A stretch of DNA of 64,000 nt, from contig JAXLZT010000001.1 in NCBI GenBank assembly GCA_046350795.1, forward strand, positions 309,780 to 373,779, written 5' to 3'. Numbering within the stretch: position 1 is the stretch's first letter; each line of letters begins with the position of its first letter. This stretch comes from Minisyncoccota bacterium. GTDB lineage: Bacteria; Patescibacteriota; Minisyncoccia; Phycocordibacterales; CALRHW01. Both the position numbers and the translations under genes were made by a program. Shown piece by piece: positions 1 through 64,000 of the stretch. Under the pieces are notes generated by a model. That model saw only the letters and a list, made by a program, of their open reading frames with translations. It was not told where the DNA came from and searched no databases.

Positions 1-941
1 TTGCCACATCTCTTACCAACTATGATTTCGACGTACTCATTGCACGTGAAGCAAAACGTCGTGGTATAAAAATAATAGGTATGGTGAGAAGCTGGGACAA
101 TCTTTCTAGTCACGGTCTGTTGCGTGTGGTTCCTGATATTTTTATTCTTCAGGATGAGTTTTTAAAGGATATGGCTATAGAGTATCAAGCTATAAATACA
201 AAAAATACACCTATCCACATAGTGGGTCTACCACACTATGACATGCTAAAAGATGTCACCTCACTTTTACCGTCCCGTGAAGATTTTTTCAAAAGTGTTG
301 GATTGGATCCAGAAAAGAAACTCATTTTCTATGGTGCTATGGGAGAATTTCTTTTTATTCATGAAGGCGAACTTCCCGAGGTGTTTGAACATCTTGTGCA
401 AGAGAAAAAAATAAAATACCCAGCGCAGTTTCTCTATCGCGCACATCCAAAGTTTAGGATTGATCCAGAAAAAATAAAATCTCTGAAGTCGGTGGTTTTT
501 GATACAGAAGGTAAATATATAAATACAGAGAAAACCGACACGTCTGAAAATGAAAACATACATTTAGCAGCTTCGATATATTATAGTGACGTGGTAGTAA
601 CTGGAGCTTCTACTATAGCTATAGATGCTGCTGTGTTAGACAAGCCAATAGTCTGTATTGGCTTTGATGGAAAAACACCGCTGAAAGATGTAGACTATTG
701 GGAGTCGGTAGAGCGTTTCTATGATCTCTATACCCATTTTGAAGAGCTTATGGATGCTAACGGCGTAAAACTAGCGAAAAAACAAAATGATCTAGCGAAA
801 TATATAAATGAATATATAGAAAGTCCACAACTCGAAGCTGAGGGACGTAAGAAAATAATAGAACGCTTTGTGGCGCCCTTTGATGGAAAAGCTAGTGTGC
901 GTCTAGCAAGATTAGTCTCTAAAGAAATTTCAAAAATATGA
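1..941 (+). CDS. C-terminal part (5'-truncated at window edge) of a CDP-glycerol glycerophosphotransferase-family (TagB/TagF-like) glycosyl/polyol-phosphate transferase
   Basis: The frame-3 ORF is open from nt 3 with no upstream stop, so the gene begins before the window. The C-terminal motif 'YYSDVVVTGASTIAIDAAVLDKPIVCIGFDG' resembles the Glyphos_transf signature (Y.SD...TDySS...D...l.KPii). It is co-located with CMP-sugar synthetase and NeuB-like genes. Confidence 0.5.
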   Translation, partial: ATSLTNYDFDVLIAREAKRRGIKIIGMVRSWDNLSSHGLLRVVPDIFILQDEFLKDMAIEYQAINTKNTPIHIVGLPHYDMLKDVTSLLPSREDFFKSVGLDPEKKLIFYGAMGEFLFIHEGELPEVFEHLVQEKKIKYPAQFLYRAHPKFRIDPEKIKSLKSVVFDTEGKYINTEKTDTSENENIHLAASIYYSDVVVTGASTIAIDAAVLDKPIVCIGFDGKTPLKDVDYWESVERFYDLYTHFEELMDANGVKLAKKQNDLAKYINEYIESPQLEAEGRKKIIERFVAPFDGKASVRLARLVSKEISKI

Positions 942-1660
942 TTCAAAACTATAAAGTGTTTGCTCTAGTGCTTGCTCGTGGAGGCTCAAAAAGAATTCCG
1001 AAGAAAAATATAAAATTACTCGCTGGCAAACCACTGATAGCTTATTCGATAGACGAAGCAAAAAAATCAAAATACATAGACAAACTTATTACATCTACAG
1101 ATGATGTTGAAATAGCGGAGGTTGCAAAACAGTACGGTTGTGATGTGCCATTTATGCGCCCGGCAGATCTAGCGGGAGACTCTGTTACAGATTACCCTGT
1201 CTTTTTACACGCATTAAAATGGCTAAAAGAAAATGAGGGGTATGAACCAGATATTATTGTCCAGCTTCGACCCACATCACCACTTCGTACGGTGGAGCAT
1301 ATAGATGCGGCTATAGAGCTTTTGGTAAAAAATCCAGAAGCAGACTCAGTGCGTACAGTGACCGAACCAGATCAAAGTCCGTACAAAATGTACAAAATAG
1401 GCGAGAGTGGCTCGCTTGAACCACTGCTTACCATCGAAGGAGTAAAAGAATCTTTCAACATGCCCGGACAAAGTTTGCCAAAAGCATATAAACATGTGGG
1501 ATATGTAGATGTCATGTGGCGTCGGACTCTAATAGATAAAGGCCAGATGACTGGATCAAAAATAATTCCTCTAGTATTAGACAAAGCTTATAGTGGAATA
1601 AACAAACCAGAAGATTGGGAATACTATGAATATCTTATTACTAAGCTAACTGACAATTAA
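938..1660 (+). CDS. acylneuraminate / nonulosonic acid cytidylyltransferase (CMP-sugar synthetase, CTP_transf_3 family; NeuA/PseF/LegF-like)
   Basis: The N-terminus 'FALVLARGGSKRIPKKNIKLLAGKPLIAYSI' is the classic CMP-NeuAc/CMP-Kdo synthetase P-loop-like motif. The start codon overlaps the upstream stop (ATGA). Confidence 0.8.
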   Translation: MIQNYKVFALVLARGGSKRIPKKNIKLLAGKPLIAYSIDEAKKSKYIDKLITSTDDVEIAEVAKQYGCDVPFMRPADLAGDSVTDYPVFLHALKWLKENEGYEPDIIVQLRPTSPLRTVEHIDAAIELLVKNPEADSVRTVTEPDQSPYKMYKIGESGSLEPLLTIEGVKESFNMPGQSLPKAYKHVGYVDVMWRRTLIDKGQMTGSKIIPLVLDKAYSGINKPEDWEYYEYLITKLTDN

Positions 1661-1668
1661 TTGTTTTT

Positions 1669-2817
1669 ATGGATACGATTTTTTCTCACAAACCCCACAC
1701 AGAAAAAAATGGTATAAAAAAATATACTAAGACTGATTTTTATTGGGGCATTGTTCCTAGATCAGAAATGGAAAGTTTTAATGCTTTGGGACAAGAAAAG
1801 GGATTTTTACAAGCGCATAAGGAGTTTTCTTTTAAAGAGCGTTTTAATTATGCGGAAAATTATCGACGTGCAGATTTTCATTTTTTATTGCCGTTTAAAA
1901 AAGATTCTGTAATTTTGGATTTGGGTTCTGGTTTTGGCAATGTGACTATACCGATGGCAAAGCACTACAAACACGTTGTTGCTGCGGATGCTTCTCTACC
2001 GTTACTTGAATACTCTAGCTTGCGTGCAAAAAGTGAGAATATAAACAATATTGATTATGTGCAAGTTGATCCTCTTGAAGAGTGTAATCTGCCATTTAAA
2101 CCAAAATCTTTTGACGTAATTATTTTAAATGGAGTCTTAGAGTGGGTTGGTCCAGCAAAAAAAGATGTCTCTCCTACAATCACACAAAAACGTTTTCTTG
2201 CTTATTTGGCCACCCTTCTCAAAGACGATGGATTTTTGTATATAGGAATAGAAAATAGACTTTTTCCGGGGTGGCTCCGTAGAGATCCACATTCAAAGTT
2301 GAAGTATACTTCGATACTTCCTAGGTTTTTGGCAAATTGGTATGCAAAGAAGCACGGTCATGCAGACGGATACAAAACGTATATATATTCATCTTTTGGT
2401 TATAAAAAAATGCTTCGTCAAGCTGGTTTTGGTTTTACAAAATTTTTATATCCATATACTACATACCGAGAACCAGAATATATTTACTCAAACGATACGG
2501 CAGTTAGAAGATTTATTTTTGCTGGTTATTTGAAAAATATTTTTACAAAAAAATGGAGTACTTTTCTGAAATTCCTATCATTTATAAATGCGGATAGGAT
2601 CTTTTTATCTAGTTTTATGATTATAGCTTCAAAGAAGCGGGGAGTAGAGAAAAACACTCCTTATATATACGAAATAGCTAAAAATTTTTCTCCTGATGTA
2701 TTGAAGGACGATGTATATATGAAGGTGCCATCAAAAAATGATAAGGCTAGATTTCTGGTCTTTCATCAAAGTGATAGTAAGCCACATTTAGAGTTTGAGG
2801 TTGAAAGGGTTGGATGA
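1669..2817 (+). CDS. class I SAM-dependent methyltransferase
   Basis: Motif I is 'VILDLGSGFGNVTIPMA', followed by an acidic residue after a beta strand ('VVAADAS'). It sits inside the sugar-modification cluster. Confidence 0.55.
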   Translation: MDTIFSHKPHTEKNGIKKYTKTDFYWGIVPRSEMESFNALGQEKGFLQAHKEFSFKERFNYAENYRRADFHFLLPFKKDSVILDLGSGFGNVTIPMAKHYKHVVAADASLPLLEYSSLRAKSENINNIDYVQVDPLEECNLPFKPKSFDVIILNGVLEWVGPAKKDVSPTITQKRFLAYLATLLKDDGFLYIGIENRLFPGWLRRDPHSKLKYTSILPRFLANWYAKKHGHADGYKTYIYSSFGYKKMLRQAGFGFTKFLYPYTTYREPEYIYSNDTAVRRFIFAGYLKNIFTKKWSTFLKFLSFINADRIFLSSFMIIASKKRGVEKNTPYIYEIAKNFSPDVLKDDVYMKVPSKNDKARFLVFHQSDSKPHLEFEVERVG

Positions 2818-3974
2818 GTATTTTGAGATTAAGTGCGATTACTGGGTTTTTTTTACTATTGTTGTATAATAGCCCCATTATGAATTTCACAGATAAATTG
2901 AAGCATTTTCTTGGTCTTTTGCCAGGAAAGGTGAAGATAGGCAAACAATACGTTGGGGTGGGAGAGCCAGTTTTTATAATTGCTGAAGTTGGTATCAATC
3001 ACAACGGAGATATTGAGATTGCCAAAAAGCTTATAGATGCCGCTGCAGATGCTGGCGCAAATGCCGTAAAATTTCAGAAAAGAACCACAAATGAAATTCT
3101 TACAAAAGAGGGTTTGGAAAAGCCGTATACTTCTGTACACGCTTTTGGTCCTACATACGGTGAACATCGCAACAAGCTAGAGTTTACAGAAAAAGATTAT
3201 AAAGAGCTCAAAGAGTATGCAAAAAATAAAAATGTTTTGTTTTTTGCAAGTGCCTGGGATCAGACCAGCGCTGATTTTCTAGAATCTTTTGATGTAGATG
3301 CATACAAAATTCCTTCTGCTGATACTATAAATATCCCACTGCTTGAGTATGTGGCAAAAAAGAATAAGCCGGTTCTTATTTCTACTGGTATGAACACGAT
3401 GGAGGAAATAGAAGCCGCTGTGCGTACAGTACTAAAACACAATCATCGTGTCGTGGTATTCCATTGTTTGTCTCTATATCCGTCACCCGAAGATAAAATA
3501 AACCTTAGTTTTATGGATGTACTCAAACAAAAGTTTCATCCGCTTCCGGTCGGGTATTCTGGTCATGAAATGGAGCTTATGCCTACTCTAGCGGCTGTAG
3601 CGCGTGGCGCAACTATCATAGAAAGACACCTAACTCTTGATAAGACGATGAAGGGTTCTGATCATGCCGCTTCTCTTGAGCCAGCTCAATTAAAAGAATT
3701 GGTTGATAATATCCGACGTATAGAGAAGATTCTTGGTTCTGCAGATAAGACTATTTACGATGAATTAAAACCGTTAAGGGAAAAATTAGCAAAAAGTATT
3801 GCTACTACAAAAGCCATAAAAAAGGGAACTGTGATTACTCGTGATATGCTTACTGTCAAAGGTCCTGGTACGGGTATTTCTCCAGCAAATCTAGATTTTG
3901 TAGTAGGCAAGATAGCAAAAGAAGATGTGGGTGAGGATGTGATATTGCCAAAGACTGCTGTTGATTTAAATTAA
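2814..3974 (+). CDS. N-acetylneuraminate synthase family enzyme (NeuB/PseI/LegI-like, with C-terminal SAF domain)
   Basis: 'PVFIIAEVGINHNGDIEIAKKLIDAAADAGANAVKFQ' is the diagnostic NeuB N-terminal motif, and the C-terminal 'ITRDMLTVKGPGTGISP' is SAF-like. The true start may be the in-frame ATG at 2880 (MNFTDKL...), because the first 22 codons look like a spurious hydrophobic extension. Confidence 0.85.
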   Translation: MSILRLSAITGFFLLLLYNSPIMNFTDKLKHFLGLLPGKVKIGKQYVGVGEPVFIIAEVGINHNGDIEIAKKLIDAAADAGANAVKFQKRTTNEILTKEGLEKPYTSVHAFGPTYGEHRNKLEFTEKDYKELKEYAKNKNVLFFASAWDQTSADFLESFDVDAYKIPSADTINIPLLEYVAKKNKPVLISTGMNTMEEIEAAVRTVLKHNHRVVVFHCLSLYPSPEDKINLSFMDVLKQKFHPLPVGYSGHEMELMPTLAAVARGATIIERHLTLDKTMKGSDHAASLEPAQLKELVDNIRRIEKILGSADKTIYDELKPLREKLAKSIATTKAIKKGTVITRDMLTVKGPGTGISPANLDFVVGKIAKEDVGEDVILPKTAVDLN

Positions 3975-3992
3975 AAATAAAAAGCAAAGAAC

Positions 3993-6185
3993 ATGATAAA
4001 AAATCTAAAAATTATTATTTTATCTGGTCTGTTTGCAACACCCATTATTCCGTTCATTGTGATGAACAGTTTATTTTTTCCCTTTATTACTGGTAAAGCT
4101 TTTGTTTTTAGAATTCTAACGGAAATTTTGTTTTGTCTCTGGGTTATCTTGATGGTAAAGGATGAATCTTATAGACCAAAAAAGTCATGGATTCTTTACG
4201 TGATTTCTGCTTTTGTTGCAGTAATATTTCTAGCAGATATTTTTGGTGTAAATTTTTATAGGAGTTTTTGGAGCAATTTTGAGAGAATGGATGGTTTTAT
4301 TACACTCCTTCATCTTTTTGTCTATTTTATTATTTTGGGTACCACTTTTAAAACAGAAAAAATCTGGAATTATTTTTTCAACACCACATTGGTGGCAAGC
4401 ACCATACTTTGTCTTTTTTATGCACTTCCTCAGATATACGGTAGCGCAGCTATTCATCAGAGTGCAGATCGTGTTGATGCTACATTGGGCAACGCTACGT
4501 ATTTGGCTGTGTATGCCCTTATTCATATTTTTATTGCACTGTATCTAATGATGCGTTCAAAAAATATCTATCTAAAGCTTACTTATGTAGCAGTGATGGC
4601 TTTACAGTTTCTTGTGATGTACAAAACTCAGACGAGAGGTGCAATGCTTGGCTTGGTTGGTGGGCTTTTTATTTCCATGATAATTATTGCTTTTCGTGAA
4701 AGGGAGAGAAAAACTGTTCGTAAAATATCTATCGGTATCCTTGTTGCACTAGTATTTGTTGTTGGAAGCTTTTTTGCCATTAGGAATAGTGATTTTGTGA
4801 AAAAGAGTCCTACATTGAGTAGATTTGCTGGTATTTCTCTTTCAGAAAATTTTTTAAAAAGTCAGGGAAGATATTATATCTGGCCTATGGCTATATCTGG
4901 TTTTAAGGAACATCCTATCTTGGGTTGGGGTCAAGAAAATTTCAATTATGTTTTTAGTAAAAATTTTGATCCGAGAATGTACAATCAGGAGCAATGGTTT
5001 GACCGAGCGCATAACGTAGTATTGGATTGGTTGGTGGCTGGAGGACTTTTGGGGTTGCTTGCTTATTTATCTCTTTTTGTTGCGTTACTTTATTGTATCT
5101 GGCGTGGTAAGGGAGGTGAATTTTCTATTTCAGATAAAAGTATCTTGACGGGTTTAGTCTGTGCTTATTTTTTCCAGAATCTTTTCGTTTTTGACAATCT
5201 TTCTAGTTATCTTTTGTTTTTTGCTTTGTTGGCTTATGTATATGCAATACGCACCCCATCTGATGCAAAAGTTGTTGCAGAGAAATTGCATACAAATAGT
5301 ATTGTGGGGAAAAACATTTTCATCTCTGTAGCGATTTTGGTTACTTTTTTCATTATTTTTTCATGGAATATAAAGCCAATACAGGCAAATAGAAGCCTGC
5401 TAAATGCTGTGGCACCAGAATCAAATGGTCAATTTGATTACGCAAAAGATTTTGAGTCTTTTAAGAAAGCTATTTCTTACAATACTTTTGGTACAGCAGA
5501 GGCTAGAGAGCACTTTATATTTCTTGCAAACAAGTTAAATACCAATGAGACTCCGCAGGATCTGCGCACAGCTGTTTTTCAGGGAGCTGCAACTGAAATG
5601 GATAAGCAAATAAAAGAGGGTGCTGAGCCAGATGCTAGATATTATCTATTTTTAGGTTCACTTTTGGGTGGTTATGGTTTAGCTGATCAGGCTACATTAT
5701 ATTTAAAGAAGGCTCACGAGCTTAGTCCCAAAAGGCAGTCGGTATATTTTGAGATGATAAATGTTATGTTGCAACAGGGTAAGATGGATGCGGCTTTGGC
5801 TTATGCAAAGGAAGCTTATATGCTTGAGCCTTCATATGCAGTTGCCAGAATCACATATTTTACTATTGCTCTAAGAGCAAAGAAACCAGATCTTGCAAAG
5901 GAGATAATATCTGGAATGGATGAAAAAGATTATATATTTGATGATCGGGTTTTGGGAACATATCTTGATTTAAAGAAAAATGACGAAGCGTTAGCTATAC
6001 TAAAACGAAGGATAGAGCTTGATCCAAAGAATCCACAATACAGAATTTCTTTATCAGCTTTCTATCTTTCTATAGGTAATAAGTTTATGTCTAAAAATGT
6101 TATAAAAGATTTTATCGCTATAGATCCAGTGCAGTTTCAGGCGCAAGGCGAGTATTATTTAAATCAGATAGATCAGAGTAAGTAA
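3993..6185 (+). CDS. polytopic membrane protein with O-antigen ligase/polymerase-like (Wzy_C) core and C-terminal TPR repeats
   Basis: It has about 10 hydrophobic helices. 'MYKTQTRGAMLGLVGG' matches the Wzy_C/O-antigen ligase signature (RGA..G). The C-terminal ~250 aa are TPR-like (repeated A..A..Y..A.......A pattern). Confidence 0.6.
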   Translation: MIKNLKIIILSGLFATPIIPFIVMNSLFFPFITGKAFVFRILTEILFCLWVILMVKDESYRPKKSWILYVISAFVAVIFLADIFGVNFYRSFWSNFERMDGFITLLHLFVYFIILGTTFKTEKIWNYFFNTTLVASTILCLFYALPQIYGSAAIHQSADRVDATLGNATYLAVYALIHIFIALYLMMRSKNIYLKLTYVAVMALQFLVMYKTQTRGAMLGLVGGLFISMIIIAFRERERKTVRKISIGILVALVFVVGSFFAIRNSDFVKKSPTLSRFAGISLSENFLKSQGRYYIWPMAISGFKEHPILGWGQENFNYVFSKNFDPRMYNQEQWFDRAHNVVLDWLVAGGLLGLLAYLSLFVALLYCIWRGKGGEFSISDKSILTGLVCAYFFQNLFVFDNLSSYLLFFALLAYVYAIRTPSDAKVVAEKLHTNSIVGKNIFISVAILVTFFIIFSWNIKPIQANRSLLNAVAPESNGQFDYAKDFESFKKAISYNTFGTAEAREHFIFLANKLNTNETPQDLRTAVFQGAATEMDKQIKEGAEPDARYYLFLGSLLGGYGLADQATLYLKKAHELSPKRQSVYFEMINVMLQQGKMDAALAYAKEAYMLEPSYAVARITYFTIALRAKKPDLAKEIISGMDEKDYIFDDRVLGTYLDLKKNDEALAILKRRIELDPKNPQYRISLSAFYLSIGNKFMSKNVIKDFIAIDPVQFQAQGEYYLNQIDQSK

Positions 6186-6295
6186 TTTTGCATTTCCTAA
6201 CGTTTCTTCATTGACTTTTTTGGTATATTCTGCTAGTGTATTGTGTATGAGTGCAAGCGTATGCTTGCTTCAAAACAAACGAATGTCTGCGTAAG

Positions 6296-6325
6296 GCCCC
6301 ACCTCGTGTGGGGTTTTGCGTTTTT
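6296..6325 (+). terminator. rho-independent terminator (GC hairpin ccccac-ctcgt-gtgggg followed by a T-run)
   Basis: The sequence is aggCCCCACctcgtGTGGGGttttgcgttttt, lying downstream of the 3993..6185 gene. Confidence 0.6.
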
Positions 6326-6336
6326 GTAGGGTGGCA

Positions 6337-6342
6337 TATAAT
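6337..6342 (+). promoter_or_regulatory. candidate -10 box (TATAAT) upstream of murB
   Basis: A perfect TATAAT hexamer lies ~100 nt upstream of the murB start. The -35 is weak (TTGCGT). Confidence 0.3.
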
Positions 6343-6443
6343 ATAAGTGTATATTGTGTCTGGCCATGATCGGCGATTGCACTCATAGACATTTGTTTTG
6401 GAGCTCGCACCGCCGATCATGATCTGACGCAATCCCAACTATC

Positions 6444-7469
6444 ATGGACCATATTCAATCCGACGTACCACTTTCTATTCATACGACTTTCAGGATAGGT
6501 GGTCCAGCTAAGTATTTTGTTTCTATTACAAATTTAGATGAACTGAAAGACGCTGTTTTATTTGCTCGTGAAAAGGGTTTGCCGATTTTTATACTAGGTG
6601 GAGGCTCAAATACATTAGTTTCAGATTCTGGTTTTAATGGCGTTGTCTTGAAAATTGAAATAATAGGTATTGAATTTAATCAAATCTCAGATAATGAATG
6701 TGAAATAGTGATGGGTGCTGGTGAGGAGTGGGATAAGGTTGTCGAGCTTTCTGTCTCACGAGGTTTTTCTGGCTTTGAAAATTTATCTGGAATACCAGGT
6801 ACTGTCGGTGCTTCACCGGTACAAAATATAGGTGCGTATGGTAGGGAAATAAAAGATTGTATTTCTTTTGTTGAGGTTTTTGATACAGAAAATCTTACGT
6901 TCAAAAAAATGCTACCAGAAGATTGTCTTTTTGATTATAGGGATAGTGTGTTTAAAAAAGAAGAGGGAAAGAAGTTTGTCGTTACAAGGGTTGGTTGTAT
7001 TTTAAAAAAAGATGTCTCTGTAGACATTTCATATAAAGATTTAAATAGTTTTTTTGAAAAAGTAGATAAGAAAAACATCACTCCCTCTATGGTGCGAGAT
7101 GCTGTTGTTGAAATAAGAAAAAATAAATTACCAGATTTAAAAATTTTCGGCACCGCTGGCTCTTTTTTTAAAAATCCAATAATTTCAAATGAACATTATG
7201 AATTGTTGAAAGAAAAATTTGGAGATATCCCATGTTTTGATTTTTCTAATGAAATGAAAAAGGTTTCGGCAGCTTGGATTTTAGATAATGTTTGCAATTT
7301 CAAGGGATACAGAGAAGGAAATGTTGGTGTTTATAAAAACCAATCTCTTGTAATTGTAAATTTTGGTGGTGCTACTGCAGATGAAATAAAAAATTTATCA
7401 AAAAAAATGTGTGAGTGCGTGAAAAAAAATACAGACATAAATCTTTCTCCAGAAATTATTTTCGTGTAA
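6444..7469 (+). CDS. murB: UDP-N-acetylenolpyruvoylglucosamine reductase (MurB)
   Basis: It carries the FAD-binding domain motifs 'FRIGGPAKYFV...LPIFILGGGSNTLVSD' and a C-terminal MurB domain. Length is 341 aa. Confidence 0.85.
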   Translation: MDHIQSDVPLSIHTTFRIGGPAKYFVSITNLDELKDAVLFAREKGLPIFILGGGSNTLVSDSGFNGVVLKIEIIGIEFNQISDNECEIVMGAGEEWDKVVELSVSRGFSGFENLSGIPGTVGASPVQNIGAYGREIKDCISFVEVFDTENLTFKKMLPEDCLFDYRDSVFKKEEGKKFVVTRVGCILKKDVSVDISYKDLNSFFEKVDKKNITPSMVRDAVVEIRKNKLPDLKIFGTAGSFFKNPIISNEHYELLKEKFGDIPCFDFSNEMKKVSAAWILDNVCNFKGYREGNVGVYKNQSLVIVNFGGATADEIKNLSKKMCECVKKNTDINLSPEIIFV

Positions 7470-7602
7470 TCAAGTTATCCACACTTGCTTATAAAAAAAT
7501 ATTGTATTTGAAATATATATGTACGATAATTAATGGTGTAAGCTTTGTCATTAAAAAGGTCGTTGAACAAAGTAACTTTAAAAATTTTCAAACAAAAATA
7601 TC

Positions 7603-7695
7603 ATGGCTGCAAAAAAACGAAAAGCTCCTGCAAAAAAACGAAAAGCTGCAAAGAAGACAACAAAAAAGCGAAAAGCTTCAAAGCGACGACGATAG
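7603..7695 (+). CDS. very small (30 aa) lysine/arginine-rich basic protein MAAKKRKAPAKKRKAAKKTTKKRKASKRRR (possible histone-H1-like/nucleoid- or ribosome-associated peptide)
   Basis: This is my own frame-1 translation. The ORF ends 30 nt before a clean terminator hairpin (7725..7756). The two longer ORFs in the track (7415..7705, 7545..7766) are in other frames and read through the terminator. Confidence 0.4.
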   Translation: MAAKKRKAPAKKRKAAKKTTKKRKASKRRR

Positions 7696-7724
7696 TCTCA
7701 AGTGACCCTAAAAAGGGTAAAAAT

Positions 7725-7756
7725 AACCACTCAGAAATGAGTGGTTATTTTTTTAT
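7725..7756 (+). terminator. rho-independent terminator
   Basis: The sequence is AACCACtcagaaatgaGTGGTTatttttttat. Confidence 0.65.
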
Positions 7757-7792
7757 AAAACCCTAAAATGTGCTACAATACCCGCACAACTT

Positions 7793-10279
7793 ATGTTTTT
7801 AATAGACAAGATAATAGGCAGTCAAAACGATAAAGCCATCAAGAAGCTTCATCCCATAGTAGATAAAATCAATTCTTTTGAAACAGAGTTTGAAAAGCTG
7901 TCTATAGAGCAAATGGCCTCTAAAACAGCTGATTTTAAGGCTAGGCTCACAAAAGGTGAGACTTTGGACGATATCTTACCAGAAGCTTTTGCTCTGGTGC
8001 GAGAGGCTTCAAAACGCACCCTAAATCAGCGTCACTTTGACGTGCAACTCATGGGAGGCATAATATTGCACCAGGGTGGTGGAGCGGAAATGCGTACCGG
8101 AGAGGGAAAGACTCTCGTAGCGACCCTACCTGCTTATCTCAATGCGCTTTCTGGTAAGGGTGTGCATGTGGTCACTGTAAATGATTACCTTGCGCGTCGT
8201 GACTCTGCTTGGATGGGACAAGTATATTCTTTACTTGGATTATCTGTGGGTGTATTAAATCATGAAGCATCATATCTGTATGATCCAAAACACACTGAGC
8301 TAGATAAAGAGAGAGATGAAACGGGATCATTTAAAGTTGTGCATGAGTTTTTGCGTGGCGTGACTCGTAAAGAGGCATACAATGCAGATATTACTTATGG
8401 AACCAACAATGAATTCGGTTTTGATTATTTGCGTGACAATATAGAGTATGATCCAGCTCGTCTGCGACAGCGCGAGCACAATTTTGCTATTATCGATGAA
8501 GTCGACTCTATTTTAATAGATGAAGCGCGTACTCCGCTCATCATTTCTGCGCCGACAAGCGAATCAGAAGATTTATACAAGACTTTTGCCGGTATTGCCG
8601 CAAAAATGGAAAAGGAAAAACATTTTTCTATAGATGAAAAAATGCGCGCTATCACTCTAAATGATGAAGGAATTAATTTTGCCGAAAAACTTTTGGGAAT
8701 AGAAAATATTTATACAGAAAAAGGTATAAAGTATGTACATCATCTGGAGACTGCAGTGCGCGCAAAGGCTCTTTTTGAAAAAGATAAAGAATATGTAGTA
8801 AAAGATGACGAGGTAATAATCGTTGATGAATTCACCGGACGACTTCAGCCCGGACGTAGATGGTCTGAAGGCTTACATCAGGCGGTAGAGGCAAAGGAGG
8901 GAGTAAGTATTCAAAAAGAATCTCGTACCTACGCTTCTATTACATATCAAAATTATTTTAGACTATATAAAAAGCTTGCGGGTATGACTGGTACAGCGAT
9001 GACTTCTTCGGAGGAGTTTTACAAAGTTTACGGTTTGACCATTATAGCTGTGCCTACTCACAGACCACCACAAAGAAAAGATCTAAATGACTTTATTTTC
9101 CAGACTGAGCAGGGCAAGTTTAAGGCTGTAGCGAGAAAAATAAAAGAGTTGCATGATGCTGGACGACCGGTGCTTGTGGGTACTGTATCTATTGATAAAA
9201 ATGAATTACTTTCAAAATATCTTTCAATTGAGGGTATACCTCATCAGGTCTTGAATGCTAAAAACCACGAGAAAGAGGGAGAAATCATATCCCAAGCGGG
9301 AAAAAAGGGTGCCGTGACCATAGCTACCAACATGGCAGGCCGTGGAGTGGATATTAAGCTTGGTGGCAATCCAACAACCACTGAGTTATATGAAGAGGTA
9401 AAAAAACTCGGTGGTCTTTTTGTCCTTGGTACGGAGCGACACGATGCTCGTCGTATAGACAATCAGCTTCGTGGACGATCTGGGCGACAGGGTGATCCTG
9501 GAGAAACTCAATTTTTTGTATCCCTAGAGGACTCTCTTATGCGTATTTTTGCTTCTGATACCATTAAAAAACTAATGGGTCGTTTTGGTATACCTGAGGA
9601 TGAGCCTATACAAAACCGTCTTATTACTCGCTCGCTTGAGACTGCTCAGACAAAAATAGAGGGTTTCAATTTTGATGCAAGAAAGCATGTGCTTGAGTTT
9701 GATAACGTTTTAAATTATCAAAGAAAGATTGTGTATGAGCGACGTAGGAAAATTTTATTTAGTACAAAAGAAGATTTGGTGGAGTACATGACTTCTCTTA
9801 CCGAGGGTCTGTCAGAAGATGAAAAAACAAAGATTTTAGAAAAAATAAAACTAATAAATAGCGATGATGCTTTTGCTTTGACGGTACGTCGACTGATTTT
9901 ACAGGCTATAGATATGTTTTGGATTGAGCATCTGGAAATCATGGATTATATGCGATCGAGTGTAAATCTACGCGCATATGGTCAGCGTGATCCACTCGTT
10001 GAGTACAAAAGAGAGGGCTTGCGACTATTTAAAGAAATGGAAGATGCAACCCAAAATGAAATACTAAAACTTTTCCCAAATATAGAAAGTAATCTATATT
10101 TTAAAGAACAAGAAAATTTAAAAGAGGTTCATAAGCAAGCTTCTATTATTGGTAGCGGTGACGGAGGAAACAGGGCGGTTGTTGGTGCGGTGCGAAATGA
10201 ACAGGGAGAAAAAGTGGGTCGTAACGATCCATGTCCTTGTGGTAGCGGAAAGAAATATAAGCAGTGTCATGGCAAGTAA
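7793..10279 (+). CDS. secA: preprotein translocase ATPase SecA
   Basis: The DEAD-like motor motifs are present (LMGGIILHQG, GEGKTLVATLPAYLNAL, 'IIDEVDSILIDEARTPLIIS'). The C-terminal zinc-binding tail is 'CPCGSGKKYKQCHGK'. Length is 828 aa. Confidence 0.95.
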   Translation: MFLIDKIIGSQNDKAIKKLHPIVDKINSFETEFEKLSIEQMASKTADFKARLTKGETLDDILPEAFALVREASKRTLNQRHFDVQLMGGIILHQGGGAEMRTGEGKTLVATLPAYLNALSGKGVHVVTVNDYLARRDSAWMGQVYSLLGLSVGVLNHEASYLYDPKHTELDKERDETGSFKVVHEFLRGVTRKEAYNADITYGTNNEFGFDYLRDNIEYDPARLRQREHNFAIIDEVDSILIDEARTPLIISAPTSESEDLYKTFAGIAAKMEKEKHFSIDEKMRAITLNDEGINFAEKLLGIENIYTEKGIKYVHHLETAVRAKALFEKDKEYVVKDDEVIIVDEFTGRLQPGRRWSEGLHQAVEAKEGVSIQKESRTYASITYQNYFRLYKKLAGMTGTAMTSSEEFYKVYGLTIIAVPTHRPPQRKDLNDFIFQTEQGKFKAVARKIKELHDAGRPVLVGTVSIDKNELLSKYLSIEGIPHQVLNAKNHEKEGEIISQAGKKGAVTIATNMAGRGVDIKLGGNPTTTELYEEVKKLGGLFVLGTERHDARRIDNQLRGRSGRQGDPGETQFFVSLEDSLMRIFASDTIKKLMGRFGIPEDEPIQNRLITRSLETAQTKIEGFNFDARKHVLEFDNVLNYQRKIVYERRRKILFSTKEDLVEYMTSLTEGLSEDEKTKILEKIKLINSDDAFALTVRRLILQAIDMFWIEHLEIMDYMRSSVNLRAYGQRDPLVEYKREGLRLFKEMEDATQNEILKLFPNIESNLYFKEQENLKEVHKQASIIGSGDGGNRAVVGAVRNEQGEKVGRNDPCPCGSGKKYKQCHGK

Positions 10280-10321
10280 GTGATAATTGGAAACAAATCT
10301 CCTGTGCTATAATCTTTCTAT

Positions 10322-10699
10322 ATGAAAGGGAAAATAATCACGATTATTGTTTTGGTTGTTTTGGCTGGTTTTTTGTATTTTTTAGTAACGACACCTGGTA
10401 AGAGTGGCAAGCTGGATAGTTTCGCTTCTTGTTTAAAAGATAGCGGAGTCACTTTTTACGGTGCTTTTTGGTGTCCACATTGTCGAGATCAAAAAGCTCT
10501 TTTTGGACGTTCCGCCAAAAATCTACCTTATGTAGAATGTTCTACTCCAGATGGCAACGGACAAACACAGGAGTGTAAAGATAAGGGTATAAAAGGATAT
10601 CCTACTTGGAATTTTAGTGATGGGAGTCGAAAAAGCGAGGTGCTGTCTCTGAATGATTTGGCAAGTATCACCGGATGCGCTCTTCCTGAAAATTTGTAA
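10322..10699 (+). CDS. membrane-anchored thioredoxin-fold thiol:disulfide oxidoreductase (WCPHC active site)
   Basis: An N-terminal TM helix is followed by 'TFYGAFWCPHCRDQKALFG', the type of Trx-like domain fused to VKOR in other lineages. It lies immediately upstream of DsbB. Confidence 0.7.
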   Translation: MKGKIITIIVLVVLAGFLYFLVTTPGKSGKLDSFASCLKDSGVTFYGAFWCPHCRDQKALFGRSAKNLPYVECSTPDGNGQTQECKDKGIKGYPTWNFSDGSRKSEVLSLNDLASITGCALPENL

Positions 10700-10703
10700 A
10701 AAC

Positions 10704-11243
10704 ATGAATGAAATTATATCAATGATATTTTCTTGGGGGACTCTTTTTGCCCATATTTTCATTGTAATTTTTGTTTTATTTTTACTTATACGAAACAGTC
10801 TAGCCGATAAAATAATTTCTTTTGTTGGTGAGCATGTTTTGTTTTTGTCTTTCCTTGTGTCTCTTGGTGGATTGATTGGAAGTTTAGTATATTCTGAAGT
10901 TGTTGGTTTTACACCTTGTGTCTTGTGTTGGGTACAGAGATTATTTCTTTTCCCGCAGGTGGTATTGTTTGGGTCGGCTCTTTTATGGAAAGATAAAAAT
11001 ATTCTAAGATACACATACAGACTTTCTGTATTGGGTGCTTTGGTGGGTGCTTATCACGCTTTTACAAATCTTGGTGGTAAATCACTCACTCCTTGTACTT
11101 CTATGGGTGGGGAGTGTTCAAAAATTTACGTTTTAGAGTTTGGTTATATCACTATACCAATGATGTCTCTTACAATATTTATTGTTTTGATTCTAATGTT
11201 TATTGCCTCAAAGAGAAAAATCAGAACTTCTAATTTGGTATAA
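10704..11243 (+). CDS. dsbB: disulfide bond formation protein B (DsbB/BdbC family)
   Basis: 'FTPCVLCWVQRLFLF' matches the E. coli DsbB loop-1 'KPCVLCIYERCALF'. A second cysteine pair (TPCTSMGGEC) lies in loop 2, and there are four TM helices. Start is taken at the in-frame ATG 10704 (MNEIIS...) rather than the track's 10653, which overlaps the upstream gene. Confidence 0.75.
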   Translation: MNEIISMIFSWGTLFAHIFIVIFVLFLLIRNSLADKIISFVGEHVLFLSFLVSLGGLIGSLVYSEVVGFTPCVLCWVQRLFLFPQVVLFGSALLWKDKNILRYTYRLSVLGALVGAYHAFTNLGGKSLTPCTSMGGECSKIYVLEFGYITIPMMSLTIFIVLILMFIASKRKIRTSNLV

Positions 11244-11255
11244 AAATACTTAAAA

Positions 11256-13964
11256 ATGAACGAGGATTTTTTAAAAAAAGATATATCTTGGTATAGTCAC
11301 GATACTTCAAGTGTATTTTCTATTTTGGATTCTGCGGAGCACGGTCTTTCAGAGACTGAGGCAAAAAAACGTTTAAATTCATTTGGTCCAAACAAACTTT
11401 CTGATGCTCCTGTAGATGGCGCATTAAAGATTTTTATAAAGCAATTTCAGAGTCCTCTTATATATATTTTACTTTTATCTAGTCTAATAGTTTTCTTTCT
11501 AGGCGAAAGGGCTGATGCTTATATTATACTTCTTGTTCTTATTGCCAATGCATTTATAGGTTTTTTTCAAGAAGGTAAAGCACAAAACACTTTGGCTGCG
11601 TTGAAAAATTTTACAAAGACAGATGCCGTGGTTATAAGAGATTCCAGAGAAACCGTAGTATCTGACGAAGAAATAGTACCAGGAGACATTATTATACTTA
11701 GAGAGGGTGATAAACTTTCTGCTGATGTGCGTATAGTAGAATCTACAAATTTAAAGGTAGATGAATCCGCCCTTACAGGTGAGTCTGTCCCGGTTTTTAA
11801 AAACACACTGGTAATATCTCAAAAAAATGTGCCCGTGGCGGATCAGCACAACATGGCTTTTAAGGGCACATTTGTCTCTACTGGTACAGCTAGGGCTGTA
11901 GTGGTGGCTACAGGACTTAATACTGTTATAGGAAAAATATCAGAAAAAATAACCACAATAGATACTGATGCTCCACTAAAAAAAGATATAGAAAAACTTT
12001 CTAGGTTTCTCAGTGTCCTTGTATTAGCAGTGAGTGTGATTGTATTTATGCTTGGATTGTATTTTGGAAATTCTGCTCGTGATATGTTTTTCACTTCTGT
12101 AGCTGTGGCTGTGTCCTTGGTGCCCGAAGGTTTACCCATTGTTATTACTCTCGTGCTCGCTACTGGTGTATACAGGATGGCTAAGAGAAACGCTCTAATA
12201 AAAAAGCTTCAAGCTGTAGAATCACTTGGTCAAGCTACTATTATTGCTGTAGATAAGACAGGTACTATTACAAAAAATGAACTTATGGTAGAGCGTGTTT
12301 TTGTGTCCGGTAAAACTTTTGAGGTGTCTGGTGATGGTTATTCTTCAAAAGGAGAGATTCATTTAGATGGAAAAGAGATAGATTTTGCAAATCATCCAGA
12401 GCTACTTTTTATGGGAAAAATCTCTGCTTTTTGTGCAGATGCCAGAGTATCATTTTTAGAAAAAGAAGGTGTGTGGAAAGTATCAGGAGATCCCACAGAG
12501 GCGGCAATGCTTGTGTTTGGTGAAAAGGTTGGTTTCAACAAAGATGATCTGGAGCAAGAAGAGCCAAAGATAATGGACATTCCTTTTGACGCAGTGACAA
12601 AATTTCACACTACGGTTCATTTAATAAAAAAGAAAACATTTTTGTCTGTGGTTGGTGCGCCAGAAACCATATTATCTTTAGTAAACTTTATACAGGCCGA
12701 TGGTCAAAATAAAAAGATTACTGAAAAAGAACGTACAGAAATAGAGGCAGAAATACACAAGCTTTCAAGGCGGGGTTTGCGCGTCATCGCTTGTGCTGTC
12801 AATCAAAATGCGGGAAACGACATAAAGCTAGATGCTCTTCCGGCACTTACTTTTGTGGGTCTTCTAGGAATGCGTGATGTTCTGCGAGAAGATGTAGCCG
12901 AATCCGTCGCATCTGCTCAGGATAGTGGTATCAGGGTGGTGATGATTACCGGTGATCATGTGGTTACTGCAGAAGCTTTGGCTCGAGAAGCCGGTATTTT
13001 TAAATCTGGTGATAAGGTCATGACAGGCAAGGAACTAGAGAGTATGACAGCAAATGAATTATCTCATCATTTAAGTGATGTATCTGTATTTGCTCGCGTG
13101 ACCCCCGAACACAAATTAAAAATTATTGAGGCATATAAATTGCGCGGTGACATTATTGCTATGACGGGTGATGGTGTAAATGATGCACTTTCTTTGGTTG
13201 CTGCTGATTTGGGTATTGCTATGGGTAAAACTGGTACTGAAGTGACAAAAGAAGCCGGTGACATTGTTTTGCTTGACGATAATTTTAAGAGTATTATTTC
13301 GGCCATAGAAGAAGGGCGTAATATATATGCAAGTATAAAAAAGGTAATGCTTTATCTTTTTTCTACAGGCGCTGGCGAGCTCTTTGTGGTAGTAGGGGCG
13401 CTTTTACTCATTTTACCTTTGCCTCTTTTGCCAAGCCAAATACTTTGGCTCAATCTAGTGACTGACGGCTTTCTAGTGGTGGCTATGGCTATGGAACCTA
13501 GAGAAAAGCTTGGTGGAAAACGTGCTCAGGGTCATAATAGTTTTTTCATCAACAAGACTGCACTCATTAGAATTATAACAATGAGTCTAACTATGATGAT
13601 TGGTACTTTGTATATTTTTAGTCAGATACACTCTTTCAATATGGAAAAGGGTTGGACGATGGCCCTTACTACTTTGGCGATATTTCAGTGGTTTAACGCT
13701 TGGAATTGTCGTCGCGAAAGTCACTCTGTGTTTTCAAAAAATATCTTTTCCAATATTTATCTCGTTGGTGCTACTGTGATCGTAATAGCTTTACAGATTT
13801 TTGCGGTTTATAATCCATTTATGCAAAAGATACTTCATACCACTCCACTCACTTTATCTGAGTGGGCGTTGATGCTTTTGGTATCATGTAGTGTCGTCTT
13901 GGTAGAGGAGATAAGAAAGTTTTTTGCTAGACGTGGAAATAAAAATTTGCAGGTGGTTTGCTAA
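11256..13964 (+). CDS. cation-transporting P-type ATPase (P2-type, Ca2+/Mg2+-like)
   Basis: It has the TGES, 'DKTGTIT' phosphorylation, 'MITGD' and 'TGDGVNDALSL' motifs. Length is 902 aa, with an N-terminal Cation_ATPase_N region. Confidence 0.9.
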   Translation: MNEDFLKKDISWYSHDTSSVFSILDSAEHGLSETEAKKRLNSFGPNKLSDAPVDGALKIFIKQFQSPLIYILLLSSLIVFFLGERADAYIILLVLIANAFIGFFQEGKAQNTLAALKNFTKTDAVVIRDSRETVVSDEEIVPGDIIILREGDKLSADVRIVESTNLKVDESALTGESVPVFKNTLVISQKNVPVADQHNMAFKGTFVSTGTARAVVVATGLNTVIGKISEKITTIDTDAPLKKDIEKLSRFLSVLVLAVSVIVFMLGLYFGNSARDMFFTSVAVAVSLVPEGLPIVITLVLATGVYRMAKRNALIKKLQAVESLGQATIIAVDKTGTITKNELMVERVFVSGKTFEVSGDGYSSKGEIHLDGKEIDFANHPELLFMGKISAFCADARVSFLEKEGVWKVSGDPTEAAMLVFGEKVGFNKDDLEQEEPKIMDIPFDAVTKFHTTVHLIKKKTFLSVVGAPETILSLVNFIQADGQNKKITEKERTEIEAEIHKLSRRGLRVIACAVNQNAGNDIKLDALPALTFVGLLGMRDVLREDVAESVASAQDSGIRVVMITGDHVVTAEALAREAGIFKSGDKVMTGKELESMTANELSHHLSDVSVFARVTPEHKLKIIEAYKLRGDIIAMTGDGVNDALSLVAADLGIAMGKTGTEVTKEAGDIVLLDDNFKSIISAIEEGRNIYASIKKVMLYLFSTGAGELFVVVGALLLILPLPLLPSQILWLNLVTDGFLVVAMAMEPREKLGGKRAQGHNSFFINKTALIRIITMSLTMMIGTLYIFSQIHSFNMEKGWTMALTTLAIFQWFNAWNCRRESHSVFSKNIFSNIYLVGATVIVIALQIFAVYNPFMQKILHTTPLTLSEWALMLLVSCSVVLVEEIRKFFARRGNKNLQVVC

Positions 13965-13982
13965 CGTGTTATCTTCAGATAA

Positions 13983-14873
13983 ATGAAAAAGATAAAAGTT
14001 GTTACTCATAATGGTGATTTTCACAGCGATGATGTGTTTGCTGTAGCTATTCTTCAGGTGGTTTTCGGCAAGGATAACATAGAAGTCTTACGTACTCGTG
14101 ACGAATCATTTTTTGATTCTGCTGATATTTTGCTTGATTTGGGTGGTATATATGATGAAGAAAAAAACAGATTTGATCATCATCAGTCTGGCGGAGCGGG
14201 TCAGAGAGAAAACGGTATACCATATGCATCTGCTGGTCTAGTTTGGAAAAAGTTTGGTGAGCAGATTTGCGGAAGCAAAGAGATTGCTTTGTCTGTTGAT
14301 GAAAAACTTTTCTTACCGATTGATGCAAATGATAACGGTGTAAATATTTACGGATCAATTTTTGGTGATTTTTTGCCATACACTATTCAGGATCTGGTTA
14401 ATATTTTCCGTGCTACATGGAAAGAAGAAAAATCTTTAAATGATGAAAGGTTTATAGATGTTGTCTCTTGGGCTCAGAAAATAATAGAAAGAGAGGTCTT
14501 GCTTGCAAAACATTACAAAGAGGCAGAAGCTCTGGTAGAGCAGGATTATCAAAGAGCAGAAGATAAAAGGTTGATAATCCTTAATGGAAAATATCCTTGG
14601 TCAAAAGTCCTTATGAATCACCCAGAACCTCTTTTTGTGGTCTATCAGGATGGCGTAAATGATTTTTGGAGAGTAAAGGCTGTCGGAGAGGATAAGCAAG
14701 TATTTAAAAATAGAAAAGATTTTCCCGCATCTTGGGCTGGTAAAAGAGATGCTGAATTGGCAGAGATTACAAAAGTTCCTGATTCTTTGTTTTGCCACAA
14801 CAAGCTTTTTCTCGCTGTTGCTAAATCAAAAGAAGGCGCTCTCGCTTTGGCAAAGATTGCTTTAGAAAATTAA
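13983..14873 (+). CDS. MYG1/UPF0160-family metal-dependent protein (putative exonuclease/hydrolase)
   Basis: The N-terminal 'VVTHNGDFHSDDVFA' and 'RFDHHQ' motifs are typical of the MYG1/GAMM1 family. Confidence 0.75.
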   Translation: MKKIKVVTHNGDFHSDDVFAVAILQVVFGKDNIEVLRTRDESFFDSADILLDLGGIYDEEKNRFDHHQSGGAGQRENGIPYASAGLVWKKFGEQICGSKEIALSVDEKLFLPIDANDNGVNIYGSIFGDFLPYTIQDLVNIFRATWKEEKSLNDERFIDVVSWAQKIIEREVLLAKHYKEAEALVEQDYQRAEDKRLIILNGKYPWSKVLMNHPEPLFVVYQDGVNDFWRVKAVGEDKQVFKNRKDFPASWAGKRDAELAEITKVPDSLFCHNKLFLAVAKSKEGALALAKIALEN

Positions 14874-14914
14874 CACTTGAAAACTAGCCAAAATACTATA
14901 GTATCAAGTGTATT

Positions 14915-15883
14915 GTGGCATTTATTGATGAGCTAAAATTATATATAAAAGCGGGCGACGGTGGCAACGGCGTTGTTCGTTGGCGTCAGGAAAAGGGCAA
15001 AGACAAGGCCGGAGCTGCTGGTGGCAATGGTGGTGGCGGTGGAAGTGTATATGTACAGGCTGTACGCGACCTGGCTATTTTCCGTAAATATAAACATATA
15101 AAAGAAATTGTTGCAGAAAATGGTGGTCCTGGAATGAGAAATAGTATGCACGGTAAAAATGGTAAGGATCTCGTGATCGAGCTACCTATTGGCAGTGTGC
15201 TCACCAATCTTGCTAATGGTAAAAAATATAATCTTTTAAAAGACGGAGAAAAAATAATGATACTTGAGGGCGGTCGTGGCGGGCTCGGCAACGAACATTT
15301 CAAAGCATCTACAAATGTACGACCAAAAGAAAACACTCCTGGCAAAGAAGGGGAGTCTGCAGATTTTTTTATTGAGCTTGAGTTGGTAGCTGATCTGGGT
15401 CTAGTGGGTCTACCAAATGCTGGCAAATCCAGTCTGCTCAATGCACTCACCAATTCAAAAGCAACAGTGGGGAGCTATGAGTTTACAACGCTCGAGCCAA
15501 ACCTCGGTGATATGTACGGTTTTATTATTGCTGACATTCCTGGACTTATCGAAGGCGCATCGCAAGGTCGCGGTCTTGGACACAAATTTTTAAGACACAT
15601 AAAAAGGACGAGAATGATTCTGCACTGTATATCTTTGGAAAATGAAGATGTGGTTTCTGTCTATAAAACAATTCGTAAAGAGTTAAATGAATACAGTACG
15701 GAGCTTGCTTCAAAAAGAGAAATTATTTTACTTACAAAGACTGATTCTACTACGCCAGAAATTTTAAAAGAGAAGAAAAAAGCACTTGCGAAATTTAATA
15801 AAGATATATTTTCTGTATCTGTGCTTGACGATGCTTCTATAAAAGAGCTTAAAGATAGTCTAGTCAAAATGATGTCACAGTAG
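14915..15883 (+). CDS. obg: GTPase Obg/CgtA
   Basis: It has a GTG start. The Obg-fold glycine-rich N-domain is 'KAGDGGNGVVRWRQEKGKDKAGAAGGNGGGGGSVY', the G1 motif is 'GLVGLPNAGKSSLLNALT', and the G3 motif is DIPG. Confidence 0.9.
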   Translation: MAFIDELKLYIKAGDGGNGVVRWRQEKGKDKAGAAGGNGGGGGSVYVQAVRDLAIFRKYKHIKEIVAENGGPGMRNSMHGKNGKDLVIELPIGSVLTNLANGKKYNLLKDGEKIMILEGGRGGLGNEHFKASTNVRPKENTPGKEGESADFFIELELVADLGLVGLPNAGKSSLLNALTNSKATVGSYEFTTLEPNLGDMYGFIIADIPGLIEGASQGRGLGHKFLRHIKRTRMILHCISLENEDVVSVYKTIRKELNEYSTELASKREIILLTKTDSTTPEILKEKKKALAKFNKDIFSVSVLDDASIKELKDSLVKMMSQ

Positions 15884-15923
15884 TGGGCGCATTTTTGTCG
15901 TGATAATATAAAGGTAATAAATT

Positions 15924-17369
15924 ATGTCTTCAGAATACAAACTCACAGTCGGCCTAGAAATACATGCTGAGCTCAAAACAAAGACAAAGATGTTTTGTAA
16001 CTCAAAGAATGATCCAGAAGAAAAGCGCCCAAACGTCAATATTTGTCCTGTGTGTATGGGTCATCCTGGTACTTTGCCAGTAATCAATAAAGAAGCGGTC
16101 AAGCATGTCATAAAGCTTGGCCTAGCTGTGGGAGGGGAGATAGCAGATTTTACAGAATTTGATAGGAAAAACTATTTTTATCCAGATATTCCAAAGGGAT
16201 ACCAGATAAGCCAATACAAGTATCCGCTTGTGAAAGGTGGCTCAGTGGCTGGCGTAGCCCTTACAAGAGTGCATTTAGAGGAGGATACAGCATCATCTTC
16301 ACATGATACGGGAGACTATAGTCTCGTTGATTTTAATCGTGCTGGCGTGCCACTAATGGAGCTTGTGACTGAGCCTGTGATACATAGCGCAGAAGAAGCT
16401 TCTCGTTTTGCAAAAGAACTCCAATTGCTATTGCAGTATCTTGGTGCTGGAGAAGCAAATCTAGAGAAAGGAGAAATGCGTGTGGAAGCAAATATTTCTG
16501 TAAGCAAAGAAGACGGTAAATTTGGAACAAAAGTAGAAGTAAAAAATCTAAACTCCTTTAAGGCAGTAGAAAAAGCTATTTTGTTTGAAATGGATAGACA
16601 AATTGAATTGCTTGAAGGTGGTGAGAAAGTCGCCCAAGAAACTCGCGGATGGGATGAGCACAAAGAGGTCACATTTTCTCAGAGAAAAAAAGAAGATTCA
16701 CATGATTATAGATATTTTCCAGATCCTGATTTACCAAAGCTTTATATTTCAAAGATTCCAGAATTCTCAAAAGAATTACTTTTGAGTACTATGCCTGAGC
16801 TTCCTTGGCAGAGGAGAGAGAGGTTTATAAAAGAATATGGAATGAAAATTGATGATGCAGAAATGTTTGTGAGACTTACTGCGCTTGGTTCTTATTTTGA
16901 ACTCGCTGTATCAGGATTTGAAGGGGATAAGAGACTTATCAAACTAACATCAAACTATATTATTTCAGATTTGATGGGACTCATAAAAGCGACAGGTACG
17001 GATGTGGCTATGGCACTTGTAAACTTGGGATCAAAAATAAAGGCAAGTAGTTTTGCTAACTTGGTCAAGATGGCGGGGGATGGCAAGGTATCATCTCGCG
17101 GAGCAAAAGATATTCTAAAGATTATGTATGAAGAGGGTGGTACACCAGAAGAAATAGCAACTAGAGAAAAACTTTTCCAGGAAAGTAATACAGACGCACT
17201 CAAAGTAATTATAGAAAAAATAATTTCTGATTATCCAGATGTAGTGGTTGATTATAAAAAAGGAAAAGAATCAGCGTTGCAGTTTTTTGTGGGGCAGGGA
17301 ATGAAGGCAACAAAAGGTTCTGCAAATCCATCAGTCTTAAAAGAAATTTTACTCGAGCTTTTAAAATAA
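15924..17369 (+). CDS. gatB: Asp-tRNA(Asn)/Glu-tRNA(Gln) amidotransferase subunit B
   Basis: The N-terminus is 'LTVGLEIHAELKTKTKMFC...CPVCMGHPGTLPVIN', a GatB catalytic domain with zinc-ligand cysteines. The C-terminal GatB_Yqey domain is 'ANPSVLKEILLELL'. Confidence 0.9.
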   Translation: MSSEYKLTVGLEIHAELKTKTKMFCNSKNDPEEKRPNVNICPVCMGHPGTLPVINKEAVKHVIKLGLAVGGEIADFTEFDRKNYFYPDIPKGYQISQYKYPLVKGGSVAGVALTRVHLEEDTASSSHDTGDYSLVDFNRAGVPLMELVTEPVIHSAEEASRFAKELQLLLQYLGAGEANLEKGEMRVEANISVSKEDGKFGTKVEVKNLNSFKAVEKAILFEMDRQIELLEGGEKVAQETRGWDEHKEVTFSQRKKEDSHDYRYFPDPDLPKLYISKIPEFSKELLLSTMPELPWQRRERFIKEYGMKIDDAEMFVRLTALGSYFELAVSGFEGDKRLIKLTSNYIISDLMGLIKATGTDVAMALVNLGSKIKASSFANLVKMAGDGKVSSRGAKDILKIMYEEGGTPEEIATREKLFQESNTDALKVIIEKIISDYPDVVVDYKKGKESALQFFVGQGMKATKGSANPSVLKEILLELLK

Positions 17370-17379
17370 AAATAAACAA

Positions 17380-17412
17380 AAAACACCATCCAAATTTGGA
17401 TGGTGTTTTTTG
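17380..17412. terminator. bidirectional rho-independent terminator between convergent gatB and the minus-strand HTH gene
   Basis: The sequence is aaaaACACCATCCAAAtttGGATGGTGTtttttgttg, with an A-run before and a T-run after the hairpin. Confidence 0.7.
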
Positions 17413-17422
17413 TTGTGCGAGC

Positions 17423-17665
17423 TTAGTCCTCTAAATGTAAAACGTTGAGTTTTTTTACTTGATTTTTATTTTTTCGTGTGTTTGAGTTTTTTGTTCCTAT
17501 TTCTGCGATAAAAGCTTCCACGTCTTCTCTACGATAAACTCGATAGTTATTGATCGGATGTCTGCTTGCTTCAAACTTACCAGATTTGTCCCAATTGCGT
17601 AATGTTAGGGTTGTAACCCCTAATATTTTTGCTGTTTGCTTAATTGTTAAGAATGAATCAGTCAT
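17423..17665 (-). CDS. small helix-turn-helix DNA-binding protein (excisionase/MerR-superfamily HTH_17-like)
   Basis: 'LTIKQTAKILGVTTLTLRNWDKSGKF' is a typical excisionase-family HTH. Length is 80 aa. Confidence 0.6.
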   Translation of the reverse strand: MTDSFLTIKQTAKILGVTTLTLRNWDKSGKFEASRHPINNYRVYRREDVEAFIAEIGTKNSNTRKNKNQVKKLNVLHLED

Positions 17666-17932
17666 TAATATAACCTATATAAACCTTAATAAATGTTACT
17701 AATATTGTAATTAAATTTGTATGGTTTATCAATGTTATTATCTGTTGATAACTTTATCGTAAAAATAATTTCATTTTTTGGTATGTAAAAATATTTAAGT
17801 TGATCTTAAAAATGTACTGTAAATTTTTTATTTGATGTAAGTGATTTCTGGGCTCCTAAGTCATATTTAGCAACATATTTTAATTTTTCCAAAGGAATAA
17901 AATATATACTCAAAAAAATCGAAAAAGATTAT

Positions 17933-18901
17933 TTGTTATCCACAAAAAAATCGTTCAAAATGCTTGTTCGAAAAGTTATACTTATAGCAATGAATAACGA
18001 GCTCTATTTTGAAGGAAAAAAGTACATCTCGGCTAAACGAGCTTCTGAATTATCTGGCTATAATTCGGATTATATCGGACAACTCTGTCGTGGGAACAAA
18101 ATTGATGCTAGACGTGTCGGAAGGGGTTGGTTTATTGGAGAAAATTCTATTTTAGAACATAAAAAAAATGCTTCAGAAAAAGTGAGAGGAACCATATCTT
18201 TTCCACCAACAGTAAGCCACTATTTTGATTCAATTTCTGAAAAGGTAAATACTCCCGATCCATCTCATCTTTCTCTGTCCTCTATCTTTGATCCAAAGCT
18301 TAAACAAGCATTGTTTTATTTAGCTCTTGTTCCTTTTGTATCAGCGATATTTTTCTTAGTTAGTATTTCTTATAACAAAAGTTTTCAAGCAAATGTAGCA
18401 GTGGTTTCTGAGAAAATAGTTTCTTTTCAACAAAATCTTGTAGCCAATACAGCGTCACATGTGACTGACTATGTGACACTTGTTGATCAATCATCAGATG
18501 CTTCTTCAGTGAATAAAACATCTTTTGTGATAGGAAAAATTTTTGGCAGTATAGCAAAATCTTTTAATCGCTTGGCTTTGGGTACATATCGTTTTGTGTC
18601 AGCATTGTTTAACTTCGATACGGTAAACACTTTTGTGATGCGTGACACAAATCATTTTGATGGTGTCGCGGATACCGGTACTACAAAAGATTTGGGTGAT
18701 GGTCGTATCGGCATAGTGACATCTCCAAGTACCGGTAATTCAATGGCAGATGAAAGGCTTAAACAAAAAATTAAAGATTCATTTTCAGATGAGACAAAAG
18801 TATATCCAGATGACACAGGCACATCTGGTGTAATAAAGCCTGTATTTAAAAAATCATCTGATCAGGATTATTTGTATGTGGTGGTACCAGTGAGTCCGTA
18901 G
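17933..18901 (+). CDS. hypothetical membrane protein (N-terminal HTH-like segment, one TM helix, Ser/Thr-rich exterior)
   Basis: The ORF has a hydrophobic segment 'LFYLALVPFVSAIFFLVSISY'. No family was recognised, and the start is uncertain (an alternative Met is at MNNELYF). Confidence 0.4.
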   Translation: MLSTKKSFKMLVRKVILIAMNNELYFEGKKYISAKRASELSGYNSDYIGQLCRGNKIDARRVGRGWFIGENSILEHKKNASEKVRGTISFPPTVSHYFDSISEKVNTPDPSHLSLSSIFDPKLKQALFYLALVPFVSAIFFLVSISYNKSFQANVAVVSEKIVSFQQNLVANTASHVTDYVTLVDQSSDASSVNKTSFVIGKIFGSIAKSFNRLALGTYRFVSALFNFDTVNTFVMRDTNHFDGVADTGTTKDLGDGRIGIVTSPSTGNSMADERLKQKIKDSFSDETKVYPDDTGTSGVIKPVFKKSSDQDYLYVVVPVSP

Positions 18902-18996
18902 TTTATGTTTATTCTCGGTGCTCTATTTTAGAGCTTCGAGAATAGGTTTAAACCTATATAAAGGTCGACATTAAAAAATAAAATTATTAAAAAGTT

Positions 18997-19674
18997 ATGA
19001 GAAAAATAAATGTAAGACAATCAATAGCCACAAGTTTCTTCATTACTCTTACATTGGCGTTTGGTTTTGGGATTATAGAACCAGCGATTACGAGAGCTAT
19101 TGAAGATCAGTTTACTATCACACAGACAATCACTTCAGAAATTTCATTCGTTACAACAACAAACGATGTGGTGATGTCAGGTTCTATTGCCGGTCTCACT
19201 GGAGGTGTGGCATATGGATCTACTACCGTAAGAATCTTTACCAACGATAATGCAGGATTTACTGCAACAATAAAAGCAAGTAGTTCTCCTGCTATGCAAG
19301 GAAATTCTCAAGGTGGAAGTATAGCTGATTACACACCAGCTGTAGCTGGTATACCAGACTATGCGTATTCAGTACCTACCGGCGAAGAGTTTGGATTTAC
19401 TGTGTCAGGAAGTTCTACTTCTTATATGGCGCAAAAGTTTCTAGATAATGCTTCTAACGCATGTAACTTTTCTGGGGGATCTGATACAGGTTCTTCAGCA
19501 ACATGTTGGATGGGTCTATCAACTGTAGCTACTTCCACTCTCGTATCTAATACATTTACTGCTGCTTCAGGTGCAACATCAACATTTGTATTTAGAACAA
19601 CTGTAAATTCTGGTAGCTCACTTCCAGAAGATACATATGTAGCTACAACGACAATTACAGCTACTACAAACTAA
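18997..19674 (+). CDS. secreted beta-rich surface protein, paralogue A (signal peptide; Thr/Ser-rich)
   Basis: It has a signal peptide (FFITLTLAFGFGIIEPAITRA). It shares conserved blocks with 20652..21419 (ITGG..GST.V, TA(T/S)I.ASSSPA, ADYT, PDY.(Y/F)SV, NACN..GSDT...CW..LST, Y.ATTT.TA). Confidence 0.6.
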   Translation: MRKINVRQSIATSFFITLTLAFGFGIIEPAITRAIEDQFTITQTITSEISFVTTTNDVVMSGSIAGLTGGVAYGSTTVRIFTNDNAGFTATIKASSSPAMQGNSQGGSIADYTPAVAGIPDYAYSVPTGEEFGFTVSGSSTSYMAQKFLDNASNACNFSGGSDTGSSATCWMGLSTVATSTLVSNTFTAASGATSTFVFRTTVNSGSSLPEDTYVATTTITATTN

Positions 19675-19683
19675 TTAATTCCG

Positions 19684-20649
19684 ATGAAAGCAAAACAAAA
19701 AAAATACATATTCAGATTGGCCGTTTCAGTCATTGCTATTGTTCTTTTTCTTGTGTCAAAGGGTTTTGTTTCTGCTTATGTGATAGAAACAATTCCTGGA
19801 CAAGATGTATTTGGAGACTTTGTTGCCGGTCCTGGAAAAGTTGAATTAGAAGTAAAACCAGGAGAAAGTGTGACAAGGAATATTACAGTGACAAACAGAA
19901 TGGGCGACACACGTTTTTTCAATTTAGATGTAGAGGATTTTACTGGCTCTAGTGATACAGAGACACCAGTAGTTCTCCTTGGTGATGAAAAGGGACCATA
20001 TTCTCTAAAAGATTATATTTCTTTTCCAGAAAAAACATTTGAATTGAAGCATGGTCAACGTGCTGTCATACCTGTAACAGTATCTGTGCCATCAGATGCA
20101 CAGCCAGGTGGTCTATATGGTAGTGTCCTCTCAAGTACTGTTTCAAAGCCAGGACAAAATGGTGGTGCAAAAAATTCCATTATTGCTCGTATAGGAACAT
20201 TGTTTTTTGTTACTGTACCTGGTCCAGTGAATCATGAGGGATCTCTTAAGGAATTTTCGACAAAGGGTTTGCAAAAGCTCTTTGGGTCTGGACCTATAGG
20301 TTTTAGATTACTTTATGAAAATAAAGGAAACGTTTACGTGAATCCATCAGGAGAAATTCGTATTCGTAATCTGATGGGAAAAGAAGTTGCAAACATTGAG
20401 GTTGAGCCTTGGTTTGCAATGCCAAACTCACTTCGTTCACGCGAGGTAGAGTGGAAAAGTTCTTTCTTAATTGGAAAATACACCGCAACAGCATCTATAG
20501 ATAGAGGATATGACAATATTGTAGATACAATGGAGTTTTCTTTTTGGGTTATCCCAGTAAAACTCTTGGCTCTTTTTGTTGTCGTGCTCGCAATATTTAT
20601 TTTGGGCGTAAGATTTATAATCACTCGATTTGAGATCAGGAAGAAGTAA
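19684..20649 (+). CDS. cell-surface protein with signal peptide and C-terminal TM anchor (Ig-like/DUF916-DUF3324-like architecture)
   Basis: It has an N-terminal signal/TM segment, a predicted beta-rich ectodomain (VELEVKPGESVTRNITVTN...DVEDF), and a C-terminal hydrophobic anchor 'LLALFVVVLAIFILGV' followed by a basic tail. Confidence 0.55.
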   Translation: MKAKQKKYIFRLAVSVIAIVLFLVSKGFVSAYVIETIPGQDVFGDFVAGPGKVELEVKPGESVTRNITVTNRMGDTRFFNLDVEDFTGSSDTETPVVLLGDEKGPYSLKDYISFPEKTFELKHGQRAVIPVTVSVPSDAQPGGLYGSVLSSTVSKPGQNGGAKNSIIARIGTLFFVTVPGPVNHEGSLKEFSTKGLQKLFGSGPIGFRLLYENKGNVYVNPSGEIRIRNLMGKEVANIEVEPWFAMPNSLRSREVEWKSSFLIGKYTATASIDRGYDNIVDTMEFSFWVIPVKLLALFVVVLAIFILGVRFIITRFEIRKK

Positions 20650-20651
20650 AA

Positions 20652-21419
20652 ATGTCTAAGACAAAGATTTACATTTCATCATTTATCTTAACAGTGCTTT
20701 TTGCTTGGATTATTTCTGAAAAAATTTCTTTTGCTCAAATGACCGGTACTGCTTATAAAATTCAAAGCGACAGTATAAATTTTGGAGGAGGGTATTCTAC
20801 TTCCACTACTTATAGAGGAGAAAGTACTTTAGGAGAAATGTCTACAGGAGACTCGGAGAGCACAAACTACAAAATGTATGCTGGTTATCAGCAGATGCAA
20901 AGGGTATATATCGCCATCTCTGCTGTGTCAGATGTGACTATGAGTTCAAGTCTTGGCGGTATTACTGGAGGTACTTCAAATGGTTCTACAAATGTGACAG
21001 TGACTACAGATAGTCCGTCAGGATATCAACTCACTATTACAGCTAGTTCATCACCAGCCTTGGTTTCTGGTTCAAATAGTTTTGCGGATTATACGGTGGG
21101 TACACCTGGTACCCCTGATTACAATTTTTCTGTTCTCGCTACTGATTCTGAGTTTGCTTTTTCTCCAGAGGGTACAGATATTGCAAACAAGTATAAAGAT
21201 AATGGCACAAATGCTTGTAACACTGGATCGAGTGACACAGCAGATAAGTGTTGGGATGCACTTTCTACAAGTGCTCAGGTTATCGCAAATAGAACTTCTG
21301 GTAACCATCCTTCCGGTACGGTGACCACTATAAAGTTTCGTGCAGAGTCTGGTGCATCACATTTACAGCCAGAAGGTGTTTACACAGCCACTACTACCGT
21401 AACAGCATTACCTCTATAA
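20652..21419 (+). CDS. secreted beta-rich surface protein, paralogue C
   Basis: It is a paralogue of 18997..19674 (same ordered motif blocks) and has a signal peptide. Confidence 0.6.
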   Translation: MSKTKIYISSFILTVLFAWIISEKISFAQMTGTAYKIQSDSINFGGGYSTSTTYRGESTLGEMSTGDSESTNYKMYAGYQQMQRVYIAISAVSDVTMSSSLGGITGGTSNGSTNVTVTTDSPSGYQLTITASSSPALVSGSNSFADYTVGTPGTPDYNFSVLATDSEFAFSPEGTDIANKYKDNGTNACNTGSSDTADKCWDALSTSAQVIANRTSGNHPSGTVTTIKFRAESGASHLQPEGVYTATTTVTALPL

Positions 21420-21424
21420 AAATA

Positions 21425-22984
21425 ATGACTAGGTTTATCAAAATAATCTTTATAGCAATAATAGCATGTGGTTTCTTTTCTTTTACTCATGCAGCAGAAG
21501 ATACATTTCAGATAACCCAGACCATTATTAGTTCGGATTCAACAGCTCCTTCTGTGCCGACAAATCTTGTAGCTACTGCAGTATCTAGTTCTCAGATAGA
21601 TCTTTCATGGACAGCTTCTACGGATGTTGTGGGTGTCACGGGATATCAAGTATTTAAAGATTCAGTTTTTCTCGCTACATCTACTGGTACAACATATTCA
21701 AGCACAGGACTTTCTCCAGAAACAGCTTACACATACACAGTGACCGCGTTTGATAGTTCATTAAATATATCTGCACAGTCAAATCCAGCCACAGCGACCA
21801 CTCTAGCAGTAGAGGTTGCTCCTCCTACTGATACGGGCGGTAGTAGTGGAACACAAATGTTGATTCTTCTAAATCTCACAGTTGAACCCTCTCTGTACGG
21901 TTCTCTTATACAGTTTGAGACCAATCTGTATTCTCAGGCGGTAGTTTCTTGGGGGCTCACTCCAGATTATGAAATGGGAAGTCTAGCAGAGCAGTCTCTC
22001 ATGACAAATCACTCTATTAATATAGAGGGGCTCACTCCAGGTACTCTTTACTACTTTAAAATAGATCTCACTGATAATTTTGGACGGAAGCTTTCTCTAA
22101 ATAATCAGACATTTACTACAAAGTCTTTGCCGGATACTACGCCACCACAAAACGTTACAAATCTGTATGCGATAGGAAATGAGCAGACCATCAATCTATC
22201 ATGGAACAATCCAAACCTTGATTTTGATGAAGTACGTATTGTGCGTTCAGACAAATTTTATCCACAAGATTTGTTTGATGGAAAAATAATATACGAAGGT
22301 AGTGATGAGCAATTTCCAGATACAGACGTTATATATGGAAAATGGTATTACTACACACTCTTTGTAAAAGATTCCTTTGGCAACTATTCATCTGGAGCGG
22401 TGGCAAAAGCGAGACTCTATAAGATAGGTGAAAAAAAAGAAGAGGGAAATCTGTTTGAAGATATAAAAGAAATCGCAGGGGCGCTAGTCCATCCACTTAT
22501 AAAAGGTTTGACACTTCTTGATTTGGATTTTTTCCAAAACGGAAAAAAGCTCACTGTAAATTCAAATACTGTAGAGATACAGGGAGACAGAGAGTTAAAA
22601 ATTTCTCTAGCATACAACAAAGTGCCAGAAATTTTAAAAACCATTGCTCTTACTATGAGAGATCCGGATGATAAGACAAAAACTTTTTCTTTTCTACTCC
22701 GGGTAAACAAAGACAAGACAGCGTATGAAGCGACCATTGCGCCTCTCGGCCGATCAGGCAACTTCGAGTTTGGTATTGCTATCCTAGATCACAAAAATCA
22801 GGGATTAAAAAAACTAGCCGGAGTCATTGTGTCACTAGTGCCACATCTCGGGCCAGAGACAGATATTTCTTGGGTAATGTTTATTGAATGGATAAAAAAT
22901 AATTTTGCGACAATCATTGTTACATTGCTTCTCATTGTCTCAATTTACTTTGGTTTTAGGTTTGCACGTGCACTTAAAAAATAA
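21425..22984 (+). CDS. surface protein with fibronectin type III domains and C-terminal TM anchor
   Basis: FN3 signatures are 'PSVPTNLVATAVSSSQIDLSWTAS...GYQVF...TYTYTVTAFD' and a second copy 'PPQNVTNLYAIGNEQTINLSWNNP'. The N-terminal post-signal motif 'AEDTFQITQTI' is shared with paralogue A ('AIEDQFTITQTI'). A C-terminal TM helix is present. Confidence 0.6.
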   Translation: MTRFIKIIFIAIIACGFFSFTHAAEDTFQITQTIISSDSTAPSVPTNLVATAVSSSQIDLSWTASTDVVGVTGYQVFKDSVFLATSTGTTYSSTGLSPETAYTYTVTAFDSSLNISAQSNPATATTLAVEVAPPTDTGGSSGTQMLILLNLTVEPSLYGSLIQFETNLYSQAVVSWGLTPDYEMGSLAEQSLMTNHSINIEGLTPGTLYYFKIDLTDNFGRKLSLNNQTFTTKSLPDTTPPQNVTNLYAIGNEQTINLSWNNPNLDFDEVRIVRSDKFYPQDLFDGKIIYEGSDEQFPDTDVIYGKWYYYTLFVKDSFGNYSSGAVAKARLYKIGEKKEEGNLFEDIKEIAGALVHPLIKGLTLLDLDFFQNGKKLTVNSNTVEIQGDRELKISLAYNKVPEILKTIALTMRDPDDKTKTFSFLLRVNKDKTAYEATIAPLGRSGNFEFGIAILDHKNQGLKKLAGVIVSLVPHLGPETDISWVMFIEWIKNNFATIIVTLLLIVSIYFGFRFARALKK

Positions 22985-22987
22985 AAA

Positions 22988-25900
22988 ATGAATTTCATTA
23001 TTAAAAACATAATAAAAGCAAGACGTCTTTTCAAAAAGAGCGTTGTTGTTTTTGTGGTGTTTGTAATGGTGATCACTCAGATTTTTGCTGGTGGAATTGT
23101 TTTCAAAAACAATATTGCAGAGGCGGCGATAAATAAACAGATTAATTATCAAGGAAAACTTACAAATACAAGCAACGTGGCTGTGGCAGACGGCACATAC
23201 CACATGAAGTTTTATCTATATACTGTGGCGACGGGCGGATCACCTGTATGGACTGAGGATAGAAGTACTGCTGTCGGAGATCGTGTGGCTGTTACTAACG
23301 GTTTGTTTAGTGTAATGCTCGGTAGCTCTACACCGCTTACTAGTGTTGATTTCAATCAGACTCTTTATCTTGGCGTAGAAATAGGTGGATCATCAGGTTC
23401 TCCTTCATGGGATGGCGAAATGACTCCTAGAAAAGTAATAGGCGCAGTACCCGCTGCTTTTGTGGCTGATACTCTAGACAATATTTCAAGCGAGCAGTTT
23501 TTGCGAGCTGATGCAAGCAATTCAACATCTACCGCTACATCATGGCTTTCTTTTGTACAAAACGGTGCTGGCAAGATAGCTGAATTTTTTGGTCCTAGTT
23601 CTGCATCTGTGCTTTCTATATTAAGTGGAGGAAACGTTGGTGTGGGCACATCATCTCCATATTCAAAACTTTCTGTGGCAGGAAATGTTGTTGCAAATAA
23701 TTTTTATGCAACCTCATCTAATTCTTACAACTATTTCATGGGCACAACTACAGTTGGTACGCTTAGTCCTTCTTCAAAACTCACCGTATCTGAGGGTAAT
23801 TATCTGGTAGAAATAGCTGATTTGGATGATCAGAGGGGTCTGCATGTTTCTGATGGAGGTAACTCTGCAAGTATAGTAGACTCATCAGCTGGCGCTGGAA
23901 TAAGTGCTACAGGTGGCACCTATGGAGTGTTGGGTTCAAATAACTCTGCTAGTGGATATGCGATTTTTGCACAACAAGACAATTCTGCTGGTTATGGAAT
24001 CTGGTCATCTGGTGGTCAAAATTATTTCCAAGGAAATGTTGGTATTGGAACATCTTCTCCTTATGCGCCACTTTCTGTACTTGGTCAAATAGTAGGATCA
24101 TATTTCACAGCCACAACATCTATAGCATCTACATTCCCATATGCTTCATCTACTGCGCTCACCGTATCTGGCACAGGATATTTTGGGACTGCTTCAACAA
24201 CAAACCTCACCGTTTCTTCAGCACCAAACTGTAGTGGATCAAGTGCTCTAAATACAAATTCATCAGGAGTAGTGTCCTGTGGAGCTATTACAGGATTTTC
24301 TACTTTCTCTTATCCTTTCACTTCAGCCACAAACTTCGGAGTAAATACTTCAGCTACATCTACAGCACTCTGGGCACAAGCTGGTATATTTGCTTCTTCT
24401 ACTTCGTATTTCCCACTAGGTACTTGGAGATCAGATGGTTTTGTGGGTATCGGCACATCTTCTCCTTTGTATACTTTGCATGTTGCTTCTACTACTAGCG
24501 CTACCACAGGTGTGCAGGATGTGATGGCTGTAGAGATTACTACTTCTGGAAACCCAGCTGCTGGTTTTGGTCCAAGTATTCTTTTTAAAGATGCTGGTGC
24601 AAATGCAGATCACTTGGCAAGAATAGCAGCGGTGTATGAAGCGATTTCTGGTGGAGGTGGAACAAAAGGAGGAGCGCTTTCTTTCTACACAAATCCTTCT
24701 GCTACAGCCGGATCAGCAAATCTTGCTGAAAGAATGAGAATTTCTCTTGATGGTAACGTCGGCATCGGCACCACATCTCCATACGCAAAACTTTCTATTG
24801 TAGGTCAGGTAGTAGGTGCATACTTCACTGCAACAACATCTACAGCTTCTACATTCCCATATGCAAGTACTACTGCTTTGACTGTCTCTGGTACTGGATA
24901 TTTTGCTGGATCTGGTATTTGGAATTCTTCTGGTTTCCTTGGTGTGGGAACTACATCTCCATGGGCACAGCTATCAATTAATCCAAACGGTATTGGTTCA
25001 GGTCCATCATTTGCGATAGGTTCTTCTACAAAGACGGATTTTATTGTTTTAAATAATGGTCGGGTTGGTGTAGGTACTACTTCTCCAGCTGGAACATTTG
25101 CAGTGCAAGGTAAAACAGGTGGATCTAACGGTTTGGGCGCTGGTGACAATATTTTCTTGACTGCTGGTACTGGAAATATCGGTAAGGGTGGAAAAGTTAT
25201 TATTACTGGAGGTTTGGGTGGAACAACTGGACTCAACCAAGATGAAGCTGGGGGAGATATTTTGATTACTGCTGGAAGTGCTAATTATGTAGATGGTGTA
25301 GGTAATGGTGGTAACGTATTTATTGATCCAGGTGCAAATTCACCAGGCGGTATTATTGGAAATATTCTTCTCGCTACTACAAATGCTGGCAACGTCGGCA
25401 TCGGCACCACATCTCCGTATGCAAAACTTTCTGTCGTTGGACAAGTCGTTGCGTCATACTTCATCGCAACATCATCTACAGCGTCTACATTCCCATATGC
25501 AAGTACTACCGCTTTGACTGTTTCAGGAAGTGCGTACATCGGATCTCTCAATGGTCCACTTCAAGCAAACAACGGTCTTGTATCCGCAACATCTTCAATA
25601 GGTGTACTGTATGGTGGCACAGGACTTACTTCTGCTCCTTCATATGGTCAGCTTTTATTGGGAAATTCTTCTAGTGGTTACACACTTACCGCAACATCAT
25701 CTCTCGGTCTTTTGAGTAGTTCTGCCATAGGTACAGGATCTATTGGTCAATTTCCATATTATGCTGGATCAGGAAACACACTCACTGCAACATCAGGGGT
25801 AATCATTAATACTTTAGGAAACGTTGGTATAGGTACTACTTCTCCCGCTAATTCTTCAAAGCTTGGTGTCGCGGGTAATACATTTATTGGTGGCACTCTT

Positions 25901-28900
25901 ACTACGACCGGTGCGATTACATCTGGTGCTGGTATTAGTTTGACTGGCGATATAAATATTAGTGCTGCGACAAATAGATCAATAACTGCAAGTGGAGATG
26001 GTGTTACAGCCGGATCTTTCACTATTCAAGGTGTAAACTCTTTCGGCTCTGCGCCAGGCTCATTAAAATTGATAGCTGGAAGTGATGGTGACACTGCAAA
26101 TGCTGGTGCAAATATTTATATAAGTGGAGGAACTGGTTCTAGTGATGGAAATGTAATTCTTGGGCACAATGGTTCTCAGAATATTGGCAACGTTGGCATC
26201 GGCACCACATCTCCATATGCAAAACTCTCCGTCGTCGGCCAAGTCGTTGCGTCATACTTCACAGCGACATCATCTACAGCGTCTACATTCCCATATGCAA
26301 GTACTACAATGATCACTGCTACCACAGCAAGTACTACCAATCTAACAATCTCAGGTATATCAGGTTGTAGCGGATCCAACGCTCTTACTACAAATTCATC
26401 TGGCGTCGTAGCTTGTGGAGCTATTTCAGGGGGTGGTGGAACATTCCCATTCACACCTACAACAAACTTCGGAGTAAACACTTCAGCTACATCTACAGCA
26501 CTTTGGGCACAAGCTGGTATATATGCTTCTTCTACTTCTTATTTCCCACTAGGCACTTGGAATTCATCTGGATCACTTGGTGTAGGTACCACATCTCCTT
26601 GGGGACTTTTGTCTGTTCAGGGTCTGTCAGATATTCCTCAGCTTGTTGTAAAAGCAAACAGCACACAAACATCAAATCTCTTTGAGCTAAGAAATAGTTC
26701 TGGATCGAGACTTTCTAGTATTAGTGGTACTGGTTATACATTTAAAGTGAATGAGACTGGTGCTGTGACTACAATAGGTGGATATCCGGGCAGTGAATCT
26801 ACTTATTCTGGCGTTTGGCTAGCGCAATCTTCTCCAAGTGGATCAAATTATTCTTTGTTAGCTGATACTTCTGATACTTACATTAATGCGCCAGTATCCA
26901 ACTTAAGATTCCGTATTGGTAATAGTGAAAAAGTTGTAATTTCTGATTCTTCTGGATTTACTGCGTATGATATTTATTCAACAAACGGTGCTATTTTAAC
27001 AAATAGAAGTGGACAATTTTACATAGACAATTTAAATGCATCTGGGGATATTATTATGCGTCCAGGAAATAAAACAGAAAGTGCTAGATTTACATATGGT
27101 GGTTTTGTGGGAATAGGTACCACATCTCCATGGGCACAGCTTTCTATAAATTCAAACGGTATCACTGGTCCATCATTTGCAATCGGTTCTTCTACCGCAA
27201 CATCTTTCTTGGTGGATAATGGCGGTGGTGTGATGGTGGGTACAACAACACATCTATCTACAGATAAATTGGCTTTAAACGGTGGAAATTTTTATATTAG
27301 AAATCTTACACCACAGTTTGTGTTGCGAGATACCGCGGTTAATGATCAAAACTTTGGAATGAGAATGCAAAGTGGTACGGCCTCATTCTTTAGAGCAAAT
27401 AACGACAGTTCACTTTCTGCTTTCTTGCTTGGTATGGATGTAAATAATGCATACACAGGATTTGCTACATCAGCGCCAAAGGCTCGTATATCTTTGTTGC
27501 GTGGCACAACTGCTGCTGAAGGTATTAATTTTGGAGATGATGTTAATTTATACAGAAGTGCTGCAGATTCACTTAAGACAGACGACAACTTTTATGTAAG
27601 CACAGGAATTGTGCTTGAGGCGGGTTCAAGTGGTCGCATTTATGCAAACGGAGGTTTGGTAAATCTTTCTAGTGCAAGTAATTCACGCGTTCGTACTACA
27701 GATACAGGTGTGGCAATAGATAGAGATATCGCAGATGGTTCTACAGCGCTTTATGTAAAACAAATCAATGCTAGTGCTACAGGTAATATATTTGAATTGG
27801 CAAATAGCTCTGCGACTACAACTGTATTTACTCAGGCTGGTTTGCTTGGGTTGGGTACTACATCTCCATTTGCAAAGTTATCTATTCATTTAAAATCTAC
27901 TGAAACATACGGAAATATTTTTGCTATTGCTTCTTCTACAGCGAGCGCAACCACAACACTATTTACTGTATCCAACACAGGAGTAACAACCATAGGTGAT
28001 TCTGCTGGTACTGGAGATTCAAATATGCAGTTTGCAAATGACAATGATGCATGGTCAATAGGTTATTCTTCTGCAAATAAAGCGTTTAACATAGCATCTT
28101 CTACTTCTATTTCTACAAACGTTGGATTTACAATAACAAAGGGCACTTCTTTGGCGGTTGGAATTGGTACTACCACACCGTGGAAAGCTTTTTCTGTAAA
28201 CGGCGCCGTTGGTTTTGATGGTCTTACAAGCTCTATAGGAGCCGGATCACTTTGTCTAACTTCAAATAAAGAAGTTGTTTACAATTCAGGTACAGATGCA
28301 TGTTTGTCATCTCTACGCAGTACAAAACACGATATCACAGCTCTTCAGGTAGATGCTTTGTCTTTGATTAATGGTTTGGAAAGTGTGTCTTTCGTATACA
28401 ACGATGGCGATGGTCGTGTCAGATATGGATTTATTGCTGAGGATACTGCAGCTGTAGATCCGCATTTGTCTACATATAATGAATTCGGTAATTTGAGTGG
28501 TATTGATGATCGTGCTATTGCATCTATTTCTGTAAAAGCTATCAAGCAACTAAATATAAATCTAGAGAGCCTGGCTAGTTCAACCCTTGTTTTCGATGAA
28601 GATGCTGTAGAAGGTTCATCAGCTTTCTTTGCTAAAAAGTTCTTCGACAACGTCTTTGCGCGTGTTACAGAATTTTTTGCTGATGCTACAAATGGTGTAG
28701 GAAATATGTTTGCGAATGTATTTATGGCAAAAGAGAAAATCTGTGTTGATGATCAATGTTTGACAAAAGACGATGTAAAGAAGCTTTTGATTATGGTTAA
28801 TAATTCGAATTTTAATAATGAAGATGGTGAAGATGAGGGTGGTTCAAATGGTCACGACAATAGCTCTGGTTCGCCTGTTATTAAATTAAATGGTGAAGAG

Positions 28901-29356
28901 ACTGTGAATATTTTTGTGGGAGATGATTATCAGGATGAAGGTGTAACTATCACTGATGATGAGGATGATAACCTAAGCTATAATATTTCTTTAGATAATG
29001 AGAGCCCTGTAGATCCAGAAGATTTTGAATTGGATACTGATTATCGTGGTGAGCATGAGTTGGTCTTTAGTACAACGGATAGTGATGGAAATACAAGTAC
29101 AATTACTCGTACGGTTATTGTAAAAGAGAAAAATGATAGCTCCGGTGGTGGAAATGGTGGTGACGATGATAGTGGTGATAATTCTGGTGGTGACTCAGGC
29201 GGTAACTCAGGAGGTGATTCATCTGACAATACTGGTAATGATGGTGGTTCTGATGGTGGGGGTGATGCAGATTCAGGTCAGCGTAATGATAAATTGGATA
29301 GCGGTTCTGGTGATAATGCGGGATTTTCAGGAGATGAAAAATCTTCAGAAATTTAA
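22988..29356 (+). CDS. giant (2122 aa) repeat-rich fibre-like surface protein with C-terminal intramolecular-chaperone (peptidase S74-like) domain, Ig-like (DUF5011-like) domain and acidic Gly/Ser/Asp-rich tail
   Basis: It has an N-terminal signal-anchor. It contains at least 5 copies of the ~45-aa repeat 'NVGIGTTSPYAKLSVVGQVVASYFTATSSTASTFPYASTTALTVSG'. Near 28.3-28.57 kb the block 'SSLRSTKHDI...SFVYNDGDGRVRYGFIAEDTAAVDPHL...ISVKAIKQL' matches the consensus of the tail-fibre/endosialidase auto-cleaving chaperone domain (S.DxRxKxxI ... GFIAQEV...). This is followed by 'PVIKLNGEETVNIFVGDDYQDEGVTITDDEDD...TSTITRTVIV' (DUF5011-like). Confidence 0.85.
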   Translation: MNFIIKNIIKARRLFKKSVVVFVVFVMVITQIFAGGIVFKNNIAEAAINKQINYQGKLTNTSNVAVADGTYHMKFYLYTVATGGSPVWTEDRSTAVGDRVAVTNGLFSVMLGSSTPLTSVDFNQTLYLGVEIGGSSGSPSWDGEMTPRKVIGAVPAAFVADTLDNISSEQFLRADASNSTSTATSWLSFVQNGAGKIAEFFGPSSASVLSILSGGNVGVGTSSPYSKLSVAGNVVANNFYATSSNSYNYFMGTTTVGTLSPSSKLTVSEGNYLVEIADLDDQRGLHVSDGGNSASIVDSSAGAGISATGGTYGVLGSNNSASGYAIFAQQDNSAGYGIWSSGGQNYFQGNVGIGTSSPYAPLSVLGQIVGSYFTATTSIASTFPYASSTALTVSGTGYFGTASTTNLTVSSAPNCSGSSALNTNSSGVVSCGAITGFSTFSYPFTSATNFGVNTSATSTALWAQAGIFASSTSYFPLGTWRSDGFVGIGTSSPLYTLHVASTTSATTGVQDVMAVEITTSGNPAAGFGPSILFKDAGANADHLARIAAVYEAISGGGGTKGGALSFYTNPSATAGSANLAERMRISLDGNVGIGTTSPYAKLSIVGQVVGAYFTATTSTASTFPYASTTALTVSGTGYFAGSGIWNSSGFLGVGTTSPWAQLSINPNGIGSGPSFAIGSSTKTDFIVLNNGRVGVGTTSPAGTFAVQGKTGGSNGLGAGDNIFLTAGTGNIGKGGKVIITGGLGGTTGLNQDEAGGDILITAGSANYVDGVGNGGNVFIDPGANSPGGIIGNILLATTNAGNVGIGTTSPYAKLSVVGQVVASYFIATSSTASTFPYASTTALTVSGSAYIGSLNGPLQANNGLVSATSSIGVLYGGTGLTSAPSYGQLLLGNSSSGYTLTATSSLGLLSSSAIGTGSIGQFPYYAGSGNTLTATSGVIINTLGNVGIGTTSPANSSKLGVAGNTFIGGTLTTTGAITSGAGISLTGDINISAATNRSITASGDGVTAGSFTIQGVNSFGSAPGSLKLIAGSDGDTANAGANIYISGGTGSSDGNVILGHNGSQNIGNVGIGTTSPYAKLSVVGQVVASYFTATSSTASTFPYASTTMITATTASTTNLTISGISGCSGSNALTTNSSGVVACGAISGGGGTFPFTPTTNFGVNTSATSTALWAQAGIYASSTSYFPLGTWNSSGSLGVGTTSPWGLLSVQGLSDIPQLVVKANSTQTSNLFELRNSSGSRLSSISGTGYTFKVNETGAVTTIGGYPGSESTYSGVWLAQSSPSGSNYSLLADTSDTYINAPVSNLRFRIGNSEKVVISDSSGFTAYDIYSTNGAILTNRSGQFYIDNLNASGDIIMRPGNKTESARFTYGGFVGIGTTSPWAQLSINSNGITGPSFAIGSSTATSFLVDNGGGVMVGTTTHLSTDKLALNGGNFYIRNLTPQFVLRDTAVNDQNFGMRMQSGTASFFRANNDSSLSAFLLGMDVNNAYTGFATSAPKARISLLRGTTAAEGINFGDDVNLYRSAADSLKTDDNFYVSTGIVLEAGSSGRIYANGGLVNLSSASNSRVRTTDTGVAIDRDIADGSTALYVKQINASATGNIFELANSSATTTVFTQAGLLGLGTTSPFAKLSIHLKSTETYGNIFAIASSTASATTTLFTVSNTGVTTIGDSAGTGDSNMQFANDNDAWSIGYSSANKAFNIASSTSISTNVGFTITKGTSLAVGIGTTTPWKAFSVNGAVGFDGLTSSIGAGSLCLTSNKEVVYNSGTDACLSSLRSTKHDITALQVDALSLINGLESVSFVYNDGDGRVRYGFIAEDTAAVDPHLSTYNEFGNLSGIDDRAIASISVKAIKQLNINLESLASSTLVFDEDAVEGSSAFFAKKFFDNVFARVTEFFADATNGVGNMFANVFMAKEKICVDDQCLTKDDVKKLLIMVNNSNFNNEDGEDEGGSNGHDNSSGSPVIKLNGEETVNIFVGDDYQDEGVTITDDEDDNLSYNISLDNESPVDPEDFELDTDYRGEHELVFSTTDSDGNTSTITRTVIVKEKNDSSGGGNGGDDDSGDNSGGDSGGNSGGDSSDNTGNDGGSDGGGDADSGQRNDKLDSGSGDNAGFSGDEKSSEI
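23634..26310 (+). repeat. intragenic ~140-bp coding repeats (>=5 copies; copies at ~24755, 25391 and 26189 are ~90% identical at nt level)
   Basis: Direct comparison shows aacgt(c/t)ggcatcggcaccacatctcc(a/g)ta(t/c)gcaaaact(t/c)tc... recurring at 24755, 25391 and 26189. More diverged copies lie at 23634 and 24035. Additional repeat pairs are 24335/26468 and 24960/27125. Confidence 0.85.
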
Positions 29357-29362
29357 AAATAT

Positions 29363-30964
29363 ATGAAAAGAACAAAACAAAAAATATATAAATTTACAGT
29401 GTCTCTAATGTTGTTGTTTTTTATATTTTCTTTTAAGAGCGTTTTTGGTGGAGATTATATAAAAACAGTTACAGATTTTATGGCTGATGGTACATGGACT
29501 GCTCCTACTGGAGTGACAAATATATCTATAGAAGGATGGGGTGGAGGCGGTGCGGGTGCAGGTAATACTGCCGATACTGTTTATGGTGAGGGAGCGGGTG
29601 GAGGCGGTGCTTATGCAAAAATAAATTCTTTTACTGTGACTCCTGGATCAGACTACACTGCAGATGTGGGTGCTGGTGGCGTAGGTAGCACTGGTCAAAA
29701 TGTAGACGGTTCGGATACTACTTTCAATAGCACTACCATGGTGGCGGACGGTGGTCTCGGTGGTTCTAATGAAGGTGGTGGCAACGGTGGAGGTGCTGGA
29801 GGTACCACGGGCAATAGTACTGGGGACGTGGAATATGCTGGTGGATCCGGTGGAGCCGGCGGTGGGACTAATATTGGATCTGGTGGAGGTGGTGGAGCCG
29901 GTGGAGCCGGAGGAGCCGGAGGAGTCGGCGGTAATGGTTCTTCGGGTGTGGGAGGAACAGCTGGTGCCGGTGGTTTGGGTCTTGAGGCTATTTATAATTT
30001 TTTATGGAATATTGGTGGGGAAGGAACTACTGGTTCAACCTCTGGACGTAACGGTAATCCCGGTGCTTATCCTGGTGGTGGGGGTGCTGGTGCATATGTT
30101 AACAACAGCACGGATCGCACTGGTGGAAGTGGTACTGCGGGTAAGATAGCTATTACATATGTAGAACCTTCTAGCTCGGGATACCCACAGTTTGTCAGTA
30201 AAAGTGTTTTCGCTACATCTACCGCTACTTCTGCCACAGTACCTTTGCCACCAGGTTATCTAAAGGGAGATCTAATACTTTTTTTTATTGCCGGTAGACC
30301 GTCCGGTAGCGCGGGGTCAAATGACACTATTACAGTACCCGCTGGCTGGACTCAGCGCGGATCACGACAAAGACTTGAAGTGGGTATACTTGATGCAGTT
30401 TCAGAGTTGTGGTACAAGGTGGCTACTTCTACAAATGATTCAAATACTGTGAGCGTTGGAACAGCTTTTTCTGGTACTGAAGGTTGGGTTATGCAGACAT
30501 TTGCTTACCGTGGTGTCAATCAAAGCTCTCCTTTCTCTGCTACAAATGTGGGCGGAACTAATGCATCATCAGTTACTTTTACTCCCACCGGTGCTACTCC
30601 TGCACCATTAAACTCATCAAACAGATCGAGAGTTGTAACTTTTGTATTATCTACTGATAATAATATGCTCGCTTTTGATTCATCTAGAGGATTTCTTACT
30701 CGTGCTGGATCAAATGAGGCTGTCGGATCTACGATTGGATCAACAGCTGTTGCCCCCGCAGTTTCTCTATATGTTGCTGATCAAGCAACAACCACTACGA
30801 GTGCTGCTACCATGCCCGTTTTTGAACAAGTGATTAATGGAGCCGATGGTTGGCTGTATATTAGTGAAGCTCTTGAGCCTGCACCACCATCAAAAAATCT
30901 AGTTACCTTTGGTGCTAAAATTTTAAAAATAATTGGAGGTAAGTTGATACTAAACCAGCAATAA
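29363..30964 (+). CDS. secreted glycine-rich protein with 'TWTAPTGVTNISIEGWGGGGAG' motif (Gly_rich-type, as in actinophage minor tail proteins)
   Basis: It has a signal peptide and long Gly-rich tracts (GGSGGAGGGTNIGSGGGGGAGGAGGAGGVGG). Its start is 7 nt after the giant gene's stop, so it is probably co-transcribed. Confidence 0.7.
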   Translation: MKRTKQKIYKFTVSLMLLFFIFSFKSVFGGDYIKTVTDFMADGTWTAPTGVTNISIEGWGGGGAGAGNTADTVYGEGAGGGGAYAKINSFTVTPGSDYTADVGAGGVGSTGQNVDGSDTTFNSTTMVADGGLGGSNEGGGNGGGAGGTTGNSTGDVEYAGGSGGAGGGTNIGSGGGGGAGGAGGAGGVGGNGSSGVGGTAGAGGLGLEAIYNFLWNIGGEGTTGSTSGRNGNPGAYPGGGGAGAYVNNSTDRTGGSGTAGKIAITYVEPSSSGYPQFVSKSVFATSTATSATVPLPPGYLKGDLILFFIAGRPSGSAGSNDTITVPAGWTQRGSRQRLEVGILDAVSELWYKVATSTNDSNTVSVGTAFSGTEGWVMQTFAYRGVNQSSPFSATNVGGTNASSVTFTPTGATPAPLNSSNRSRVVTFVLSTDNNMLAFDSSRGFLTRAGSNEAVGSTIGSTAVAPAVSLYVADQATTTTSAATMPVFEQVINGADGWLYISEALEPAPPSKNLVTFGAKILKIIGGKLILNQQ

Positions 30965-31014
30965 GTACTTGTATTATAGAGCTTGCATTTTTGTATAAAA
31001 TGTGGTATCTTTCT

Positions 31015-31375
31015 TTGAGTCTTGTGTTGGATGATTGCTGTGGGCGCAAGCTCATAGAGGAAAGTCCGAACATACGGTCGCGCCTTCAAAAGCGTGACAA
31101 GAGTAGCGGGTAACACCCGTCCGGAGCAATCCGCGAGATGCGAACAGAGACGTCGCAAAGCGAAAGTGATGCGATATCCAAAGACGCCTTAAAACGATTT
31201 TGGATAAGCTCGCATGGCAACATGTGAGTTGCAACGGCTAAATTCTTACTTGTATGCAAGGCCGTGCTCTGCGCAAGCAGAGAGTGCCGCTTGATCCACT
31301 CGGTAACGAGATGGACAGATAAATAATCATCGTCCGCAAGGATACAGAATTCGGCTTATAGACACAAGACAAACA
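31015..31375 (+). ncRNA. rnpB: RNase P RNA (bacterial type A-like)
   Basis: Conserved boxes are 'GAGGAAAGUCCGAAC' (P4 5' strand) and 'ACAGAAUUCGGCUUAUA' (P4 3' strand). The P1 helix is GTCTTGTGT (31019-31027) pairing with ACACAAGAC (31362-31370). It is a GC-rich patch in an AT-rich intergenic region with a terminator right after. The track ORFs 30781..31158(-) and 31052..31234(-) fall inside it and are considered spurious. Confidence 0.8.
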
Positions 31376-31384
31376 CATCAAAAA

Positions 31385-31412
31385 GGCCCGCCTAAAGCGG
31401 GTCTTTGTGTTT
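31385..31412 (+). terminator. rho-independent terminator after rnpB
   Basis: The sequence is ggCCCGCctaaaGCGGGtctttgtgttt. Confidence 0.7.
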
Positions 31413-31494
31413 GAGTAGGTATAAAAATAGATTGAGTTATAGCCACCGATTTTATATAATAGTATGTATTAAGTCATTTATCTTTATAAAAAAT

Positions 31495-33924
31495 ATGGAA
31501 GAAATAAATAAAGGAGGATTGGGTATAAGGTCGATTTTTAGATTAGAAAATCTTCCAACCTTTTTTATACTACTTTTAGTTTTTCTTCTACCTTTTTTCT
31601 TTATTCCTTCTGCACATTTTTCTGTATTATCTAGTAAAACCATCCTGACCTTCACCCTCGTTATTGTTTCTCTATGTCTTTTTCTCGTTTCTATTTTAAA
31701 GAAGGGTAAATTTAGTGTGCCGGCAAGTAAAATGTATATTTCAGTCGCTTTGGTTCCCATTGTGTTTTTAGTTTCTGCAATTTTAAGCAGGGTGCCTTCT
31801 ATGTCTATAATGAGTTTTGGTTATGAGACGGGTACGTTTTGTTTTATTTTGGCCATGTTTCTTCTTTTGTTTTTGTCAGCGAACCTATTTCAATCTGAGA
31901 AAAACACCTTCTATTCTTATTTAGCGTTGTTCGCTTCATTTTCTCTTGTATCCCTGTTTCATATTGTAAGATTATTTTTCGGTCCTTCTGTTTTATCTTT
32001 TGGTTTTTTTAATGCACCAACACAAACTTTTTTGGGTGGTTGGTATGATTTGTCTACTTTTTATGGTATTACATTGATTCTTTCTCTTGTAAGTATAGAA
32101 ATGCTTAAGGTCAGTGGTCTTTTAAAAATTTTATTACGGGTGGTCTTTTTTGTTTCTTTCTGTTTCATTGTAATAATAAGCTTTTCTGTGCTTTGGGTTG
32201 TTTTGGCATTTTTATCTTTGATATTTTTTGTTTATATTTTTTCTTTTGAGCAGGTATCAAGTGTGGGAGAAAAAAGATTGGGTAACGATGGAGAGATAAT
32301 ACATATTTCAAAAAGTGATGGAAATTTAAGAAAGATATCAATTTTAACTTTAGTTGTTTTAATAGTATCTTGTCTCTTTTTGACTCCACTCGTAAGTAGT
32401 ATAAGTAGTTCAATATCTTCTACTTTTAACATAGTAAATATAGAGGCCAGACCTTCATGGGGTGCCACACTAGATGTTTCAAGAAATGTCTTGAAAAACG
32501 ACGCTTTCTTTGGTGCTGGTCCAAATACTTTCGTCTCACAGTGGCAACTTCTAAAACCAACACCTATAAATCTTACCCCTTTCTGGGATACAGACTTTAA
32601 TGTTGGTATAGGTTTTATTCCTACTTTCCTTTCCACCACAGGTATTTTGGGTATATTGAGTTGGTTTATTTTCTTGGGTTTCTTTTTGTATGCTGGTTTT
32701 ATATCACTTTTTGCGCGTGGTGAGACTGGATTTGCAAAGTATCTTACAGCATCTTCTTTTTTCGTTTCTTTGTATCTCTGGATTATTGCTATTGTTTATA
32801 CTCCAGGTACTTCTATTATCGTCTTAACTTTTTTCTTTACCGGACTATTTTTTGCTTCTTTGCATAGAGAAGGTTTTTTGCGATCTATTCCTGTATCTTT
32901 TTCTGCTTATCCGCGCGCAAGCTTTGCTATGGTGCTTTCTTTGGTGCTTGTAATGGTAGCTACTCTTTCACTCGGTTATTTCTTTGCTGAAAGGACACTT
33001 TCTTCTTATTATTTTTCAAAAGGTATTTATGCTGTATCTCAGAAAAATGATATAGAGAATGGAGAGTTATATATTTCAAAAGCTATTAGTTTGTGGGGCA
33101 ACGATATTTATTTTAGAGGTTTTTCTGAGTTGCAGATTATGAGATTGAGCAATATCGTAGCTAGTGTAAAAGGGGACCAGGTTTCAGATGAAGTAAAAAA
33201 TGAGTTTCAAAGAGTCCTCGGATCAGCTATAGATAGTGCAAATAAAGCCGTTCTATTTAATCCTGCAAATTATCAAAATTGGATTTCTGTGGCGCGAGTA
33301 TATGAGTCAGTGAGTCCTTTGGGTATAGATCAGGCATATGAAAATTCTGTGAAAGCTTACAATGAGGCGATAAAGGCGAGTCCGCAAAATCCAAAGATTT
33401 ATCTTATGCTTGCACGTCTTGAAGCTAGTAAAAATGATTTTGTGAAAGCAAAAGAATATCTCGCACAAGCGCTTGCACAGAAGCCGGATTATACAGAAGC
33501 GATATTTTTTAGATCACAGATAGAGGTGGCTGAAGGTAATATAAAAGGGGCAATATCTTCTATGGAGGGCATAGCTCTTATTTCTCCAAATGATGCCGGC
33601 GTATTTTTTGAACTTGGTTTGTTAAATTATAATAATAAAGATTTTGCTAGGGCTGTCAGCGCTTTTGAGAGAGCCATTGTTTTGGTACCTCAATACTCAA
33701 ATGCAAAATATTTCTTGGGTTTGAGTTATGAAAAGCTTGGTAGGAGGGCAGATGCTATAGCTCAGTTTGAAGGTATATCTGTACTAAATCCAGACAATGC
33801 AGAGGTTGCTTTGATTTTAAAAAATCTAAGAGCGGGTAGGGGTGCATTTACCGATGCCGAACCGCCCGTAGATGATAAACCAGAAAAGAGGAGCAAGCTA
33901 CCGGTAGATGAATTAGAAAATTAG
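31495..33924 (+). CDS. large polytopic membrane protein with C-terminal TPR-repeat domain (second O-antigen-ligase/PMT-like TPR membrane protein in the window)
   Basis: It has >12 predicted TM helices. The C-terminal ~280 aa are TPR-like (…AYNEAIKASPQNPKIYLMLARLEASKNDFVKAKEYLAQALAQKPDYTEA…). Start is taken at the in-frame ATG 31495 (MEEINKGG...); the track start 31405 reads through the promoter region. Confidence 0.6.
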   Translation: MEEINKGGLGIRSIFRLENLPTFFILLLVFLLPFFFIPSAHFSVLSSKTILTFTLVIVSLCLFLVSILKKGKFSVPASKMYISVALVPIVFLVSAILSRVPSMSIMSFGYETGTFCFILAMFLLLFLSANLFQSEKNTFYSYLALFASFSLVSLFHIVRLFFGPSVLSFGFFNAPTQTFLGGWYDLSTFYGITLILSLVSIEMLKVSGLLKILLRVVFFVSFCFIVIISFSVLWVVLAFLSLIFFVYIFSFEQVSSVGEKRLGNDGEIIHISKSDGNLRKISILTLVVLIVSCLFLTPLVSSISSSISSTFNIVNIEARPSWGATLDVSRNVLKNDAFFGAGPNTFVSQWQLLKPTPINLTPFWDTDFNVGIGFIPTFLSTTGILGILSWFIFLGFFLYAGFISLFARGETGFAKYLTASSFFVSLYLWIIAIVYTPGTSIIVLTFFFTGLFFASLHREGFLRSIPVSFSAYPRASFAMVLSLVLVMVATLSLGYFFAERTLSSYYFSKGIYAVSQKNDIENGELYISKAISLWGNDIYFRGFSELQIMRLSNIVASVKGDQVSDEVKNEFQRVLGSAIDSANKAVLFNPANYQNWISVARVYESVSPLGIDQAYENSVKAYNEAIKASPQNPKIYLMLARLEASKNDFVKAKEYLAQALAQKPDYTEAIFFRSQIEVAEGNIKGAISSMEGIALISPNDAGVFFELGLLNYNNKDFARAVSAFERAIVLVPQYSNAKYFLGLSYEKLGRRADAIAQFEGISVLNPDNAEVALILKNLRAGRGAFTDAEPPVDDKPEKRSKLPVDELEN

Positions 33925-33931
33925 ACTAAAA

Positions 33932-35614
33932 ATGGTATATAAGATATTAAAGTTTTTAAACAAAGAGATAAGCGGGCTCCATGAGGCCGCTTATCTTTTA
34001 GGTTTCTTTGCTATTTTTTCTCAGCTTTTGGCGCTTGTGCGAGATAGACTTTTTGCCAATTACTTTGGTGCTGGACACGCACTAGATCTTTACTACGCTT
34101 CTTTTAGAATTCCAGATTTTATCTTTGTCACTGTGGCTTCTTTGGTGTCTATATCTGTACTGATTCCTTTTTTAATAGAAAAAGTATCTCAAAGCAAAGA
34201 GGAGGCAAAAAAATTTATCAATTCGGTTTTTTCTGCTTTCTTTTTCCTAATTTTGTTATCTTGTATAATATTTTTCTTTTTGATTCCATTTTTGACCGCT
34301 AGACTTTTTCCCGGTTTTTCTACGGCTACAGATCAAGGACAACTCGTTTTTATGTCTCGGATACTTTTACTTTCTCCTATCTTACTCGGAATTTCTAGTT
34401 TTCTCGGCAGTATTACACAGATGGCCAATAGATTTTTCATCTATGCTCTTAGTCCAATACTTTACAATGTGGGAATTATTTTTGGTGTGGTGTTTTTATC
34501 TCCTTTATATGGAGTGACGGGGTTGATATGGGGGGTAATCATTGGGGCGATACTTCACGTTGGTATACAAGTTCCTTTTGTTGTGCGTCACGGTTTTTTA
34601 CCAAAGATTATTTTCAAAATAGATTTTTCTGAAATAAAAAAAGTCGTCATGATTTCTTTACCGCGTGCTCTTACCATATCTGCTCCAGAACTTGCGAGAT
34701 TTGTGCTTATTGCTATAGCTAGTGCTATGGCGGTGGGTTCTATTTCTGTATTTAGTTTTGCAAGCAATCTGCAATCAGTACCTCTTAGTATTATCGCAGT
34801 CAGCTATTCTCTCGCAGCATTTCCAATACTCACAAGACACTTTGTCTCTGGAGATAGAAATAAATTTGTAGATCAGATGATATCCGGATGTCGACACGTT
34901 ATCTTTCTTTCAATGCCAGTGATGATACTTTTTATGGTCTTGAGAGCACAGATAGTGCGCACCATTTTGGGTTCTGGTCAATTTAGCTGGTCCGACACTA
35001 GACTTACTGCTGCATGTCTTGCAATTTTTGCTGTATCACTCATACCCCAATCGCTAATGCTTCTTTTTGTAAGAGCGTATTATTCTAGTGGTAATACCAA
35101 GACCCCCCTTGCCGTAAATGTTTTTTCTTCTGTTTTTATGGTGGTTAGTGGTTTTTTACTTACTTATATTTTCAACACCATACCTGTCTTTCAGTTTTTT
35201 ATAGAATCTCTTTTTAAAGTAGTAGATATATCTGGTAGTGTGGTGCTCATGATGCCACTTGCGTACTCTGTTGGATCTTGGATCGGTTTTATTATTTATT
35301 GGATTTTGTTTCAAAAAGAATTTCGTACATTTTCACAGCCCGTTTTATCCACCGCTTTTCAAAGCTTTTCTGCTTCTGTGATAATGGGTTTTATGGCATA
35401 CAAATATCTAGACATTTTTGATGAAATTTTTGATATAAATACTTTTTGGGGAATATTTTTACAAGGGTTTTTCTCTGGAGTTATAGGGTTGTTTTGTGGA
35501 ATAGTGTTGCTAAAGTTGCTTAAGAATAAAGAGTTGGAAGAAATGTGGCGCGCTTTGCATAAAAAGTTTTGGAAGGCAAAGGTCATTGGTCCGGATCCTG
35601 AAGTGGGTCAATAA
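33932..35614 (+). CDS. murJ: lipid II flippase MurJ (MviN)
   Basis: The N-terminus 'LGFFAIFSQLLALVRDRLFANYFGAGHALDLYYASFRIPDFIF' is MurJ-typical. It has 14 TM segments and is 560 aa long. Confidence 0.85.
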   Translation: MVYKILKFLNKEISGLHEAAYLLGFFAIFSQLLALVRDRLFANYFGAGHALDLYYASFRIPDFIFVTVASLVSISVLIPFLIEKVSQSKEEAKKFINSVFSAFFFLILLSCIIFFFLIPFLTARLFPGFSTATDQGQLVFMSRILLLSPILLGISSFLGSITQMANRFFIYALSPILYNVGIIFGVVFLSPLYGVTGLIWGVIIGAILHVGIQVPFVVRHGFLPKIIFKIDFSEIKKVVMISLPRALTISAPELARFVLIAIASAMAVGSISVFSFASNLQSVPLSIIAVSYSLAAFPILTRHFVSGDRNKFVDQMISGCRHVIFLSMPVMILFMVLRAQIVRTILGSGQFSWSDTRLTAACLAIFAVSLIPQSLMLLFVRAYYSSGNTKTPLAVNVFSSVFMVVSGFLLTYIFNTIPVFQFFIESLFKVVDISGSVVLMMPLAYSVGSWIGFIIYWILFQKEFRTFSQPVLSTAFQSFSASVIMGFMAYKYLDIFDEIFDINTFWGIFLQGFFSGVIGLFCGIVLLKLLKNKELEEMWRALHKKFWKAKVIGPDPEVGQ

Positions 35615-35705
35615 TGCTACAAATATTGCAAAACAATGTTTGAGGAGCACGGATAAATTTCTATTGTTTTGCCTTATTTGCACTTTTTCTGCTACTATAC
35701 CACTT

Positions 35706-37520
35706 ATGCAACACATACGTAATTTCTCCATTATTGCCCATATAGATCATGGTAAATCCACTCTTGCTGACCGTATGCTTGAGATTACCAACACTATAGA
35801 AAAGCGTAAAATGATGAATCAGGTGCTTGATACTATGGAGCTTGAGCGTGAGCGAGGTATTACCATAAAGATGCAACCTGTGCGCATGAAGTATTCTCTG
35901 GATGGACAAGAATATATTTTAAACCTTATAGATACACCAGGGCATATTGATTTTTCATACGAAGTATCTCGTGCACTCAAGGCGGTGGAGGGTTCTCTTT
36001 TGCTTGTTGATGCGACTCAGGGTGTACAGGCACAGACACTTACCACGCTTAGTATGGCGCGTGAATCTAATTTAAAAATAATTCCTGTTTTGACAAAAAT
36101 AGATTCAGCGCTTGCTCAGCCGGAGAAGGTGCGGGAAGAGGTAGCAAAACTTTTAGATTGTTCCCAAGATGAAATTATTGAAGTATCAGGAAAAACCGGA
36201 AAGGGTGTAGAGGATCTTTTAAAAGAGATTATTCGTCGTGTGCCACCACCACAAATATCAAGCGATACTTCTGTGACTCAAATGTCAGCTTTATCAAATA
36301 AGTTTAGAAGTCTGGTTTTTGATTTTCAATATTCAAACCATAAAGGTGTCGTTGTGTATGTGCGGGTAATGAGTGGATCAGTATCAAGAAACACACCGCT
36401 ACAGTTTAAAATCGCTGGTGGTAATTTTAATGCAATAGAAGTGGGTACTTTTTCTCCAACACAGATACCATGCGAATCACTCTCTGCTGGCGAGATAGGT
36501 TATATAGTAACAGGCATAAAAGAGTCTGGAATAGCATCTGTGGGAGACACTGTAGCTTCTCAAAATGACACCTTACCACCTTTGGCGGGCTATATGAGCC
36601 CTAGGCCAGTAGTATGGTCTTCTATTTATCCAGAAAGCCAAGATGATTTTATGGTGCTTAAACAAGCCCTAGGCAAGCTCCGTCTCTCGGATTCATCTTT
36701 TACATTTGAAGAAGAGTCGTCAGGTACCCTCGGGCGAGGTTTTCGTTGTGGATTTTTAGGAATGTTGCATTTAGAAATTATCACTGAACGTTTGAGGCGT
36801 GAGTTCAATTTAGACCTTGTGGTGACGACACCGAGTATTACATATGAGGTTAAATACAAAGATGGAAAAAAAGAGATGGTATATTCACCAGCAAAATTTC
36901 CAGAAGAACACTTGTTAGAAAGTGTTCTTGAACCATGGGTAGATGTGACTATCATTACTCCAGCAGATTATTTGAGCCCAATAATGCAAATATTATACGA
37001 TCATGAGGCTGTCGTGGGTGAAACCAACTCTTTTGGTGATAATAGAATGCAAATACATATGGAAATGCCTTTGCGTGAGCTTATGAAAAACTTTTTTGAC
37101 ACCATAAAAAGCGTCTCTGCTGGCTATGCATCACTTTCATATGAAATAAAAGATATGCGACCAGCCGATGTGGTCAAGCTGGAGATACTTGTAGCAGAAG
37201 AGCCTGTGCCAGCTTTTACGCGCGTTACATCTCGTCGTACCGTAGAAAAAGAAGCAGAGGATGCAGTAGAAAAACTTTTCGCTGTTTTACCAAGGCAAAT
37301 GTTCGTTACAAAAATACAGGGCAAGGCTTTGGGTAGAATCATTTCATCCCGCACACTTTCAGCACTAAAAAAAGACGTGACTCAACACATGTACGGAGGA
37401 GATATTACCCGAAAAATGAAGCTACGCGAAAAACAAAAGAAAGGAAAGAAAAAAATGAAAGCTATGGGAAAAGTAAATATACCAAATGATGTATTTTTAA
37501 AGATGGTGAAATCAGACTAG
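35706..37520 (+). CDS. lepA: elongation factor 4 (LepA)
   Basis: Motifs are 'IRNFSIIAHIDHGKSTLADR' (G1), 'DTPGHIDF' (G3) and 'TKID' (G4). A LepA_C domain is present. Start is at the in-frame ATG 35706 (MQHIRNF); the longer track ORF from 35586 overlaps murJ. Confidence 0.9.
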   Translation: MQHIRNFSIIAHIDHGKSTLADRMLEITNTIEKRKMMNQVLDTMELERERGITIKMQPVRMKYSLDGQEYILNLIDTPGHIDFSYEVSRALKAVEGSLLLVDATQGVQAQTLTTLSMARESNLKIIPVLTKIDSALAQPEKVREEVAKLLDCSQDEIIEVSGKTGKGVEDLLKEIIRRVPPPQISSDTSVTQMSALSNKFRSLVFDFQYSNHKGVVVYVRVMSGSVSRNTPLQFKIAGGNFNAIEVGTFSPTQIPCESLSAGEIGYIVTGIKESGIASVGDTVASQNDTLPPLAGYMSPRPVVWSSIYPESQDDFMVLKQALGKLRLSDSSFTFEEESSGTLGRGFRCGFLGMLHLEIITERLRREFNLDLVVTTPSITYEVKYKDGKKEMVYSPAKFPEEHLLESVLEPWVDVTIITPADYLSPIMQILYDHEAVVGETNSFGDNRMQIHMEMPLRELMKNFFDTIKSVSAGYASLSYEIKDMRPADVVKLEILVAEEPVPAFTRVTSRRTVEKEAEDAVEKLFAVLPRQMFVTKIQGKALGRIISSRTLSALKKDVTQHMYGGDITRKMKLREKQKKGKKKMKAMGKVNIPNDVFLKMVKSD

Positions 37521-37664
37521 CGCCAAAGAGACGGTACAGAAAAAATTATCATACTCAATATGATAAAAGCACAGATGATGGTCCAGACAAATTTGATTTT
37601 CTTTTGATGCTTTTTTTGGAATAACATATCGTTTCGGTTTTATAATGATATTATATAGGGTAGC

Positions 37665-38051
37665 ATGCTTGAGCGAGAATTTCAAAAGAGACGCAAAATA
37701 CGTAATAGGATATATTCAAAAACGACAGTTGTCGTCCTTCTTATTGTGATCTTGATTATGACTCGTGCTACTTGGAGAGTTTACAAAACAAAAATAGAGA
37801 GTCGGAAAGATTTTGAAAAAGTATCATCTGAATTGGAATCTATGCGTGCCAGAGAGGCGGAGTTGAAATATGAAATCGATCGTCTCAATACTAATAAAGG
37901 TACAGAAGAGGAGATTCGTAAAAAGTTTAATGTTGCTAAAGATGGTGAGGGTGTGGTCTATGTCGTAGATTCAAAAGAAAGCGAGGAAAATGAACCAATA
38001 GAAGCTAGTTTTATTCAAAAAATATGGAAAAGGGTGGGGGATATTTTTTAA
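37665..38051 (+). CDS. septum formation initiator family protein (FtsB/DivIC-like)
   Basis: A single TM helix is followed by the coiled coil 'ELESMRAREAELKYEIDRLN' and then a 'KDGEGVVYV' C-terminal beta-motif, typical of FtsB/DivIC. Confidence 0.6.
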   Translation: MLEREFQKRRKIRNRIYSKTTVVVLLIVILIMTRATWRVYKTKIESRKDFEKVSSELESMRAREAELKYEIDRLNTNKGTEEEIRKKFNVAKDGEGVVYVVDSKESEENEPIEASFIQKIWKRVGDIF

Positions 38052-38093
38052 GATCTTTTTTGCATCTTTTTTAGACGCTGATATAATAGGCCT

Positions 38094-38333
38094 ATGAAAA
38101 AAGTATCAATATATTCAACACCAACCTGTCATTATTGTAATTTAGCAAAAGAATATTTTGCACAAAACAATGTTCCTTTTGAGAATTTTAATGTTTCCGA
38201 GGATGCAAATAGGCGTCAGGAAATGATAGACAGGACAGGTCAGATGGGTGTGCCGGTAATAATGATTGATGACGAACTCATTGTTGGTTTCAACAAGCCA
38301 CTTATAGCACAGCTTTTGGGTCTTCCTGCCTAG
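38094..38333 (+). CDS. glutaredoxin-like protein (NrdH/YruB-type)
   Basis: The active site is 'VSIYSTPTCHYCNLAKEYF' (CxxC), and later motifs 'TVPQIFIDDEL'-like 'GVPVIMIDDELIVGF' are present. Length is 79 aa. Confidence 0.7.
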   Translation: MKKVSIYSTPTCHYCNLAKEYFAQNNVPFENFNVSEDANRRQEMIDRTGQMGVPVIMIDDELIVGFNKPLIAQLLGLPA

Positions 38334-38345
38334 TTTTCTGTGCAT

Positions 38346-38417
38346 GCCGTCGTAGTTCAATGGATAGAACAGTCCCGTCCTAAGGGATAGATGTAGGTTC
38401 GATTCCTACCGGTGGCA
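38346..38417 (+). tRNA. tRNA-Arg (anticodon CCT)
   Basis: The manually folded cloverleaf has acceptor GCCGTCG/CGGTGGC, D-stem GTTC/GAAC, anticodon stem GTCCC/GGGAT with loop gTCCTaa, and T-arm GTAGG-TTCGATT-CCTAC. No encoded CCA. Confidence 0.75.
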
Positions 38418-38465
38418 CATTTTAGCCTTTGATTTCCGCGTATTTTCTGCTATAATCTCTCTTGT

Positions 38466-38711
38466 ATGAACCCAGAAGAAAGAGCGCTCATTGAGGAAAC
38501 ACTCGCTATTTCGCGAGAAAATAACAATATACTAAAGAGCATGCGGAGATCTGCTCGTTTGGGTCGTATAATGCAGATTACGTATTGGTTGCTCATAATC
38601 GGCGCTTCTGTGGGTGCATATTATTTCATTCAGCCATATATTGAACAGTTGCTTGGAGTATATAGTGGGGTGCAGGATGGGGTAATGAAAGTAAACGATT
38701 TTTTTCAGTAG
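38466..38711 (+). CDS. small hypothetical membrane protein (81 aa)
   Basis: The ORF has one predicted TM helix (ITYWLLIIGASVGAYYFI). No family was recognised. Confidence 0.35.
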   Translation: MNPEERALIEETLAISRENNNILKSMRRSARLGRIMQITYWLLIIGASVGAYYFIQPYIEQLLGVYSGVQDGVMKVNDFFQ

Positions 38712-38744
38712 ATTCTGTTTTTTCTGTTATTGTATTTTATATAT

Positions 38745-38820
38745 GCCGAGGTAGCTCAGTTGGTAGAGCATGTGCCTGAAGAGCATGGGGTCGGCGGTTC
38801 AAGTCCGCCCCTCGGCACCA
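38745..38820 (+). tRNA. tRNA-Phe (anticodon GAA)
   Basis: The cloverleaf has acceptor GCCGAGG/CCTCGGC, D-arm TAGCTCAGTTGGTAGAGC, anticodon loop CTGAAGA, and T-arm GGCGG-TTCAAGT-CCGCC, with an encoded CCA. The track ORF 38730..38930 overlaps it and is spurious. Confidence 0.85.
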
Positions 38821-38960
38821 AAGATAAAAAACCGCCCAAATTGTGGCGATTTTTTTATGTATTGACTAAAACTCAATTATCCTGTTTCATTAATAAAAGA
38901 CAGTACAATTGCCACTGTGGCAGTTTGTAGACTTTCGCACTTTGAGTGGGGGTGTAATAT

Positions 38961-39629
38961 ATGCCAAGAAAAACCGATGTTCAGACCTCTCCAGAGACCG
39001 TGATCCGTCGCAGGATTTCAGACTCAGAGCTTGAATTGGCAGAGTGCAGTCCGTTTCTGCCAAAGCCTCTAGAGAAGTTCTACTACTTCAGTGATGATCA
39101 GAGGGATGCGTGCTTTCGTTTGATTGTGTTGGTGGGGGAGGCGCACCTTTTCTTTGGTCGTCGTATGGAGCTTGTGGAAAAAGTCACTCGAGACAGAGCT
39201 TTGGGTGCAATCGATCACGTCAAGGGTGAGATCTCAAGGTTCACGCAAATGTTCGTCGACACTCTGGAAGGCGTGCGCACTGGTGACACGACGTTTGATG
39301 TCGCCACTATTCGTACGGGTTGCGTTTTTCGATTTCGTCTCAAGGTTTTTGCTCTCGGTCTAGCGATCGAATTGAGCAGGATTACTTTTGACAAAATCGA
39401 CACAAGAAGACTGTTCGCTCACAACGTCAGGTTGAGCGAGATGGACAGTGTCTTGATGGAAGGAGCGCGACAGTCTCCAGAGCTTTTCCCGATCTCTCTG
39501 GTGGAATACTGGAGATCGAACGTGGTCAGTCCTTATCGATCGTTGCTACTTACGCAACCGTATGCGAAGTCGAGATTTTTGGCTCGCATGCGTCACCAAG
39601 CAGTCTCCCTTCACAAGCTCTGTGAGTAA
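38961..39629 (+). CDS. hypothetical protein encoded in an anomalously GC-rich islet (no recognisable family)
   Basis: This is the longest ORF of a ~1.2 kb patch (38.94-40.11 kb) whose GC content and codon usage (GC-ending codons) differ sharply from the flanking ~35% GC DNA. It lies just downstream of tRNA-Phe. Confidence 0.45.
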   Translation: MPRKTDVQTSPETVIRRRISDSELELAECSPFLPKPLEKFYYFSDDQRDACFRLIVLVGEAHLFFGRRMELVEKVTRDRALGAIDHVKGEISRFTQMFVDTLEGVRTGDTTFDVATIRTGCVFRFRLKVFALGLAIELSRITFDKIDTRRLFAHNVRLSEMDSVLMEGARQSPELFPISLVEYWRSNVVSPYRSLLLTQPYAKSRFLARMRHQAVSLHKLCE

Positions 39630-39671
39630 TATGGTGGTACTTTCCACCAACTGTGTCTACGGGGGTAGAAA

Positions 39672-40085
39672 TTGGGCAGATCAAATCCAACCTCAGAGGA
39701 GAATCACGTGAGACATCAGGAAGTCTCGATCAGGGGTCTCGAGGATGCTTTTGAGAGTTTGCGTCATTCCTCAGAAGTGTCCATGGAGCCGGACGAAGTT
39801 CTGGCCGAACTCAGCTCTCGGGTGATTGAGATCCGCACACACCTGGCTTCTGCCGGGGTTGACTGTGCGGCGATTGATCGCAAGCTCACCACAAATGCGT
39901 GGATGCTCTTGCCAGCGCTCAGAAACAGCCCCATCATCAGCAATCACAGGAAGTTTCTCGCTGATCGGGGTGTCCCTGTGCATGACTGCTGGTGGCTCAA
40001 GAAGCGCTTCTGGGTGGTCGTCGAGGGGCAGTATCTCGAACGCAAGCTCGCGCTGTCTAAACTTGCCCTGGAAAAAGGGGCATGA
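39672..40085 (+). CDS. hypothetical protein, second ORF of the GC-rich islet
   Basis: The ORF is 137 aa, GC-rich, and followed by a strong bidirectional terminator. No family was recognised, and alternative overlapping frames exist, as expected in GC-rich DNA. Confidence 0.4.
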   Translation: MGRSNPTSEENHVRHQEVSIRGLEDAFESLRHSSEVSMEPDEVLAELSSRVIEIRTHLASAGVDCAAIDRKLTTNAWMLLPALRNSPIISNHRKFLADRGVPVHDCWWLKKRFWVVVEGQYLERKLALSKLALEKGA

Positions 40086-40124
40086 CGTGAGATGCGTTAC
40101 GTGAAATGATGGTACTCTCCATCG

Positions 40125-40155
40125 AAAGGGCTCCGCAATTGCGGAGCCCTTTATA
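40125..40155. terminator. bidirectional rho-independent terminator between the GC-rich islet and convergent hsp20
   Basis: The sequence is cgaaaGGGCTCCGCaattGCGGAGCCCtttatac, a perfect 10-bp stem. Confidence 0.7.
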
Positions 40156-40157
40156 CT

Positions 40158-40622
40158 TTATGAATTATTTTTTACTCTAAGTTTTGCCTGTTTTGATTTG
40201 TCTAGTTTTGGTAATTTTATTATGAGTAGGCCGTGCTTTTCTATTGCTTCTGAATCTTCTATCTCTACTTCTTGAGGTAACATTATGGTGCGAGAAAAAC
40301 TACCCCAATATAATTCTCGATTAAAATAATCCTCATCACGTATAAGTCTTTCAGATTCTCTTTTTCCTCTTATTGTAACCATATCTCTGGTGATGCTGAT
40401 ATCTAGATCTTCTGGTCGGACACCCGCCACCATTGTTTTTATAATTATATCTGTGGATGTTTGGTACATATCTATCGTTAATTCTCCATCTCCGTTTTCT
40501 TCGTCTTCTGCTTCGCTGTCGCGCATTTCAGAAACGCCAATATTTCTTTTTTCCAAAGCAAAATCCTCGTCCACTCTTACTGCGCCGGTTAACTTTTCAA
40601 AAAATGATCTTTTGATTGACAT
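40158..40622 (-). CDS. Hsp20/alpha-crystallin family small heat-shock protein
   Basis: The alpha-crystallin domain is 'LTIDMYQT...DLDISITRDMVTIRGKRE...FSRTIMLPQEVE...AIEKHGLLIIKLPK'. Confidence 0.85.
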   Translation of the reverse strand: MSIKRSFFEKLTGAVRVDEDFALEKRNIGVSEMRDSEAEDEENGDGELTIDMYQTSTDIIIKTMVAGVRPEDLDISITRDMVTIRGKRESERLIRDEDYFNRELYWGSFSRTIMLPQEVEIEDSEAIEKHGLLIIKLPKLDKSKQAKLRVKNNS

Positions 40623-40634
40623 GAATATCTTGAT

Positions 40635-41390
40635 TTAATGTACTAAACTTTTTATTTTCTCAAAAAATAACATTAGTCCTGCTGTACATAGCCACAATAT
40701 TGAAAATACAATAAAAGTATTGCTTCCGTTCTCATTCATTATAAATAAATTGAAGACAGTATGCAATGCAATCGCAATGATTAATCCGATGAATGTGTAA
40801 AAATTGCGTATTTTTGGATGTCTGTAAAAAGAAAATGCAATAAATATACCGACAGTTGCTGAGGCTATAGTATGTAAAAGACTTGCTCCCACAAAACGTA
40901 AGTTGCTAGTGATAATGGTGTCTGCCAAGTAGCTTGTGTTTATAACTCTTATGCTTTGTATAGAGTTTTCTATCATTGGAGAAAGTAGAAAAAGAGTGTT
41001 TTCTATGGCCACAAATCCAAGAGCGGCTGTAATGAGATATATGACGGCGTCTATGGGTTCATCTAGCTCTTTTCTGTGGAAAACTGCAAAGAAACCAGCT
41101 CCAAACTTAAAAATTTCTTCTATTGTGGCCCAAAGTAGAAAAAGTAGCACTGGATATGCCCCAAAATATTTTGAAGCTAAAAATTGAAAGGGAATTACAA
41201 GCGGAACAGCGATCATTCCAGCTATAAAGGTTCTTGCGACCAATCTTTTTGGCTCGGGTGATTTTTTGTCTTCGCGAAGCCAAAACCAAAGCCATAAAAG
41301 TGCTGGTAAAATACCCATAATAATACTAAATAGTAATGTAAAAGTGCTGGGCATAGTTTGATTTGTATAAATAATACCACATTGACTCAA
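40635..41390 (-). CDS. PrsW-family intramembrane metalloprotease-like membrane protein
   Basis: It has a multi-TM structure with PrsW motifs 'EEIFKFG' (EExxK), 'FVAIENTLF' (FxxxE) and 'LHTIASATVG' (H). The start may be the internal Met at ~41354. Confidence 0.65.
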   Translation of the reverse strand: MSQCGIIYTNQTMPSTFTLLFSIIMGILPALLWLWFWLREDKKSPEPKRLVARTFIAGMIAVPLVIPFQFLASKYFGAYPVLLFLLWATIEEIFKFGAGFFAVFHRKELDEPIDAVIYLITAALGFVAIENTLFLLSPMIENSIQSIRVINTSYLADTIITSNLRFVGASLLHTIASATVGIFIAFSFYRHPKIRNFYTFIGLIIAIALHTVFNLFIMNENGSNTFIVFSILWLCTAGLMLFFEKIKSLVH

Positions 41391-41744
41391 TGGTTAGTTT
41401 TATTTTTTAAAATGTTATCAACACCTTGTTAAAAATAAAAAGTGTGTTGTAAATTTTACAGCTTTTTTATCGTCAGCGCTCTGTATGAAGGACTTTTAAA
41501 GGACATTCTGTATTAAATAATTTGTCTTTTATAATGTCTCTAAAAATATAATCTTAATAAAGGACATAAACAAATATGGTAAAAGACATTTTATAAACTT
41601 GTTTTGATAGTTAAAAATCCTCAATATATTAGCAATATAATAATGTTTTTTTATTGACAATATATTTTGTTTAAGTGAAAATTCTTGCATAAGAGAGTTA
41701 AGAAAATTTTGCTAAACATAAAAGATAGGCTAAAAAATTAAATT

Positions 41745-43010
41745 ATGAAATTTCATAAACATCACAAAAATTCCTCAAAGACCATTTTCTTGTTTGTGAC
41801 AATTTTTTTTGCTTTTGTTTTAGCTTTACCGTTGAGATCTGAAGCTTCTGATTTAAGATGCCAATTTTTGACTGGTGATGTTGTTTGGGGATCTACAAAA
41901 AACGAACCAGTGGAGGTTGCAAAAATTCAATATTTTCTAAAACAATATGAGGGTTTTTCTAATATTGAAATCAATGGTATTTACAATACACAGACCATAA
42001 ATGCTGTCATTAATTTTCAAGAAAAATATAAAGAAGAAGTACTAAAACCTTGGGGATATGAAAAAGGAACTGGGGTGGTATATTTTTTGACCAGAAATAA
42101 GATAAATGAGGTTGTTTGTGGTATAGATATTCCTTTGACCGCATTGCAAGAAAAAGAGATTAGAGATTTTAAGTTATCAAATAGTATTAAAACAGCCCCA
42201 CCTACCGTCGAACCTGTTTCAGTTTCTACACCAAAAAATAATCCTTTTGCTATGCCACAGGTTGATAAGCCGGCGGTTGTCACTGCGCCTGCTGTAGTTG
42301 CTACTGCGCCTGCTATAGAGCCTGTCTCCCAACTCGTTTCATCACCAACGCCTGAAAAACCACAAACACCCATAGAAATACTAAAGGATGAATCAAATGA
42401 AAAAATTTTTGGTGGATGGTTTTCATCTTTTGTTTTGCATTCAGATACTACAAAGCTATCAGTATTTTATGTACCAAAAGGGATTGATTTTGTTGAATCG
42501 TTTATATTGTTCATAGTTTCTTTACTTATAATAAACGTTCTTTCAACCATGATTGGAAAGAGACGTTCTGTTGTGTTTGTAGTCGGATCACTTGTAGCTA
42601 TAGCGTTTTCTGTGCTTTTAAATCGAGCCTATCTGATCATTCCTTTTTTGGCGGTACTTTTAGTTTCTCTATTTATTTTTATAAAAAATACTTTGAAAAA
42701 AGATGCACAAGAATACGAGGAATCAGTATTTAATGTGGAGCCGGAAAATGTGCCAGATGTAATATTAGAAGAACCAGCTCATGAGCCAGTACATATGATG
42801 TTACCAGTAGAAGAGCCAGATGTGGTGTTGGAGCCAGCTGTAGATATAGAAATTAAGCCAGAAGTTTTGCAGTCAGTGCCGGAAGTGTCTACACAACAAG
42901 AAGTAAAAATAATAATGGGTCATGTGGTGCCCGCAAACCTACCAGATCAAACGCCTGTACAAAATAATTCAATACAGAACACAACAACAGACGGACCTGC
43001 AAAATTTTAG
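41745..43010 (+). CDS. secreted/membrane-anchored protein with peptidoglycan-binding (PG_binding_1-like) domain and Pro/Val/Glu-rich linker
   Basis: It has a signal peptide. 'VAKIQYFLKQYEGFSNIEINGIYNTQTINAVINFQEKY' fits the PG_binding_1 helical motif. Three hydrophobic helices lie in the C-terminal half. Confidence 0.55.
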   Translation: MKFHKHHKNSSKTIFLFVTIFFAFVLALPLRSEASDLRCQFLTGDVVWGSTKNEPVEVAKIQYFLKQYEGFSNIEINGIYNTQTINAVINFQEKYKEEVLKPWGYEKGTGVVYFLTRNKINEVVCGIDIPLTALQEKEIRDFKLSNSIKTAPPTVEPVSVSTPKNNPFAMPQVDKPAVVTAPAVVATAPAIEPVSQLVSSPTPEKPQTPIEILKDESNEKIFGGWFSSFVLHSDTTKLSVFYVPKGIDFVESFILFIVSLLIINVLSTMIGKRRSVVFVVGSLVAIAFSVLLNRAYLIIPFLAVLLVSLFIFIKNTLKKDAQEYEESVFNVEPENVPDVILEEPAHEPVHMMLPVEEPDVVLEPAVDIEIKPEVLQSVPEVSTQQEVKIIMGHVVPANLPDQTPVQNNSIQNTTTDGPAKF

Positions 43011-43023
43011 ATTGAAAGATTTT

Positions 43024-44208
43024 TTATAATCTCGCATTACCTTCTGCTCGTATCGTTTTGGCGTCTGTTTTTAGGATATCTTTATTATTTAAAATTTGAA
43101 TATATCCAGCCATTGCTATCATCACAGCATTGTCTGTGGCTAGGGACATTTCTGGTACAAATACTTTAAAATCTTCAGACGAACTTTTTTCTAGTTTTAA
43201 AAATTCAGAACGGATTTGCTTGTTTGCTATTACGCCCCCTCCTATAATGAGTGATTTTACTCCATATTTTTCTATGGCTTTTTTTGTTTTGTCTAAAAGT
43301 ACTTCTACTACAGCGTCTTCGAAAGCGAGCGCGATTTGCTGTTTTATCTTTTCAGTCAGCTCCGGTATCTCTTTTATTGTATAAAGCACGGATGTCTTTA
43401 GACCAGAAAAAGAAAAATCAAAATCATGTGAATGAATCATTGGTCTAGGAAAAACAAATGGGTTTATTGCATTTTTTTCGCCCGCTGTGGCTTCCCTGCG
43501 TTCTTTTTCTGCAAGTTTTGAAATCTCTGGTCCGCCAGGATACGGCAGAGAAAGCATTCTTGCTACTTTGTCAAAAGCTTCGCCGACGGCGTCATCGCGA
43601 GTTTCTCCTATGACTTTATATTTACCCCAGCCAGATATTTGCACTATTTCTGTGTGACCACCACTGATGAGTAAAGCGAGAGCGGGGAAATTGATTTCAT
43701 TTTTTGTAGAAGTGAGCACAGATAGTATATGTCCTTCCATGTGATTTACTGGTATCACAGGAATACCCCAAATGTATCCAAGCGCTTTTGCAAAGCTGAT
43801 ACCCACCCACAGTGCTGGCTCAAGTCCCGGTCCAAATGTGACAGCGATAGCGTCTATATCAGGTCGCGCCACTTTTTCTATGTATTTTAGTAATGGCTCA
43901 AAAATCTCAACCTCTTTTTCTAGTATTTTTCTAAGATGTGATTTTTGTTCTTCGGAAAGGGGTGAGTCTTGTTTTTCCACGAAATGTATCTGATCAAAAA
44001 GGTTTTGCAAAAGTGGCACAAGGTTTTTCGCGTGTTCGCGTTTTGCCACAGCAGGAAATACACCGCCGTATTCTGCATGTATTTTTATTTGAGAAAAAAG
44101 GGAAGTGCTAAGTACGGAAAAATCAAACACATTTCCAGGTGTGTTTTTGCCCTCTATGATACTTAGCGCCGTCTCATCACAGCTTGTTTCTATACCTAGT
44201 ATTTTCAT
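43024..44208 (-). CDS. tsaD: tRNA N6-adenosine threonylcarbamoyltransferase TsaD (Kae1/YgjD family)
   Basis: 'MKILGIETSCDETALSII' plus metal-binding motifs 'VNHMEGH' and 'GGV' are present. Start is placed at the MKILGIETS methionine; the track ORF extends 29 codons further into GC-rich foreign-looking DNA. Confidence 0.9.
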   Translation of the reverse strand: MKILGIETSCDETALSIIEGKNTPGNVFDFSVLSTSLFSQIKIHAEYGGVFPAVAKREHAKNLVPLLQNLFDQIHFVEKQDSPLSEEQKSHLRKILEKEVEIFEPLLKYIEKVARPDIDAIAVTFGPGLEPALWVGISFAKALGYIWGIPVIPVNHMEGHILSVLTSTKNEINFPALALLISGGHTEIVQISGWGKYKVIGETRDDAVGEAFDKVARMLSLPYPGGPEISKLAEKERREATAGEKNAINPFVFPRPMIHSHDFDFSFSGLKTSVLYTIKEIPELTEKIKQQIALAFEDAVVEVLLDKTKKAIEKYGVKSLIIGGGVIANKQIRSEFLKLEKSSSEDFKVFVPEMSLATDNAVMIAMAGYIQILNNKDILKTDAKTIRAEGNARL

Positions 44209-44335
44209 GTTTTTTATCATCCCAACTTTATCATCTGATTCGTCTTTATACAAAAGGAAAACCTCGGCGCGCACCTGTGTGCGCACCGAGGTCATTGACC
44301 TTCGTGATCATCGCGACCAGCCCGACTCGTGCCCC

Positions 44336-44875
44336 CTAGCTGTACTTCTGAGAAAACAAGTTGGCCGCCAACTCGACGTAGAAGTCCTTCTCCTCCTCTA
44401 TGAGCCCCGCTGTCAGGAGGGTGTGGTAGGTATCGTTGAACACCTGCTCAGCTTCAGCCAAGTCTCGCTCGTTGCGTTCGCGATTATTGGGTTCATGATT
44501 GAGCTTGGCACGATTTTCCTGGACATTCAACGCCAAGTAGACCAGTCGATCGTGTGCACGGCCTTCGAGTACGCTCATGTCACTTCTGACCACTTGTGAT
44601 GGAGTGTACCTCTGTACGCATCCATCCGTGAAGTACAGGTTTTCTGCGACTTTTCTGGCCCACCTACAGAAGCCGGCAACCAAGCGCTTTTCCAGATCAT
44701 TTCCGTTGCCGGAGACGACCTTTTGGGCGATCTCTGCTGGATCAGCACCGTGCGTTTCCTCCCAGTATCTCAGTACTTGCCAGTTGAACTGTTGGTGTCT
44801 TTGGTGTGATTTGTGCATGCTCGCAGCCCACACCGCATCGTCTTTTGCAAGACTTTTCGATTTACGCAGACTCAT
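44336..44875 (-). CDS. hypothetical protein in second GC-rich islet (no recognisable family)
   Basis: This is a 179-aa ORF in a ~0.65 kb GC-rich patch directly upstream of tsaD. Two perfect short hairpins (GCGCACctgtGTGCGC; GGTCAttgTGACC) separate it from tsaD. Confidence 0.4.
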   Translation of the reverse strand: MSLRKSKSLAKDDAVWAASMHKSHQRHQQFNWQVLRYWEETHGADPAEIAQKVVSGNGNDLEKRLVAGFCRWARKVAENLYFTDGCVQRYTPSQVVRSDMSVLEGRAHDRLVYLALNVQENRAKLNHEPNNRERNERDLAEAEQVFNDTYHTLLTAGLIEEEKDFYVELAANLFSQKYS

Positions 44876-45023
44876 GTCGTGCTCCTTGAGTAGCGGTTTT
44901 TGGGTAGAGAGCGAATTCTTTATATAAGATTATTTATTAATCAAACTGTGTCAACCTCTTGAAAGAGTGTCTTTTGGTGAGCCTAATCGAGATGCGACCC
45001 AAGGATTCATTGCCCTGTAAGGC

Positions 45024-45218
45024 TCATTTTAGCTCTTCCTGACTTCTTAATCGACCCTTCTCGAGAGTAGCTTTCTTTGTATACAAATGAGGGTTTTGCT
45101 TCTTATCTTGATCTAGTAACCATTGGAATACTGCGACCACTCTGTCGCTTTCTTCTTTAGTCCAATTTTTAGGATTTCTTTTATCTTCTTGGTTCATAGA
45201 AAGTGACAAAAGTGACAC
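45024..45218 (-). CDS. small hypothetical protein (64 aa)
   Basis: This is an ORF only; no motif was recognised. Confidence 0.3.
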   Translation of the reverse strand: MSLLSLSMNQEDKRNPKNWTKEESDRVVAVFQWLLDQDKKQNPHLYTKKATLEKGRLRSQEELK

Positions 45219-45252
45219 AGAATCAAGTATAAAAGTTACACCTCAATGTAAC

Positions 45253-46161
45253 TTAATTATCTATTTGGATTATCTTTGACCCGTTGTCTGGATCCTCAGT
45301 TCTTTGTTGTAGAGTAAGCTTTCTGTAGTGAGAACAAGAGAATTTTAAGAAGTCATCTATTTCATCAAGATCAATATTTCCTTTCATGAGATCAGAAGGA
45401 TGAATCGAGATAATTAGATTTTCACATATGTTCAGATTCTTTGATGATTCGATGTAGCTTGTGATTATTTCTTTAATAGCACCTCTACGAGTCATATATG
45501 AGTCTCTTCCGTGTTGGGTATTTATTAGCGGGATAGTTAAATTTACATTCCTACCAGAATCCAAGGCAACATATTGCCAGAGCCCATTTAATGCCTGTAT
45601 AAAGTCATCAATTTCTGACCGAACACGATTGTTGTCCTTTTTAACAGAATTCACTACTAGGTAAAACTTTTTACCGTTCTGCTCCACTTCAATAGTTTTA
45701 CCTATCTCATGTTTTTGACCAATCGTAACTTTTGCGGAAATATCAGTATTTAAGTGATCAACTTTGTTTGCATAAAACTTCTGGATCACCTGATTTTGAA
45801 TACTGTTAGCCTTAAGAGCATTACCGCCAAGAGACATATCAAATTCGTCATTCACAGGAACCACCAAGGCACCACTATTATTGAAAGCATCGCCAACCTT
45901 AACTTCAATATAACTGTCTTTATTTCGCAAATTGTATTTAAAAGACGTTCGGGGTCTATTTTTTACAAGCGAAAGAATGCAGACAAGAATAAAGACTCCA
46001 CTGAATAGATAAACATTTTTGAAAATACTGTCTGTACTTTCATTCGTGCTGTAGCTAAACATCTCGACAAACAACCAAAATATACCCACCCAAGATACAA
46101 TATCAATAAAAATATTCTTCAGGTTTCTCCACCATCTTTTTATTCTGAGTGAAATTTTCAT
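45253..46161 (-). CDS. ThsA-like effector candidate: two N-terminal TM helices + cytoplasmic Macro-like domain
   Basis: The TM helices are 'IVSWVGIFWLFVEMF' and 'VYLFSGVFILVCILSLV'. The cytoplasmic segment 'IEVKVGDAFNNSGALVVPVNDEFDMSLGGNALKANSI' resembles the Macro-domain N-terminal motif (GDIt...DAIVNAANs.LlgGGGV..AI). Its start overlaps the TIR gene stop by 4 nt (ATGA), indicating an operon. Confidence 0.5.
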   Translation of the reverse strand: MKISLRIKRWWRNLKNIFIDIVSWVGIFWLFVEMFSYSTNESTDSIFKNVYLFSGVFILVCILSLVKNRPRTSFKYNLRNKDSYIEVKVGDAFNNSGALVVPVNDEFDMSLGGNALKANSIQNQVIQKFYANKVDHLNTDISAKVTIGQKHEIGKTIEVEQNGKKFYLVVNSVKKDNNRVRSEIDDFIQALNGLWQYVALDSGRNVNLTIPLINTQHGRDSYMTRRGAIKEIITSYIESSKNLNICENLIISIHPSDLMKGNIDLDEIDDFLKFSCSHYRKLTLQQRTEDPDNGSKIIQIDN

Positions 46162-46661
46162 AGCCCTAGAGCAGTATAAGCATCTTGGTTATACCGAAAA
46201 GGTCCTGTTTTACCGGCTCTTTTGTATTGGTTGTGCAATGACTCCCATTCACTCAATGCTTTACTAATAATTTTTTGATTAAAACTAACATGGACAGCAA
46301 GTTCGGTATCTAAGATTGACGGACATAGGTCATCATCGTGATATCTTTTACCATTCAGATTTACGGCAATAATAGGAAGTCCTTTTTTGATTGCTTGCTC
46401 AATTTCCCAACGAACAAACTTGTGATGAAATTTTGTTTTCTCGCCAATAAGGATGATGAAAACCTTTGTATTGTTCAGACGTTCCCTCAAACTTGCCTTA
46501 ATGGATTCTTCGGTTGACCACGGCATTATATTTGTAAGGTCGTGGGCATCGTAGAAGTTAAAGTTTGTGTTATCGTTTTGTTTCCATGCTTGCATTAAGC
46601 GGTAGTAACGAATATCGTTATCCGCATCAAAGGCAACATAAGTTTTGTTTGTGTAAGCCAT
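46158..46661 (-). CDS. TIR-like domain protein (ThsB-like, DUF1863/TIR_2-type)
   Basis: 'KTYVAFDADNDIRYYRLMQAW...TKVFIILIGEKTKFHHKFVRWEIEQAIKKGLPIIAVNLN' aligns by eye with Bacillus cereus ThsB ('RVFFSFHYQDVIDF...TSVTCVLIGSQTFNRRWVRYEIMKSIEKGNKIIGIHIN'). Confidence 0.75.
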   Translation of the reverse strand: MAYTNKTYVAFDADNDIRYYRLMQAWKQNDNTNFNFYDAHDLTNIMPWSTEESIKASLRERLNNTKVFIILIGEKTKFHHKFVRWEIEQAIKKGLPIIAVNLNGKRYHDDDLCPSILDTELAVHVSFNQKIISKALSEWESLHNQYKRAGKTGPFRYNQDAYTALGL

Positions 46662-46666
46662 ACAGT

Positions 46667-46897
46667 TTAGCCCCTTGGTGGGAATGGGTCATTTCCATAG
46701 CTGTTACGCTCTTGGATCTTTCCGTCTTTACCATGAATAAAGTGTTCAACCTTTGTTTTTTCAGCAACTTTTTCAGCTCTATCGAGAGCATTATTTTTTG
46801 TATGATGTGAAGAAATAGGAGTTGATGATCCCTCTTTTTTGTTTTCCCACATACTACGATCTGAATTGTATACAGTGTGTATATTTTTGTTAGCCAT
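46667..46897 (-). CDS. DUF2188-family small protein
   Basis: The C-terminal 'FIHGKDGKIQERNSYGNDPFPP' matches the DUF2188 signature (iHgrDGkIrernsYGnDP.pp). Confidence 0.5.
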   Translation of the reverse strand: MANKNIHTVYNSDRSMWENKKEGSSTPISSHHTKNNALDRAEKVAEKTKVEHFIHGKDGKIQERNSYGNDPFPPRG

Positions 46898-46908
46898 ATA
46901 TTTATAAA

Positions 46909-47550
46909 TTAACTTTTAATAATTCCGACAACCTTTCCGCTTAACTGGAAATCATCACCCTCATGAATAAATATCGGGAGATATTTATCAGTTGATTCCG
47001 CCTCAAGAACGATACGATTGTTCGCTTTGTCATTTTTGTATCGTTTGATAGTTGCCATTCCGTCTATGACAGCAACAACGATGTCTCCGTTCTTGTAGCT
47101 TTTGTATCCACTATCCACCAAAACAAAATCTCCGCTTTCAATAGTATTTTTGTCATCTACTTTTGCGAGATTCATACTATTACCGTCTGCTATAACAGAA
47201 TAGAGATCTTTCTTGTTGTATGGCAACATAGAAGATGAGACCTTGAGATACTGCTGAATATTTTGTTCGGCAAATATAGTCGCAGGACCACAGTTTGCAG
47301 ATCCAACAACAGGGAGTGAGAACACAGTATTAACGGTTGATTTAACAAGACCTCGCTTTACAGGTTTTATAACCCCTTGTTCAAGGTTCATTTGAATCAT
47401 TCCAGCCTTTTCAAGCTGTAATAAGTGATATTTCACTATCTGCGGTTTGTCAGGCACGCCAATTTTATCGGCTATTGTTCTAAGGCTGTATGATCCAATA
47501 TTAGGATCACTATCTATGAGAGCTAAAAGCTGTTTCTGTTTGTTGTGCAT
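46909..47550 (-). CDS. lexA: LexA-like repressor (winged-helix DNA-binding domain + S24 peptidase domain)
   Basis: The N-terminal wHTH is 'IADKIGVPDKPQIVKYHLLQLEKAGMIQ'. The S24 domain has catalytic Ser ('ADGNSMN') and Lys ('MATIKRY'). The predicted cleavage region 'VVGSANCGPA' has Cys-Gly where canonical LexA has Ala-Gly. Confidence 0.75.
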   Translation of the reverse strand: MHNKQKQLLALIDSDPNIGSYSLRTIADKIGVPDKPQIVKYHLLQLEKAGMIQMNLEQGVIKPVKRGLVKSTVNTVFSLPVVGSANCGPATIFAEQNIQQYLKVSSSMLPYNKKDLYSVIADGNSMNLAKVDDKNTIESGDFVLVDSGYKSYKNGDIVVAVIDGMATIKRYKNDKANNRIVLEAESTDKYLPIFIHEGDDFQLSGKVVGIIKS

Positions 47551-47628
47551 ACACCTATTATAGCATACTTTTCAACTTACAACAATATAAATTTGACACT
47601 TTTGACGGCAATCTGATATACTTTCCCT

Positions 47629-48048
47629 ATGGAGCAAAGTTTGCAATTAAATCGAGTAACACAGCTTCCAAAGAAAGGTGAAAAAGTCATCGTTCTTGAG
47701 CTTACCGATATTCAATTGCACTCTAATGCAAGACCTACCCAATCGGTTGGTGGTGCAATACGACGCTCCATAGAAAATAATAAGCCTGGTCGTATCTTTT
47801 CTTCTCTTGAGAAGAAACAAGAATCAAGTGCTGATCAAAATTCAATAGAGTTCACCATGCCGTTTGCAATGAACGATCCTGTACTAAAGCAAACAATCCA
47901 TGACTACCAACAACAAGGTTATCGTGTATTGATTCAAATGCCGAAATCAGGACTACCGATTCATCTTGGCAAGGATGCTGTCGAATTTATGAATAGTACT
48001 CGAGGAAAGCGAATCTTGAGAAAGATAAAGAAAGACAAAGGAAATTAA
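47629..48048 (+). CDS. hypothetical protein divergently transcribed from lexA-like gene
   Basis: This is a 139-aa ORF with a basic C-terminus. No family was recognised. Confidence 0.35.
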   Translation: MEQSLQLNRVTQLPKKGEKVIVLELTDIQLHSNARPTQSVGGAIRRSIENNKPGRIFSSLEKKQESSADQNSIEFTMPFAMNDPVLKQTIHDYQQQGYRVLIQMPKSGLPIHLGKDAVEFMNSTRGKRILRKIKKDKGN

Positions 48049-48207
48049 ATAAAAACGCGTCGTAAAAGCGAATAGTGCAACGCCACAAGCCATGCCTATT
48101 CCGCGCAAGAAGTAGTTTGAGGTTTTTCGGACCTCTACTTATTTCGTGTGTGGAATAGGCTTTTTCTATATCCATACATTTTATTAAAGATTAATTAATA
48201 AAATGCT

Positions 48208-49482
48208 ATGAAAAAACTTTCATGGACTACAGGAGTTCGAGAGGTCAAAGACCTACTCCCTTGGCAAGAAAACCCAAGAAAAATCTCAAAGCAAGCGTTA
48301 GATAAGTTGAAAGAAAAGATCACACAAAACGGCTTCCACAGCGTGATCGTGATTGATACCGACAATACGATTCTGTCAGGGAATCAAAGAAAGGTTGCAC
48401 TCATGGAGCTTGGTATCAATACCGTAGACGTAATGATCCCTAGTCGTAAGCTAAGTGATGCAGAACGACGAAGAATCGGTATTGAAAGCAATATCAATGA
48501 CGGTGAATGGAATTTCGAGAAATTGAAGTCATTTGATCTGGAACTACTCCAATTTGCAGGATTCGATGAAAAAGAATTAGTGAAGTTCTGGGACGAAGAA
48601 AAAGACACTAAAGACGACAAGTTCGATGTAGACAAGGAACTCAAGAAAATTAAGACGCCTCAAACAAAGTTGGGTGATCTTATTATCATGGGTAATCATA
48701 AGTTGCTTTGCTCAAGTTCTACTGATATCACTGCGGTTAAAAAACTATTCGGTGATGATAGAGCTACTGCTATCTACAGTGATCCACCTTTTAATATTGG
48801 GCTTTCATATGACAAAGGCGTTGGTAATAAATCAAACTATGGTGGTTCATTTGATGATAATCAATCACCAGAAGCATACAAGGAATTTATTCGCCAAGTT
48901 CTCACATCATCACTCGCCATATCCACCAAAGATACACATGTTGCATTTTGGTGTGATGAAGCGTGGGTGTGGGTTTTTCAAACCTTATATATGGAACTGG
49001 GCGTAAAGAATCGTAGGCTAAATATTTGGATCAAGAACAACTCCTCGCCTATACCCACCGTCGCATTTAACAAGTGTGCGGAGTATTGCGTGTACGGCAC
49101 AAAAGGATCTCCGTATCTGTCTGATTTAGTCAAAAACCTTAACGAGATTCAAAACAAGAATTGCACAACTGGAAATCAACTTCTTGAAGATATCTCGAAC
49201 ATTTGGGCAACTAAACGACTGCCGTCAAACCAAATGGAGCACCCTACAAGCAAAAATCCTGAACTACACCACAAGTTCATCATGCGATGCACAAAGCCAG
49301 GAGACATAATCTTCGATGCCTTTTCTGGTTCTGCTAGCACCATGATCTGTGCGGAGCAACTTGATCGCAAAGTCTACTCACTTGAAATTGAACCCGTGTT
49401 CTGTGACTTGGCAATTCGCAGATACGAAAAATTGACTGGTCGGAAAGCAAAAGTAATCAAGAACTTCTATGAAAAAGAATAA
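48208..49482 (+). CDS. ParB-like nuclease domain fused to N6-adenine/N4-cytosine DNA methyltransferase (phage-type orphan MTase)
   Basis: The N-terminal ParB/Srx-like domain is 'SKQALDKLKEKITQNGFHSVIVIDTDNTILSGNQRKVA'. Motif IV is 'AIYSDPPFNIGLSY' (DPPY/F). The SAM-binding motif I near the C-terminus ('DIIFDAFSGSASTMICAE') indicates beta-class N6_N4 MTase topology. Confidence 0.8.
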   Translation: MKKLSWTTGVREVKDLLPWQENPRKISKQALDKLKEKITQNGFHSVIVIDTDNTILSGNQRKVALMELGINTVDVMIPSRKLSDAERRRIGIESNINDGEWNFEKLKSFDLELLQFAGFDEKELVKFWDEEKDTKDDKFDVDKELKKIKTPQTKLGDLIIMGNHKLLCSSSTDITAVKKLFGDDRATAIYSDPPFNIGLSYDKGVGNKSNYGGSFDDNQSPEAYKEFIRQVLTSSLAISTKDTHVAFWCDEAWVWVFQTLYMELGVKNRRLNIWIKNNSSPIPTVAFNKCAEYCVYGTKGSPYLSDLVKNLNEIQNKNCTTGNQLLEDISNIWATKRLPSNQMEHPTSKNPELHHKFIMRCTKPGDIIFDAFSGSASTMICAEQLDRKVYSLEIEPVFCDLAIRRYEKLTGRKAKVIKNFYEKE

Positions 49483-49876
49483 ATTTCAGGATCAGTTTCT
49501 TGATGAACTACGAAAAGTTCCGATCGTTCAAGTTGCTTGTGAGAAAACAGGATTGTCTCGCAATAGTGTTTATCGTTGGAGAAAAGATGATAAAGCATTT
49601 CTCAAGAAGATGGACGATGCACTTGCCGATGGTGTCGCATTGGTAAACGACATGAGTGAAAGCCAACTACTCACACTCATTAAAGAGAAAAATTATCCTG
49701 CAATCAGTTTCTGGCTTAAACATCGCAATGATAATTATAAAAACAAGCTAGAGATCACCACTAAAGAAGATTCTGAACAACTTACTCCTTCACAAGCAAA
49801 AATCGTGAAGCAGGCACTTAAGCTCGCCAATATAACAAAATCGAAATCGATTAAAAACATTAACTCTAAAAAGTAA
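49469..49876 (+). CDS. phage terminase small subunit-like HTH protein
   Basis: It has the HTH 'VACEKTGLSRNSVYRWRKDD'. It lies immediately upstream of TerL and overlaps the preceding gene by 14 nt. Confidence 0.5.
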   Translation: MKKNKFQDQFLDELRKVPIVQVACEKTGLSRNSVYRWRKDDKAFLKKMDDALADGVALVNDMSESQLLTLIKEKNYPAISFWLKHRNDNYKNKLEITTKEDSEQLTPSQAKIVKQALKLANITKSKSIKNINSKK

Positions 49877-49877
49877 C

Positions 49878-51374
49878 ATGACTAAAATAATTCCAAATGC
49901 ATTGGTGAATACCATGCTAAAAGATCGTTCCGTGCGAACATCTATTACAAAAGACAGTTTCCTGTATTTCTTCCACTTCTACTACGCCCACTATGTAAAA
50001 TACGAAACCGCTGACTTTCAGAAAGAGATTATTCATAATCTCGAAAAAAGCTCGATTGAGAATATGTACGTTGTCGCATTTCGTGGATCAGGAAAATCTA
50101 CAATGGTGACGACCGCATATCCTATCTGGGCAATACTTGGAAAACAACAAAAGAAGTTTTGTATTATCTTTTGCCAAACTCGAGCACAAGCAAAACAGCA
50201 TATGATGAACATTCGTACTGAGCTTGAGGGTAACGATGTTCTTAAAAAGGATCTCGGACCATTCCAAGAAGAAAGCGATGAGTGGGGTTCGTTCTCATTA
50301 GTATTCAAAAAGCACGGAGCAAGAATCACCGTAGCTTCTGCCGAGCAAAGTATCCGTGGCATTCGTCACAACGAACACCGCCCAGACTTAATAATCTGTG
50401 ATGACGTTGAGGACGTGCAATCGACCAAAACCCGTGAGGGACGAGATAAAACATACCATTGGCTTCGAGGTGAAGTTATCCCTGCTGGCGATAGAAACAC
50501 CCGACTAATTATTGTTGGAAACTTACTCCATGAAGATTCACTCTTGATGCGTATTAAAGACGAAATCGCCAAAGGTAAGGCAAAAGGAATATTCAAGGAG
50601 TACCCGCTTATAGATAATCATGGTGTGTGCTTATGGTCAGGTAAATACAAAAGCGAGAAAGATCTTGAGGATGAAAAGTTGAAAGTTTCTAGTGATATAT
50701 CATGGCAACGAGAATATCTATTGCGTATTATTCCAGACGATGATCAGGTTATTTATCCTGAATGGATCAACTACTACGACGAATTGCCAGGCGAAAAGCA
50801 CCGGGGATTCAGAGGCACTTATGCGGGTGTCGATCTTGCGATTTCAGCTTCAGAAACTGCTGATGACACTGCTGTTGTATTTGCTCATATATATTCACGC
50901 CGTGAGAAAATGCGAATATACATATTGCCTAATCCTATCGCAAAGAAACTTAATTTTCCTGCACAGGTAGATCTCATGAAAGATATTCGTAGTACGATGC
51001 TCATAAAAAGTACGGACGAGTTATTTGTAGAAAGCGTGGCGTACCAAGAAGCACTTCCGCAAATGCTCGAACACCAAGGTGTTAAAGCGACAGCAATCAA
51101 ACCTAAAGGAGATAAAAGAACACGACTTGCTCTTACTTCGACCGCAATAAAATCATCAAAGATCTTATTTCCAAGACAAGGATGCGAGAGACTTATTGAG
51201 CAACTTGTAGGGTTTGGAGTAGAAAAGCATGACGACCTTGCCGATGCATTTTCGTTGCTTATAAACTCAACCATGGATAAGCATGCTAAAGATTCAACAT
51301 GGCTTATGTACTGGATGGGAGATGAAGAACCTTTGTACTATAGAGATTACGTTGATATGGACATAAAAAAGTAG
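49878..51374 (+). CDS. phage terminase large subunit (ATPase + RNaseH-like nuclease domains)
   Basis: Walker A is 'VAFRGSGKSTMV' and Walker B is 'LIICDDVED'. The nuclease-domain motif is 'YAGVDLAISASETADDTAVVFAHI'. Confidence 0.8.
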   Translation: MTKIIPNALVNTMLKDRSVRTSITKDSFLYFFHFYYAHYVKYETADFQKEIIHNLEKSSIENMYVVAFRGSGKSTMVTTAYPIWAILGKQQKKFCIIFCQTRAQAKQHMMNIRTELEGNDVLKKDLGPFQEESDEWGSFSLVFKKHGARITVASAEQSIRGIRHNEHRPDLIICDDVEDVQSTKTREGRDKTYHWLRGEVIPAGDRNTRLIIVGNLLHEDSLLMRIKDEIAKGKAKGIFKEYPLIDNHGVCLWSGKYKSEKDLEDEKLKVSSDISWQREYLLRIIPDDDQVIYPEWINYYDELPGEKHRGFRGTYAGVDLAISASETADDTAVVFAHIYSRREKMRIYILPNPIAKKLNFPAQVDLMKDIRSTMLIKSTDELFVESVAYQEALPQMLEHQGVKATAIKPKGDKRTRLALTSTAIKSSKILFPRQGCERLIEQLVGFGVEKHDDLADAFSLLINSTMDKHAKDSTWLMYWMGDEEPLYYRDYVDMDIKK

Positions 51375-51446
51375 TCGCGAGTATGCGACGTATTTCTAGT
51401 TCTGCATAGTCTATGCACCACCGACTGGTCTGTCATTAATTAATAT

Positions 51447-52730
51447 ATGACAGAAGTCGAACAAAACCAGATGAAATATTGCTTGTACGCTCGTAAATCA
51501 ACCGAAGCAGAAGAAAAACAAGCACTTTCTATTGATTCTCAAATCAAAGAAATGAAACAGATTGCCGAGCGTGAAAATCTAACCATAGTTGAGATCCGTA
51601 AAGAATCACATAGCGCAAAGGAATCTGGACAAAGACCTGTATTTGAAGAGATTGTAAAAGATATCGATACGGGAATATTCAATGGAATCATTACATGGGC
51701 ACCAGATAGACTTTCTCGTAATGCAGGTGATCTTGGAAAGCTTGTAGACAGAATGGATCAAAGGAAACTGATTCAGATCAAAACTTTTGGTCAGACTTTT
51801 TCTAATTCACCAAGTGACAAGTTCCTGCTGATGATTCTTTGTAGTCAGGCAAAGCTTGAAAACGACAACAAAAGTATCAATGTAAAGCGTGGCATGAGAG
51901 CTAGGTGCGAAATGGGATTATGGCCAGTACAACCACCAACGGGATATAGAAAGCCTAATCAACGATTGGCTAAGTGTGAGGTAGAAATTGATCCAGAACG
52001 AGCCGATACTATACGACAAATATTTGAGAAGATTAGTTATGAAAAATGGAGTGTATCAAAAGTACATGCATGGTTACGATATGATCTTGATTTCAAAACT
52101 CACAGAGGTTTTCATTTAAGTCTTGGAAATGTATTCAAGATTATAAACAATACTTTCTACTACGGTCGCTTTGAGTTTCCTCAAGGATCAGGTATTTGGT
52201 ATGAGGGAAAACATAAACCTATTATCACAAAAGAGTTGTTTGATGAGACAAGAAATTCTATCAAATCGCAGACGATAAAATCACAAGGCAAGGAATTTGC
52301 GTTTACAAGAATCATGAAATGCGGAGCTTGTGGATCTGGTATTACTGCCGATGAGAAGTTCAAGAAGTTACTGAATGGCGGAGTGAACCGACATGTATAT
52401 TATCGATGCACAAAAGCAAAAGACAGGAATTGTAAAAATCCTGCCCTGAATGAAACTGAACTCATTGAATCACTACTCGATATGGTTGATACCTTGAACA
52501 TAAATAAGGTAAAACTTACTGCAAAGCTTGATGTTGAAATTCAAAAGTTTAAGAAACTACAAGCAATGTTTTTGGGCAAAAAGAAGACTGAGAAAATAGA
52601 GCCTATTGATCTTAAGGACTATACAAAATTTGTACTAAAAGAAGGATCTCCGTTAGAGCAGAGATCTATCTTGGAATGTATCAGTAGTGAATTGGTCTTG
52701 AAGAATAAGAAAATAGTTGCTAGCAACTAA
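51447..52730 (+). CDS. large serine recombinase (resolvase/invertase catalytic domain + recombinase + zinc-ribbon domains)
   Basis: 'YCLYARKSTEAEEKQALSIDSQ' is the Ser-recombinase active-site motif (YxRxST...SxxxQ). It is followed by 'ITWAPDRLSRN', the recombinase domain, and the zinc ribbon 'CGACGSG...YYRC'. Confidence 0.85.
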   Translation: MTEVEQNQMKYCLYARKSTEAEEKQALSIDSQIKEMKQIAERENLTIVEIRKESHSAKESGQRPVFEEIVKDIDTGIFNGIITWAPDRLSRNAGDLGKLVDRMDQRKLIQIKTFGQTFSNSPSDKFLLMILCSQAKLENDNKSINVKRGMRARCEMGLWPVQPPTGYRKPNQRLAKCEVEIDPERADTIRQIFEKISYEKWSVSKVHAWLRYDLDFKTHRGFHLSLGNVFKIINNTFYYGRFEFPQGSGIWYEGKHKPIITKELFDETRNSIKSQTIKSQGKEFAFTRIMKCGACGSGITADEKFKKLLNGGVNRHVYYRCTKAKDRNCKNPALNETELIESLLDMVDTLNINKVKLTAKLDVEIQKFKKLQAMFLGKKKTEKIEPIDLKDYTKFVLKEGSPLEQRSILECISSELVLKNKKIVASN

Positions 52731-52734
52731 GAAA

Positions 52735-53916
52735 TCAAGACTTTTTTCCAGCATGTTCAACAATGAATTTTGCTCGTTCATAAAGCTCATCATAAGTTAA
52801 AATCTCAATGTTTTTGGAGTCACGTCGAAACAATTCAAATGTTTTTGCTTTTATTTGGTTTTCTTTATCAGTACCATCAAATTGTTTTGTTGATCCGATA
52901 ACTAAGATACTCTTGGGATCAAATGCTTTTTGCTTAATTAATTCTCCTTTATCATTATAGTTTCCATTTACATTTGTTTCTGCTGTAATTTGCCAACTAG
53001 CTTTTTGCTCTAGTATTTGAGACAAGCCTGAAACTAGATCATCCGAGAGTGTCCACGAATTTGAACGATTCTTATCTTTACCAAATAAAGGGGTATCGTG
53101 CTTTTTAAGTTCAACTAGTACTGTAAATTTACTACACCCTAAAAGGAAGTCGTTAATAACAGATTCTTTTCCTGATACGTCTGTACCTGATACGTGTGCT
53201 TCTTTTTGTAAAATTCCAAGGAATCGATAATCTAGTCCATATCCAAAAATCCAATCATTTATATTAAAGAAATGTTGCCAGACAGATTCATGTCTCGTAT
53301 CTGTTATATTATTCTCGGAAATGTAGGTTGCAAAATAGCCCTCTTGATTTAAAAGATTATTAAAAATTTCTAGTTGCTTCTTACGGTATCCTATATTTAC
53401 AATATCAGTTGAAGTTATAATACCACTAGCTAAAACCTCCTCGATAATCTCTTGACCGTCCTTTCTCAATAATAGTGTTTTAATTTTTTTCTTTGTTTCA
53501 TCGTCTATATTGGGGAGATTATCATCAGCAAGCGTAATTCTTCTTTCATTCACGTCGCCAAGGTTTAATTCTGAAAGGAGTTGTAGATATCCAATGATCT
53601 GCTTGAAAAATGGAAAAGAGAAGACGATTTGTTCATCTTGTTCAACATAACCTTTGTTTTTGTAAAACTTAAATCGCTTAAAAGAAACATTGGTAATCTC
53701 ATTATTTTGTTTAATAAATGTAAAAGTAGTTTTAATTTTATTCCTTATGACAGGATAAGGATGTTCTACTTCAATAGCATCTGGTACACCATTTTCATCT
53801 CTTGAGACAATGGTAAAATATTTCCCAGCTTCATTTTTGAATTTATGGGTATATAGTGTGTCGGTTTTGTAATTATCGACTATTTTTTCTTCTGAATTTT
53901 CAATTTCTAGTCCCAT
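52735..53916 (-). CDS. putative PD-(D/E)xK nuclease-domain protein, DUF4263/Shedu (SduA)-like
   Basis: The 393-aa length fits the family. The candidate nuclease motif is '...GTDVSG...TVLVELKKHD' (D...ExK on a hydrophobic beta-strand), with a C-terminal '...EILTYDELYERAKFIV'. It lies immediately downstream of hsdR in the same orientation. Confidence 0.4.
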   Translation of the reverse strand: MGLEIENSEEKIVDNYKTDTLYTHKFKNEAGKYFTIVSRDENGVPDAIEVEHPYPVIRNKIKTTFTFIKQNNEITNVSFKRFKFYKNKGYVEQDEQIVFSFPFFKQIIGYLQLLSELNLGDVNERRITLADDNLPNIDDETKKKIKTLLLRKDGQEIIEEVLASGIITSTDIVNIGYRKKQLEIFNNLLNQEGYFATYISENNITDTRHESVWQHFFNINDWIFGYGLDYRFLGILQKEAHVSGTDVSGKESVINDFLLGCSKFTVLVELKKHDTPLFGKDKNRSNSWTLSDDLVSGLSQILEQKASWQITAETNVNGNYNDKGELIKQKAFDPKSILVIGSTKQFDGTDKENQIKAKTFELFRRDSKNIEILTYDELYERAKFIVEHAGKKS

Positions 53917-53921
53917 ATAAT

Positions 53922-56900
53922 TTATTCCTTAAACTTACCACCTGAAATATCAAAGAATCTTTCAAAGAAGTTTGTGAATTTAGTTAATACGCTCTCACGT
54001 TTTTTGGTTCGATCACCACTTGGAGAAAAGCGAGATACTGGGGGTAGTACTTTTGTTATTGCGGTTCCTGTTGTTGCGACACTTCCGTCACGGAAAGCAT
54101 TTTGTATGAAAGTATATGTTGCGTCATGATCGAGATTCTCACTAGCAATAATCTTTTCTAATTCCTCAATTTTCTTCTCTTCAACAAACTTTTTCCAGTC
54201 ATCATCAACAGCAGAGTGTACATCTAGAGAAGTAATGAATTGATTGATTAGATCTTTCTTATTTCTTAACTCAACACTAGAATCAATAGCTTTATTAATA
54301 TCAATTAGTAGTTCTCGATTATTTATATGATCCTCGTGATATCTCCTGATTAGTCCCAACACATAATCAATATTGATTTCAATTTGTTTTATAAGCTCCA
54401 TTTCAAAGACTACATCTTCATTGATGTTTTCTTTATCTTCTTCGATTGTCTTTCGGAACTCATTGTACAAATCAATGTACATACTGTGATAATCTTGAAC
54501 ATCTCGATCAGTCAAAATTTCATTACCTGCAAACTCGTCAAAAGTTGCAAGAATGTTACGAACACGCAATACCGCACCATACAGCTTAATAAATTCCTTT
54601 TGTTGTTGTTCACTAATGATTCGTTCACCTACAGGGAACTTCTCCAAAAGTTCATCTACTAAACTCCTATATCCTCTGATTTCTTTGTCGCCATCTTTGT
54701 AACCGTTGTAATAATCCGCATATGCTTTCAAAAGCACAACACCACAAGCCTCTTTGTCACCAAAGAGAGCAATTGATTCATTTGTGGCTTTTTCAAGATT
54801 TCGGAAACAAACAATATTTCCAAAAGTCTTTACGCTATTCAAAATACGGTTAGTTCTTGAATATGCTTGAAGCAAACCATGTAGACGGAGATTTTTATCT
54901 ACCCAAAGAGTATTGAGGGTAGTCGCATCAAATCCAGTTAAGAACATGTTCACTACGATAAGAATATCGATTTCTCTGTCTTTTACACGCTGACTAACAT
55001 CCTTATAATAGTTTTGAAATTTATCAGAAGAAGTGTCATAAGACGTGCCAAACATCGCATTGTAGTCCTTAATTGCATTATCTAGAAAATCCCTCGAACT
55101 AACATCAAGACCGCTCGTATCTTCAGAATTTTCATCGATCATTCCGTCAGCATCCTCGTCATTAACCCCAAAACTGAAAATGGTTGCGATTTTAAGTTGC
55201 TTATCACTTGGCACATCAGCTAATTGCTTCTTAAACTCCATGTAATACTTTTTAGCAACATCAATTGATGAAACTGCAAAGATAGAGTTAAATCCTGCCA
55301 ACCGTCGATCCTTTAATTTGTAGAAACTATTACGCTTTGTCTTTTGATCAAAATGTTCACGTATGTAGCCAACAATGTTTTCCAAGCGTTCAGGAGAAGC
55401 AAGAACAGCCTCACGATCAATGTCGCTCACTTTCTTGTCCTCAATATTTTCAGCTTCTTTTACAGTTGAAACGTAATCAACCTTAAATGGTAGTACGTTT
55501 TTATCTGCAATCGCATCAACGATTGTATAAGTGTGTAATTTTTCACCAAAAGCTTGCTCAGTAGTTTTTAGATCGGGTCGTCCTCCAGAAGAAGCATTCA
55601 TCGCAAAAATCGGTGTACCAGTAAAGCCAAAAAGATGATAGTTCTTAAATGTCTTTGTAATCGCAGCATGCATATCACCAAACTGTGATCGGTGACATTC
55701 ATCGAATATCAAAACTACATGATCATCAAAAATTTCGTGATTACCATTCCGACCAATAAAACGATCTAGTTTTTGAATGGTCGTGATAATAATCCGTGCA
55801 TTTGGGTTTTCAAGTTGTTTCTTCAGTAATGCTGTTGAGGTGTTACTATTCGCCGCACCTTTTTCAAACTTGTCATATTCACGCATTGTTTGATAATCCA
55901 AATCTTTACGATCCACAACAAAAACAACCTTATCTACATATGACAACTTACTTGCAAGCTGTGCTGTTTTAAAGCTAGTAAGTGTTTTTCCTGACCCTGT
56001 TGTATGCCAGATGTAACCACCAGCCTCTACAGTGCCGAGTTTTTTGTAGTTAGTACTAACCTCAATCCTGCTTAGAATTCTTTCTGTTGCAACAATCTGA
56101 TATGGTCGCATTACCAAGAGTTGTTTATCAGTAGTGAAAACGCAGTACCGAGTGAGAATGTTTAAAAGCGTGTGTTTTGCAAAAAAAGTTTTTGTAAAAT
56201 CCATCAAATCAGTAATGGGTCGGTTTGTAGCATCTGCCCACCAACTTGTGAATTCGAAACTGTTACTTGTACGTTTTCCTTTCTTTACAGTTCCTTCATT
56301 TGATTCTCTTATGTGTTGTCTTCGTACAGTGTTACCGTAATACTTTGTATGTGTACCGTTTGAAATTATAAATAGTTGTACATATTCAAAAAGACCAGAA
56401 GAAGCCCAGAAGCTTTCTCTTTGATAACGATTGATCTGATTAAAAGCTTCTTGAATGGCAACACCACGGCGTTTCAACTCAATATGAACAAGAGGTAGAC
56501 CATTAACAAGAACAGTTATGTCATATCGGTTTGATCTTTTTCCGTCTTCAGTAGCGTACTGGTTAATAACTTGAAGACTGTTGTTATGAATATTTTTCTT
56601 GTCTATCAAATCAATATTCTTGAAAGTGCCGTCATCTCGCTTTAGTACTTTTGTATTGTCTTCTTGAATAGTTGTCGTTTTATCTTCAATACTTTGATTT
56701 GGATTTGCTAGTTCATTTACAAAAAATCTTTCCCATTCAAGGTCTGTAAATTCAAAATTATTTAGTTTTTCTAGCTGTTTACGTAAGTTAACAACCAAAG
56801 TTGCTTCAGATGTAATCGGGAGATATTCGTATGCCTGTGTTTCTAATTGCTTTACAAGTGCACGTTCAAGTTCCGCCTCACTTTGATAGTGAGCCACTCT

Positions 56901-56981
56901 CTTACCGTCAGAAACATATTCTGCAACTACAGTACTTTGCGAATTTTCCGCAACTAAATTGTATTTATTGTTAATTGACAT
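53922..56981 (-). CDS. hsdR: type I restriction enzyme R subunit (HsdR)
   Basis: It is 1019 aa. The N-terminal HsdR_N nuclease region is followed by SF2 helicase motifs: motif I is 'WHTTGSGKTLTSFK', the DEAH-like box is 'IFDECHRSQ', and motif VI is 'QAYSRTNR'. Confidence 0.9.
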   Translation of the reverse strand: MSINNKYNLVAENSQSTVVAEYVSDGKRVAHYQSEAELERALVKQLETQAYEYLPITSEATLVVNLRKQLEKLNNFEFTDLEWERFFVNELANPNQSIEDKTTTIQEDNTKVLKRDDGTFKNIDLIDKKNIHNNSLQVINQYATEDGKRSNRYDITVLVNGLPLVHIELKRRGVAIQEAFNQINRYQRESFWASSGLFEYVQLFIISNGTHTKYYGNTVRRQHIRESNEGTVKKGKRTSNSFEFTSWWADATNRPITDLMDFTKTFFAKHTLLNILTRYCVFTTDKQLLVMRPYQIVATERILSRIEVSTNYKKLGTVEAGGYIWHTTGSGKTLTSFKTAQLASKLSYVDKVVFVVDRKDLDYQTMREYDKFEKGAANSNTSTALLKKQLENPNARIIITTIQKLDRFIGRNGNHEIFDDHVVLIFDECHRSQFGDMHAAITKTFKNYHLFGFTGTPIFAMNASSGGRPDLKTTEQAFGEKLHTYTIVDAIADKNVLPFKVDYVSTVKEAENIEDKKVSDIDREAVLASPERLENIVGYIREHFDQKTKRNSFYKLKDRRLAGFNSIFAVSSIDVAKKYYMEFKKQLADVPSDKQLKIATIFSFGVNDEDADGMIDENSEDTSGLDVSSRDFLDNAIKDYNAMFGTSYDTSSDKFQNYYKDVSQRVKDREIDILIVVNMFLTGFDATTLNTLWVDKNLRLHGLLQAYSRTNRILNSVKTFGNIVCFRNLEKATNESIALFGDKEACGVVLLKAYADYYNGYKDGDKEIRGYRSLVDELLEKFPVGERIISEQQQKEFIKLYGAVLRVRNILATFDEFAGNEILTDRDVQDYHSMYIDLYNEFRKTIEEDKENINEDVVFEMELIKQIEINIDYVLGLIRRYHEDHINNRELLIDINKAIDSSVELRNKKDLINQFITSLDVHSAVDDDWKKFVEEKKIEELEKIIASENLDHDATYTFIQNAFRDGSVATTGTAITKVLPPVSRFSPSGDRTKKRESVLTKFTNFFERFFDISGGKFKE

Positions 56982-58191
56982 ATTCGTTGAAGGTTAAAAG
57001 TTTTCCTCGGTAATATTCATATTGTGATCGACGTGCCTTAAGTTCAGCAGGTAATCCGATTGAAATATTGTTTACCAAATCATCAAATTTATCGAGGATG
57101 CTCACTATTCTTTTTTGTTCTTCAAGCGGAGGTACGGGTATTTGTATTTTTAGAATATCGTCTTTGCGAAGATTTGTTTGATCAGCACCGTTATCGTATC
57201 TAAGCAGTTGTCTGTTTCTACTTAATATGTAAAAAAGATATTTTGAATATATTTCATCTTTATTTTTAACACTCAAAGCACAGATTCGTTGATTTAAAGT
57301 GTATTTGTCGTTCTCATCAACATAAAAACATTTTGCTAGTGCTTTTCCGTTTGGGAGATCGCTCATAACCATCAAAATATCATTTTCAAATACAGGAGAA
57401 ATCTGACTGACAGAATATTTTTTAACTCTTCCATCTGTCGAAACAAATTTAGAATTAACAACAATATATTTGCCGTTTTCATCTATTAGTTTTTCGTGTC
57501 CTTTTCCATTCATAAAGTTAATAACCTGATCAAGTGGTAACCATTGTGTACTTCCCGCATTATCAAACGTCAATAATTGCGTACGGTAATGCTCATACTG
57601 CTTTTTTCTAGCTTCCAGCTCTGCTTCCAGCTCTGCTTCCAGCTCGGTAAAACTATTAAGTAGTTTGACAATCTCTTCTTGTATAGCAAGTGGTGGAATT
57701 GGTATTTTATACTCATCCCTAATTACTGATGGATGGGCTTTTTTGGTATAGTCAAAAACCTTTGTCATCCATGCGTCTGACAACACAAAATATAAATATT
57801 TTGTGTTCAATGCCTTTGTGTTGTTAACTTTTAACCACCCAGAAACATTTGTTACTGAATACTTATGGGTTGGTCGATAAAAAAAGCGACCACCTCCATC
57901 TATGGACCATGAAATACGCTCATCATCAAACATATATTTGCCATATCTACCAAATTCACCCGAACCAGTAGCGGAAGATGAGTATACGGGATAATCACCT
58001 GGTATTTTCGCTAAGTCATTTTTTGAGATAACTTCTCCTCGACCCAGCTTAATCATGTCTAAATCTTCAAGTTCTCCGAGTTTCTTAAACTCTACTCCGT
58101 TAGGAGATAGTTCAAGGATGAGTTTTTCAATTTTACTTTGAGTTTTAGTCATGTTTCCTTGTTTTTTCGATTTCTCTAACAATTTCATCAA
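56971..58191 (-). CDS. hsdS: type I restriction-modification specificity subunit (HsdS) with two target-recognition domains
   Basis: There are two TRDs, each followed by a conserved helical region. The central conserved region contains the tandem tetrapeptide repeat (ELEA)x3. It overlaps hsdM by 47 nt and hsdR by 11 nt. Confidence 0.85.
   Translation of the reverse strand: MMKLLEKSKKQGNMTKTQSKIEKLILELSPNGVEFKKLGELEDLDMIKLGRGEVISKNDLAKIPGDYPVYSSSATGSGEFGRYGKYMFDDERISWSIDGGGRFFYRPTHKYSVTNVSGWLKVNNTKALNTKYLYFVLSDAWMTKVFDYTKKAHPSVIRDEYKIPIPPLAIQEEIVKLLNSFTELEAELEAELEARKKQYEHYRTQLLTFDNAGSTQWLPLDQVINFMNGKGHEKLIDENGKYIVVNSKFVSTDGRVKKYSVSQISPVFENDILMVMSDLPNGKALAKCFYVDENDKYTLNQRICALSVKNKDEIYSKYLFYILSRNRQLLRYDNGADQTNLRKDDILKIQIPVPPLEEQKRIVSILDKFDDLVNNISIGLPAELKARRSQYEYYRGKLLTFNEYVN
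57611..57646. repeat. perfect 12-bp tandem repeat x3 (gcttccagctct) inside hsdS central conserved region, encoding (ELEA)3
   Basis: The plus-strand sequence is gcttccagctct gcttccagctct gcttccagctcg. Confidence 0.9.
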
Positions 58192-59740
58192 TCGACTTGC
58201 GGAGTTCGTTTTGTCGAATAACTATTTGATCAATCTCTGAGTTAAGTTCAGTAATATTTATAACTTCACGAGTATCTTCTGCAACAACATAACTTGAGAC
58301 ATCAAGCTTGTATGCATTATCAGAAATGTCCTTATTACTTACTAATTTAGCAAAGTGCTCTATATCCTTTCTCTCAATGAAAGCAGCCAGTATCTTTTTT
58401 CTATTTTCATCACTAAGTTTATTTTTATTTCCGCCACGAACAAATTCTGTTGAAGCATCTATGAAAAGTGTTCTGTTATCTTTTTTGCTCTTCTTAAGAA
58501 CAACAATACAAGTTGCAATACCTGTACCGAAGAAGAGGTCTTGAGGTAATTGGATAACAGTGTCCACATAGTTATTATCAATCAAATATTTTCTGATTTT
58601 CTGCTCAGCACCACTACGATAGAGAACCCCTGGGAATTCAACAATCGCCGCAGTTCCACTTGTAGAAAGCCATGAGAGCATGTGCATTGTAAATGCAAGA
58701 TCTGCTTTACTTTTAGGTGCTAGAACTCCAGCAGGAGAGAATCTTGGATCATTAATAAGTATAGGATTAGCATCACCCTCCCAATTAATTGAATATGGTG
58801 GATTTGAAACTATTGCATCAAATGGCTCATCGTCCCAGTGTTTAGGGTCGGTTAATGTATCTCCGTGAGCGATATCGAAATTATTGTAATTAACATCGTG
58901 CAAAAACATGTTAATACGACACAGGTTGTAAGTGGTTAGATTTATTTCTTGCCCATAAAAACCTTGTCTTACATTTTCCTTACCAAGTACCTTGGCAAAT
59001 TTAAGAAGTAGAGATCCTGATCCACAACAAGGATCGTATACTTTATTAACTTCCTTTTTACCGACTGTTGTAATCTCAGCGAGAAGCTCACTAACTTCTT
59101 GAGGTGTGTAATATTCTCCACCAGATTTTCCTGCGTTTGAGGCATACATTGCCATGAGGTACTCATACGCATCACCAAAAGCATCGATTGTATTATCAGC
59201 ATAATCACCTAGACGAAGATCACCAATTGCTTCTAGAAGTTTTGTGATTCTTTGATTTCTTTTTTCTACGGTACCACCCAACTTGTTTGAATTAACATCC
59301 AAATCATCAAATAGACCCTTGAGATCTTCTTCGCTACTTGAACCTTTCGCAGAACTTTCAATATTACTAAATACGTTAGAAAGGGTTTCGTTTAGATTTG
59401 CATTGTTTCGTGCATTTTTACGAACATTAACAAAAAGCTCGCTAGGTAAGATGTAAAATCCTTTTTCTTTTACAGTATCAGCACGACCGAATTCAGCTTC
59501 TTTATCAGAGAGTGAAGTATAGTCAAAATCTTTATTTCCTGAGCGTCGTTCATCAGCATTAATATAATTTGTTAGGTTTTCGCTGATGAATCTATAAAAA
59601 AGTATTCCAAGAACATATTGTTTAAAATCCCATCCATCCACACTACCTCGAAGATCATTGGCAATTTGCCAAATTGCACGATGGAGTTCAGCTCGTTCTT
59701 GTTCTTTTGTTGTATTTAAATTTGTTTTATCTTTACTCAT
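58145..59740 (-). CDS. hsdM: type I restriction-modification DNA methyltransferase subunit (HsdM, N6-adenine)
   Basis: The N-terminal HsdM_N domain is 'LHRAIWQIANDLRGSVDGWDFKQYVLGILFYRFISE'. Motif I is 'VYDPCCGSGSLLL' and motif IV is 'IVSNPPYSINW'. Confidence 0.9.
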   Translation of the reverse strand: MSKDKTNLNTTKEQERAELHRAIWQIANDLRGSVDGWDFKQYVLGILFYRFISENLTNYINADERRSGNKDFDYTSLSDKEAEFGRADTVKEKGFYILPSELFVNVRKNARNNANLNETLSNVFSNIESSAKGSSSEEDLKGLFDDLDVNSNKLGGTVEKRNQRITKLLEAIGDLRLGDYADNTIDAFGDAYEYLMAMYASNAGKSGGEYYTPQEVSELLAEITTVGKKEVNKVYDPCCGSGSLLLKFAKVLGKENVRQGFYGQEINLTTYNLCRINMFLHDVNYNNFDIAHGDTLTDPKHWDDEPFDAIVSNPPYSINWEGDANPILINDPRFSPAGVLAPKSKADLAFTMHMLSWLSTSGTAAIVEFPGVLYRSGAEQKIRKYLIDNNYVDTVIQLPQDLFFGTGIATCIVVLKKSKKDNRTLFIDASTEFVRGGNKNKLSDENRKKILAAFIERKDIEHFAKLVSNKDISDNAYKLDVSSYVVAEDTREVINITELNSEIDQIVIRQNELRKSIDEIVREIEKTRKHD

Positions 59741-59744
59741 AAAA

Positions 59745-59951
59745 TTATTTTAATAATTCGTTAGTCGACACTCCCAATGTCTGGGCTAGATTAGTAATAG
59801 TTGAAAGAGTAGGGTTTGTCTTTCCATTCTCAATATTACTTACAAAAGATTTGTCTACACCGAGTGTTTTGGCAAGTTCGGTTTGCGTAATATTCTTCTT
59901 AGTTCTGATTTTCTTGAGATTCTCTCCTAATTTTTTGGCACCATCTTTCAT
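59745..59951 (-). CDS. XRE-family helix-turn-helix transcriptional regulator (controller-like, upstream of the R-M operon)
   Basis: The HTH_3 motif is 'ITQTELAKTLGVDKSFVSNIENGKTNPTLSTITNLAQTLGVSTNEL'. Length is 68 aa. Confidence 0.7.
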   Translation of the reverse strand: MKDGAKKLGENLKKIRTKKNITQTELAKTLGVDKSFVSNIENGKTNPTLSTITNLAQTLGVSTNELLK

Positions 59952-59986
59952 AAAAAGATTATAACATAAATCGTTGTATTAAACTA

Positions 59987-60015
59987 CAACAAAAGCAAGT
60001 CATAAATGACTTGCT
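59987..60015. terminator. hairpin terminator (GCAAGTCATaaATGACTTGC + T-rich tail), potentially bidirectional
   Basis: The sequence is aaaaGCAAGTCATaaATGACTTGCttttgtttg, located between the XRE gene and tRNA-Glu. Confidence 0.55.
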
Positions 60016-60068
60016 TTTGTTTGCTAGTTTCGACCCTTGTCGAGTGCTCGAACTAGCTCTCTCTATTG

Positions 60069-60140
60069 TGACCCTACCGGGAATCGAACCCGGCTTTGCG
60101 CCTTGAAAGGGCACTGTCCTAACCGATAGACGATAGGGCC
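60069..60140 (-). tRNA. tRNA-Glu (anticodon TTC)
   Basis: The reverse complement folds with acceptor GGCCCTA/TAGGGTC, anticodon stem GTGCC/GGCGC with loop CTTTCAA, and T-arm CCGGG-TTCGATT-CCCGG. No encoded CCA. Confidence 0.8.
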
Positions 60141-60216
60141 ATATAACTGCTGAAATATATCATTTTTTGCAGAAAAAGCAAAAAGTGATAGGATGTTTTC
60201 AAGTATTAAAAGTTAT

Positions 60217-60289
60217 GGGCGGTTAGCTCAGTTGGTAGAGCGCAACATTGACGTTGTTGATGCCAGAGGTTCGAGTCCTCTACCGCCCA
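60217..60289 (+). tRNA. tRNA-Val (anticodon GAC)
   Basis: The cloverleaf has acceptor GGGCGGT/ACCGCCC, D-arm TAGCTCAGTTGGTAGAGC, anticodon stem CAACA/TGTTG with loop TTGACGT, and T-arm AGAGG-TTCGAGT-CCTCT. Confidence 0.8.
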
Positions 60290-60413
60290 CAATTTCGTCT
60301 CAAAAAACCCTTTGATATCGAACGTGAGGACTGAAGATATTTCTGGGGTTGGTTTGTGTATATTATAGAAGCTTAGTTTTAATTGACTTTTTCGGGTTTT
60401 TGTGTAGATTTAA

Positions 60414-61643
60414 GTGTATATGAATAAAATACCAAAGAATCTGTTATTACCGGCGATTATTTTAACAGTTATTTTGCCTATAAATTTAATCGGAGTCCGT
60501 CTTGATTATAGTCGAGCTACTTTTGTGGGTGAGGTAAAAGATAGTGCAGAAGAGTCTAATTTATCAGTTTCAACAGAAAAAGTTGAGGACGTGGATTTGG
60601 TTGATTTGAAAACAGAGCCAAAAATTGAGGCAAACTTGTCTAATGTTGAAGAATCTTTAAATCAAGATGTTGTCGAACCTGAGTCTGTAGACAATGTCAG
60701 TGTGGAAAACGTTAATGATAGCCAAGCTACTGACAATGGTCCTAGTGTCCATGAGGTTGCTGTTGAAACAAACTCCACAGTTGATAGATCTAGGGTTTGT
60801 TTGGGTGATCTAAATAATGATGGTCAAGTAAACGGTGATGATGTGCGAATAGTATTGGATTCTTGGTCTCATGATGTAGATAATTCTGGGTCTTCAATAG
60901 CAGATTTAAACAATGACGGTATCGTAGACGGATCTGATCTCGGAACTGTGCTCGGTCATTGGGGAGATTGTTCCGCTTCTTTAAACAATTCAGATGACAC
61001 ACCTGGTCCAAATTTTATACAAAATTTTACAGGTTTAGAGTCAGCTCTAAATGGTGTACAAAAAATACACATATCAACTAATTCAGATTTGTCTCCAACA
61101 GGCATTGGTAATACAGCTGATGAGCCAATAGAAGATGAAGGTGGTGATAATGGTAATAACGGTAATGAGGGCAATAATGGCAATAATGGCAATAATGGCA
61201 ATAACGGCGGTGGTGGTAATGACGGAGGCGGTAGTGGAAGCGGTAGTTCATCAAGTAATAAAAGAGGAGAGGTGCTTGGTGCAAGTGATATAAACAACGA
61301 GCTTGTTGTCGTTGCGTTTTCTCAATGCAATGAAGCTTATTTGAAAGACTATATTAAATATGGTGCAAATAATAATCCAGAAGAAGTAAAAAAATTACAA
61401 ACTTTCTTAAATAATCGTGGCGCTGGATTGCCGGTGACTGGTTTTTATGGAGAAAAGACCTTAGAAGCAGTAAAAGATTTTCAGCGTAAGTTTAATAAAC
61501 TTATATTAAAGCCTTGGTTTGATGCTGGTCTACTACCAGATGATACACAACCTACTGGATACGTATATGAAACGACTCGTTTTTGGATAAACGCAATGAC
61601 TTGTGGTGGTGTAAAAAATCTAACTCTACCAAAAATAAGATAG
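60414..61643 (+). CDS. secreted protein with two dockerin-type Ca-binding repeats, Asn/Gly low-complexity linker and C-terminal peptidoglycan-binding (PG_binding_1-like) domain
   Basis: It has a signal peptide. The dockerin-like segments are 'GDLNNDGQVNGDDVRIVLDSWS' and 'ADLNNDGIVDGSDLGTVLGHWG', with the (NG)n linker 'GNNGNEGNNGNNGNNGNNGGGGNDGGG'. The C-terminus 'VKKLQTFLNNRGAGLPVTGFYGEKTLEAVKDFQRKF' is PG-binding-like. Confidence 0.6.
   Translation: MYMNKIPKNLLLPAIILTVILPINLIGVRLDYSRATFVGEVKDSAEESNLSVSTEKVEDVDLVDLKTEPKIEANLSNVEESLNQDVVEPESVDNVSVENVNDSQATDNGPSVHEVAVETNSTVDRSRVCLGDLNNDGQVNGDDVRIVLDSWSHDVDNSGSSIADLNNDGIVDGSDLGTVLGHWGDCSASLNNSDDTPGPNFIQNFTGLESALNGVQKIHISTNSDLSPTGIGNTADEPIEDEGGDNGNNGNEGNNGNNGNNGNNGGGGNDGGGSGSGSSSSNKRGEVLGASDINNELVVVAFSQCNEAYLKDYIKYGANNNPEEVKKLQTFLNNRGAGLPVTGFYGEKTLEAVKDFQRKFNKLILKPWFDAGLLPDDTQPTGYVYETTRFWINAMTCGGVKNLTLPKIR
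61151..61207. repeat. 9-bp tandem repeat (ggYaataaY)x6 encoding (GNN)n
   Basis: The sequence is ggtaataac ggtaatgag ggcaataat ggcaataat ggcaataat ggcaataac. Confidence 0.8.
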
Positions 61644-61661
61644 AGAAAACACATATAAAAT

Positions 61662-62711
61662 ATGTGGTTAAATATGAGAAAAATAGTCAAAAAATATTTC
61701 ATACCACAAGAAGAAAACAATCATAAACCGTATTTTTTGCGTCGCAAAGCGCTATGCGCTATTGCTGTCTTTGTATTTTTTGTAGAAATTGCTTTTTTTG
61801 CCAACGTATATTTTTTTTCTAGTCGAGTGGATTTTCTAGCATCAGTTTTGCCTAGTGTTTTGGTTTCTTTGACAAATGAAAATAGGGATCAAAAAAATCT
61901 TTCTCCACTTTCTACAAACCCCATGTTACAGCTAGCTGCGCAGATGAAGGCAAATGATATGGCTACAAAAGGTTATTTTTCGCACACTAGTCCAGACGGT
62001 CTAGAGCCTTGGTATTGGTTAAAGCAGGTAGGATATAGCTATTCATATGCTGGAGAAAATCTAGCTGTAGATTTTGTTGATTCTGATGATGTGACTGATG
62101 CTTGGATGAAATCTCCAACTCATAGGGCAAACATGATAAATCAAAACTATCGTGAAGTGGGTATTGCTGTTGCACCAGGAAAATACAAGGGTAGAGACAC
62201 TCTTTTTGTTGTACAATTTTTTGGTACACCAAAAGACAAAGTGACTCTTGCTCAAAATCCAGTACCCCCTGTAGAATCGAAACACACCGATGCGGGAGTT
62301 CAGACAAAAACTCAGAAGACGCAAAAGATAGTGAGTATACCAAAAACACAAGATACTTTTTCTTCAGTTGAGAATGTCATTTTGGGTACAGAGACAAAGG
62401 CAAACATAGCAGATATAAAACCAATAACTTCTTCAAAAATCAATTCTTTTTTGAGACCTATTGAAAAAATAATCACCTCTCCAAGACAACTTTCTGATTA
62501 TGTTTTTGGTATATTAATTATCTTTCTCGCATTTGTATTGGCACTCACTATATTTATTGCAATTAAAGCACAACATCTCAGTACTATAGCTGGAGCTATC
62601 GCTATGATTATTTTTGTAGCCGGAATGATATATTTCAACAACTTTATTTTCAATTCTGATGGTGTGGCGATTCCTTCTGATTTTACAGCAGCTACAATAG
62701 AGGCTTTTTAA
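61662..62711 (+). CDS. CAP-domain (SCP/PR-1-like, YkwD-type) protein with N- and C-terminal TM helices
   Basis: The CAP motifs are 'GYFSHTSPDG', 'YAGENLA' and 'WMKSPTHRANMINQNYREVGIA'. Hydrophobic helices lie at both ends. Confidence 0.7.
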   Translation: MWLNMRKIVKKYFIPQEENNHKPYFLRRKALCAIAVFVFFVEIAFFANVYFFSSRVDFLASVLPSVLVSLTNENRDQKNLSPLSTNPMLQLAAQMKANDMATKGYFSHTSPDGLEPWYWLKQVGYSYSYAGENLAVDFVDSDDVTDAWMKSPTHRANMINQNYREVGIAVAPGKYKGRDTLFVVQFFGTPKDKVTLAQNPVPPVESKHTDAGVQTKTQKTQKIVSIPKTQDTFSSVENVILGTETKANIADIKPITSSKINSFLRPIEKIITSPRQLSDYVFGILIIFLAFVLALTIFIAIKAQHLSTIAGAIAMIIFVAGMIYFNNFIFNSDGVAIPSDFTAATIEAF

Positions 62712-62725
62712 ATATTTAGGCTAAT

Positions 62726-63652
62726 TTAGATTTTACCTGCGTGAATGTATAAATATATGTCTTCAAGTGCTTTTACTGCGTCTCCGGCGGCTATGTTGTT
62801 TTGATGATATAGACAATCTGTGCAATCTCCAGCTGCCCATATGCCATCGGTTGCTGTGCGTTGTGTCTTTGGATCTACAGGTATCTGACCGGTTTTATTT
62901 AATACAACTATATTTTTTGCAAAATCTGTAGAGGGGATTAGGCCTATTTCTACAAAGATGCCTTTTACAGCAAGCTCTACTTTTTCTTTTGTTGTAGCAT
63001 CTTCGTATACGATGGCATTTACAAACTTATCTCCACGTACCTCTACTGGAATGGCATTTTTTATTGCACGCATATTTGGGTGAGATAAAACTTTTTCTAC
63101 TGTGACTGGATCTGCTTTAAATGTTTCCCCTCTATTTAAAAGTGTGACACTTTTTGCATATGCTAGGAGTTGGGCGGATGTTTCGAAAGCTGCATTACCA
63201 CCACCCACCACTACCACGTCTTGTCCTGAAAATATTGGTCCATCACAAGATGCGCAGTACGTTAGGCCTTTATTATCAAACACATCTGCGCCAGGAATAT
63301 TTAATTTACGTCTATGACTGCCGGTAGCTATGAGTACTGTCTTTGCAAGGTAGCTATTTTTGTCTGTTGTAACTTTAAAATTTGCTTCTTCACGTGATAT
63401 ATCTTTTACCCACTCACCTTCGTATATAGAAACAACATCTCCAGAATACGCTTTGAGATGCGCTTTTAAATCATCAGCCAGTTTTTGCCCTGATATGGCT
63501 ACTGTGCCAATCCAGTTTTGGATTTCTTCTGATACCACACTTTGGCTATTGAAATCAGCTGTTATAAAGGCAGTTTTCAACTTTTTTCTTGATGCGTATA
63601 CTCCGGCGGCGACACCAGCTGGTCCGCCACCTATGATTATCAAATCATACAT
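62726..63652 (-). CDS. trxB: thioredoxin-disulfide reductase
   Basis: FAD motif 'YDLIIIGGGPAGVAAGVYASR', redox-active site 'CASCDG', NADPH motif 'VVVVGGGNAA' and 'GIWAAGDC' are present. Length is 308 aa. Confidence 0.9.
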   Translation of the reverse strand: MYDLIIIGGGPAGVAAGVYASRKKLKTAFITADFNSQSVVSEEIQNWIGTVAISGQKLADDLKAHLKAYSGDVVSIYEGEWVKDISREEANFKVTTDKNSYLAKTVLIATGSHRRKLNIPGADVFDNKGLTYCASCDGPIFSGQDVVVVGGGNAAFETSAQLLAYAKSVTLLNRGETFKADPVTVEKVLSHPNMRAIKNAIPVEVRGDKFVNAIVYEDATTKEKVELAVKGIFVEIGLIPSTDFAKNIVVLNKTGQIPVDPKTQRTATDGIWAAGDCTDCLYHQNNIAAGDAVKALEDIYLYIHAGKI

Positions 63653-63658
63653 ATTTTA

Positions 63659-64000
63659 TTATTTTAGTTTTGAACGTCTTAGAAATGCCGGTACTGCGCC
63701 CCAATCGTCATCTTCTTCTGTAGCTGGTGCAGATTTTTTTTCTTCTGTTTGTGCTACTTGTGCTGGTACAGAATTAAATATTTTTCCCTTTGAAACTGGA
63801 GGGACATTTTCTTCTTTTTCTGCACCAGGAAACAAAGAAACTTTCTTATTTAAATGTTCTGGGAATCCAGATGCGATCACGGTGATCTTGATTTCGTTTT
63901 TCTTTAATTTTTCATCACGTACTGTACCGAAAATGATGCGAGCGTTTGGATCTGCTGACTCTGTAATGATTTTTGCTGCGTCTTGTATTTCAAACATTGT
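63659..64000 (-). CDS. ftsZ: cell division protein FtsZ, C-terminal portion (gene starts beyond window end)
   Basis: '[27 protein letters not shown]' is the end of the FtsZ GTPase C-domain. The extreme C-terminal '[13 protein letters not shown]' matches the conserved FtsZ C-terminal peptide (D/E-I/V-P-x-F-L-R). Confidence 0.8.

What the first reader, a model, noticed from the sequence alone, without database searches (positions are those of the whole stretch)
44215..59990. Composite defence island with phage packaging genes but no virion structural genes (satellite-like or degraded prophage) inserted between tsaD and tRNA-Glu
Within ~16 kb there is a LexA-like repressor divergent from an unknown gene, a ParB-nuclease/DNA-methyltransferase fusion (typical phage anti-restriction MTase), TerS-like and TerL genes, and a large serine recombinase. 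These are followed, on the opposite strand, by a Shedu-like nuclease, a full type I R-M system and an XRE controller. Having TerS/TerL plus integrase but no capsid, portal or tail genes resembles phage-inducible chromosomal islands/satellites, which hijack helper capsids. Such elements are essentially undescribed in CPR bacteria. Alternatively this is a decayed prophage that has become a defence-gene sink.
Basis: partly seen in the sequence, partly recalled or inferred. Interest (0 to 1): 0.65.

Follow-up and report, generated by a model that had tools for sequence, protein, structure and literature searches.

The report
Terminase-carrying mobile defence island in CPR
A 15-kb mobile element in a tiny Paceibacteria (CPR) bacterium carries four anti-phage systems and its own DNA-packaging enzyme but no virus-shell genes, and it belongs to a large, apparently undescribed family that probably spreads by borrowing the capsids of other phages.

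Summary
Conspecific assemblies (98-99% identical flanks) lack window 44980-60039. They carry a 0.59-kb cassette there instead, so this is a 15.06-kb strain-variable insertion 28 bp from tRNA-Glu, with TG at both junctions. orf179 is backbone, not element.

It is not a one-off decayed prophage. Fourteen other loci share a core of orfX, ParB-methylase, TerS and TerL. Most also have a divergent S24 repressor (nine; one uses XRE+M78) and a large serine recombinase (twelve). They come from different CPR hosts and chromosomal sites, and TerL is 57-94% identical. Cargo bays differ between loci: Thoeris, CBASS, Shedu, OLD-like, R-M types I/III/IIG, DGRs. None has portal, capsid, tail or replication genes.

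TerL and TerS are the most conserved proteins (dN/dS about 0.03-0.05, catalytic motifs invariant). TerL is far more similar between elements than host genes are between their hosts.

Best reading: a new satellite-like family of mobile defence islands that package themselves with their own terminase into helper capsids. Integration, conservation and selection are shown. Induction, excision, packaging and the helper are inferred.

The parts
44978..44979 (.). Left junction: TG dinucleotide, the last bases shared with element-free conspecific strains (candidate crossover in attL)
   Evidence: L129rc is 99% identical to the window up to 44979 and diverges from 44980. Logan contigs from two samples end at 44970.
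44980..45071 (.). Conserved left-terminal block of about 92 nt, holding two TCGAG-type motifs (44988-45001 and 45052-65). Candidate P' arm plus accessory sites.
   Evidence: Aligns in 9 elements from different hosts and flanks. No conserved RNA fold on either strand.
45024..45197 (-). orf57 lying in a roughly 134-bp insert, shared only with L095 (90% nucleotide identity)
   Evidence: no family match
45200..45252 (.). Four 9-mer boxes: AAAGTGACA twice, then AAAGTTACA-n6-TGTAACTTT. Candidate protein-binding or pac site at the left end.
   Evidence: Conserved in all 9 elements whose left end is available, including L100 (TerL 58%). The boxes cluster only here within the island.
45253..46161 (-). 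ThsA with Macro domain (type II Thoeris effector); left cargo bay
   Evidence: Pfam ThsA_Macro 6.9e-28; PADLOC ThsA 2.8e-38
46158..46661 (-). ThsB TIR (Thoeris sensor); left cargo bay
   Evidence: Pfam ThsB_TIR 2.1e-22; PADLOC ThsB 2.1e-74
46667..46897 (-). DUF2188 / PDC-S16 small protein, a recurrent accessory gene next to the repressor
   Evidence: also in L095, L097, L099 and L127
46909..47550 (-). S24 (LexA/CI-like) autocleavable repressor with GNSM Ser and IKR Lys motifs; first gene of the leftward operon that continues into the left cargo
   Evidence: Peptidase_S24 2.1e-20; lexA model 81 bits, below its cut-off; sequence. Same position in 9 other loci.
47593..47622 (+). Best sigma-70-like promoter in the island (TTGACA-18-TGnTATACT), upstream of orfX
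   Evidence: 11 of 12 matches, extended -10
47629..48048 (+). orfX (139 aa): family-specific protein with an invariant LTDIQLH motif and unknown fold. Candidate early regulator or recombination directionality factor (inference only).
   Evidence: 54 homologues, all without annotation; alignment; AF2 model pLDDT 76 with no PDB fold match; no Pfam, PHROG, PADLOC or NCBIfam hit
48094..48165 (+). Conserved 67-nt hairpin plus U5, an intrinsic-terminator-like gate between orfX and the packaging operon
   Evidence: dG -38.7 kcal/mol, z -7.0. 21 pairs are nearly invariant in 7 loci. No Rfam family.
48208..49482 (+). ParB-like N-terminal domain fused to an N6/N4 DNA methyltransferase
   Evidence: N6_N4_Mtase 9.9e-28; phrog_498 1.5e-72 and ParB phrog_620 8.4e-21
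49469..49876 (+). Small terminase subunit (HTH N-terminus); overlaps the methylase stop and abuts TerL
   Evidence: phrog_4044 1.5e-9; 69-92% amino-acid identity across loci, dN/dS about 0.03-0.04
49878..51374 (+). Large terminase subunit with intact ATPase (AFRGSGKST, DLIICDDVED) and nuclease (GVDLA, HDDLADAF) motifs
   Evidence: phrog_38 7.6e-77; NCBIfam termin_lrg_T7 and psiM2_ORF9; T7 gp19 alignment; invariant motifs; dN/dS 0.04
51447..52730 (+). Large serine recombinase (integrase), catalytic Ser in YARKS
   Evidence: Resolvase, Recombinase and Zn_ribbon_recom; phrog_95 5.6e-63; sequence
52735..53916 (-). Shedu SduA nuclease; right cargo bay
   Evidence: SduA_C 1.1e-27; PADLOC SduA 7.9e-147
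53922..59740 (-). Type I restriction-modification system: HsdR 53922-56981, HsdS 56971-58191, HsdM 58145-59740; right cargo bay
59745..59951 (-). 68-aa XRE controller heading the right cargo operon; a recurrent right-terminal gene
   Evidence: HTH_3 3.3e-19. The same 68-72 aa gene occupies the same position in L095 and L127. Start and promoter are 89% identical to L095.
59988..60021 (.). Bidirectional terminator hairpin just inside the right end
   Evidence: 16-bp perfect arms; positional equivalents with different stems in L003, L007, L087 and L095
60031..60067 (.). Right junction. The sequence CGACCCTTG|TCGAGTGCTCGAACTAGC has TG at 60038-60039 and ends 28 bp before the tRNA-Glu 3' end.
   Evidence: Identity to element-free strains resumes at 60040. 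The motif lies next to tRNA-Glu in L003, L055, L087 and L129. There is a near-repeat of 45052-65.
60068..60140 (-). tRNA-Glu(UUC), the landmark next to the integration site (host)

Best explanation
Window 44980-60039 is a 15.06-kb integrative mobile element. It belongs to a large family of CPR/Patescibacteria elements for which I found no description.

SHOWN
- Conspecific strains lack it. It sits 28 bp from the 3' end of tRNA-Glu, and both junctions end in TG, as expected for a serine-recombinase crossover.
- Its backbone recurs in other hosts and sites. The backbone is an S24 repressor divergent from orfX, a terminator-like hairpin, the translationally coupled ParB-methylase/TerS/TerL genes, and a large serine recombinase.
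- Two cargo bays hold different defence systems in each copy. Here the left bay holds DUF2188 and type II Thoeris behind the repressor. The right bay holds Shedu and a type I R-M system behind an XRE controller.
- TerS and TerL are intact, are the most conserved genes and are under strong purifying selection.
- The element is far more similar between hosts than host genes are.
- There are no capsid, portal, tail, lysis or replication genes.

INFERRED (most likely mode of life): a phage satellite.
- In the resting state the repressor operon and the XRE operon express the defence cargo.
- DNA damage or helper-phage infection inactivates the S24 repressor.
- Transcription from the orfX promoter passes the hairpin gate.
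- The recombinase excises the element, possibly with orfX as directionality factor.
- The element's own terminase recognises an element-specific site, for which the left-terminal 9-mer boxes are the candidate, and loads the DNA into procapsids supplied by a helper phage.
For: Presence/absence: L129 (GCA_964417815.1), L130, L133, L135 and L137 are 98-99% identical to window 34336-44979 and to 60040-64000. They carry 0.59 kb in place of the 15 kb.

Synteny: in relatives tRNA-Glu lies 0-2 kb from tsaD.

Family: the orfX/methylase/TerS/TerL core is present in L003, L004, L005, L006, L007, L092, L095, L097, L098, L099, L100, L126, L127 and L128, and none has structural genes. Twelve also carry the serine recombinase and nine the S24 repressor. 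At least 120 TerL clusters are 77% or more identical, many on chromosomal contigs up to 281 kb.

Selection: TerL and TerS have dN/dS 0.03-0.05 with synonymous sites saturated. TerL is 78-94% identical between loci, against 47-87% for the methylase, 55-77% for the recombinase and 30-40% for orfX. Catalytic motifs are invariant.

Horizontal transfer: host TrxB is 51% identical between the window and L003 hosts, while TerL is 94%. The adjacent tRNAs differ: Glu, Gln, Asp.

Terminal and regulatory sequences are conserved.

The window flanks are housekeeping genes.
Against: - No helper phage, excised circle, attP junction or virion-derived copy was found. The IMG/VR scan for the terminal motif gave only integrated copies.
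- There is no replication module, which PICI and P4-type satellites usually have.
- There is no capsid-size-redirection gene.
- Some copies look decayed: L007 TerL has an in-frame stop, and L098 lacks both repressor and recombinase.
- The element-free allele is not a clean attB. It holds a small cassette with a diverged copy of the left block, so the TG crossover assignment is provisional.
- Only 15 loci were inspected. The planned 80-locus metagenome scan failed.
Confidence: 0.55

Rival explanations
1. Decayed prophage. A once-complete temperate phage lost its structural, lysis and replication modules, and the stump passively accumulated defence genes.
For: All backbone genes are phage-type. 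Some family members show decay: a stop codon in L007 TerL and loss of the recombinase in L098.
Against: The same structure-less core occurs in 15 loci with TerL down to 57% identity, in different hosts and at different sites. Independent decay would not converge on this. TerL and TerS have dN/dS 0.03-0.05 with saturated synonymous sites. The element is strain-variable and transferred between hosts whose TrxB is only 51% identical. No complete relative was seen.
Confidence: 0.05
2. Split, domesticated packaging system (GTA-like). The terminase cassette serves capsid and tail genes located elsewhere in CPR genomes and packages host or element DNA for the benefit of the host.
For: TerL is very strongly conserved across CPR classes. 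The cassette can exist without recombinase or repressor (L098).
Against: The cassette is absent from conspecific strains, which is not expected for a domesticated host function. It is linked to an integrase and an MGE-type repressor in most copies. No structural genes occur in 64 kb of this window or within 10 kb of the 14 relatives. CPR genomes are small.
Confidence: 0.1
3. The methylase/TerS/TerL cassette is itself an anti-phage or interference device. It could be a decoy or competing terminase that cuts or mis-packages invading phage DNA. The element would then spread by some other route.
For: It always sits among defence systems. Known satellites and prophages block helper packaging by acting on the terminase (abstracts listed, PMC11417361 and 10.1101/2025.02.27.640495). 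A methylase upstream could protect the element's own DNA.
Against: TerL matches no PADLOC model. Interference and self-packaging are not exclusive: in known satellites the two go together. The conserved terminal repeats and the recombinase fit a transferred unit.
Confidence: 0.12
4. In-situ headful packaging, Mu-like or lateral-transduction-like. The terminase starts at the left-terminal boxes of the integrated element, without excision, and fills helper heads with the element plus downstream host DNA.
For: The nearest cultured-phage TerLs are from Mu-like transposable phages, at 22-26% identity. The candidate pac boxes sit at the extreme left end and all core genes lie to their right. There is no replication module. 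Lateral transduction of defence genes is documented (PMC12829572).
Against: The similarity to Mu-like TerL is weak. An intact, conserved recombinase argues that excision matters. There are no data on packaged ends.
Confidence: 0.13

Closest known systems
Phage-inducible chromosomal islands (PICIs/SaPIs)
   Same: Size of about 15 kb. Site-specific integrase. Master repressor divergent from the rightward operon. Own TerS. No virion genes. Defence systems as cargo.
   Different: Serine rather than tyrosine integrase. No primase/rep-ori module. Carries a full TerL as well as TerS. No capsid-size-redirection genes (cpm/ppi-like) were recognised. The host is CPR. Helper induction is untested.
Capsid-forming PICIs (cfPICIs)
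   Same: A satellite that brings its own terminase rather than relying on the helper's.
   Different: cfPICIs encode capsid, portal, protease and head-tail connectors and take only tails from the helper (10.1101/2022.09.08.507074). None of these genes is present here.
PICMIs (minimalist marine satellites)
   Same: Very reduced backbone, no replication module, and TerS-directed packaging.
   Different: PICMIs have a tyrosine integrase, AlpA and Fis, are about 6 kb, lack TerL, and occur in Vibrionaceae (PMC10803314).
P2/P4 defence hotspots and the lambda cI-rexAB arrangement
   Same: Variable defence genes sit in fixed bays of a conserved mobile backbone. The left bay is co-transcribed with the immunity repressor, as rexAB is with cI (own knowledge).
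   Different: Those backbones are complete phages or P4 satellites of enterobacteria. The backbone here is unrelated.
SCCmec-type and other large-serine-recombinase islands
   Same: The recombinase matches the CcrB, CcrA and XisF models. The island is inserted at a fixed chromosomal site.
   Different: All scores are far below the family cut-offs. SCC elements carry no terminase or phage-type repressor.

Membership tests
Complete temperate prophage (Caudoviricetes) | Portal, major capsid, tail and lysis genes contiguous with the terminase | tested here: not met
   No such Pfam or PHROG hit for any ORF in 44.2-60.1 kb. Flanks are housekeeping genes. Also absent in 14 related loci.
PICI | Site-specific integrase at one end, flanked by att sites | tested here: met
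   Large serine recombinase 51447-52730. Junctions mapped against element-free strains. Classical PICIs use tyrosine integrases.
PICI | Master repressor divergently transcribed from the excision/replication/packaging operon | tested here: met
   S24 repressor (-) facing orfX (+), with a strong promoter between them
PICI | Replication module (primase/helicase-rep plus ori) | tested here: not met
   No primase, helicase or Rep domain in any element ORF. orfX has unknown function.
PICI | Own TerS, or other means of redirecting helper packaging | tested here: met
   TerS phrog_4044 1.5e-9, plus TerL
PICI | Induction and transfer by a helper phage | not testable with these tools
   No helper identified; no virome or read data available
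cfPICI | Own capsid, portal, protease and head-tail connector genes | tested here: not met
P4-like satellite | Alpha primase, sid/psu/delta, AlpA | tested here: not met
   No matching families. There is only a sub-threshold AlpA-like HTH hit inside TerS.
Gene transfer agent | Head-tail structural cluster encoded by the host genome, with no preferential self-transfer | tested here: inconclusive
   None in the 64-kb window. The rest of the genome was not available. Strain-variable presence argues against it.
Terminase large subunit | Walker A/B ATPase domain plus C-terminal RNase-H-like nuclease with catalytic Asp residues | tested here: met
   AFRGSGKST and DLIICDDVED align to the T7 gp19 motifs. 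psiM2_ORF9 nuclease domain scores 43 bits against a cut-off of 41.65. GVDLA and HDDLADAF are invariant.
Large serine recombinase | Resolvase catalytic domain with Ser nucleophile, plus recombinase domain and zinc ribbon | tested here: met
   All three Pfam domains are above cut-off. YARKS motif.
Thoeris type II | ThsB TIR protein adjacent to a ThsA carrying a Macro domain | tested here: met
   Pfam and PADLOC hits. The genes overlap by 4 bp.
Shedu | Single SduA protein with a DUF4263 nuclease domain | tested here: met
   PADLOC SduA 7.9e-147, full length
Type I restriction-modification | HsdR, HsdM and HsdS (two target-recognition domains) in one operon | tested here: met
   (Methylase_S matches in two stretches)

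The most novel reading that the evidence does not exclude
This is a new class of phage satellite. It carries a complete, extremely conserved terminase (TerS and TerL) but no capsid or replication genes. It is a major vehicle by which CPR/Patescibacteria exchange anti-phage systems. Its packaging operon is gated by a conserved terminator hairpin that is opened only during induction or helper infection. Packaging may start in situ from the left-terminal boxes, so that neighbouring host DNA is also transduced.
Probability: 0.3. Interest if true: 0.85.

Novelty: new variant of a known kind. Interest (0 to 1): 0.72.

Why it matters
CPR bacteria make up a large share of bacterial diversity. They have genomes of about 1 Mb and live as epibionts, and little is known about their phages or their mobile elements.

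A compact, widespread island would be a concrete route by which immune systems move in this radiation. It shuffles Thoeris, CBASS, Shedu, R-M systems and DGRs between distantly related CPR hosts.

A satellite design with both TerS and TerL but no capsid genes is not among the described satellite families. The element's conserved terminase could be used to find the unknown helper phages of CPR bacteria through their matching portals. Its recombinase and att sites are candidate genetic tools for organisms that currently have very few.

Tried and rejected
1. Metagenome-wide scan for TerL contexts.
2. IMG/VR scan for the 18-nt left-terminal motif, looking for circular or attP junctions. Of 26 hits, only three were family members and all were integrated. 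The rest were unrelated tandem repeats.
3. Rfam searches of the GC-rich left flank and of the orfX-methylase spacer found no known family.
4. RNA folding of the 92-nt left block found no conserved structure on either strand. It is therefore treated as a DNA-level site. Its resemblance to a degenerate tRNA 3' end was judged by eye only and is weak, and ARAGORN calls nothing there.
6. I first took the 13/14-nt direct repeat CGACCCTT[C/G]TCGAG (45052-65 and 60031-44) as the att core. Comparison with element-free strains puts the left junction about 70 bp further left, at 44979/44980, so the internal copy is an accessory or pseudo-site.
7. I first treated orf179 as part of the island because of its 52% GC. 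This was rejected because it is present and identical in strains without the element.
8. Literature searches for this family in CPR found nothing.

Full report
OBSERVATION

On the minus strand is an S24/LexA-like repressor (46909-47550). It faces a plus-strand operon:
- orf139, here called orfX (47629-48048)
- a ParB-N6/N4 methylase (48208-49482; phrog_498, 1.5e-72)
- a 135-aa TerS (49469-49876; phrog_4044, 1.5e-9)
- TerL (49878-51374; phrog_38, 7.6e-77)
- a large serine recombinase (51447-52730; three Pfam domains, phrog_95 5.6e-63)

Convergent with these, on the minus strand, are Shedu SduA (PADLOC 7.9e-147), HsdR/HsdS/HsdM and a 68-aa XRE.

The last two form a type II Thoeris system.

No ORF matches a portal, capsid, tail, lysis or replication family. 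tRNA-Glu(UUC) is at 60068-60140 and tRNA-Val at 60217-60290. The host is a Paceibacteria/Parcubacteria (CPR) bacterium.

IT IS AN INSERTION, AND THE BORDERS CAN BE MAPPED

In relatives, the tRNA-Glu/(Ser)/Val cluster lies 0-2 kb upstream of tsaD. In the nearest one (L008) tRNA-Glu is 440 bp from tsaD.

The orphan protein orf179 (44336-44875) led to conspecific assemblies. These are L129 (GCA_964417815.1, a 137-kb contig), L130, L133, L135 and L137. They are 98-99% identical to window 34336-44979 and to 60040-64000. In place of the 15 kb between those points they carry 0.59 kb.

Identity stops after ...GTGTCTTTTGGTG (44979) and resumes at TCGAGTGCTCGAAC (60040). Both junctions are preceded by TG, which fits the 2-bp crossover of a serine recombinase. 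Logan contigs from two samples end at 44970.

The element is therefore 44980-60039 (15,060 bp), and orf179 is backbone. One caveat applies. The alternative allele is not an empty attB. It holds a diverged copy of the element's left-terminal block, one unknown gene (orf168) and the same right-hand motif. It looks like a remnant or a mini-cassette in the same slot, so the TG assignment is provisional.

On the right the window continues with PG-binding, CAP, TrxB, FtsZ and FtsA genes. On the left it continues with PrsW, HSP20, LepA and MurJ. The remaining 44 kb is housekeeping, including SecA, GatB, Obg and MurB. This is therefore not one end of a larger prophage.

IT BELONGS TO A LARGE, CONSERVED FAMILY

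TerL has at least 3403 homologues at E ≤ 1e-10. The best 120 clusters are all 77-93% identical. Many lie on chromosomal contigs of up to 281 kb labelled Paceibacterota, Colwellbacteria, Moraniibacteria or Patescibacteria.

I inspected 14 further loci: L003-L007, L092, L095, L097-L100 and L126-L128.
- TerL is 57-94% identical to the window's across these loci.
- All have methylase, TerS and TerL in the same order.
- Twelve have the serine recombinase downstream of TerL. In nine it follows directly. In three, cargo lies between: L003, L004 and L128.
- L006 ends inside TerL, and L098 has no recombinase.
- Nine have the divergent S24 repressor. L099 has an XRE plus M78 peptidase pair instead.
- None has a virion or replication gene.

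The variable parts occupy fixed bays.
- Left bay, behind the repressor: Thoeris-type TIR proteins (window, L003, L126), CD-NTase plus Cap15 CBASS (L095, L128), Shedu (L099, L127), a caspase-like protease (L092), OLD/AAA proteins (L100, L097).
- Right bay, behind the recombinase, led by a 68-72-aa XRE in the window, L095 and L127: Shedu plus type I R-M here, an Eco57I-like enzyme plus SNF2 in L095, and type III-like R-M in L097 and L100.
- Between TerL and the recombinase: type III-like R-M in L003, diversity-generating retroelements in L003 and L004, and an SNase in L128.

Where a tRNA lies close to the right end it differs between loci: Glu in the window and L003, Gln in L095, Asp in L007.

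THE TERMINASE IS FUNCTIONAL AND THE ELEMENT MOVES

Between the window and the other loci, TerL is 78-94% and TerS 69-92% identical at the protein level. Their synonymous sites are saturated (pS 0.58-0.99). Where dN/dS can be computed it is 0.03-0.05. The methylase (47-87%), the recombinase (55-77%) and orfX (30-40%) diverge much more.

The TerL motifs are intact. The Walker A (AFRGSGKST) and Walker B (DLIICDDVED) motifs align to those of T7 gp19. The nuclease motifs (GVDLA, HDDLADAF) are invariant in 14 sequences.

The hosts of the window and of L003 share only 51% identity in TrxB. Their elements share 94% (TerL), 92% (TerS) and 87% (methylase). Together with the strain-level polymorphism, this shows horizontal transfer.

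The closest cultured-phage TerLs are only 22-26% identical and come from Mu-like phages.

CONSERVED NON-CODING FEATURES

1. The left end carries a block of about 92 nt (44980-45071) followed by four 9-mer boxes: AAAGTGACA twice, then AAAGTTACA-n6-TGTAACTTT (45200-45252). These are present in all nine elements whose left end is available, including L100 at 58% TerL identity. The block has no conserved RNA fold. I regard it as the P' arm plus protein-binding sites. The boxes are a candidate pac or TerS site.
2. The best promoter match in the island lies just upstream of orfX.
3. Between orfX and the methylase, seven loci share an almost invariant 67-nt hairpin followed by U5 (48094-48165). Its dG is -38.7 kcal/mol and its z-score is -7.0. 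No Rfam family matches. It would stop transcription before the packaging genes unless it is overridden.
4. The right end has a bidirectional terminator hairpin (59988-60021) and the motif CTTGTCGAGTGCTCGAACTAGC next to tRNA-Glu. The same motif lies next to tRNA-Glu in L003, L055, L087 and L129.

MECHANISM

Shown:
- a serine-recombinase-type insertion that varies between strains
- a conserved backbone with exchangeable defence cargo
- a terminase under selection
- transfer between distant hosts

Inferred:
- The repressor operon and the XRE operon keep the defence cargo expressed in the resting state. This parallels cI-rexAB in lambda (own knowledge).
- The S24 protein has the Ser (GNSM) and Lys (IKR) motifs needed for self-cleavage. 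SOS or helper infection would therefore derepress the orfX promoter.
- Read-through of the hairpin would switch on the methylase, TerS, TerL and the recombinase.
- The element would then excise and be packaged by its own terminase into capsids supplied by a helper phage.

orfX is a family-specific protein of unknown fold. Its position suggests an early regulator or a recombination directionality factor, but nothing tests this.

Rivals:
- Independent prophage decay is contradicted by the recurrence of the same core and by selection on the terminase.
- A GTA-like split system is made unlikely by the strain-variable presence and the linkage to an integrase. It cannot be excluded without whole genomes.
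- A purely defensive 'decoy terminase' is possible and is not exclusive with self-packaging.
- In-situ headful packaging from the left end, without excision, is a sub-variant worth testing.

COMPARISON AND NOVELTY

The element works most like a PICI-type satellite carrying defence cargo. It fails PICI membership on the replication module. It also differs in having a serine integrase and a complete terminase. It lacks the capsid genes of cfPICIs, and it is unlike P4, PLE or PICMI elements.

Six full-text literature searches found no description of such an element in CPR bacteria. I rate it a new variant of a known kind, namely a satellite-like mobile defence island. Interest is fairly high because the family is widespread in a poorly understood radiation. 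The claim of helper dependence remains untested.

Noticed in passing
window 44336-44875 (-), hairpin 44260-44293: orf179 is an orphan gene with 52% GC in a 37% GC genome. It has only one homologue (66% identity) in the 5.8-billion-protein collection and is followed by a 15-bp-stem terminator. It is present in strains with and without the element, so it is backbone. One strain (L134) has an extra 138-aa ORF between it and tsaD.
   Followed up: partly
L129 9319-9825 (+); reverse complement of L129, 10645-11235: In conspecific strains the slot holds a 0.59-kb cassette: a diverged copy of the element's left-terminal block, an unknown 168-aa gene with no Pfam hit, and the right-hand motif. It may be a remnant left by an internal deletion, or a mini-cassette exchanged at the same sites.
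   Followed up: partly
L003 9579-12490; L004 2603-5481: Two family members carry a diversity-generating retroelement between TerL and the recombinase. L003 has bAvd, and both have a reverse transcriptase and a target ORF. In L003 the variable region (10398-10523) differs from the template (10898-11026) at template adenines, which is typical of an active DGR.
   Followed up: partly
L007 4251-5741: The TerL of this family member (57% identical) has one in-frame stop after residue 105, while the neighbouring methylase and recombinase are intact. It may be a recent pseudogene, a sequencing error or recoding.
   Followed up: no
L098 7367-11509: A minimal family member has only the left-terminal boxes, orfX, methylase, TerS and TerL. 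It has no repressor, cargo or recombinase and lies between host genes (TspO, DnaG, sigma-70). The four-gene packaging core can therefore persist alone.
   Followed up: no
L127 1-4644: Immediately left of the L127 element lie the end of a second serine recombinase and a type III-like R-M pair. This suggests tandem elements or a neighbouring island of the same family.
   Followed up: no
L041 9295-9435 and 12840-12947; L087 1-140: tsaD loci of other Paceibacteria contain a 47-aa recombinase fragment (70% identity) and an XRE fragment (83%) in L041. L087 has the right-terminal hairpin and motif next to tRNA-Glu, with 6.6 kb of unexamined DNA before tRNA-Val. These look like remnants of related elements at the same hotspot.
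   Followed up: no
L010-L058: Among relatives the tRNA-Glu/Ser/Val cluster upstream of tsaD occurs in both orientations. tRNA-Ser(CGA) is absent from this locus in the window. In L003 the element separates tRNA-Ser from tRNA-Glu, and the two genes have the same orientation, unlike the usual divergent pair. The site appears to be a rearrangement hotspot.
   Followed up: no
window 45024-45197 (-): A 57-aa ORF lies in a roughly 134-bp insert within the left end. The insert is shared at 90% nucleotide identity only with L095, whose cargo and host differ.
   Followed up: no
window 39001-40000 and 29001-30000: There is a local GC spike (51%) at 39-40 kb over ORFs 38961-39629 and 39672-40085. There is also a GC-skew spike (0.42) at 29-30 kb, at the end of a 2122-aa ORF (22988-29356). 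Neither was examined.
   Followed up: no

Follow-up and report, generated by a model that had tools for sequence, protein, structure and literature searches.

The closest described relatives of the locus analysed here are the type II Thoeris systems of E. coli (EcThsA with EcThsB2 from CFT073, and thsA-thsB2 from ATCC 25922) and of B. amyloliquefaciens Y2 (BaThsA). The type II signal is histidine-ADP-ribose (His-ADPR; 10.1101/2024.01.03.573942), and nucleotide binding induces oligomerisation of the Macro domain (PMC11204291). Purified EcThsB2, the nearest ThsB of solved structure, displayed no NADase activity in vitro, and Shi et al. argue that its class makes His-ADPR (PMC11204291); Y8 and E89 are the EcThsB2 residues named in the same work. 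Ligand residues have been described for BaThsA (D100, S194, R240 and Y277) and for EcThsA (D83, S175 and H259) (PMC11204291; 10.1101/2024.01.03.573942). In E. coli, thsA together with a subgroup-9 thsB2 alone confers protection, for which the transmembrane (TM) helices are needed, and the ATCC 25922 system arrests growth without classical cell-death markers (10.64898/2026.01.22.701046).

The window analysed, a stretch of 64,000 nucleotides, belongs to a 562-kb contig of a metagenome-assembled genome labelled Candidatus Paceibacterota by NCBI (MFO0718771.1 and neighbours), in agreement with the Patescibacteria-like (CPR) origin proposed in the initial annotation. The host is an ultra-small, probably episymbiotic CPR bacterium. 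Three ORFs lie on the minus strand at 45253..46161 (thsA, 302 aa), 46158..46661 (thsB, 167 aa) and 46667..46897 (a DUF2188 gene, 76 aa), exactly where that annotation had placed them, and the motifs it quoted were found in their translations. The stop codon of thsB overlaps the start codon of thsA by 4 nt (ATGA), confirming the translational coupling described earlier. Only 5 nt separate the DUF2188 stop from the thsB start, and 11 nt separate the stop of the preceding S24 repressor gene from the DUF2188 start.

HMM analysis of the 167-aa protein revealed a match to the TIR-like family PF08937 (DUF1863) above the gathering cutoff (2.1e-22) and to the PADLOC ThsB model over residues 1-167 of 167 (2.1e-74). 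It also matched EcThsB2 (PDB 8V6T) over its full length (1.1e-30). Together these matches establish it as the TIR protein ThsB that it had been suspected to be. The protein is a TIR-like signal synthase of the EcThsB2 or 'subfamily 9' type with a C-terminal tail ending in YTALGL. Residues Y8 and E89 of EcThsB2 align to Y8 and E86, and this active-site pair is invariant among 17 sequences. The match to 9UV0 (4e-10), presumably BaThsB given its joint deposition with 9UUZ, was more distant than that to EcThsB2, and similarity to the type I ThsB of B. cereus (6LHY) was still detectable (5.8e-6). A WxxxE motif has been ascribed to ThsB2 (10.64898/2026.01.22.701046); W26 is invariant here, the stretch reads WKQND and the last motif position varies across the clade, and we gave the motif no weight.

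The 302-aa protein possesses two N-terminal TM helices (residues ~17-35 and 48-68) followed by a C-terminal ThsA-type Macro domain (~85-254). The two hydrophobic segments, 17-35 and 48-68, each have a mean Kyte-Doolittle value of ~2.0 and coincide with helices 14-38 and 50-67 of the AF2 model (pLDDT 82.8). Pfam assigned the protein to PF20016 (6.9e-28, whole profile covered) and matched no second family, with neither a SIR2 nor a SLOG domain present, and the PADLOC ThsA model matched residues 18-275 (2.8e-38), the full-length ThsA models of PADLOC spanning the N-terminus. Sequence and profile searches of the PDB retrieved 8V6Q/R, 8R66 and 8V6S, with 3e-9 for EcThsA (8V6Q/R) and 1.5e-8 for the His-ADPR-bound BaThsA Macro domain (8R66). 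When the AF2 model was submitted to Foldseek, the eight best matches were ThsA Macro structures (E 9e-11 to 4e-8; target TM 0.71-0.77), and 8V6Q/R, 8R66 and 8V6S ranked ahead of generic macro domains. Hydropathy, AF2 helices, PF20016 and Foldseek thus uphold the predicted 2TM plus Macro architecture. The initial annotation had left the effector domain uncertain and considered a new TIR-associated membrane effector; the PF20016 match instead places it in the ThsA_Macro family, although its identity to the characterised ThsA Macro domains is only 17-21%.

In all 16 orthologous loci with available upstream DNA, thsB lies immediately upstream of thsA. These loci come from CPR, Bacteroidales, Zixibacteria, Calditrichaceae, Gammaproteobacteria, Omnitrophota and Chloroflexota. 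Both genes are under purifying selection (dN 0.12-0.50 with dS saturated), a statement limited to dN being much lower than a dS that is saturated in nearly all comparisons; the single computable dN/dS, for ThsB against its L008 orthologue, is 0.09. Independent samples have yielded the identical ThsA protein on 16 contigs or more. HMMs, solved homologues, fold search and conserved gene pairing together bear out the proposal of a type II Thoeris pair in a CPR genome. The locus is canonical, a known kind of two-gene system detectable with standard tools. The remark that such modules are rarely annotated in CPR genomes is fair only in part: although the NCBI names stop at 'DUF6430 domain-containing' and 'TIR domain-containing', both proteins are recognised outright by models of PADLOC and Pfam, and a CPR defensome survey reported a high density of defence systems in Paceibacteria (PMC12259885). 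NCBIfam contained no model matching ThsA, ThsB, DUF2188 or Shedu.

We therefore consider it highly probable that thsB and thsA form a genuine type II Thoeris system acting by abortive infection, whose mechanism can be taken from its characterised homologues. By analogy, phage infection would activate ThsB, which belongs to the EcThsB2/BaThsB class of TIR enzymes and has a Tyr-Glu active site. The enzyme would then convert NAD+ to a conjugate of ADP-ribose, in all likelihood His-ADPR, and this signal would bind the cytoplasmic Macro domain of ThsA. Oligomerisation of the ligand-bound Macro domains would in turn bring the two N-terminal TM helices into clusters. The resulting membrane damage would stop growth or kill the cell ahead of the release of phage progeny. 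Since the ATCC 25922 system arrests growth without death markers, a mechanism ending in a membrane pore and cell death may be an oversimplification. Because thsBA closes a run of closely spaced genes on one strand (S24-DUF2188-thsB-thsA), it is probably expressed from the lysogeny-side promoter of the element that carries it while that element is resident. We infer this operon from gene spacing, since the promoter and terminator counts were not above shuffled background.

The signal itself deserves closer attention, as this clade of ThsA proteins has diverged in the predicted ligand pocket. Column conservation and HMMER sequence alignments to 8R66 and 8V6R indicate D91, Q122, S172, T215-R219 and H254 as putative ligand residues. 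The described residues D100/S194/R240/Y277 of BaThsA and D83/S175/H259 of EcThsA align to D91/S172/R219/H254, and D100 of EcThsA aligns to D108. Across 33 sequences, D91 and R219 never vary, 32 sequences have S172, and position 254 is H, Y or F in 29. By contrast, the distal-ribose Asn (N114 in EcThsA, N133 in BaThsA) is replaced by Gln (Q122; 31/33 clade members). Where both homologues have the phosphate-binding loop GSGITR, this protein has NTQHGR, with T215, H217, G218 and R219 invariant, and K262 of EcThsA is replaced by an invariant Asp257. This loop is the sole part of the ThsA AF2 model with pLDDT below 50. Given Q122, the NTQHGR loop and its low pLDDT, the exact ligand of this Macro domain could differ from His-ADPR.

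Such divergence could mean that the architecture is that of Thoeris but that this ThsA clade senses another ADPR-derived molecule, for instance a conjugate with another amino acid or with imidazole. The three substitutions, the invariant His217 and the low identity to the solved Macro domains all point that way. We nevertheless regard a different signal as unlikely. The partner ThsB is conserved and close to EcThsB2, with the same Tyr-Glu active site, and belongs to the class for which Shi et al. argue His-ADPR production. As far as the alignment can tell, the Arg that contacts the histidine carboxylate in 8R66 (R240) corresponds to the invariant R219, and the adenine contacts appear to be kept. 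Sensing of His-ADPR is thus still the preferred reading.

The thsBA pair resides in an integrative, phage-satellite-like element of 7.7 kb at 44975..52715, delimited by homology to two related elements, L001 and L002. Similarity to these (~92% at the nucleotide level) begins at 44973-44976 and ends at 52714-52715, the flanks are unrelated, and the SecA region of the L001 host is only 65.6% identical; the 7.7-kb unit is mobile between species. Its gene order is orf64, thsA, thsB, DUF2188 and S24, divergent from orf139, a ParB-N6/N4 methyltransferase, TerS, TerL and a large serine recombinase. The small ORF orf64 (45024..45218, minus strand; 57-64 aa) lies at the element end downstream of thsA and is found in all element copies, with no match in Pfam, PHROG or PADLOC. 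The first gene of the S24-DUF2188-thsB-thsA string encodes an S24 autopeptidase repressor of the LexA/CI-like type (46909..47550, minus strand; PF00717 2.1e-20; TIGR00498 lexA 7.8e-23, below its cutoff; phrog_4 transcriptional repressor). Between it and orf139 lies a divergent intergenic 'switch' (47551..47628) with promoter-like sites on both strands, each a consensus match only: TTGACA-18-TATACT on the plus strand (11/12 with TG, 47593-47622) and a 9/12 site on the minus strand (47611-47584). A search for operator-like repeats in this region returned none. The other arm (48208..52730, plus strand) encodes a ParB_N plus N6_N4 DNA methyltransferase (48208..49482; PF01555 9.9e-28), a TerS-like HTH protein (49469..49876; phrog_4044 1.5e-09), TerL (49878..51374; phrog_38 7.6e-77) and the large serine recombinase (51447..52730; phrog_95 integrase 5.6e-63), which possesses Resolvase, Recombinase and Zn_ribbon_recom domains.

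Several features of the element are those of phage satellites, namely an integrase and a repressor, small size, no virion structural genes and the same unit in different flanks. Neither capsid and tail genes nor recognisable replication genes were found within 44975..52715. Five IMG/VR contigs with related TerL represent the same element type, and no capsid or tail genes were recognised among their examined ORFs. A helper phage was not identified. Reading of the junctions revealed no identifiable att repeats at the element ends, the core sites of serine recombinases being too short for recognition.

Within this family, the slot following S24-DUF2188 accommodates different cargo. Sibling elements L030, L031, L033 and L034 carry CBASS there, and the cassettes found so far comprise type II Thoeris, CBASS-Cap15, TIR plus 8xMP, and TIR plus an unclassified 1-TM protein. 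Elements with backbones only 78-94% identical carry Thoeris cassettes that are 99.8-100% identical, and the cassette has therefore been exchanged among them. This exchange, the position of thsBA beside a repressor inside an integrative element, and the known defence hotspots of prophages and satellites (PMC9122126) would all suit a pair that mainly serves the element, as a module for superinfection exclusion or addiction that stabilises the element or keeps out competing phages and satellites, host defence being a by-product. We find this unlikely, as most orthologous thsBA pairs of other phyla lie outside this element type; it would in any case change only the beneficiary, the molecular mechanism being identical to that of the abortive-infection system preferred here.

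The DUF2188 gene heading the cassette was also scrutinised, as it had been put forward as a possible third component. Its 76-aa product matches PF09954 (1.3e-18), the PADLOC candidate PDC-S16 (5.5e-27) and phrog_3220, and bears a conserved C-terminal SYGNDPFPPRG motif. Its profile found no match among PDB sequences, and its AF2 model (pLDDT 81.9) had no Foldseek PDB match below E = 0.1. A three-gene system, in which DUF2188 is a required regulator, sensor or second effector, would be in keeping with its strand and its 5-nt distance from thsB, with the PDC-S16 match, and with its repeated position at the head of CPR operons containing TIR or CD-NTase genes. The family has been linked to defence loci before: it adjoins CapH/CapP regulators, including at a cyclase plus TIR locus (10.1101/2022.04.27.489752), and a 2025 preprint on an island rich in Thoeris describes it as a 'putative effector'. 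Yet DUF2188 is absent from all 16 orthologous thsBA loci, and a phmmer search of L007-L024 (E<10, filters off) detected none, leading us to reject it as a core Thoeris gene. A nearly identical DUF2188 precedes CBASS, or cargo without recognisable signalling genes, in sibling elements. In L037 its position is occupied by an unrelated 123-aa gene, which BLASTP rejected as a divergent DUF2188. Between element copies DUF2188 tracks the backbone (96-97% nucleotide identity) rather than the Thoeris cassette, and temperate phages of Streptococcus and Gordonia also carry DUF2188 in their lysogeny modules, with no TIR genes nearby. Together with the sufficiency of thsA and thsB2 in E. coli, these data make a three-gene system very unlikely; DUF2188 is a backbone gene of the element that leads the cargo operon, not a conserved part of Thoeris. 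A more tentative idea, possible but doubtful in our judgement, is that these CPR TerL/TerS mini-elements, possibly satellites, use S24 and DUF2188 as a leader for exchangeable cassettes of 'signal synthase plus small membrane effector', with DUF2188 acting as a functional regulator or adaptor and not as a passive neighbour. It would then, for example, make the expression or activity of the cargo depend on DNA damage and cleavage of the repressor.

Finally, that the locus is a decaying, non-functional remnant, as the missing capsid, tail and recognisable replication genes and the deletions in element copies L004 and L005 might suggest, is scarcely credible in view of two intact ORFs with all key residues present, strong purifying selection and the identical ThsA protein in independent samples.

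Taken as a two-gene type II Thoeris system, the locus adds a well-supported member to the defence repertoire of an ultra-small CPR bacterium, and it reveals a route by which CPR bacteria acquire such systems, as cassettes on small integrative elements moving between species. With its divergent pocket, this ThsA clade lends itself to testing how strictly type II systems conserve the His-ADPR signal. The element family holds more potential than the Thoeris pair itself, as a CPR hotspot for new TIR-associated effectors and as a defined setting in which to study the unexplained DUF2188 protein. Current understanding of Thoeris is left unchanged by the locus and the element.

Compared with known systems, the locus follows the same two-gene logic as EcThsA with EcThsB2 (8V6Q/8V6R, 8V6T) and as thsA-thsB2 of ATCC 25922. 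Its ThsB resembles EcThsB2 in the Tyr8/Glu active site as well as in the C-terminal tail, and its ThsA shares with EcThsA the two TM helices and the Macro domain, EcThsA Macro being the best structural match. It differs in that its Macro domain is ~21% identical and carries the Gln, NTQHGR and Asp replacements at N114, GSGITR and K262, and in that it has a single ThsB (the named E. coli loci have two each), a CPR host and a TerL-encoding mini-element as carrier. The architecture is likewise that of BaThsA (8R66), whose adenine contacts D100/Y277, ribose Ser194 and histidine-carboxylate Arg240 have their predicted counterparts in D91/H254, S172 and R219; the Macro domain is 17% identical and has Q122 in place of N133. 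As in type I Thoeris of B. cereus MSX-D12 (SIR2-SLOG ThsA plus ThsB), a TIR ThsB would make an NAD-derived signal that activates ThsA. Unlike there, the effector is a membrane protein without SIR2 or SLOG and not an NADase, and a 3'cADPR signal is not expected. CBASS (CD-NTase plus a Cap15 or 2TM effector) resembles the pair in combining a signal synthase with a small membrane effector in the identical slot, although the enzyme is a TIR protein rather than a CD-NTase, and signal and sensor domain also differ. The backbone (S24, DUF2188, ParB-methyltransferase, TerS/TerL and serine recombinase) is unrelated to those of the well-known prophage and satellite defence hotspots (2022, PMC9122126), and the hosts are CPR bacteria, but the organisation is the same: a conserved mobile backbone with a fixed slot in which defence systems are swapped.

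Three minus-strand ORFs were found exactly where the initial annotation had placed them, namely thsA (45253..46161, 302 aa), thsB (46158..46661, 167 aa) and a DUF2188 gene (46667..46897, 76 aa), and the translational coupling it had read between thsB and thsA is present in the sequence as a shared stop/start overlap, ATGA. Five nucleotides separate the DUF2188 stop from the thsB start, and 11 nt separate the stop of an S24-peptidase gene (46909..47550, minus strand) from the DUF2188 start, so that S24, DUF2188, thsB and thsA form a tight co-oriented four-gene string. Judging from this spacing, thsBA is probably expressed from the repressor-side promoter of the divergent switch region 47551..47628, where the matches of a promoter scan did not rise above background.

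The 167-aa protein was matched by ThsB_TIR of Pfam (PF08937, 2.1e-22) and, over residues 1-167 of 167, by the PADLOC ThsB model PDLC00429 (2.1e-74), confirming the proposed ThsB-like TIR protein. EcThsB2 (PDB 8V6T) aligns with it over its full length (1.1e-30), and the EcThsB2 active site, defined as Y8 and E89 by Shi et al. (PMC11204291), corresponds to Y8 and E86 of the window protein, so the Tyr-Glu pair is kept. Neither residue varies among the window ThsB and 16 orthologues drawn from widely separated phyla; the arrangement has been reported only in ThsBs partnered with a TM-Macro ThsA (Shi et al., PMC11204291).

The 302-aa protein matches ThsA_Macro over the whole profile (PF20016, 6.9e-28) and the PADLOC ThsA model PDLC00414 over residues 18-275 (2.8e-38). 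NCBIfam yielded no model for the ThsA, ThsB or DUF2188 proteins, and the NCBI product names in this Candidatus Paceibacterota MAG, on a contig of 562 kb, are 'DUF6430 domain-containing protein' and 'TIR domain-containing protein'. A profile built from 33 ThsA sequences and searched against PDB sequences found the EcThsA Macro (8V6Q/R, 3e-9), the His-ADPR-bound Bacillus amyloliquefaciens ThsA Macro (8R66, 1.5e-8) and PcThsA (8V6S, 1e-3). When the AlphaFold2 model of ThsA (mean pLDDT 82.8, pTM 0.78) was compared with the PDB by Foldseek, the eight best matches were the same ThsA Macro structures (E 9e-11 to 4e-8, target TM 0.71-0.77), with generic macro domains ranking after them. Two N-terminal TM helices (~17-35 and ~48-68) are seen both in the model and in a hydropathy scan, and the 2TM + Macro effector originally proposed is thus borne out by family match, fold and topology. 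The thsB-thsA pair is a textbook type II Thoeris system. The first TM helix holds conserved acidic residues, D20 (29/33) and E33 (30/33), which one would not usually expect in a membrane anchor and which could play a part in pore formation or oligomerisation.

Pocket equivalences were taken from the residues named in two structural papers together with HMMER alignments, and conservation was assessed over the 33-sequence ThsA clade (Ec and Ba denote E. coli and B. amyloliquefaciens ThsA numbering). D91 (adenine N6 contact; Ec D83, Ba D100), D108 (structural Asp; Ec D100, none given for Ba) and R219 (holder of the His-ADPR histidine carboxylate; Ba R240, none given for Ec) are invariant, the ribose Ser is S172 (32/33; Ec S175, Ba S194), and the adenine-stacking position H254 (Ec H259, Ba Y277) is H, Y or F in 29/33. 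In contrast, the distal-ribose Asn of Ec (N114) and Ba (N133) is replaced by Gln (Q122, 31/33), and their phosphate loop GSGITR by NTQHGR, in which T215, H217, G218 and R219 are invariant; nowhere outside this loop does the pLDDT of the model fall below 50. We read this pocket as divergent but functional for an ADPR conjugate, and on sequence grounds His-ADPR is its most likely ligand, because the carboxylate-binding Arg is kept and His-ADPR is the product proposed for this class of ThsB. The divergent loop is one of the more interesting leads beyond the original claim. By homology to characterised systems (10.1101/2024.01.03.573942, PMC11204291, 10.64898/2026.01.22.701046), phage infection would switch on ThsB, which would turn NAD+ (with histidine) into His-ADPR; the ThsA Macro domain would bind this ligand, the TM helices would cluster through Macro oligomerisation, and membrane damage would lead to abortive infection or growth arrest.

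Scanning one genome per species for ThsA relatives revealed 20 loci, with hosts in Magasanikbacteria, Paceibacterota, Uhrbacteria, Saccharibacteria and a 'Patescibacteria group' bin on the CPR side, and elsewhere in Bacteroidales, Zixibacteria, Calditrichaceae, Pseudohongiella and other Gammaproteobacteria, Omnitrophota, Chloroflexota and others. Wherever upstream DNA is available and ThsA identity reaches at least 32% (16 loci), thsA is immediately preceded by the gene for a ThsB orthologue; thsA and thsB have therefore spread horizontally as a unit. Non-synonymous divergence is low (0.12-0.50) against saturated synonymous sites, indicating purifying selection on both genes. On a 1.38-Mb contig labelled Bacteroidales (CAXXNW010000002.1), a ThsA that shares 80% identity with the CPR protein is encoded together with its ThsB, flanked by serine recombinase genes; either the pair crossed between phyla recently or the MAG is mislabelled.

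Two contigs from other samples, L001 and L002, match the window at ~92% nt from 44973-44976 to 52714-52715 and have unrelated flanks, and the host SecA region of L001 is only 65.6% identical to that of the window. These ends and the unlike flanks and hosts define 44975..52715 as a discrete 7.7-kb unit moved between species. One arm carries orf64, thsA, thsB, DUF2188 and the S24 repressor, and the other orf139, a ParB-N6/N4 methyltransferase, TerS, TerL (phrog_38, 7.6e-77) and a large serine recombinase. Capsid and tail genes are absent and no replication genes were recognised, so the element resembles a phage satellite or minimal cryptic prophage, possibly a CPR phage satellite; no helper phage was identified. 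Nucleotide identity between the window copy and those of L001 and L002 is 100% for thsA and 99.8% for thsB, versus 96-97% for DUF2188, 94% for S24, 93% for the methyltransferase, 90-92% for both TerS and the recombinase and 78-80% for TerL, which makes the Thoeris cassette much younger than the backbone and points to a very recent exchange or sweep among elements.

Directly beyond the recombinase end, the interval 52735..59740 encodes a Shedu nuclease (SduA_C, 393 aa) as well as HsdR, HsdS and HsdM, which make up a complete type I R-M system; tRNA-Glu (60068..60140) follows. Contigs L001, L002, L004 and L005 carry a type IIG R-M fusion at the matching position instead, and the tRNA-Glu side of L004 is still homologous (93%); the content of this tRNA-adjacent defence island is thus variable. 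Elsewhere, the window holds a very large plus-strand ORF (22988..29356, 2122 aa) and a bacterial class A RNase P RNA (31019..31374), whose score of 105.1 bits barely exceeds the Rfam gathering score of 100 and so suggests a divergent version.

The DUF2188 gene had been put forward as a possible third Thoeris component. This role was rejected, since phmmer (filters off, E up to 10) detected DUF2188 at none of the 16 orthologous thsBA loci. Its product matches DUF2188 of Pfam (1.3e-18) and the candidate PDC-S16 model of PADLOC, and sibling elements without thsBA keep a 75-aa DUF2188 of the same 90%-identity cluster directly after the S24 repressor. In four of these (L030, 6234-7759; L031, L033 and L034) it is followed by a CD-NTase (307 aa; PADLOC cyclase 7e-106) and a Cap15-type 2TM effector (199 aa; 8e-57), i.e. 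CBASS, and in two others (L032, 5087-6333; L035) by a different, 190-aa ThsB_TIR and a 223-aa protein that has a single TM helix at its N-terminus, fits no family of Pfam or PADLOC and may be a new TIR-associated effector. At lower identity (59-83%), CPR homologues still stand first in operons of varying content, next to LexA/S24 genes, and one of these operons includes a ThsB_TIR. At L042, L044, L045 and L048, DUF2188 homologues adjoin fusions of LexA DNA-binding, S24 peptidase and DNA methyltransferase domains (524-573 aa), an unusual repressor-methylase combination, with an EcoRV-like endonuclease gene adjacent in L048. Temperate phages of Streptococcus and Gordonia carry DUF2188 among their lysogeny genes, close to the repressor or integrase, and earlier papers describe it as a neighbour of the damage-responsive regulators CapH/CapP and as part of a Thoeris-rich island. 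The AlphaFold2 model is a small, confident beta/alpha/beta unit, the C-terminal motif S-Y-G-N-D-P-F-P-P-R-G is almost invariant across the family alignment, and PDB profile and fold searches matched no solved structure. We therefore assign DUF2188 to the element backbone as a 'leader' gene that may have a regulatory role.

PADLOC or Pfam would call Thoeris in the window automatically, and CPR defensomes have been surveyed before, the density of defence systems being highest in Paceibacteria (PMC12259885). Two more of the interesting leads beyond the original claim are the S24-DUF2188-led cargo slot on TerL-bearing CPR mini-elements and the unclassified TIR partners in that slot. In the sibling element L037 (IMG/VR UViG_3300009666_001272), the segment 3582-5530 comprises S24, a 123-aa gene, a 135-aa ThsB_TIR and a 187-aa membrane protein of the 8xMP octameric-membrane-protein family, and a second cargo region (9657-17144), between TerL and the serine recombinase, encodes a reverse transcriptase together with the Res helicase and methylase of a type III R-M system. 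This cargo arrangement of the sibling elements is comparable to the defence hotspots known from P2 phages and P4 satellites (PMC9122126).

Follow-up and report, generated by a model that had tools for sequence, protein, structure and literature searches.

The hsd operon and its surroundings

The window, by which we mean the whole 64,000-nt stretch of DNA that was analyzed, carries on its minus strand an intact restriction-modification operon in the order HTH-hsdM-hsdS-hsdR. At the head of the operon lies a gene for a 68-aa HTH_3 (Cro/C1-type) protein (59745..59951), a candidate for the controller protein of the operon; public contigs from the same strain likewise retain it alongside hsdM. It is followed by hsdM (58145..59740; 531 aa, with HsdM_N and N6_Mtase domains), hsdS (56971..58188; 405 aa), and hsdR (53922..56981; 1019 aa, with HSDR_N, SWI2_SNF2/ResIII, T1R_D3-like, and EcoR124_C domains), all three likewise on the minus strand and overlapping at their ends, hsdS sharing 44 nt with hsdM and 11 nt with hsdR. 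The hsdS gene was read from the ATG at 58188, with alternative starts at TTG 58191 and ATG 58152, and its product comprises two target-recognition domains (Pfam Methylase_S), a helix in the center, and a conserved pair of helices at the C terminus; the Pfam assignment agrees with the initial annotation of the gene as a type I restriction-modification specificity subunit, HsdS.

The hsdM-hsdS-hsdR order is that of type IC, the EcoR124 family. In comparisons with all solved structures, the best relative of HsdS was EcoR124 HsdS (7bst_A, 114 bits); EcoR124 HsdM (7bst_D) was the best solved relative of HsdM, at 617 bits over residues 11-526 of 531, versus 325 bits for the next best and only 56 bits for EcoKI HsdM; and EcoR124I HsdR was the top PDB match of HsdR (875 bits, E about 1e-261), which also contains the Pfam EcoR124_C domain at 2.6e-65. 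Because all three subunits match EcoR124 best, the system is assigned on sequence grounds to type IC, and every feature of the EcoR124 family that can be tested in sequence was found. EcoR124 is located on an IncFIV plasmid, whereas the system in the window belongs to the chromosome of an uncultured bacterium, where its island adjoins tRNA genes.

A tBLASTn search with HsdS over the whole window found only the gene itself and no second hsdS, and no long inverted repeats were present at 50000-61000; an invertible hsdS shufflon is thus ruled out by the single hsdS in the window together with the absence of suitable inverted repeats. The recombinase gene near the operon (51447-52730) encodes an enzyme of the large serine type (Resolvase, Recombinase, and Zn_ribbon_recom domains).

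The operon is part of a defence and mobile-element island (44300-60300) between tsaD (43024-44295) and the genes for tRNA-Glu and tRNA-Val (60068-60290). Besides the recombinase, the island encodes a ThsA-Macro protein (45253-46161), an S24 peptidase/repressor-like protein (46909-47550), an N6_N4 methylase (48208-49482), a DEAD and Terminase_6C protein (49878-51374), and Shedu SduA (52735-53916), the last directly downstream of hsdR; public contigs show the recombinase, Shedu, and hsdR in this arrangement as well. The interval that separates the minus-strand tRNA-Glu gene from the HTH gene contains a perfect hairpin (59988-60021; 16-nt arms, 2-nt loop), followed on the minus strand by a T-rich run and a TATAAT box ahead of the HTH start codon. 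This region is probably the tRNA terminator and the operon promoter, and the hairpin may also be an operator for the HTH protein. Elsewhere in the window, a bacterial class A RNase P RNA at 31019-31374 scored 105 bits against an Rfam gathering threshold of 100, which suggests a divergent molecule, consistent with an unusual, possibly candidate-phyla-radiation, host.

A tetrapeptide repeat in the central helix of HsdS

Within hsdS, Tandem Repeats Finder (TRF) and the raw sequence concordantly placed a 12-nt tandem array at 57611..57645 (2.9 copies, 100% matches, no indels, score 70), with the repeat unit reported as GCTTCCAGCTCT (period 12), which corresponds to GAGCTGGAAGCA on the coding, minus strand. 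The minus-strand codons run ACC (GAG CTG GAA GCA)x2 GAG CTG GAA GCT AGA and encode T-(ELEA)3-R, the (ELEA)3 forming HsdS residues 182-193 (codons 57610-57645); on the plus strand, no open reading frame crosses the tract. The derivation of (ELEA)3 from a 12-bp tandem repeat at 57611-57646, as the initial annotation had it, was borne out by both TRF and the raw sequence, but its description of three perfect copies needs a small correction, as base 57646 is g, not t, such that the third copy matches at 11 of 12 positions in that register and perfect 12-nt periodicity extends over 35 of the 36 nt claimed. The flanks specific to the window allele are ..AATAGTTTTACC and TAGAAAAAAGCAG.., or 5'-CTTAATAGTTTTACC and TAGAAAAAAGCAGTATGAGC-3' on the coding strand. 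If the codons for this peptide had been chosen independently, at the frequencies found in the window, the units would show such identity with a probability of only ~0.0014; CTG, the leucine codon used three times in the array, is the rarest leucine codon of the window (5%).

The repeat lies in the central conserved region (57574..57690, minus strand), which the AF2 model and the alignment with EcoR124 HsdS depict as one continuous alpha-helix of 39 residues (167-205) with the sequence LAIQEEIVKLLNSFT-ELEAELEAELEA-RKKQYEHYRTQL. In the AF2 model (mean pLDDT 87.7, from 43 homologues), this helix stands between the two recognition domains, in line with the earlier placement of the repeat in the central spacer helix. 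The C-terminal conserved region (56998..57126, minus strand; helices 355-373 and 379-397, ..DKFDDLVNNISIGLPAELKARRSQYEYYRGKL) is a paralogue of the central region that lacks tandem units and is presumed to be the partner of the central helix. The window HsdS aligned to 7bst_A over residues 131-388, and around the repeat the alignment was gap-free, both for FT-ELEAELEAELEA-RKKQY and for the longer stretch LAIQEEIVKLLNSFT-ELEAELEAELEA-RKKQYEHYRTQLLTF. Both proteins have 12 residues between FT and RKKQY, and (ELEA)3 is in register with the TAEL repeat of EcoR124, the tetrapeptide repeat expected of type IC; the two are thus positionally homologous, as the initial annotation had proposed in naming TAEL as the counterpart. 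The solved EcoR124 chain fills the interval with two TAEL units and a degenerate LNMR, whereas the window has three DNA-identical units of the same total length. Judged by this alignment, the three ELEA units equal the length of the two-TAEL EcoR124 chain, which has the EcoR124I count and is the N6 form, and not that of the three-TAEL N7 form.

Several known systems bear close comparison with this arrangement. The spacers of EcoR124I and EcoR124II, N6 and N7, are one TAEL unit apart (PMC7383803), and the window resembles this pair in the subunit concerned, the repeat position, the period of four residues or 12 nt, and the hsdM-hsdS-hsdR order, but differs in its unit (ELEA/LEAE rather than TAEL). 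TAEL, LEAT, SEAL, and TSEL repeats have been described as characteristic of type IC (PMC10030836). The closest published match is the hsdS of Xylella fastidiosa XfaII, in which the core conserved region contains a 12-base repeat encoding LEAE whose copy number, documented as 0.75 to 3.75 and at most 11.75, differs among strains and also within one allele (bioRxiv 10.1101/2022.09.01.506293); the unit is identical to that of the window, the core-region location is the same, and LEAELEAELEA (2.75 copies) is a common state. The XfaII gene is also frameshifted by two poly-C tracts, whereas no comparable homopolymer was noticed in the window hsdS in an unsystematic reading of the raw sequence, and the documented variation in XfaII copy number contrasts with the three units in both full-length assemblies of the window hsdS. 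NgoAV, whose type IC central-region tetrapeptide repeat is like that of the window but has a different unit (LEAT), recognizes GAC N6 TGC or GAC N7 TGC with 1 or 2 LEAT repeats, respectively, by SMRT sequencing (PMC6789123), N6 going with "1" LEAT as its authors count; a phase-variable poly-G tract that truncates the NgoAV HsdS has no equivalent in the window gene. In Mycoplasma pneumoniae, 12-bp repeats encoding ELSA/TELS are variable from strain to strain and also across passages of a single strain (PMC8836594). These tandem repeats occupy the dimerisation/conserved region of HsdS, as in the window; however, the arrays are much longer (differences of up to about 16 units), the type I family is different, and there are ten hsdS paralogues versus a single hsdS in the window. 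The feature is therefore textbook for type IC, and its LEAE unit is already published for Xylella. Taken together, the tract is very probably the tandem tetra-amino-acid repeat that is canonical for the central conserved region in HsdS of type IC (the EcoR124 family).

The window allele in public assemblies

Logan contigs 99.9-100% identical to the window were recovered from at least eight runs belonging to several projects. Two of these contigs, L002 (SRR26348419) and L089 (SRR29476927), read through the array with exactly three units, such that the 3-unit array is present in two independent public assemblies of the same strain with 99.96-100% identical DNA. Other contigs break within the array: L001 (SRR26348420) ends at window position 57616, with one flank base and 30 nt of array, and five contigs (L003/L091, L090, L092, L093, and one more; their runs include SRR26348422, SRR30183946, SRR14234072, and SRR26348423) start at 57640, with 30 nt of array and then the first flank base. 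Logan assemblies use k=31, and in a de Bruijn graph with this k the in-branch and out-branch nodes fall exactly at 57616 and 57640. Since a single 3-unit genome contains no repeated 30-mer, breaks at those nodes imply that the runs in question also contain a second sequence that has 30 nt or more of the array in common but is flanked by different bases.

The identity of that sequence bears on whether the array is a true contingency locus, i.e., one that switches often, with 3-unit alleles and alleles of four or more units co-existing and giving mixed restriction specificities and methylomes. The breaks fall precisely where an allele of four or more units would put them, in contigs that are otherwise 99.9-100% identical, and the equivalent repeats are published as varying by strain or passage in Xylella and M. 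pneumoniae. A co-resident, related hsdS with the same unit and different flanks, however, would give identical breaks, and such genes are common: in L009, L095, L096, and L097, (GAGCTGGAAGCA)3 is preceded by ACA or AAA and finishes with GCA, and three or four copies of GAGCTGGAAGCA are present in L094, L100, and L138. The six contig breaks are thus ambiguous, since they fit a longer allele (at least four units) and a related, co-resident hsdS equally well.

Searches for alleles of other lengths also weigh against frequent switching. The initial annotation had proposed to look for polymorphism of two, three, or four copies at this site, and no 2-, 4-, or 5-unit version of the window allele was found, either by exact look-up or in a flank-anchored scan of JGI contigs. 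Specifically, 1-, 2-, 4-, and 5-unit versions of the 405-aa HsdS were all absent by exact look-up from a collection of 15 billion proteins, from which the 3-unit version was likewise absent; a DNA pattern consisting of the allele-specific flanks and a 23-53 nt gap gave 0 matches in JGI metagenome contigs; and a protein-guided scan of the same contigs returned only relatives of ≤80% identity. A look-up of the expected truncated product found no contig that starts where a mixture of 2- and 3-unit alleles would break. Moreover, contigs from two runs read through the array with exactly three units, and three units make a short array. We therefore consider a frequently switching contingency locus possible but unlikely. 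It is similarly doubtful that 3-unit alleles co-exist with alleles of four or more units in natural populations and that the contig breaks record specificity switching in real time, although phase variation in the host of the window allele is plausible.

Unit number and homogenisation across the family

Homologues of the window HsdS were compared for the presence and number of units. A tandem tetrapeptide occurred in 98 of the 120 best HsdS homologues, nearly always at the central-region position, and xLEAELEAELEAR was one of the usual forms. Among GTDB species-representative genomes, 49 of the loci found through HsdM had a readable central region, and these contained two units (1 locus), three (29), four (17), or five (2), whereas 30 metagenome loci found through HsdS had three (20) or four (10). 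Across the resulting 79 related loci, unit number thus ranged from two to five with three the commonest, and the three ELEA units of the window represent the commonest length in the family, not an expanded state. The nearest relatives of HsdM were from Patescibacteria and Gracilibacteria MAGs (candidate-phyla-radiation), and HsdM was 73-87% identical across Patescibacteria, Bacteroidota, Actinomycetota, Pseudomonadota, Bacillota, Elusimicrobia, and other phyla (loci L006-L085); these identities indicate that one type IC lineage has spread very widely by horizontal transfer.

Close relatives that differ in unit number were also present. P0089, with two units, has flanks 100% identical to those of P0047 and others, with three, and P0024 (three units) and P0031 (four units) have flanks that are 97% and 91% identical. 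Recent unit changes are therefore visible in the family as near-identical alleles one unit apart. At the DNA level, units with the same peptide were identical in 71.5% of pairs within a locus (mean 0.34 differences) versus 5.4% of pairs between loci (2.23) in the 49-locus set, and the metagenome set behaved similarly, with 61% identical within loci versus 13% between. Synonymous codons were free to differ between loci (CTG/CTA/TTG/TTA/CTT for leucine; GAA/GAG; GCA/GCG/GCT/GCC), yet were nearly always alike within one. Chance or codon bias as the source of the DNA identity of the units is excluded by this contrast and by the probability of ~0.0014 given above.

Because units are alike in DNA within loci and unlike between them, recurrent homogenisation by slippage or unequal exchange is called for; on these codon comparisons, slippage or unequal exchange is shown to recur in the family, and selection on the protein alone would be inadequate. 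The proposal that copy number can expand and contract accordingly found its confirmation at the level of the family, with two to five units that are homogenised within loci. Two further proposals of the initial annotation went too far. Arrays of the family do slip, but three units are a modest substrate and not an "ideal" one; and although unit number differs between near-identical relatives, phase-variable specificity is no more than plausible for the window allele, both full-length observations of which have three units.

Some of the relatives have unusual architectures. L122, a metagenome locus, has two matches to the central-region motif, QSLEAELEAELEA and QSLEAELEVELEV, which may point to a pair of hsdS genes in tandem, or to two alleles, whose repeat units are diverging. 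P0039-P0049 and similar proteins, and L152 (3001-4827), are three-domain HsdS proteins of ~600 aa, each consisting of a complete HsdS plus a third recognition domain and helix, and are near-identical save for 1-4 TDRQ linker units (596, 600, 604, and 608 aa); P0047 is found on 91 contigs, NCBI records among them. In L152, an (ACAG)n tetranucleotide repeat codes for the linker, so a single-unit change would cause a frameshift and detach the third domain, making this linker a candidate on/off or specificity switch.

The family comparison also bears on whether the repeat is simply a fixed structural motif, maintained by protein-level selection alone for a helical LEAE pattern in HsdM/HsdS assembly or compatibility, with DNA identity of no mutational consequence. 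The peptide pattern is highly conserved across phyla, X. taiwanensis is invariant at 2.75 copies in 31 strains (bioRxiv 10.1101/2022.09.01.506293), and the repeat sequence is said, in a citation of Adamczyk-Poplawska 2003, to define HsdS compatibility groups within type IC. Nevertheless, a fixed motif leaves unexplained the synonymous-codon identity within versus between loci (72% vs 5%), the spread from two to five units, and the near-identical alleles exactly one unit apart; the within-locus codon identity and the unit changes have already largely refuted it, and we regard it as very improbable. Least credible of all is an assembly artefact in which a longer or shorter array was collapsed or expanded to three units, for although short-read assemblies break at the array in several runs, a 35-nt array is spanned by any single read, and L002 and L089, from different projects, contain identical arrays of three units, bounded by unique flanks at either end, which argues that the array of the window is real.

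We thus favor a canonical type IC repeat as the explanation of the tract. The array sits midway along the single long alpha-helix between the two target-recognition domains, where EcoR124 has TAEL, and by analogy with EcoR124I/II and NgoAV the helix would act as a ruler in which a 4-residue unit (about 0.6 nm), when gained or lost, lengthens or shortens the non-specific spacer by ~1 bp. In the family, replication slippage or unequal exchange expands and contracts the array, which would shift specificity over evolutionary time, with the window lineage at the commonest 3-unit state and rapid switching within populations a possibility. As the window helix is as long as that of the EcoR124 N6 form, the default prediction is an N6-type spacer for the window enzyme and, by the same analogy, an N7-type spacer for its 4-unit relatives. 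Homology is the basis of both the ruler function and the N6 prediction; the recognition domains also set spacer length, and repeat counts map differently between systems, as in NgoAV. The 1-bp shift per unit gained or lost, which had been put forward from EcoR124I versus EcoR124II, stands for that cited N6/N7 pair and is extended to the window by analogy, with the specification that three ELEA units would correspond to N6 and not to N7.

The window locus itself has little wider importance, being an ordinary new example of a known feature, but it would allow a bipartite target with an EcoR124I-length (N6-type) spacer to be predicted from sequence, and the gain or loss of one unit would change its specificity. 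Should reads reveal mixed array lengths, the locus would provide a rare case from the environment of an uncultured lineage that switches specificity. For the family, ~80 loci from many phyla with two to five units give a measure of how general slippage is in the evolution of the type IC ruler, and the comparison supports unit count as a predictor of spacer length.
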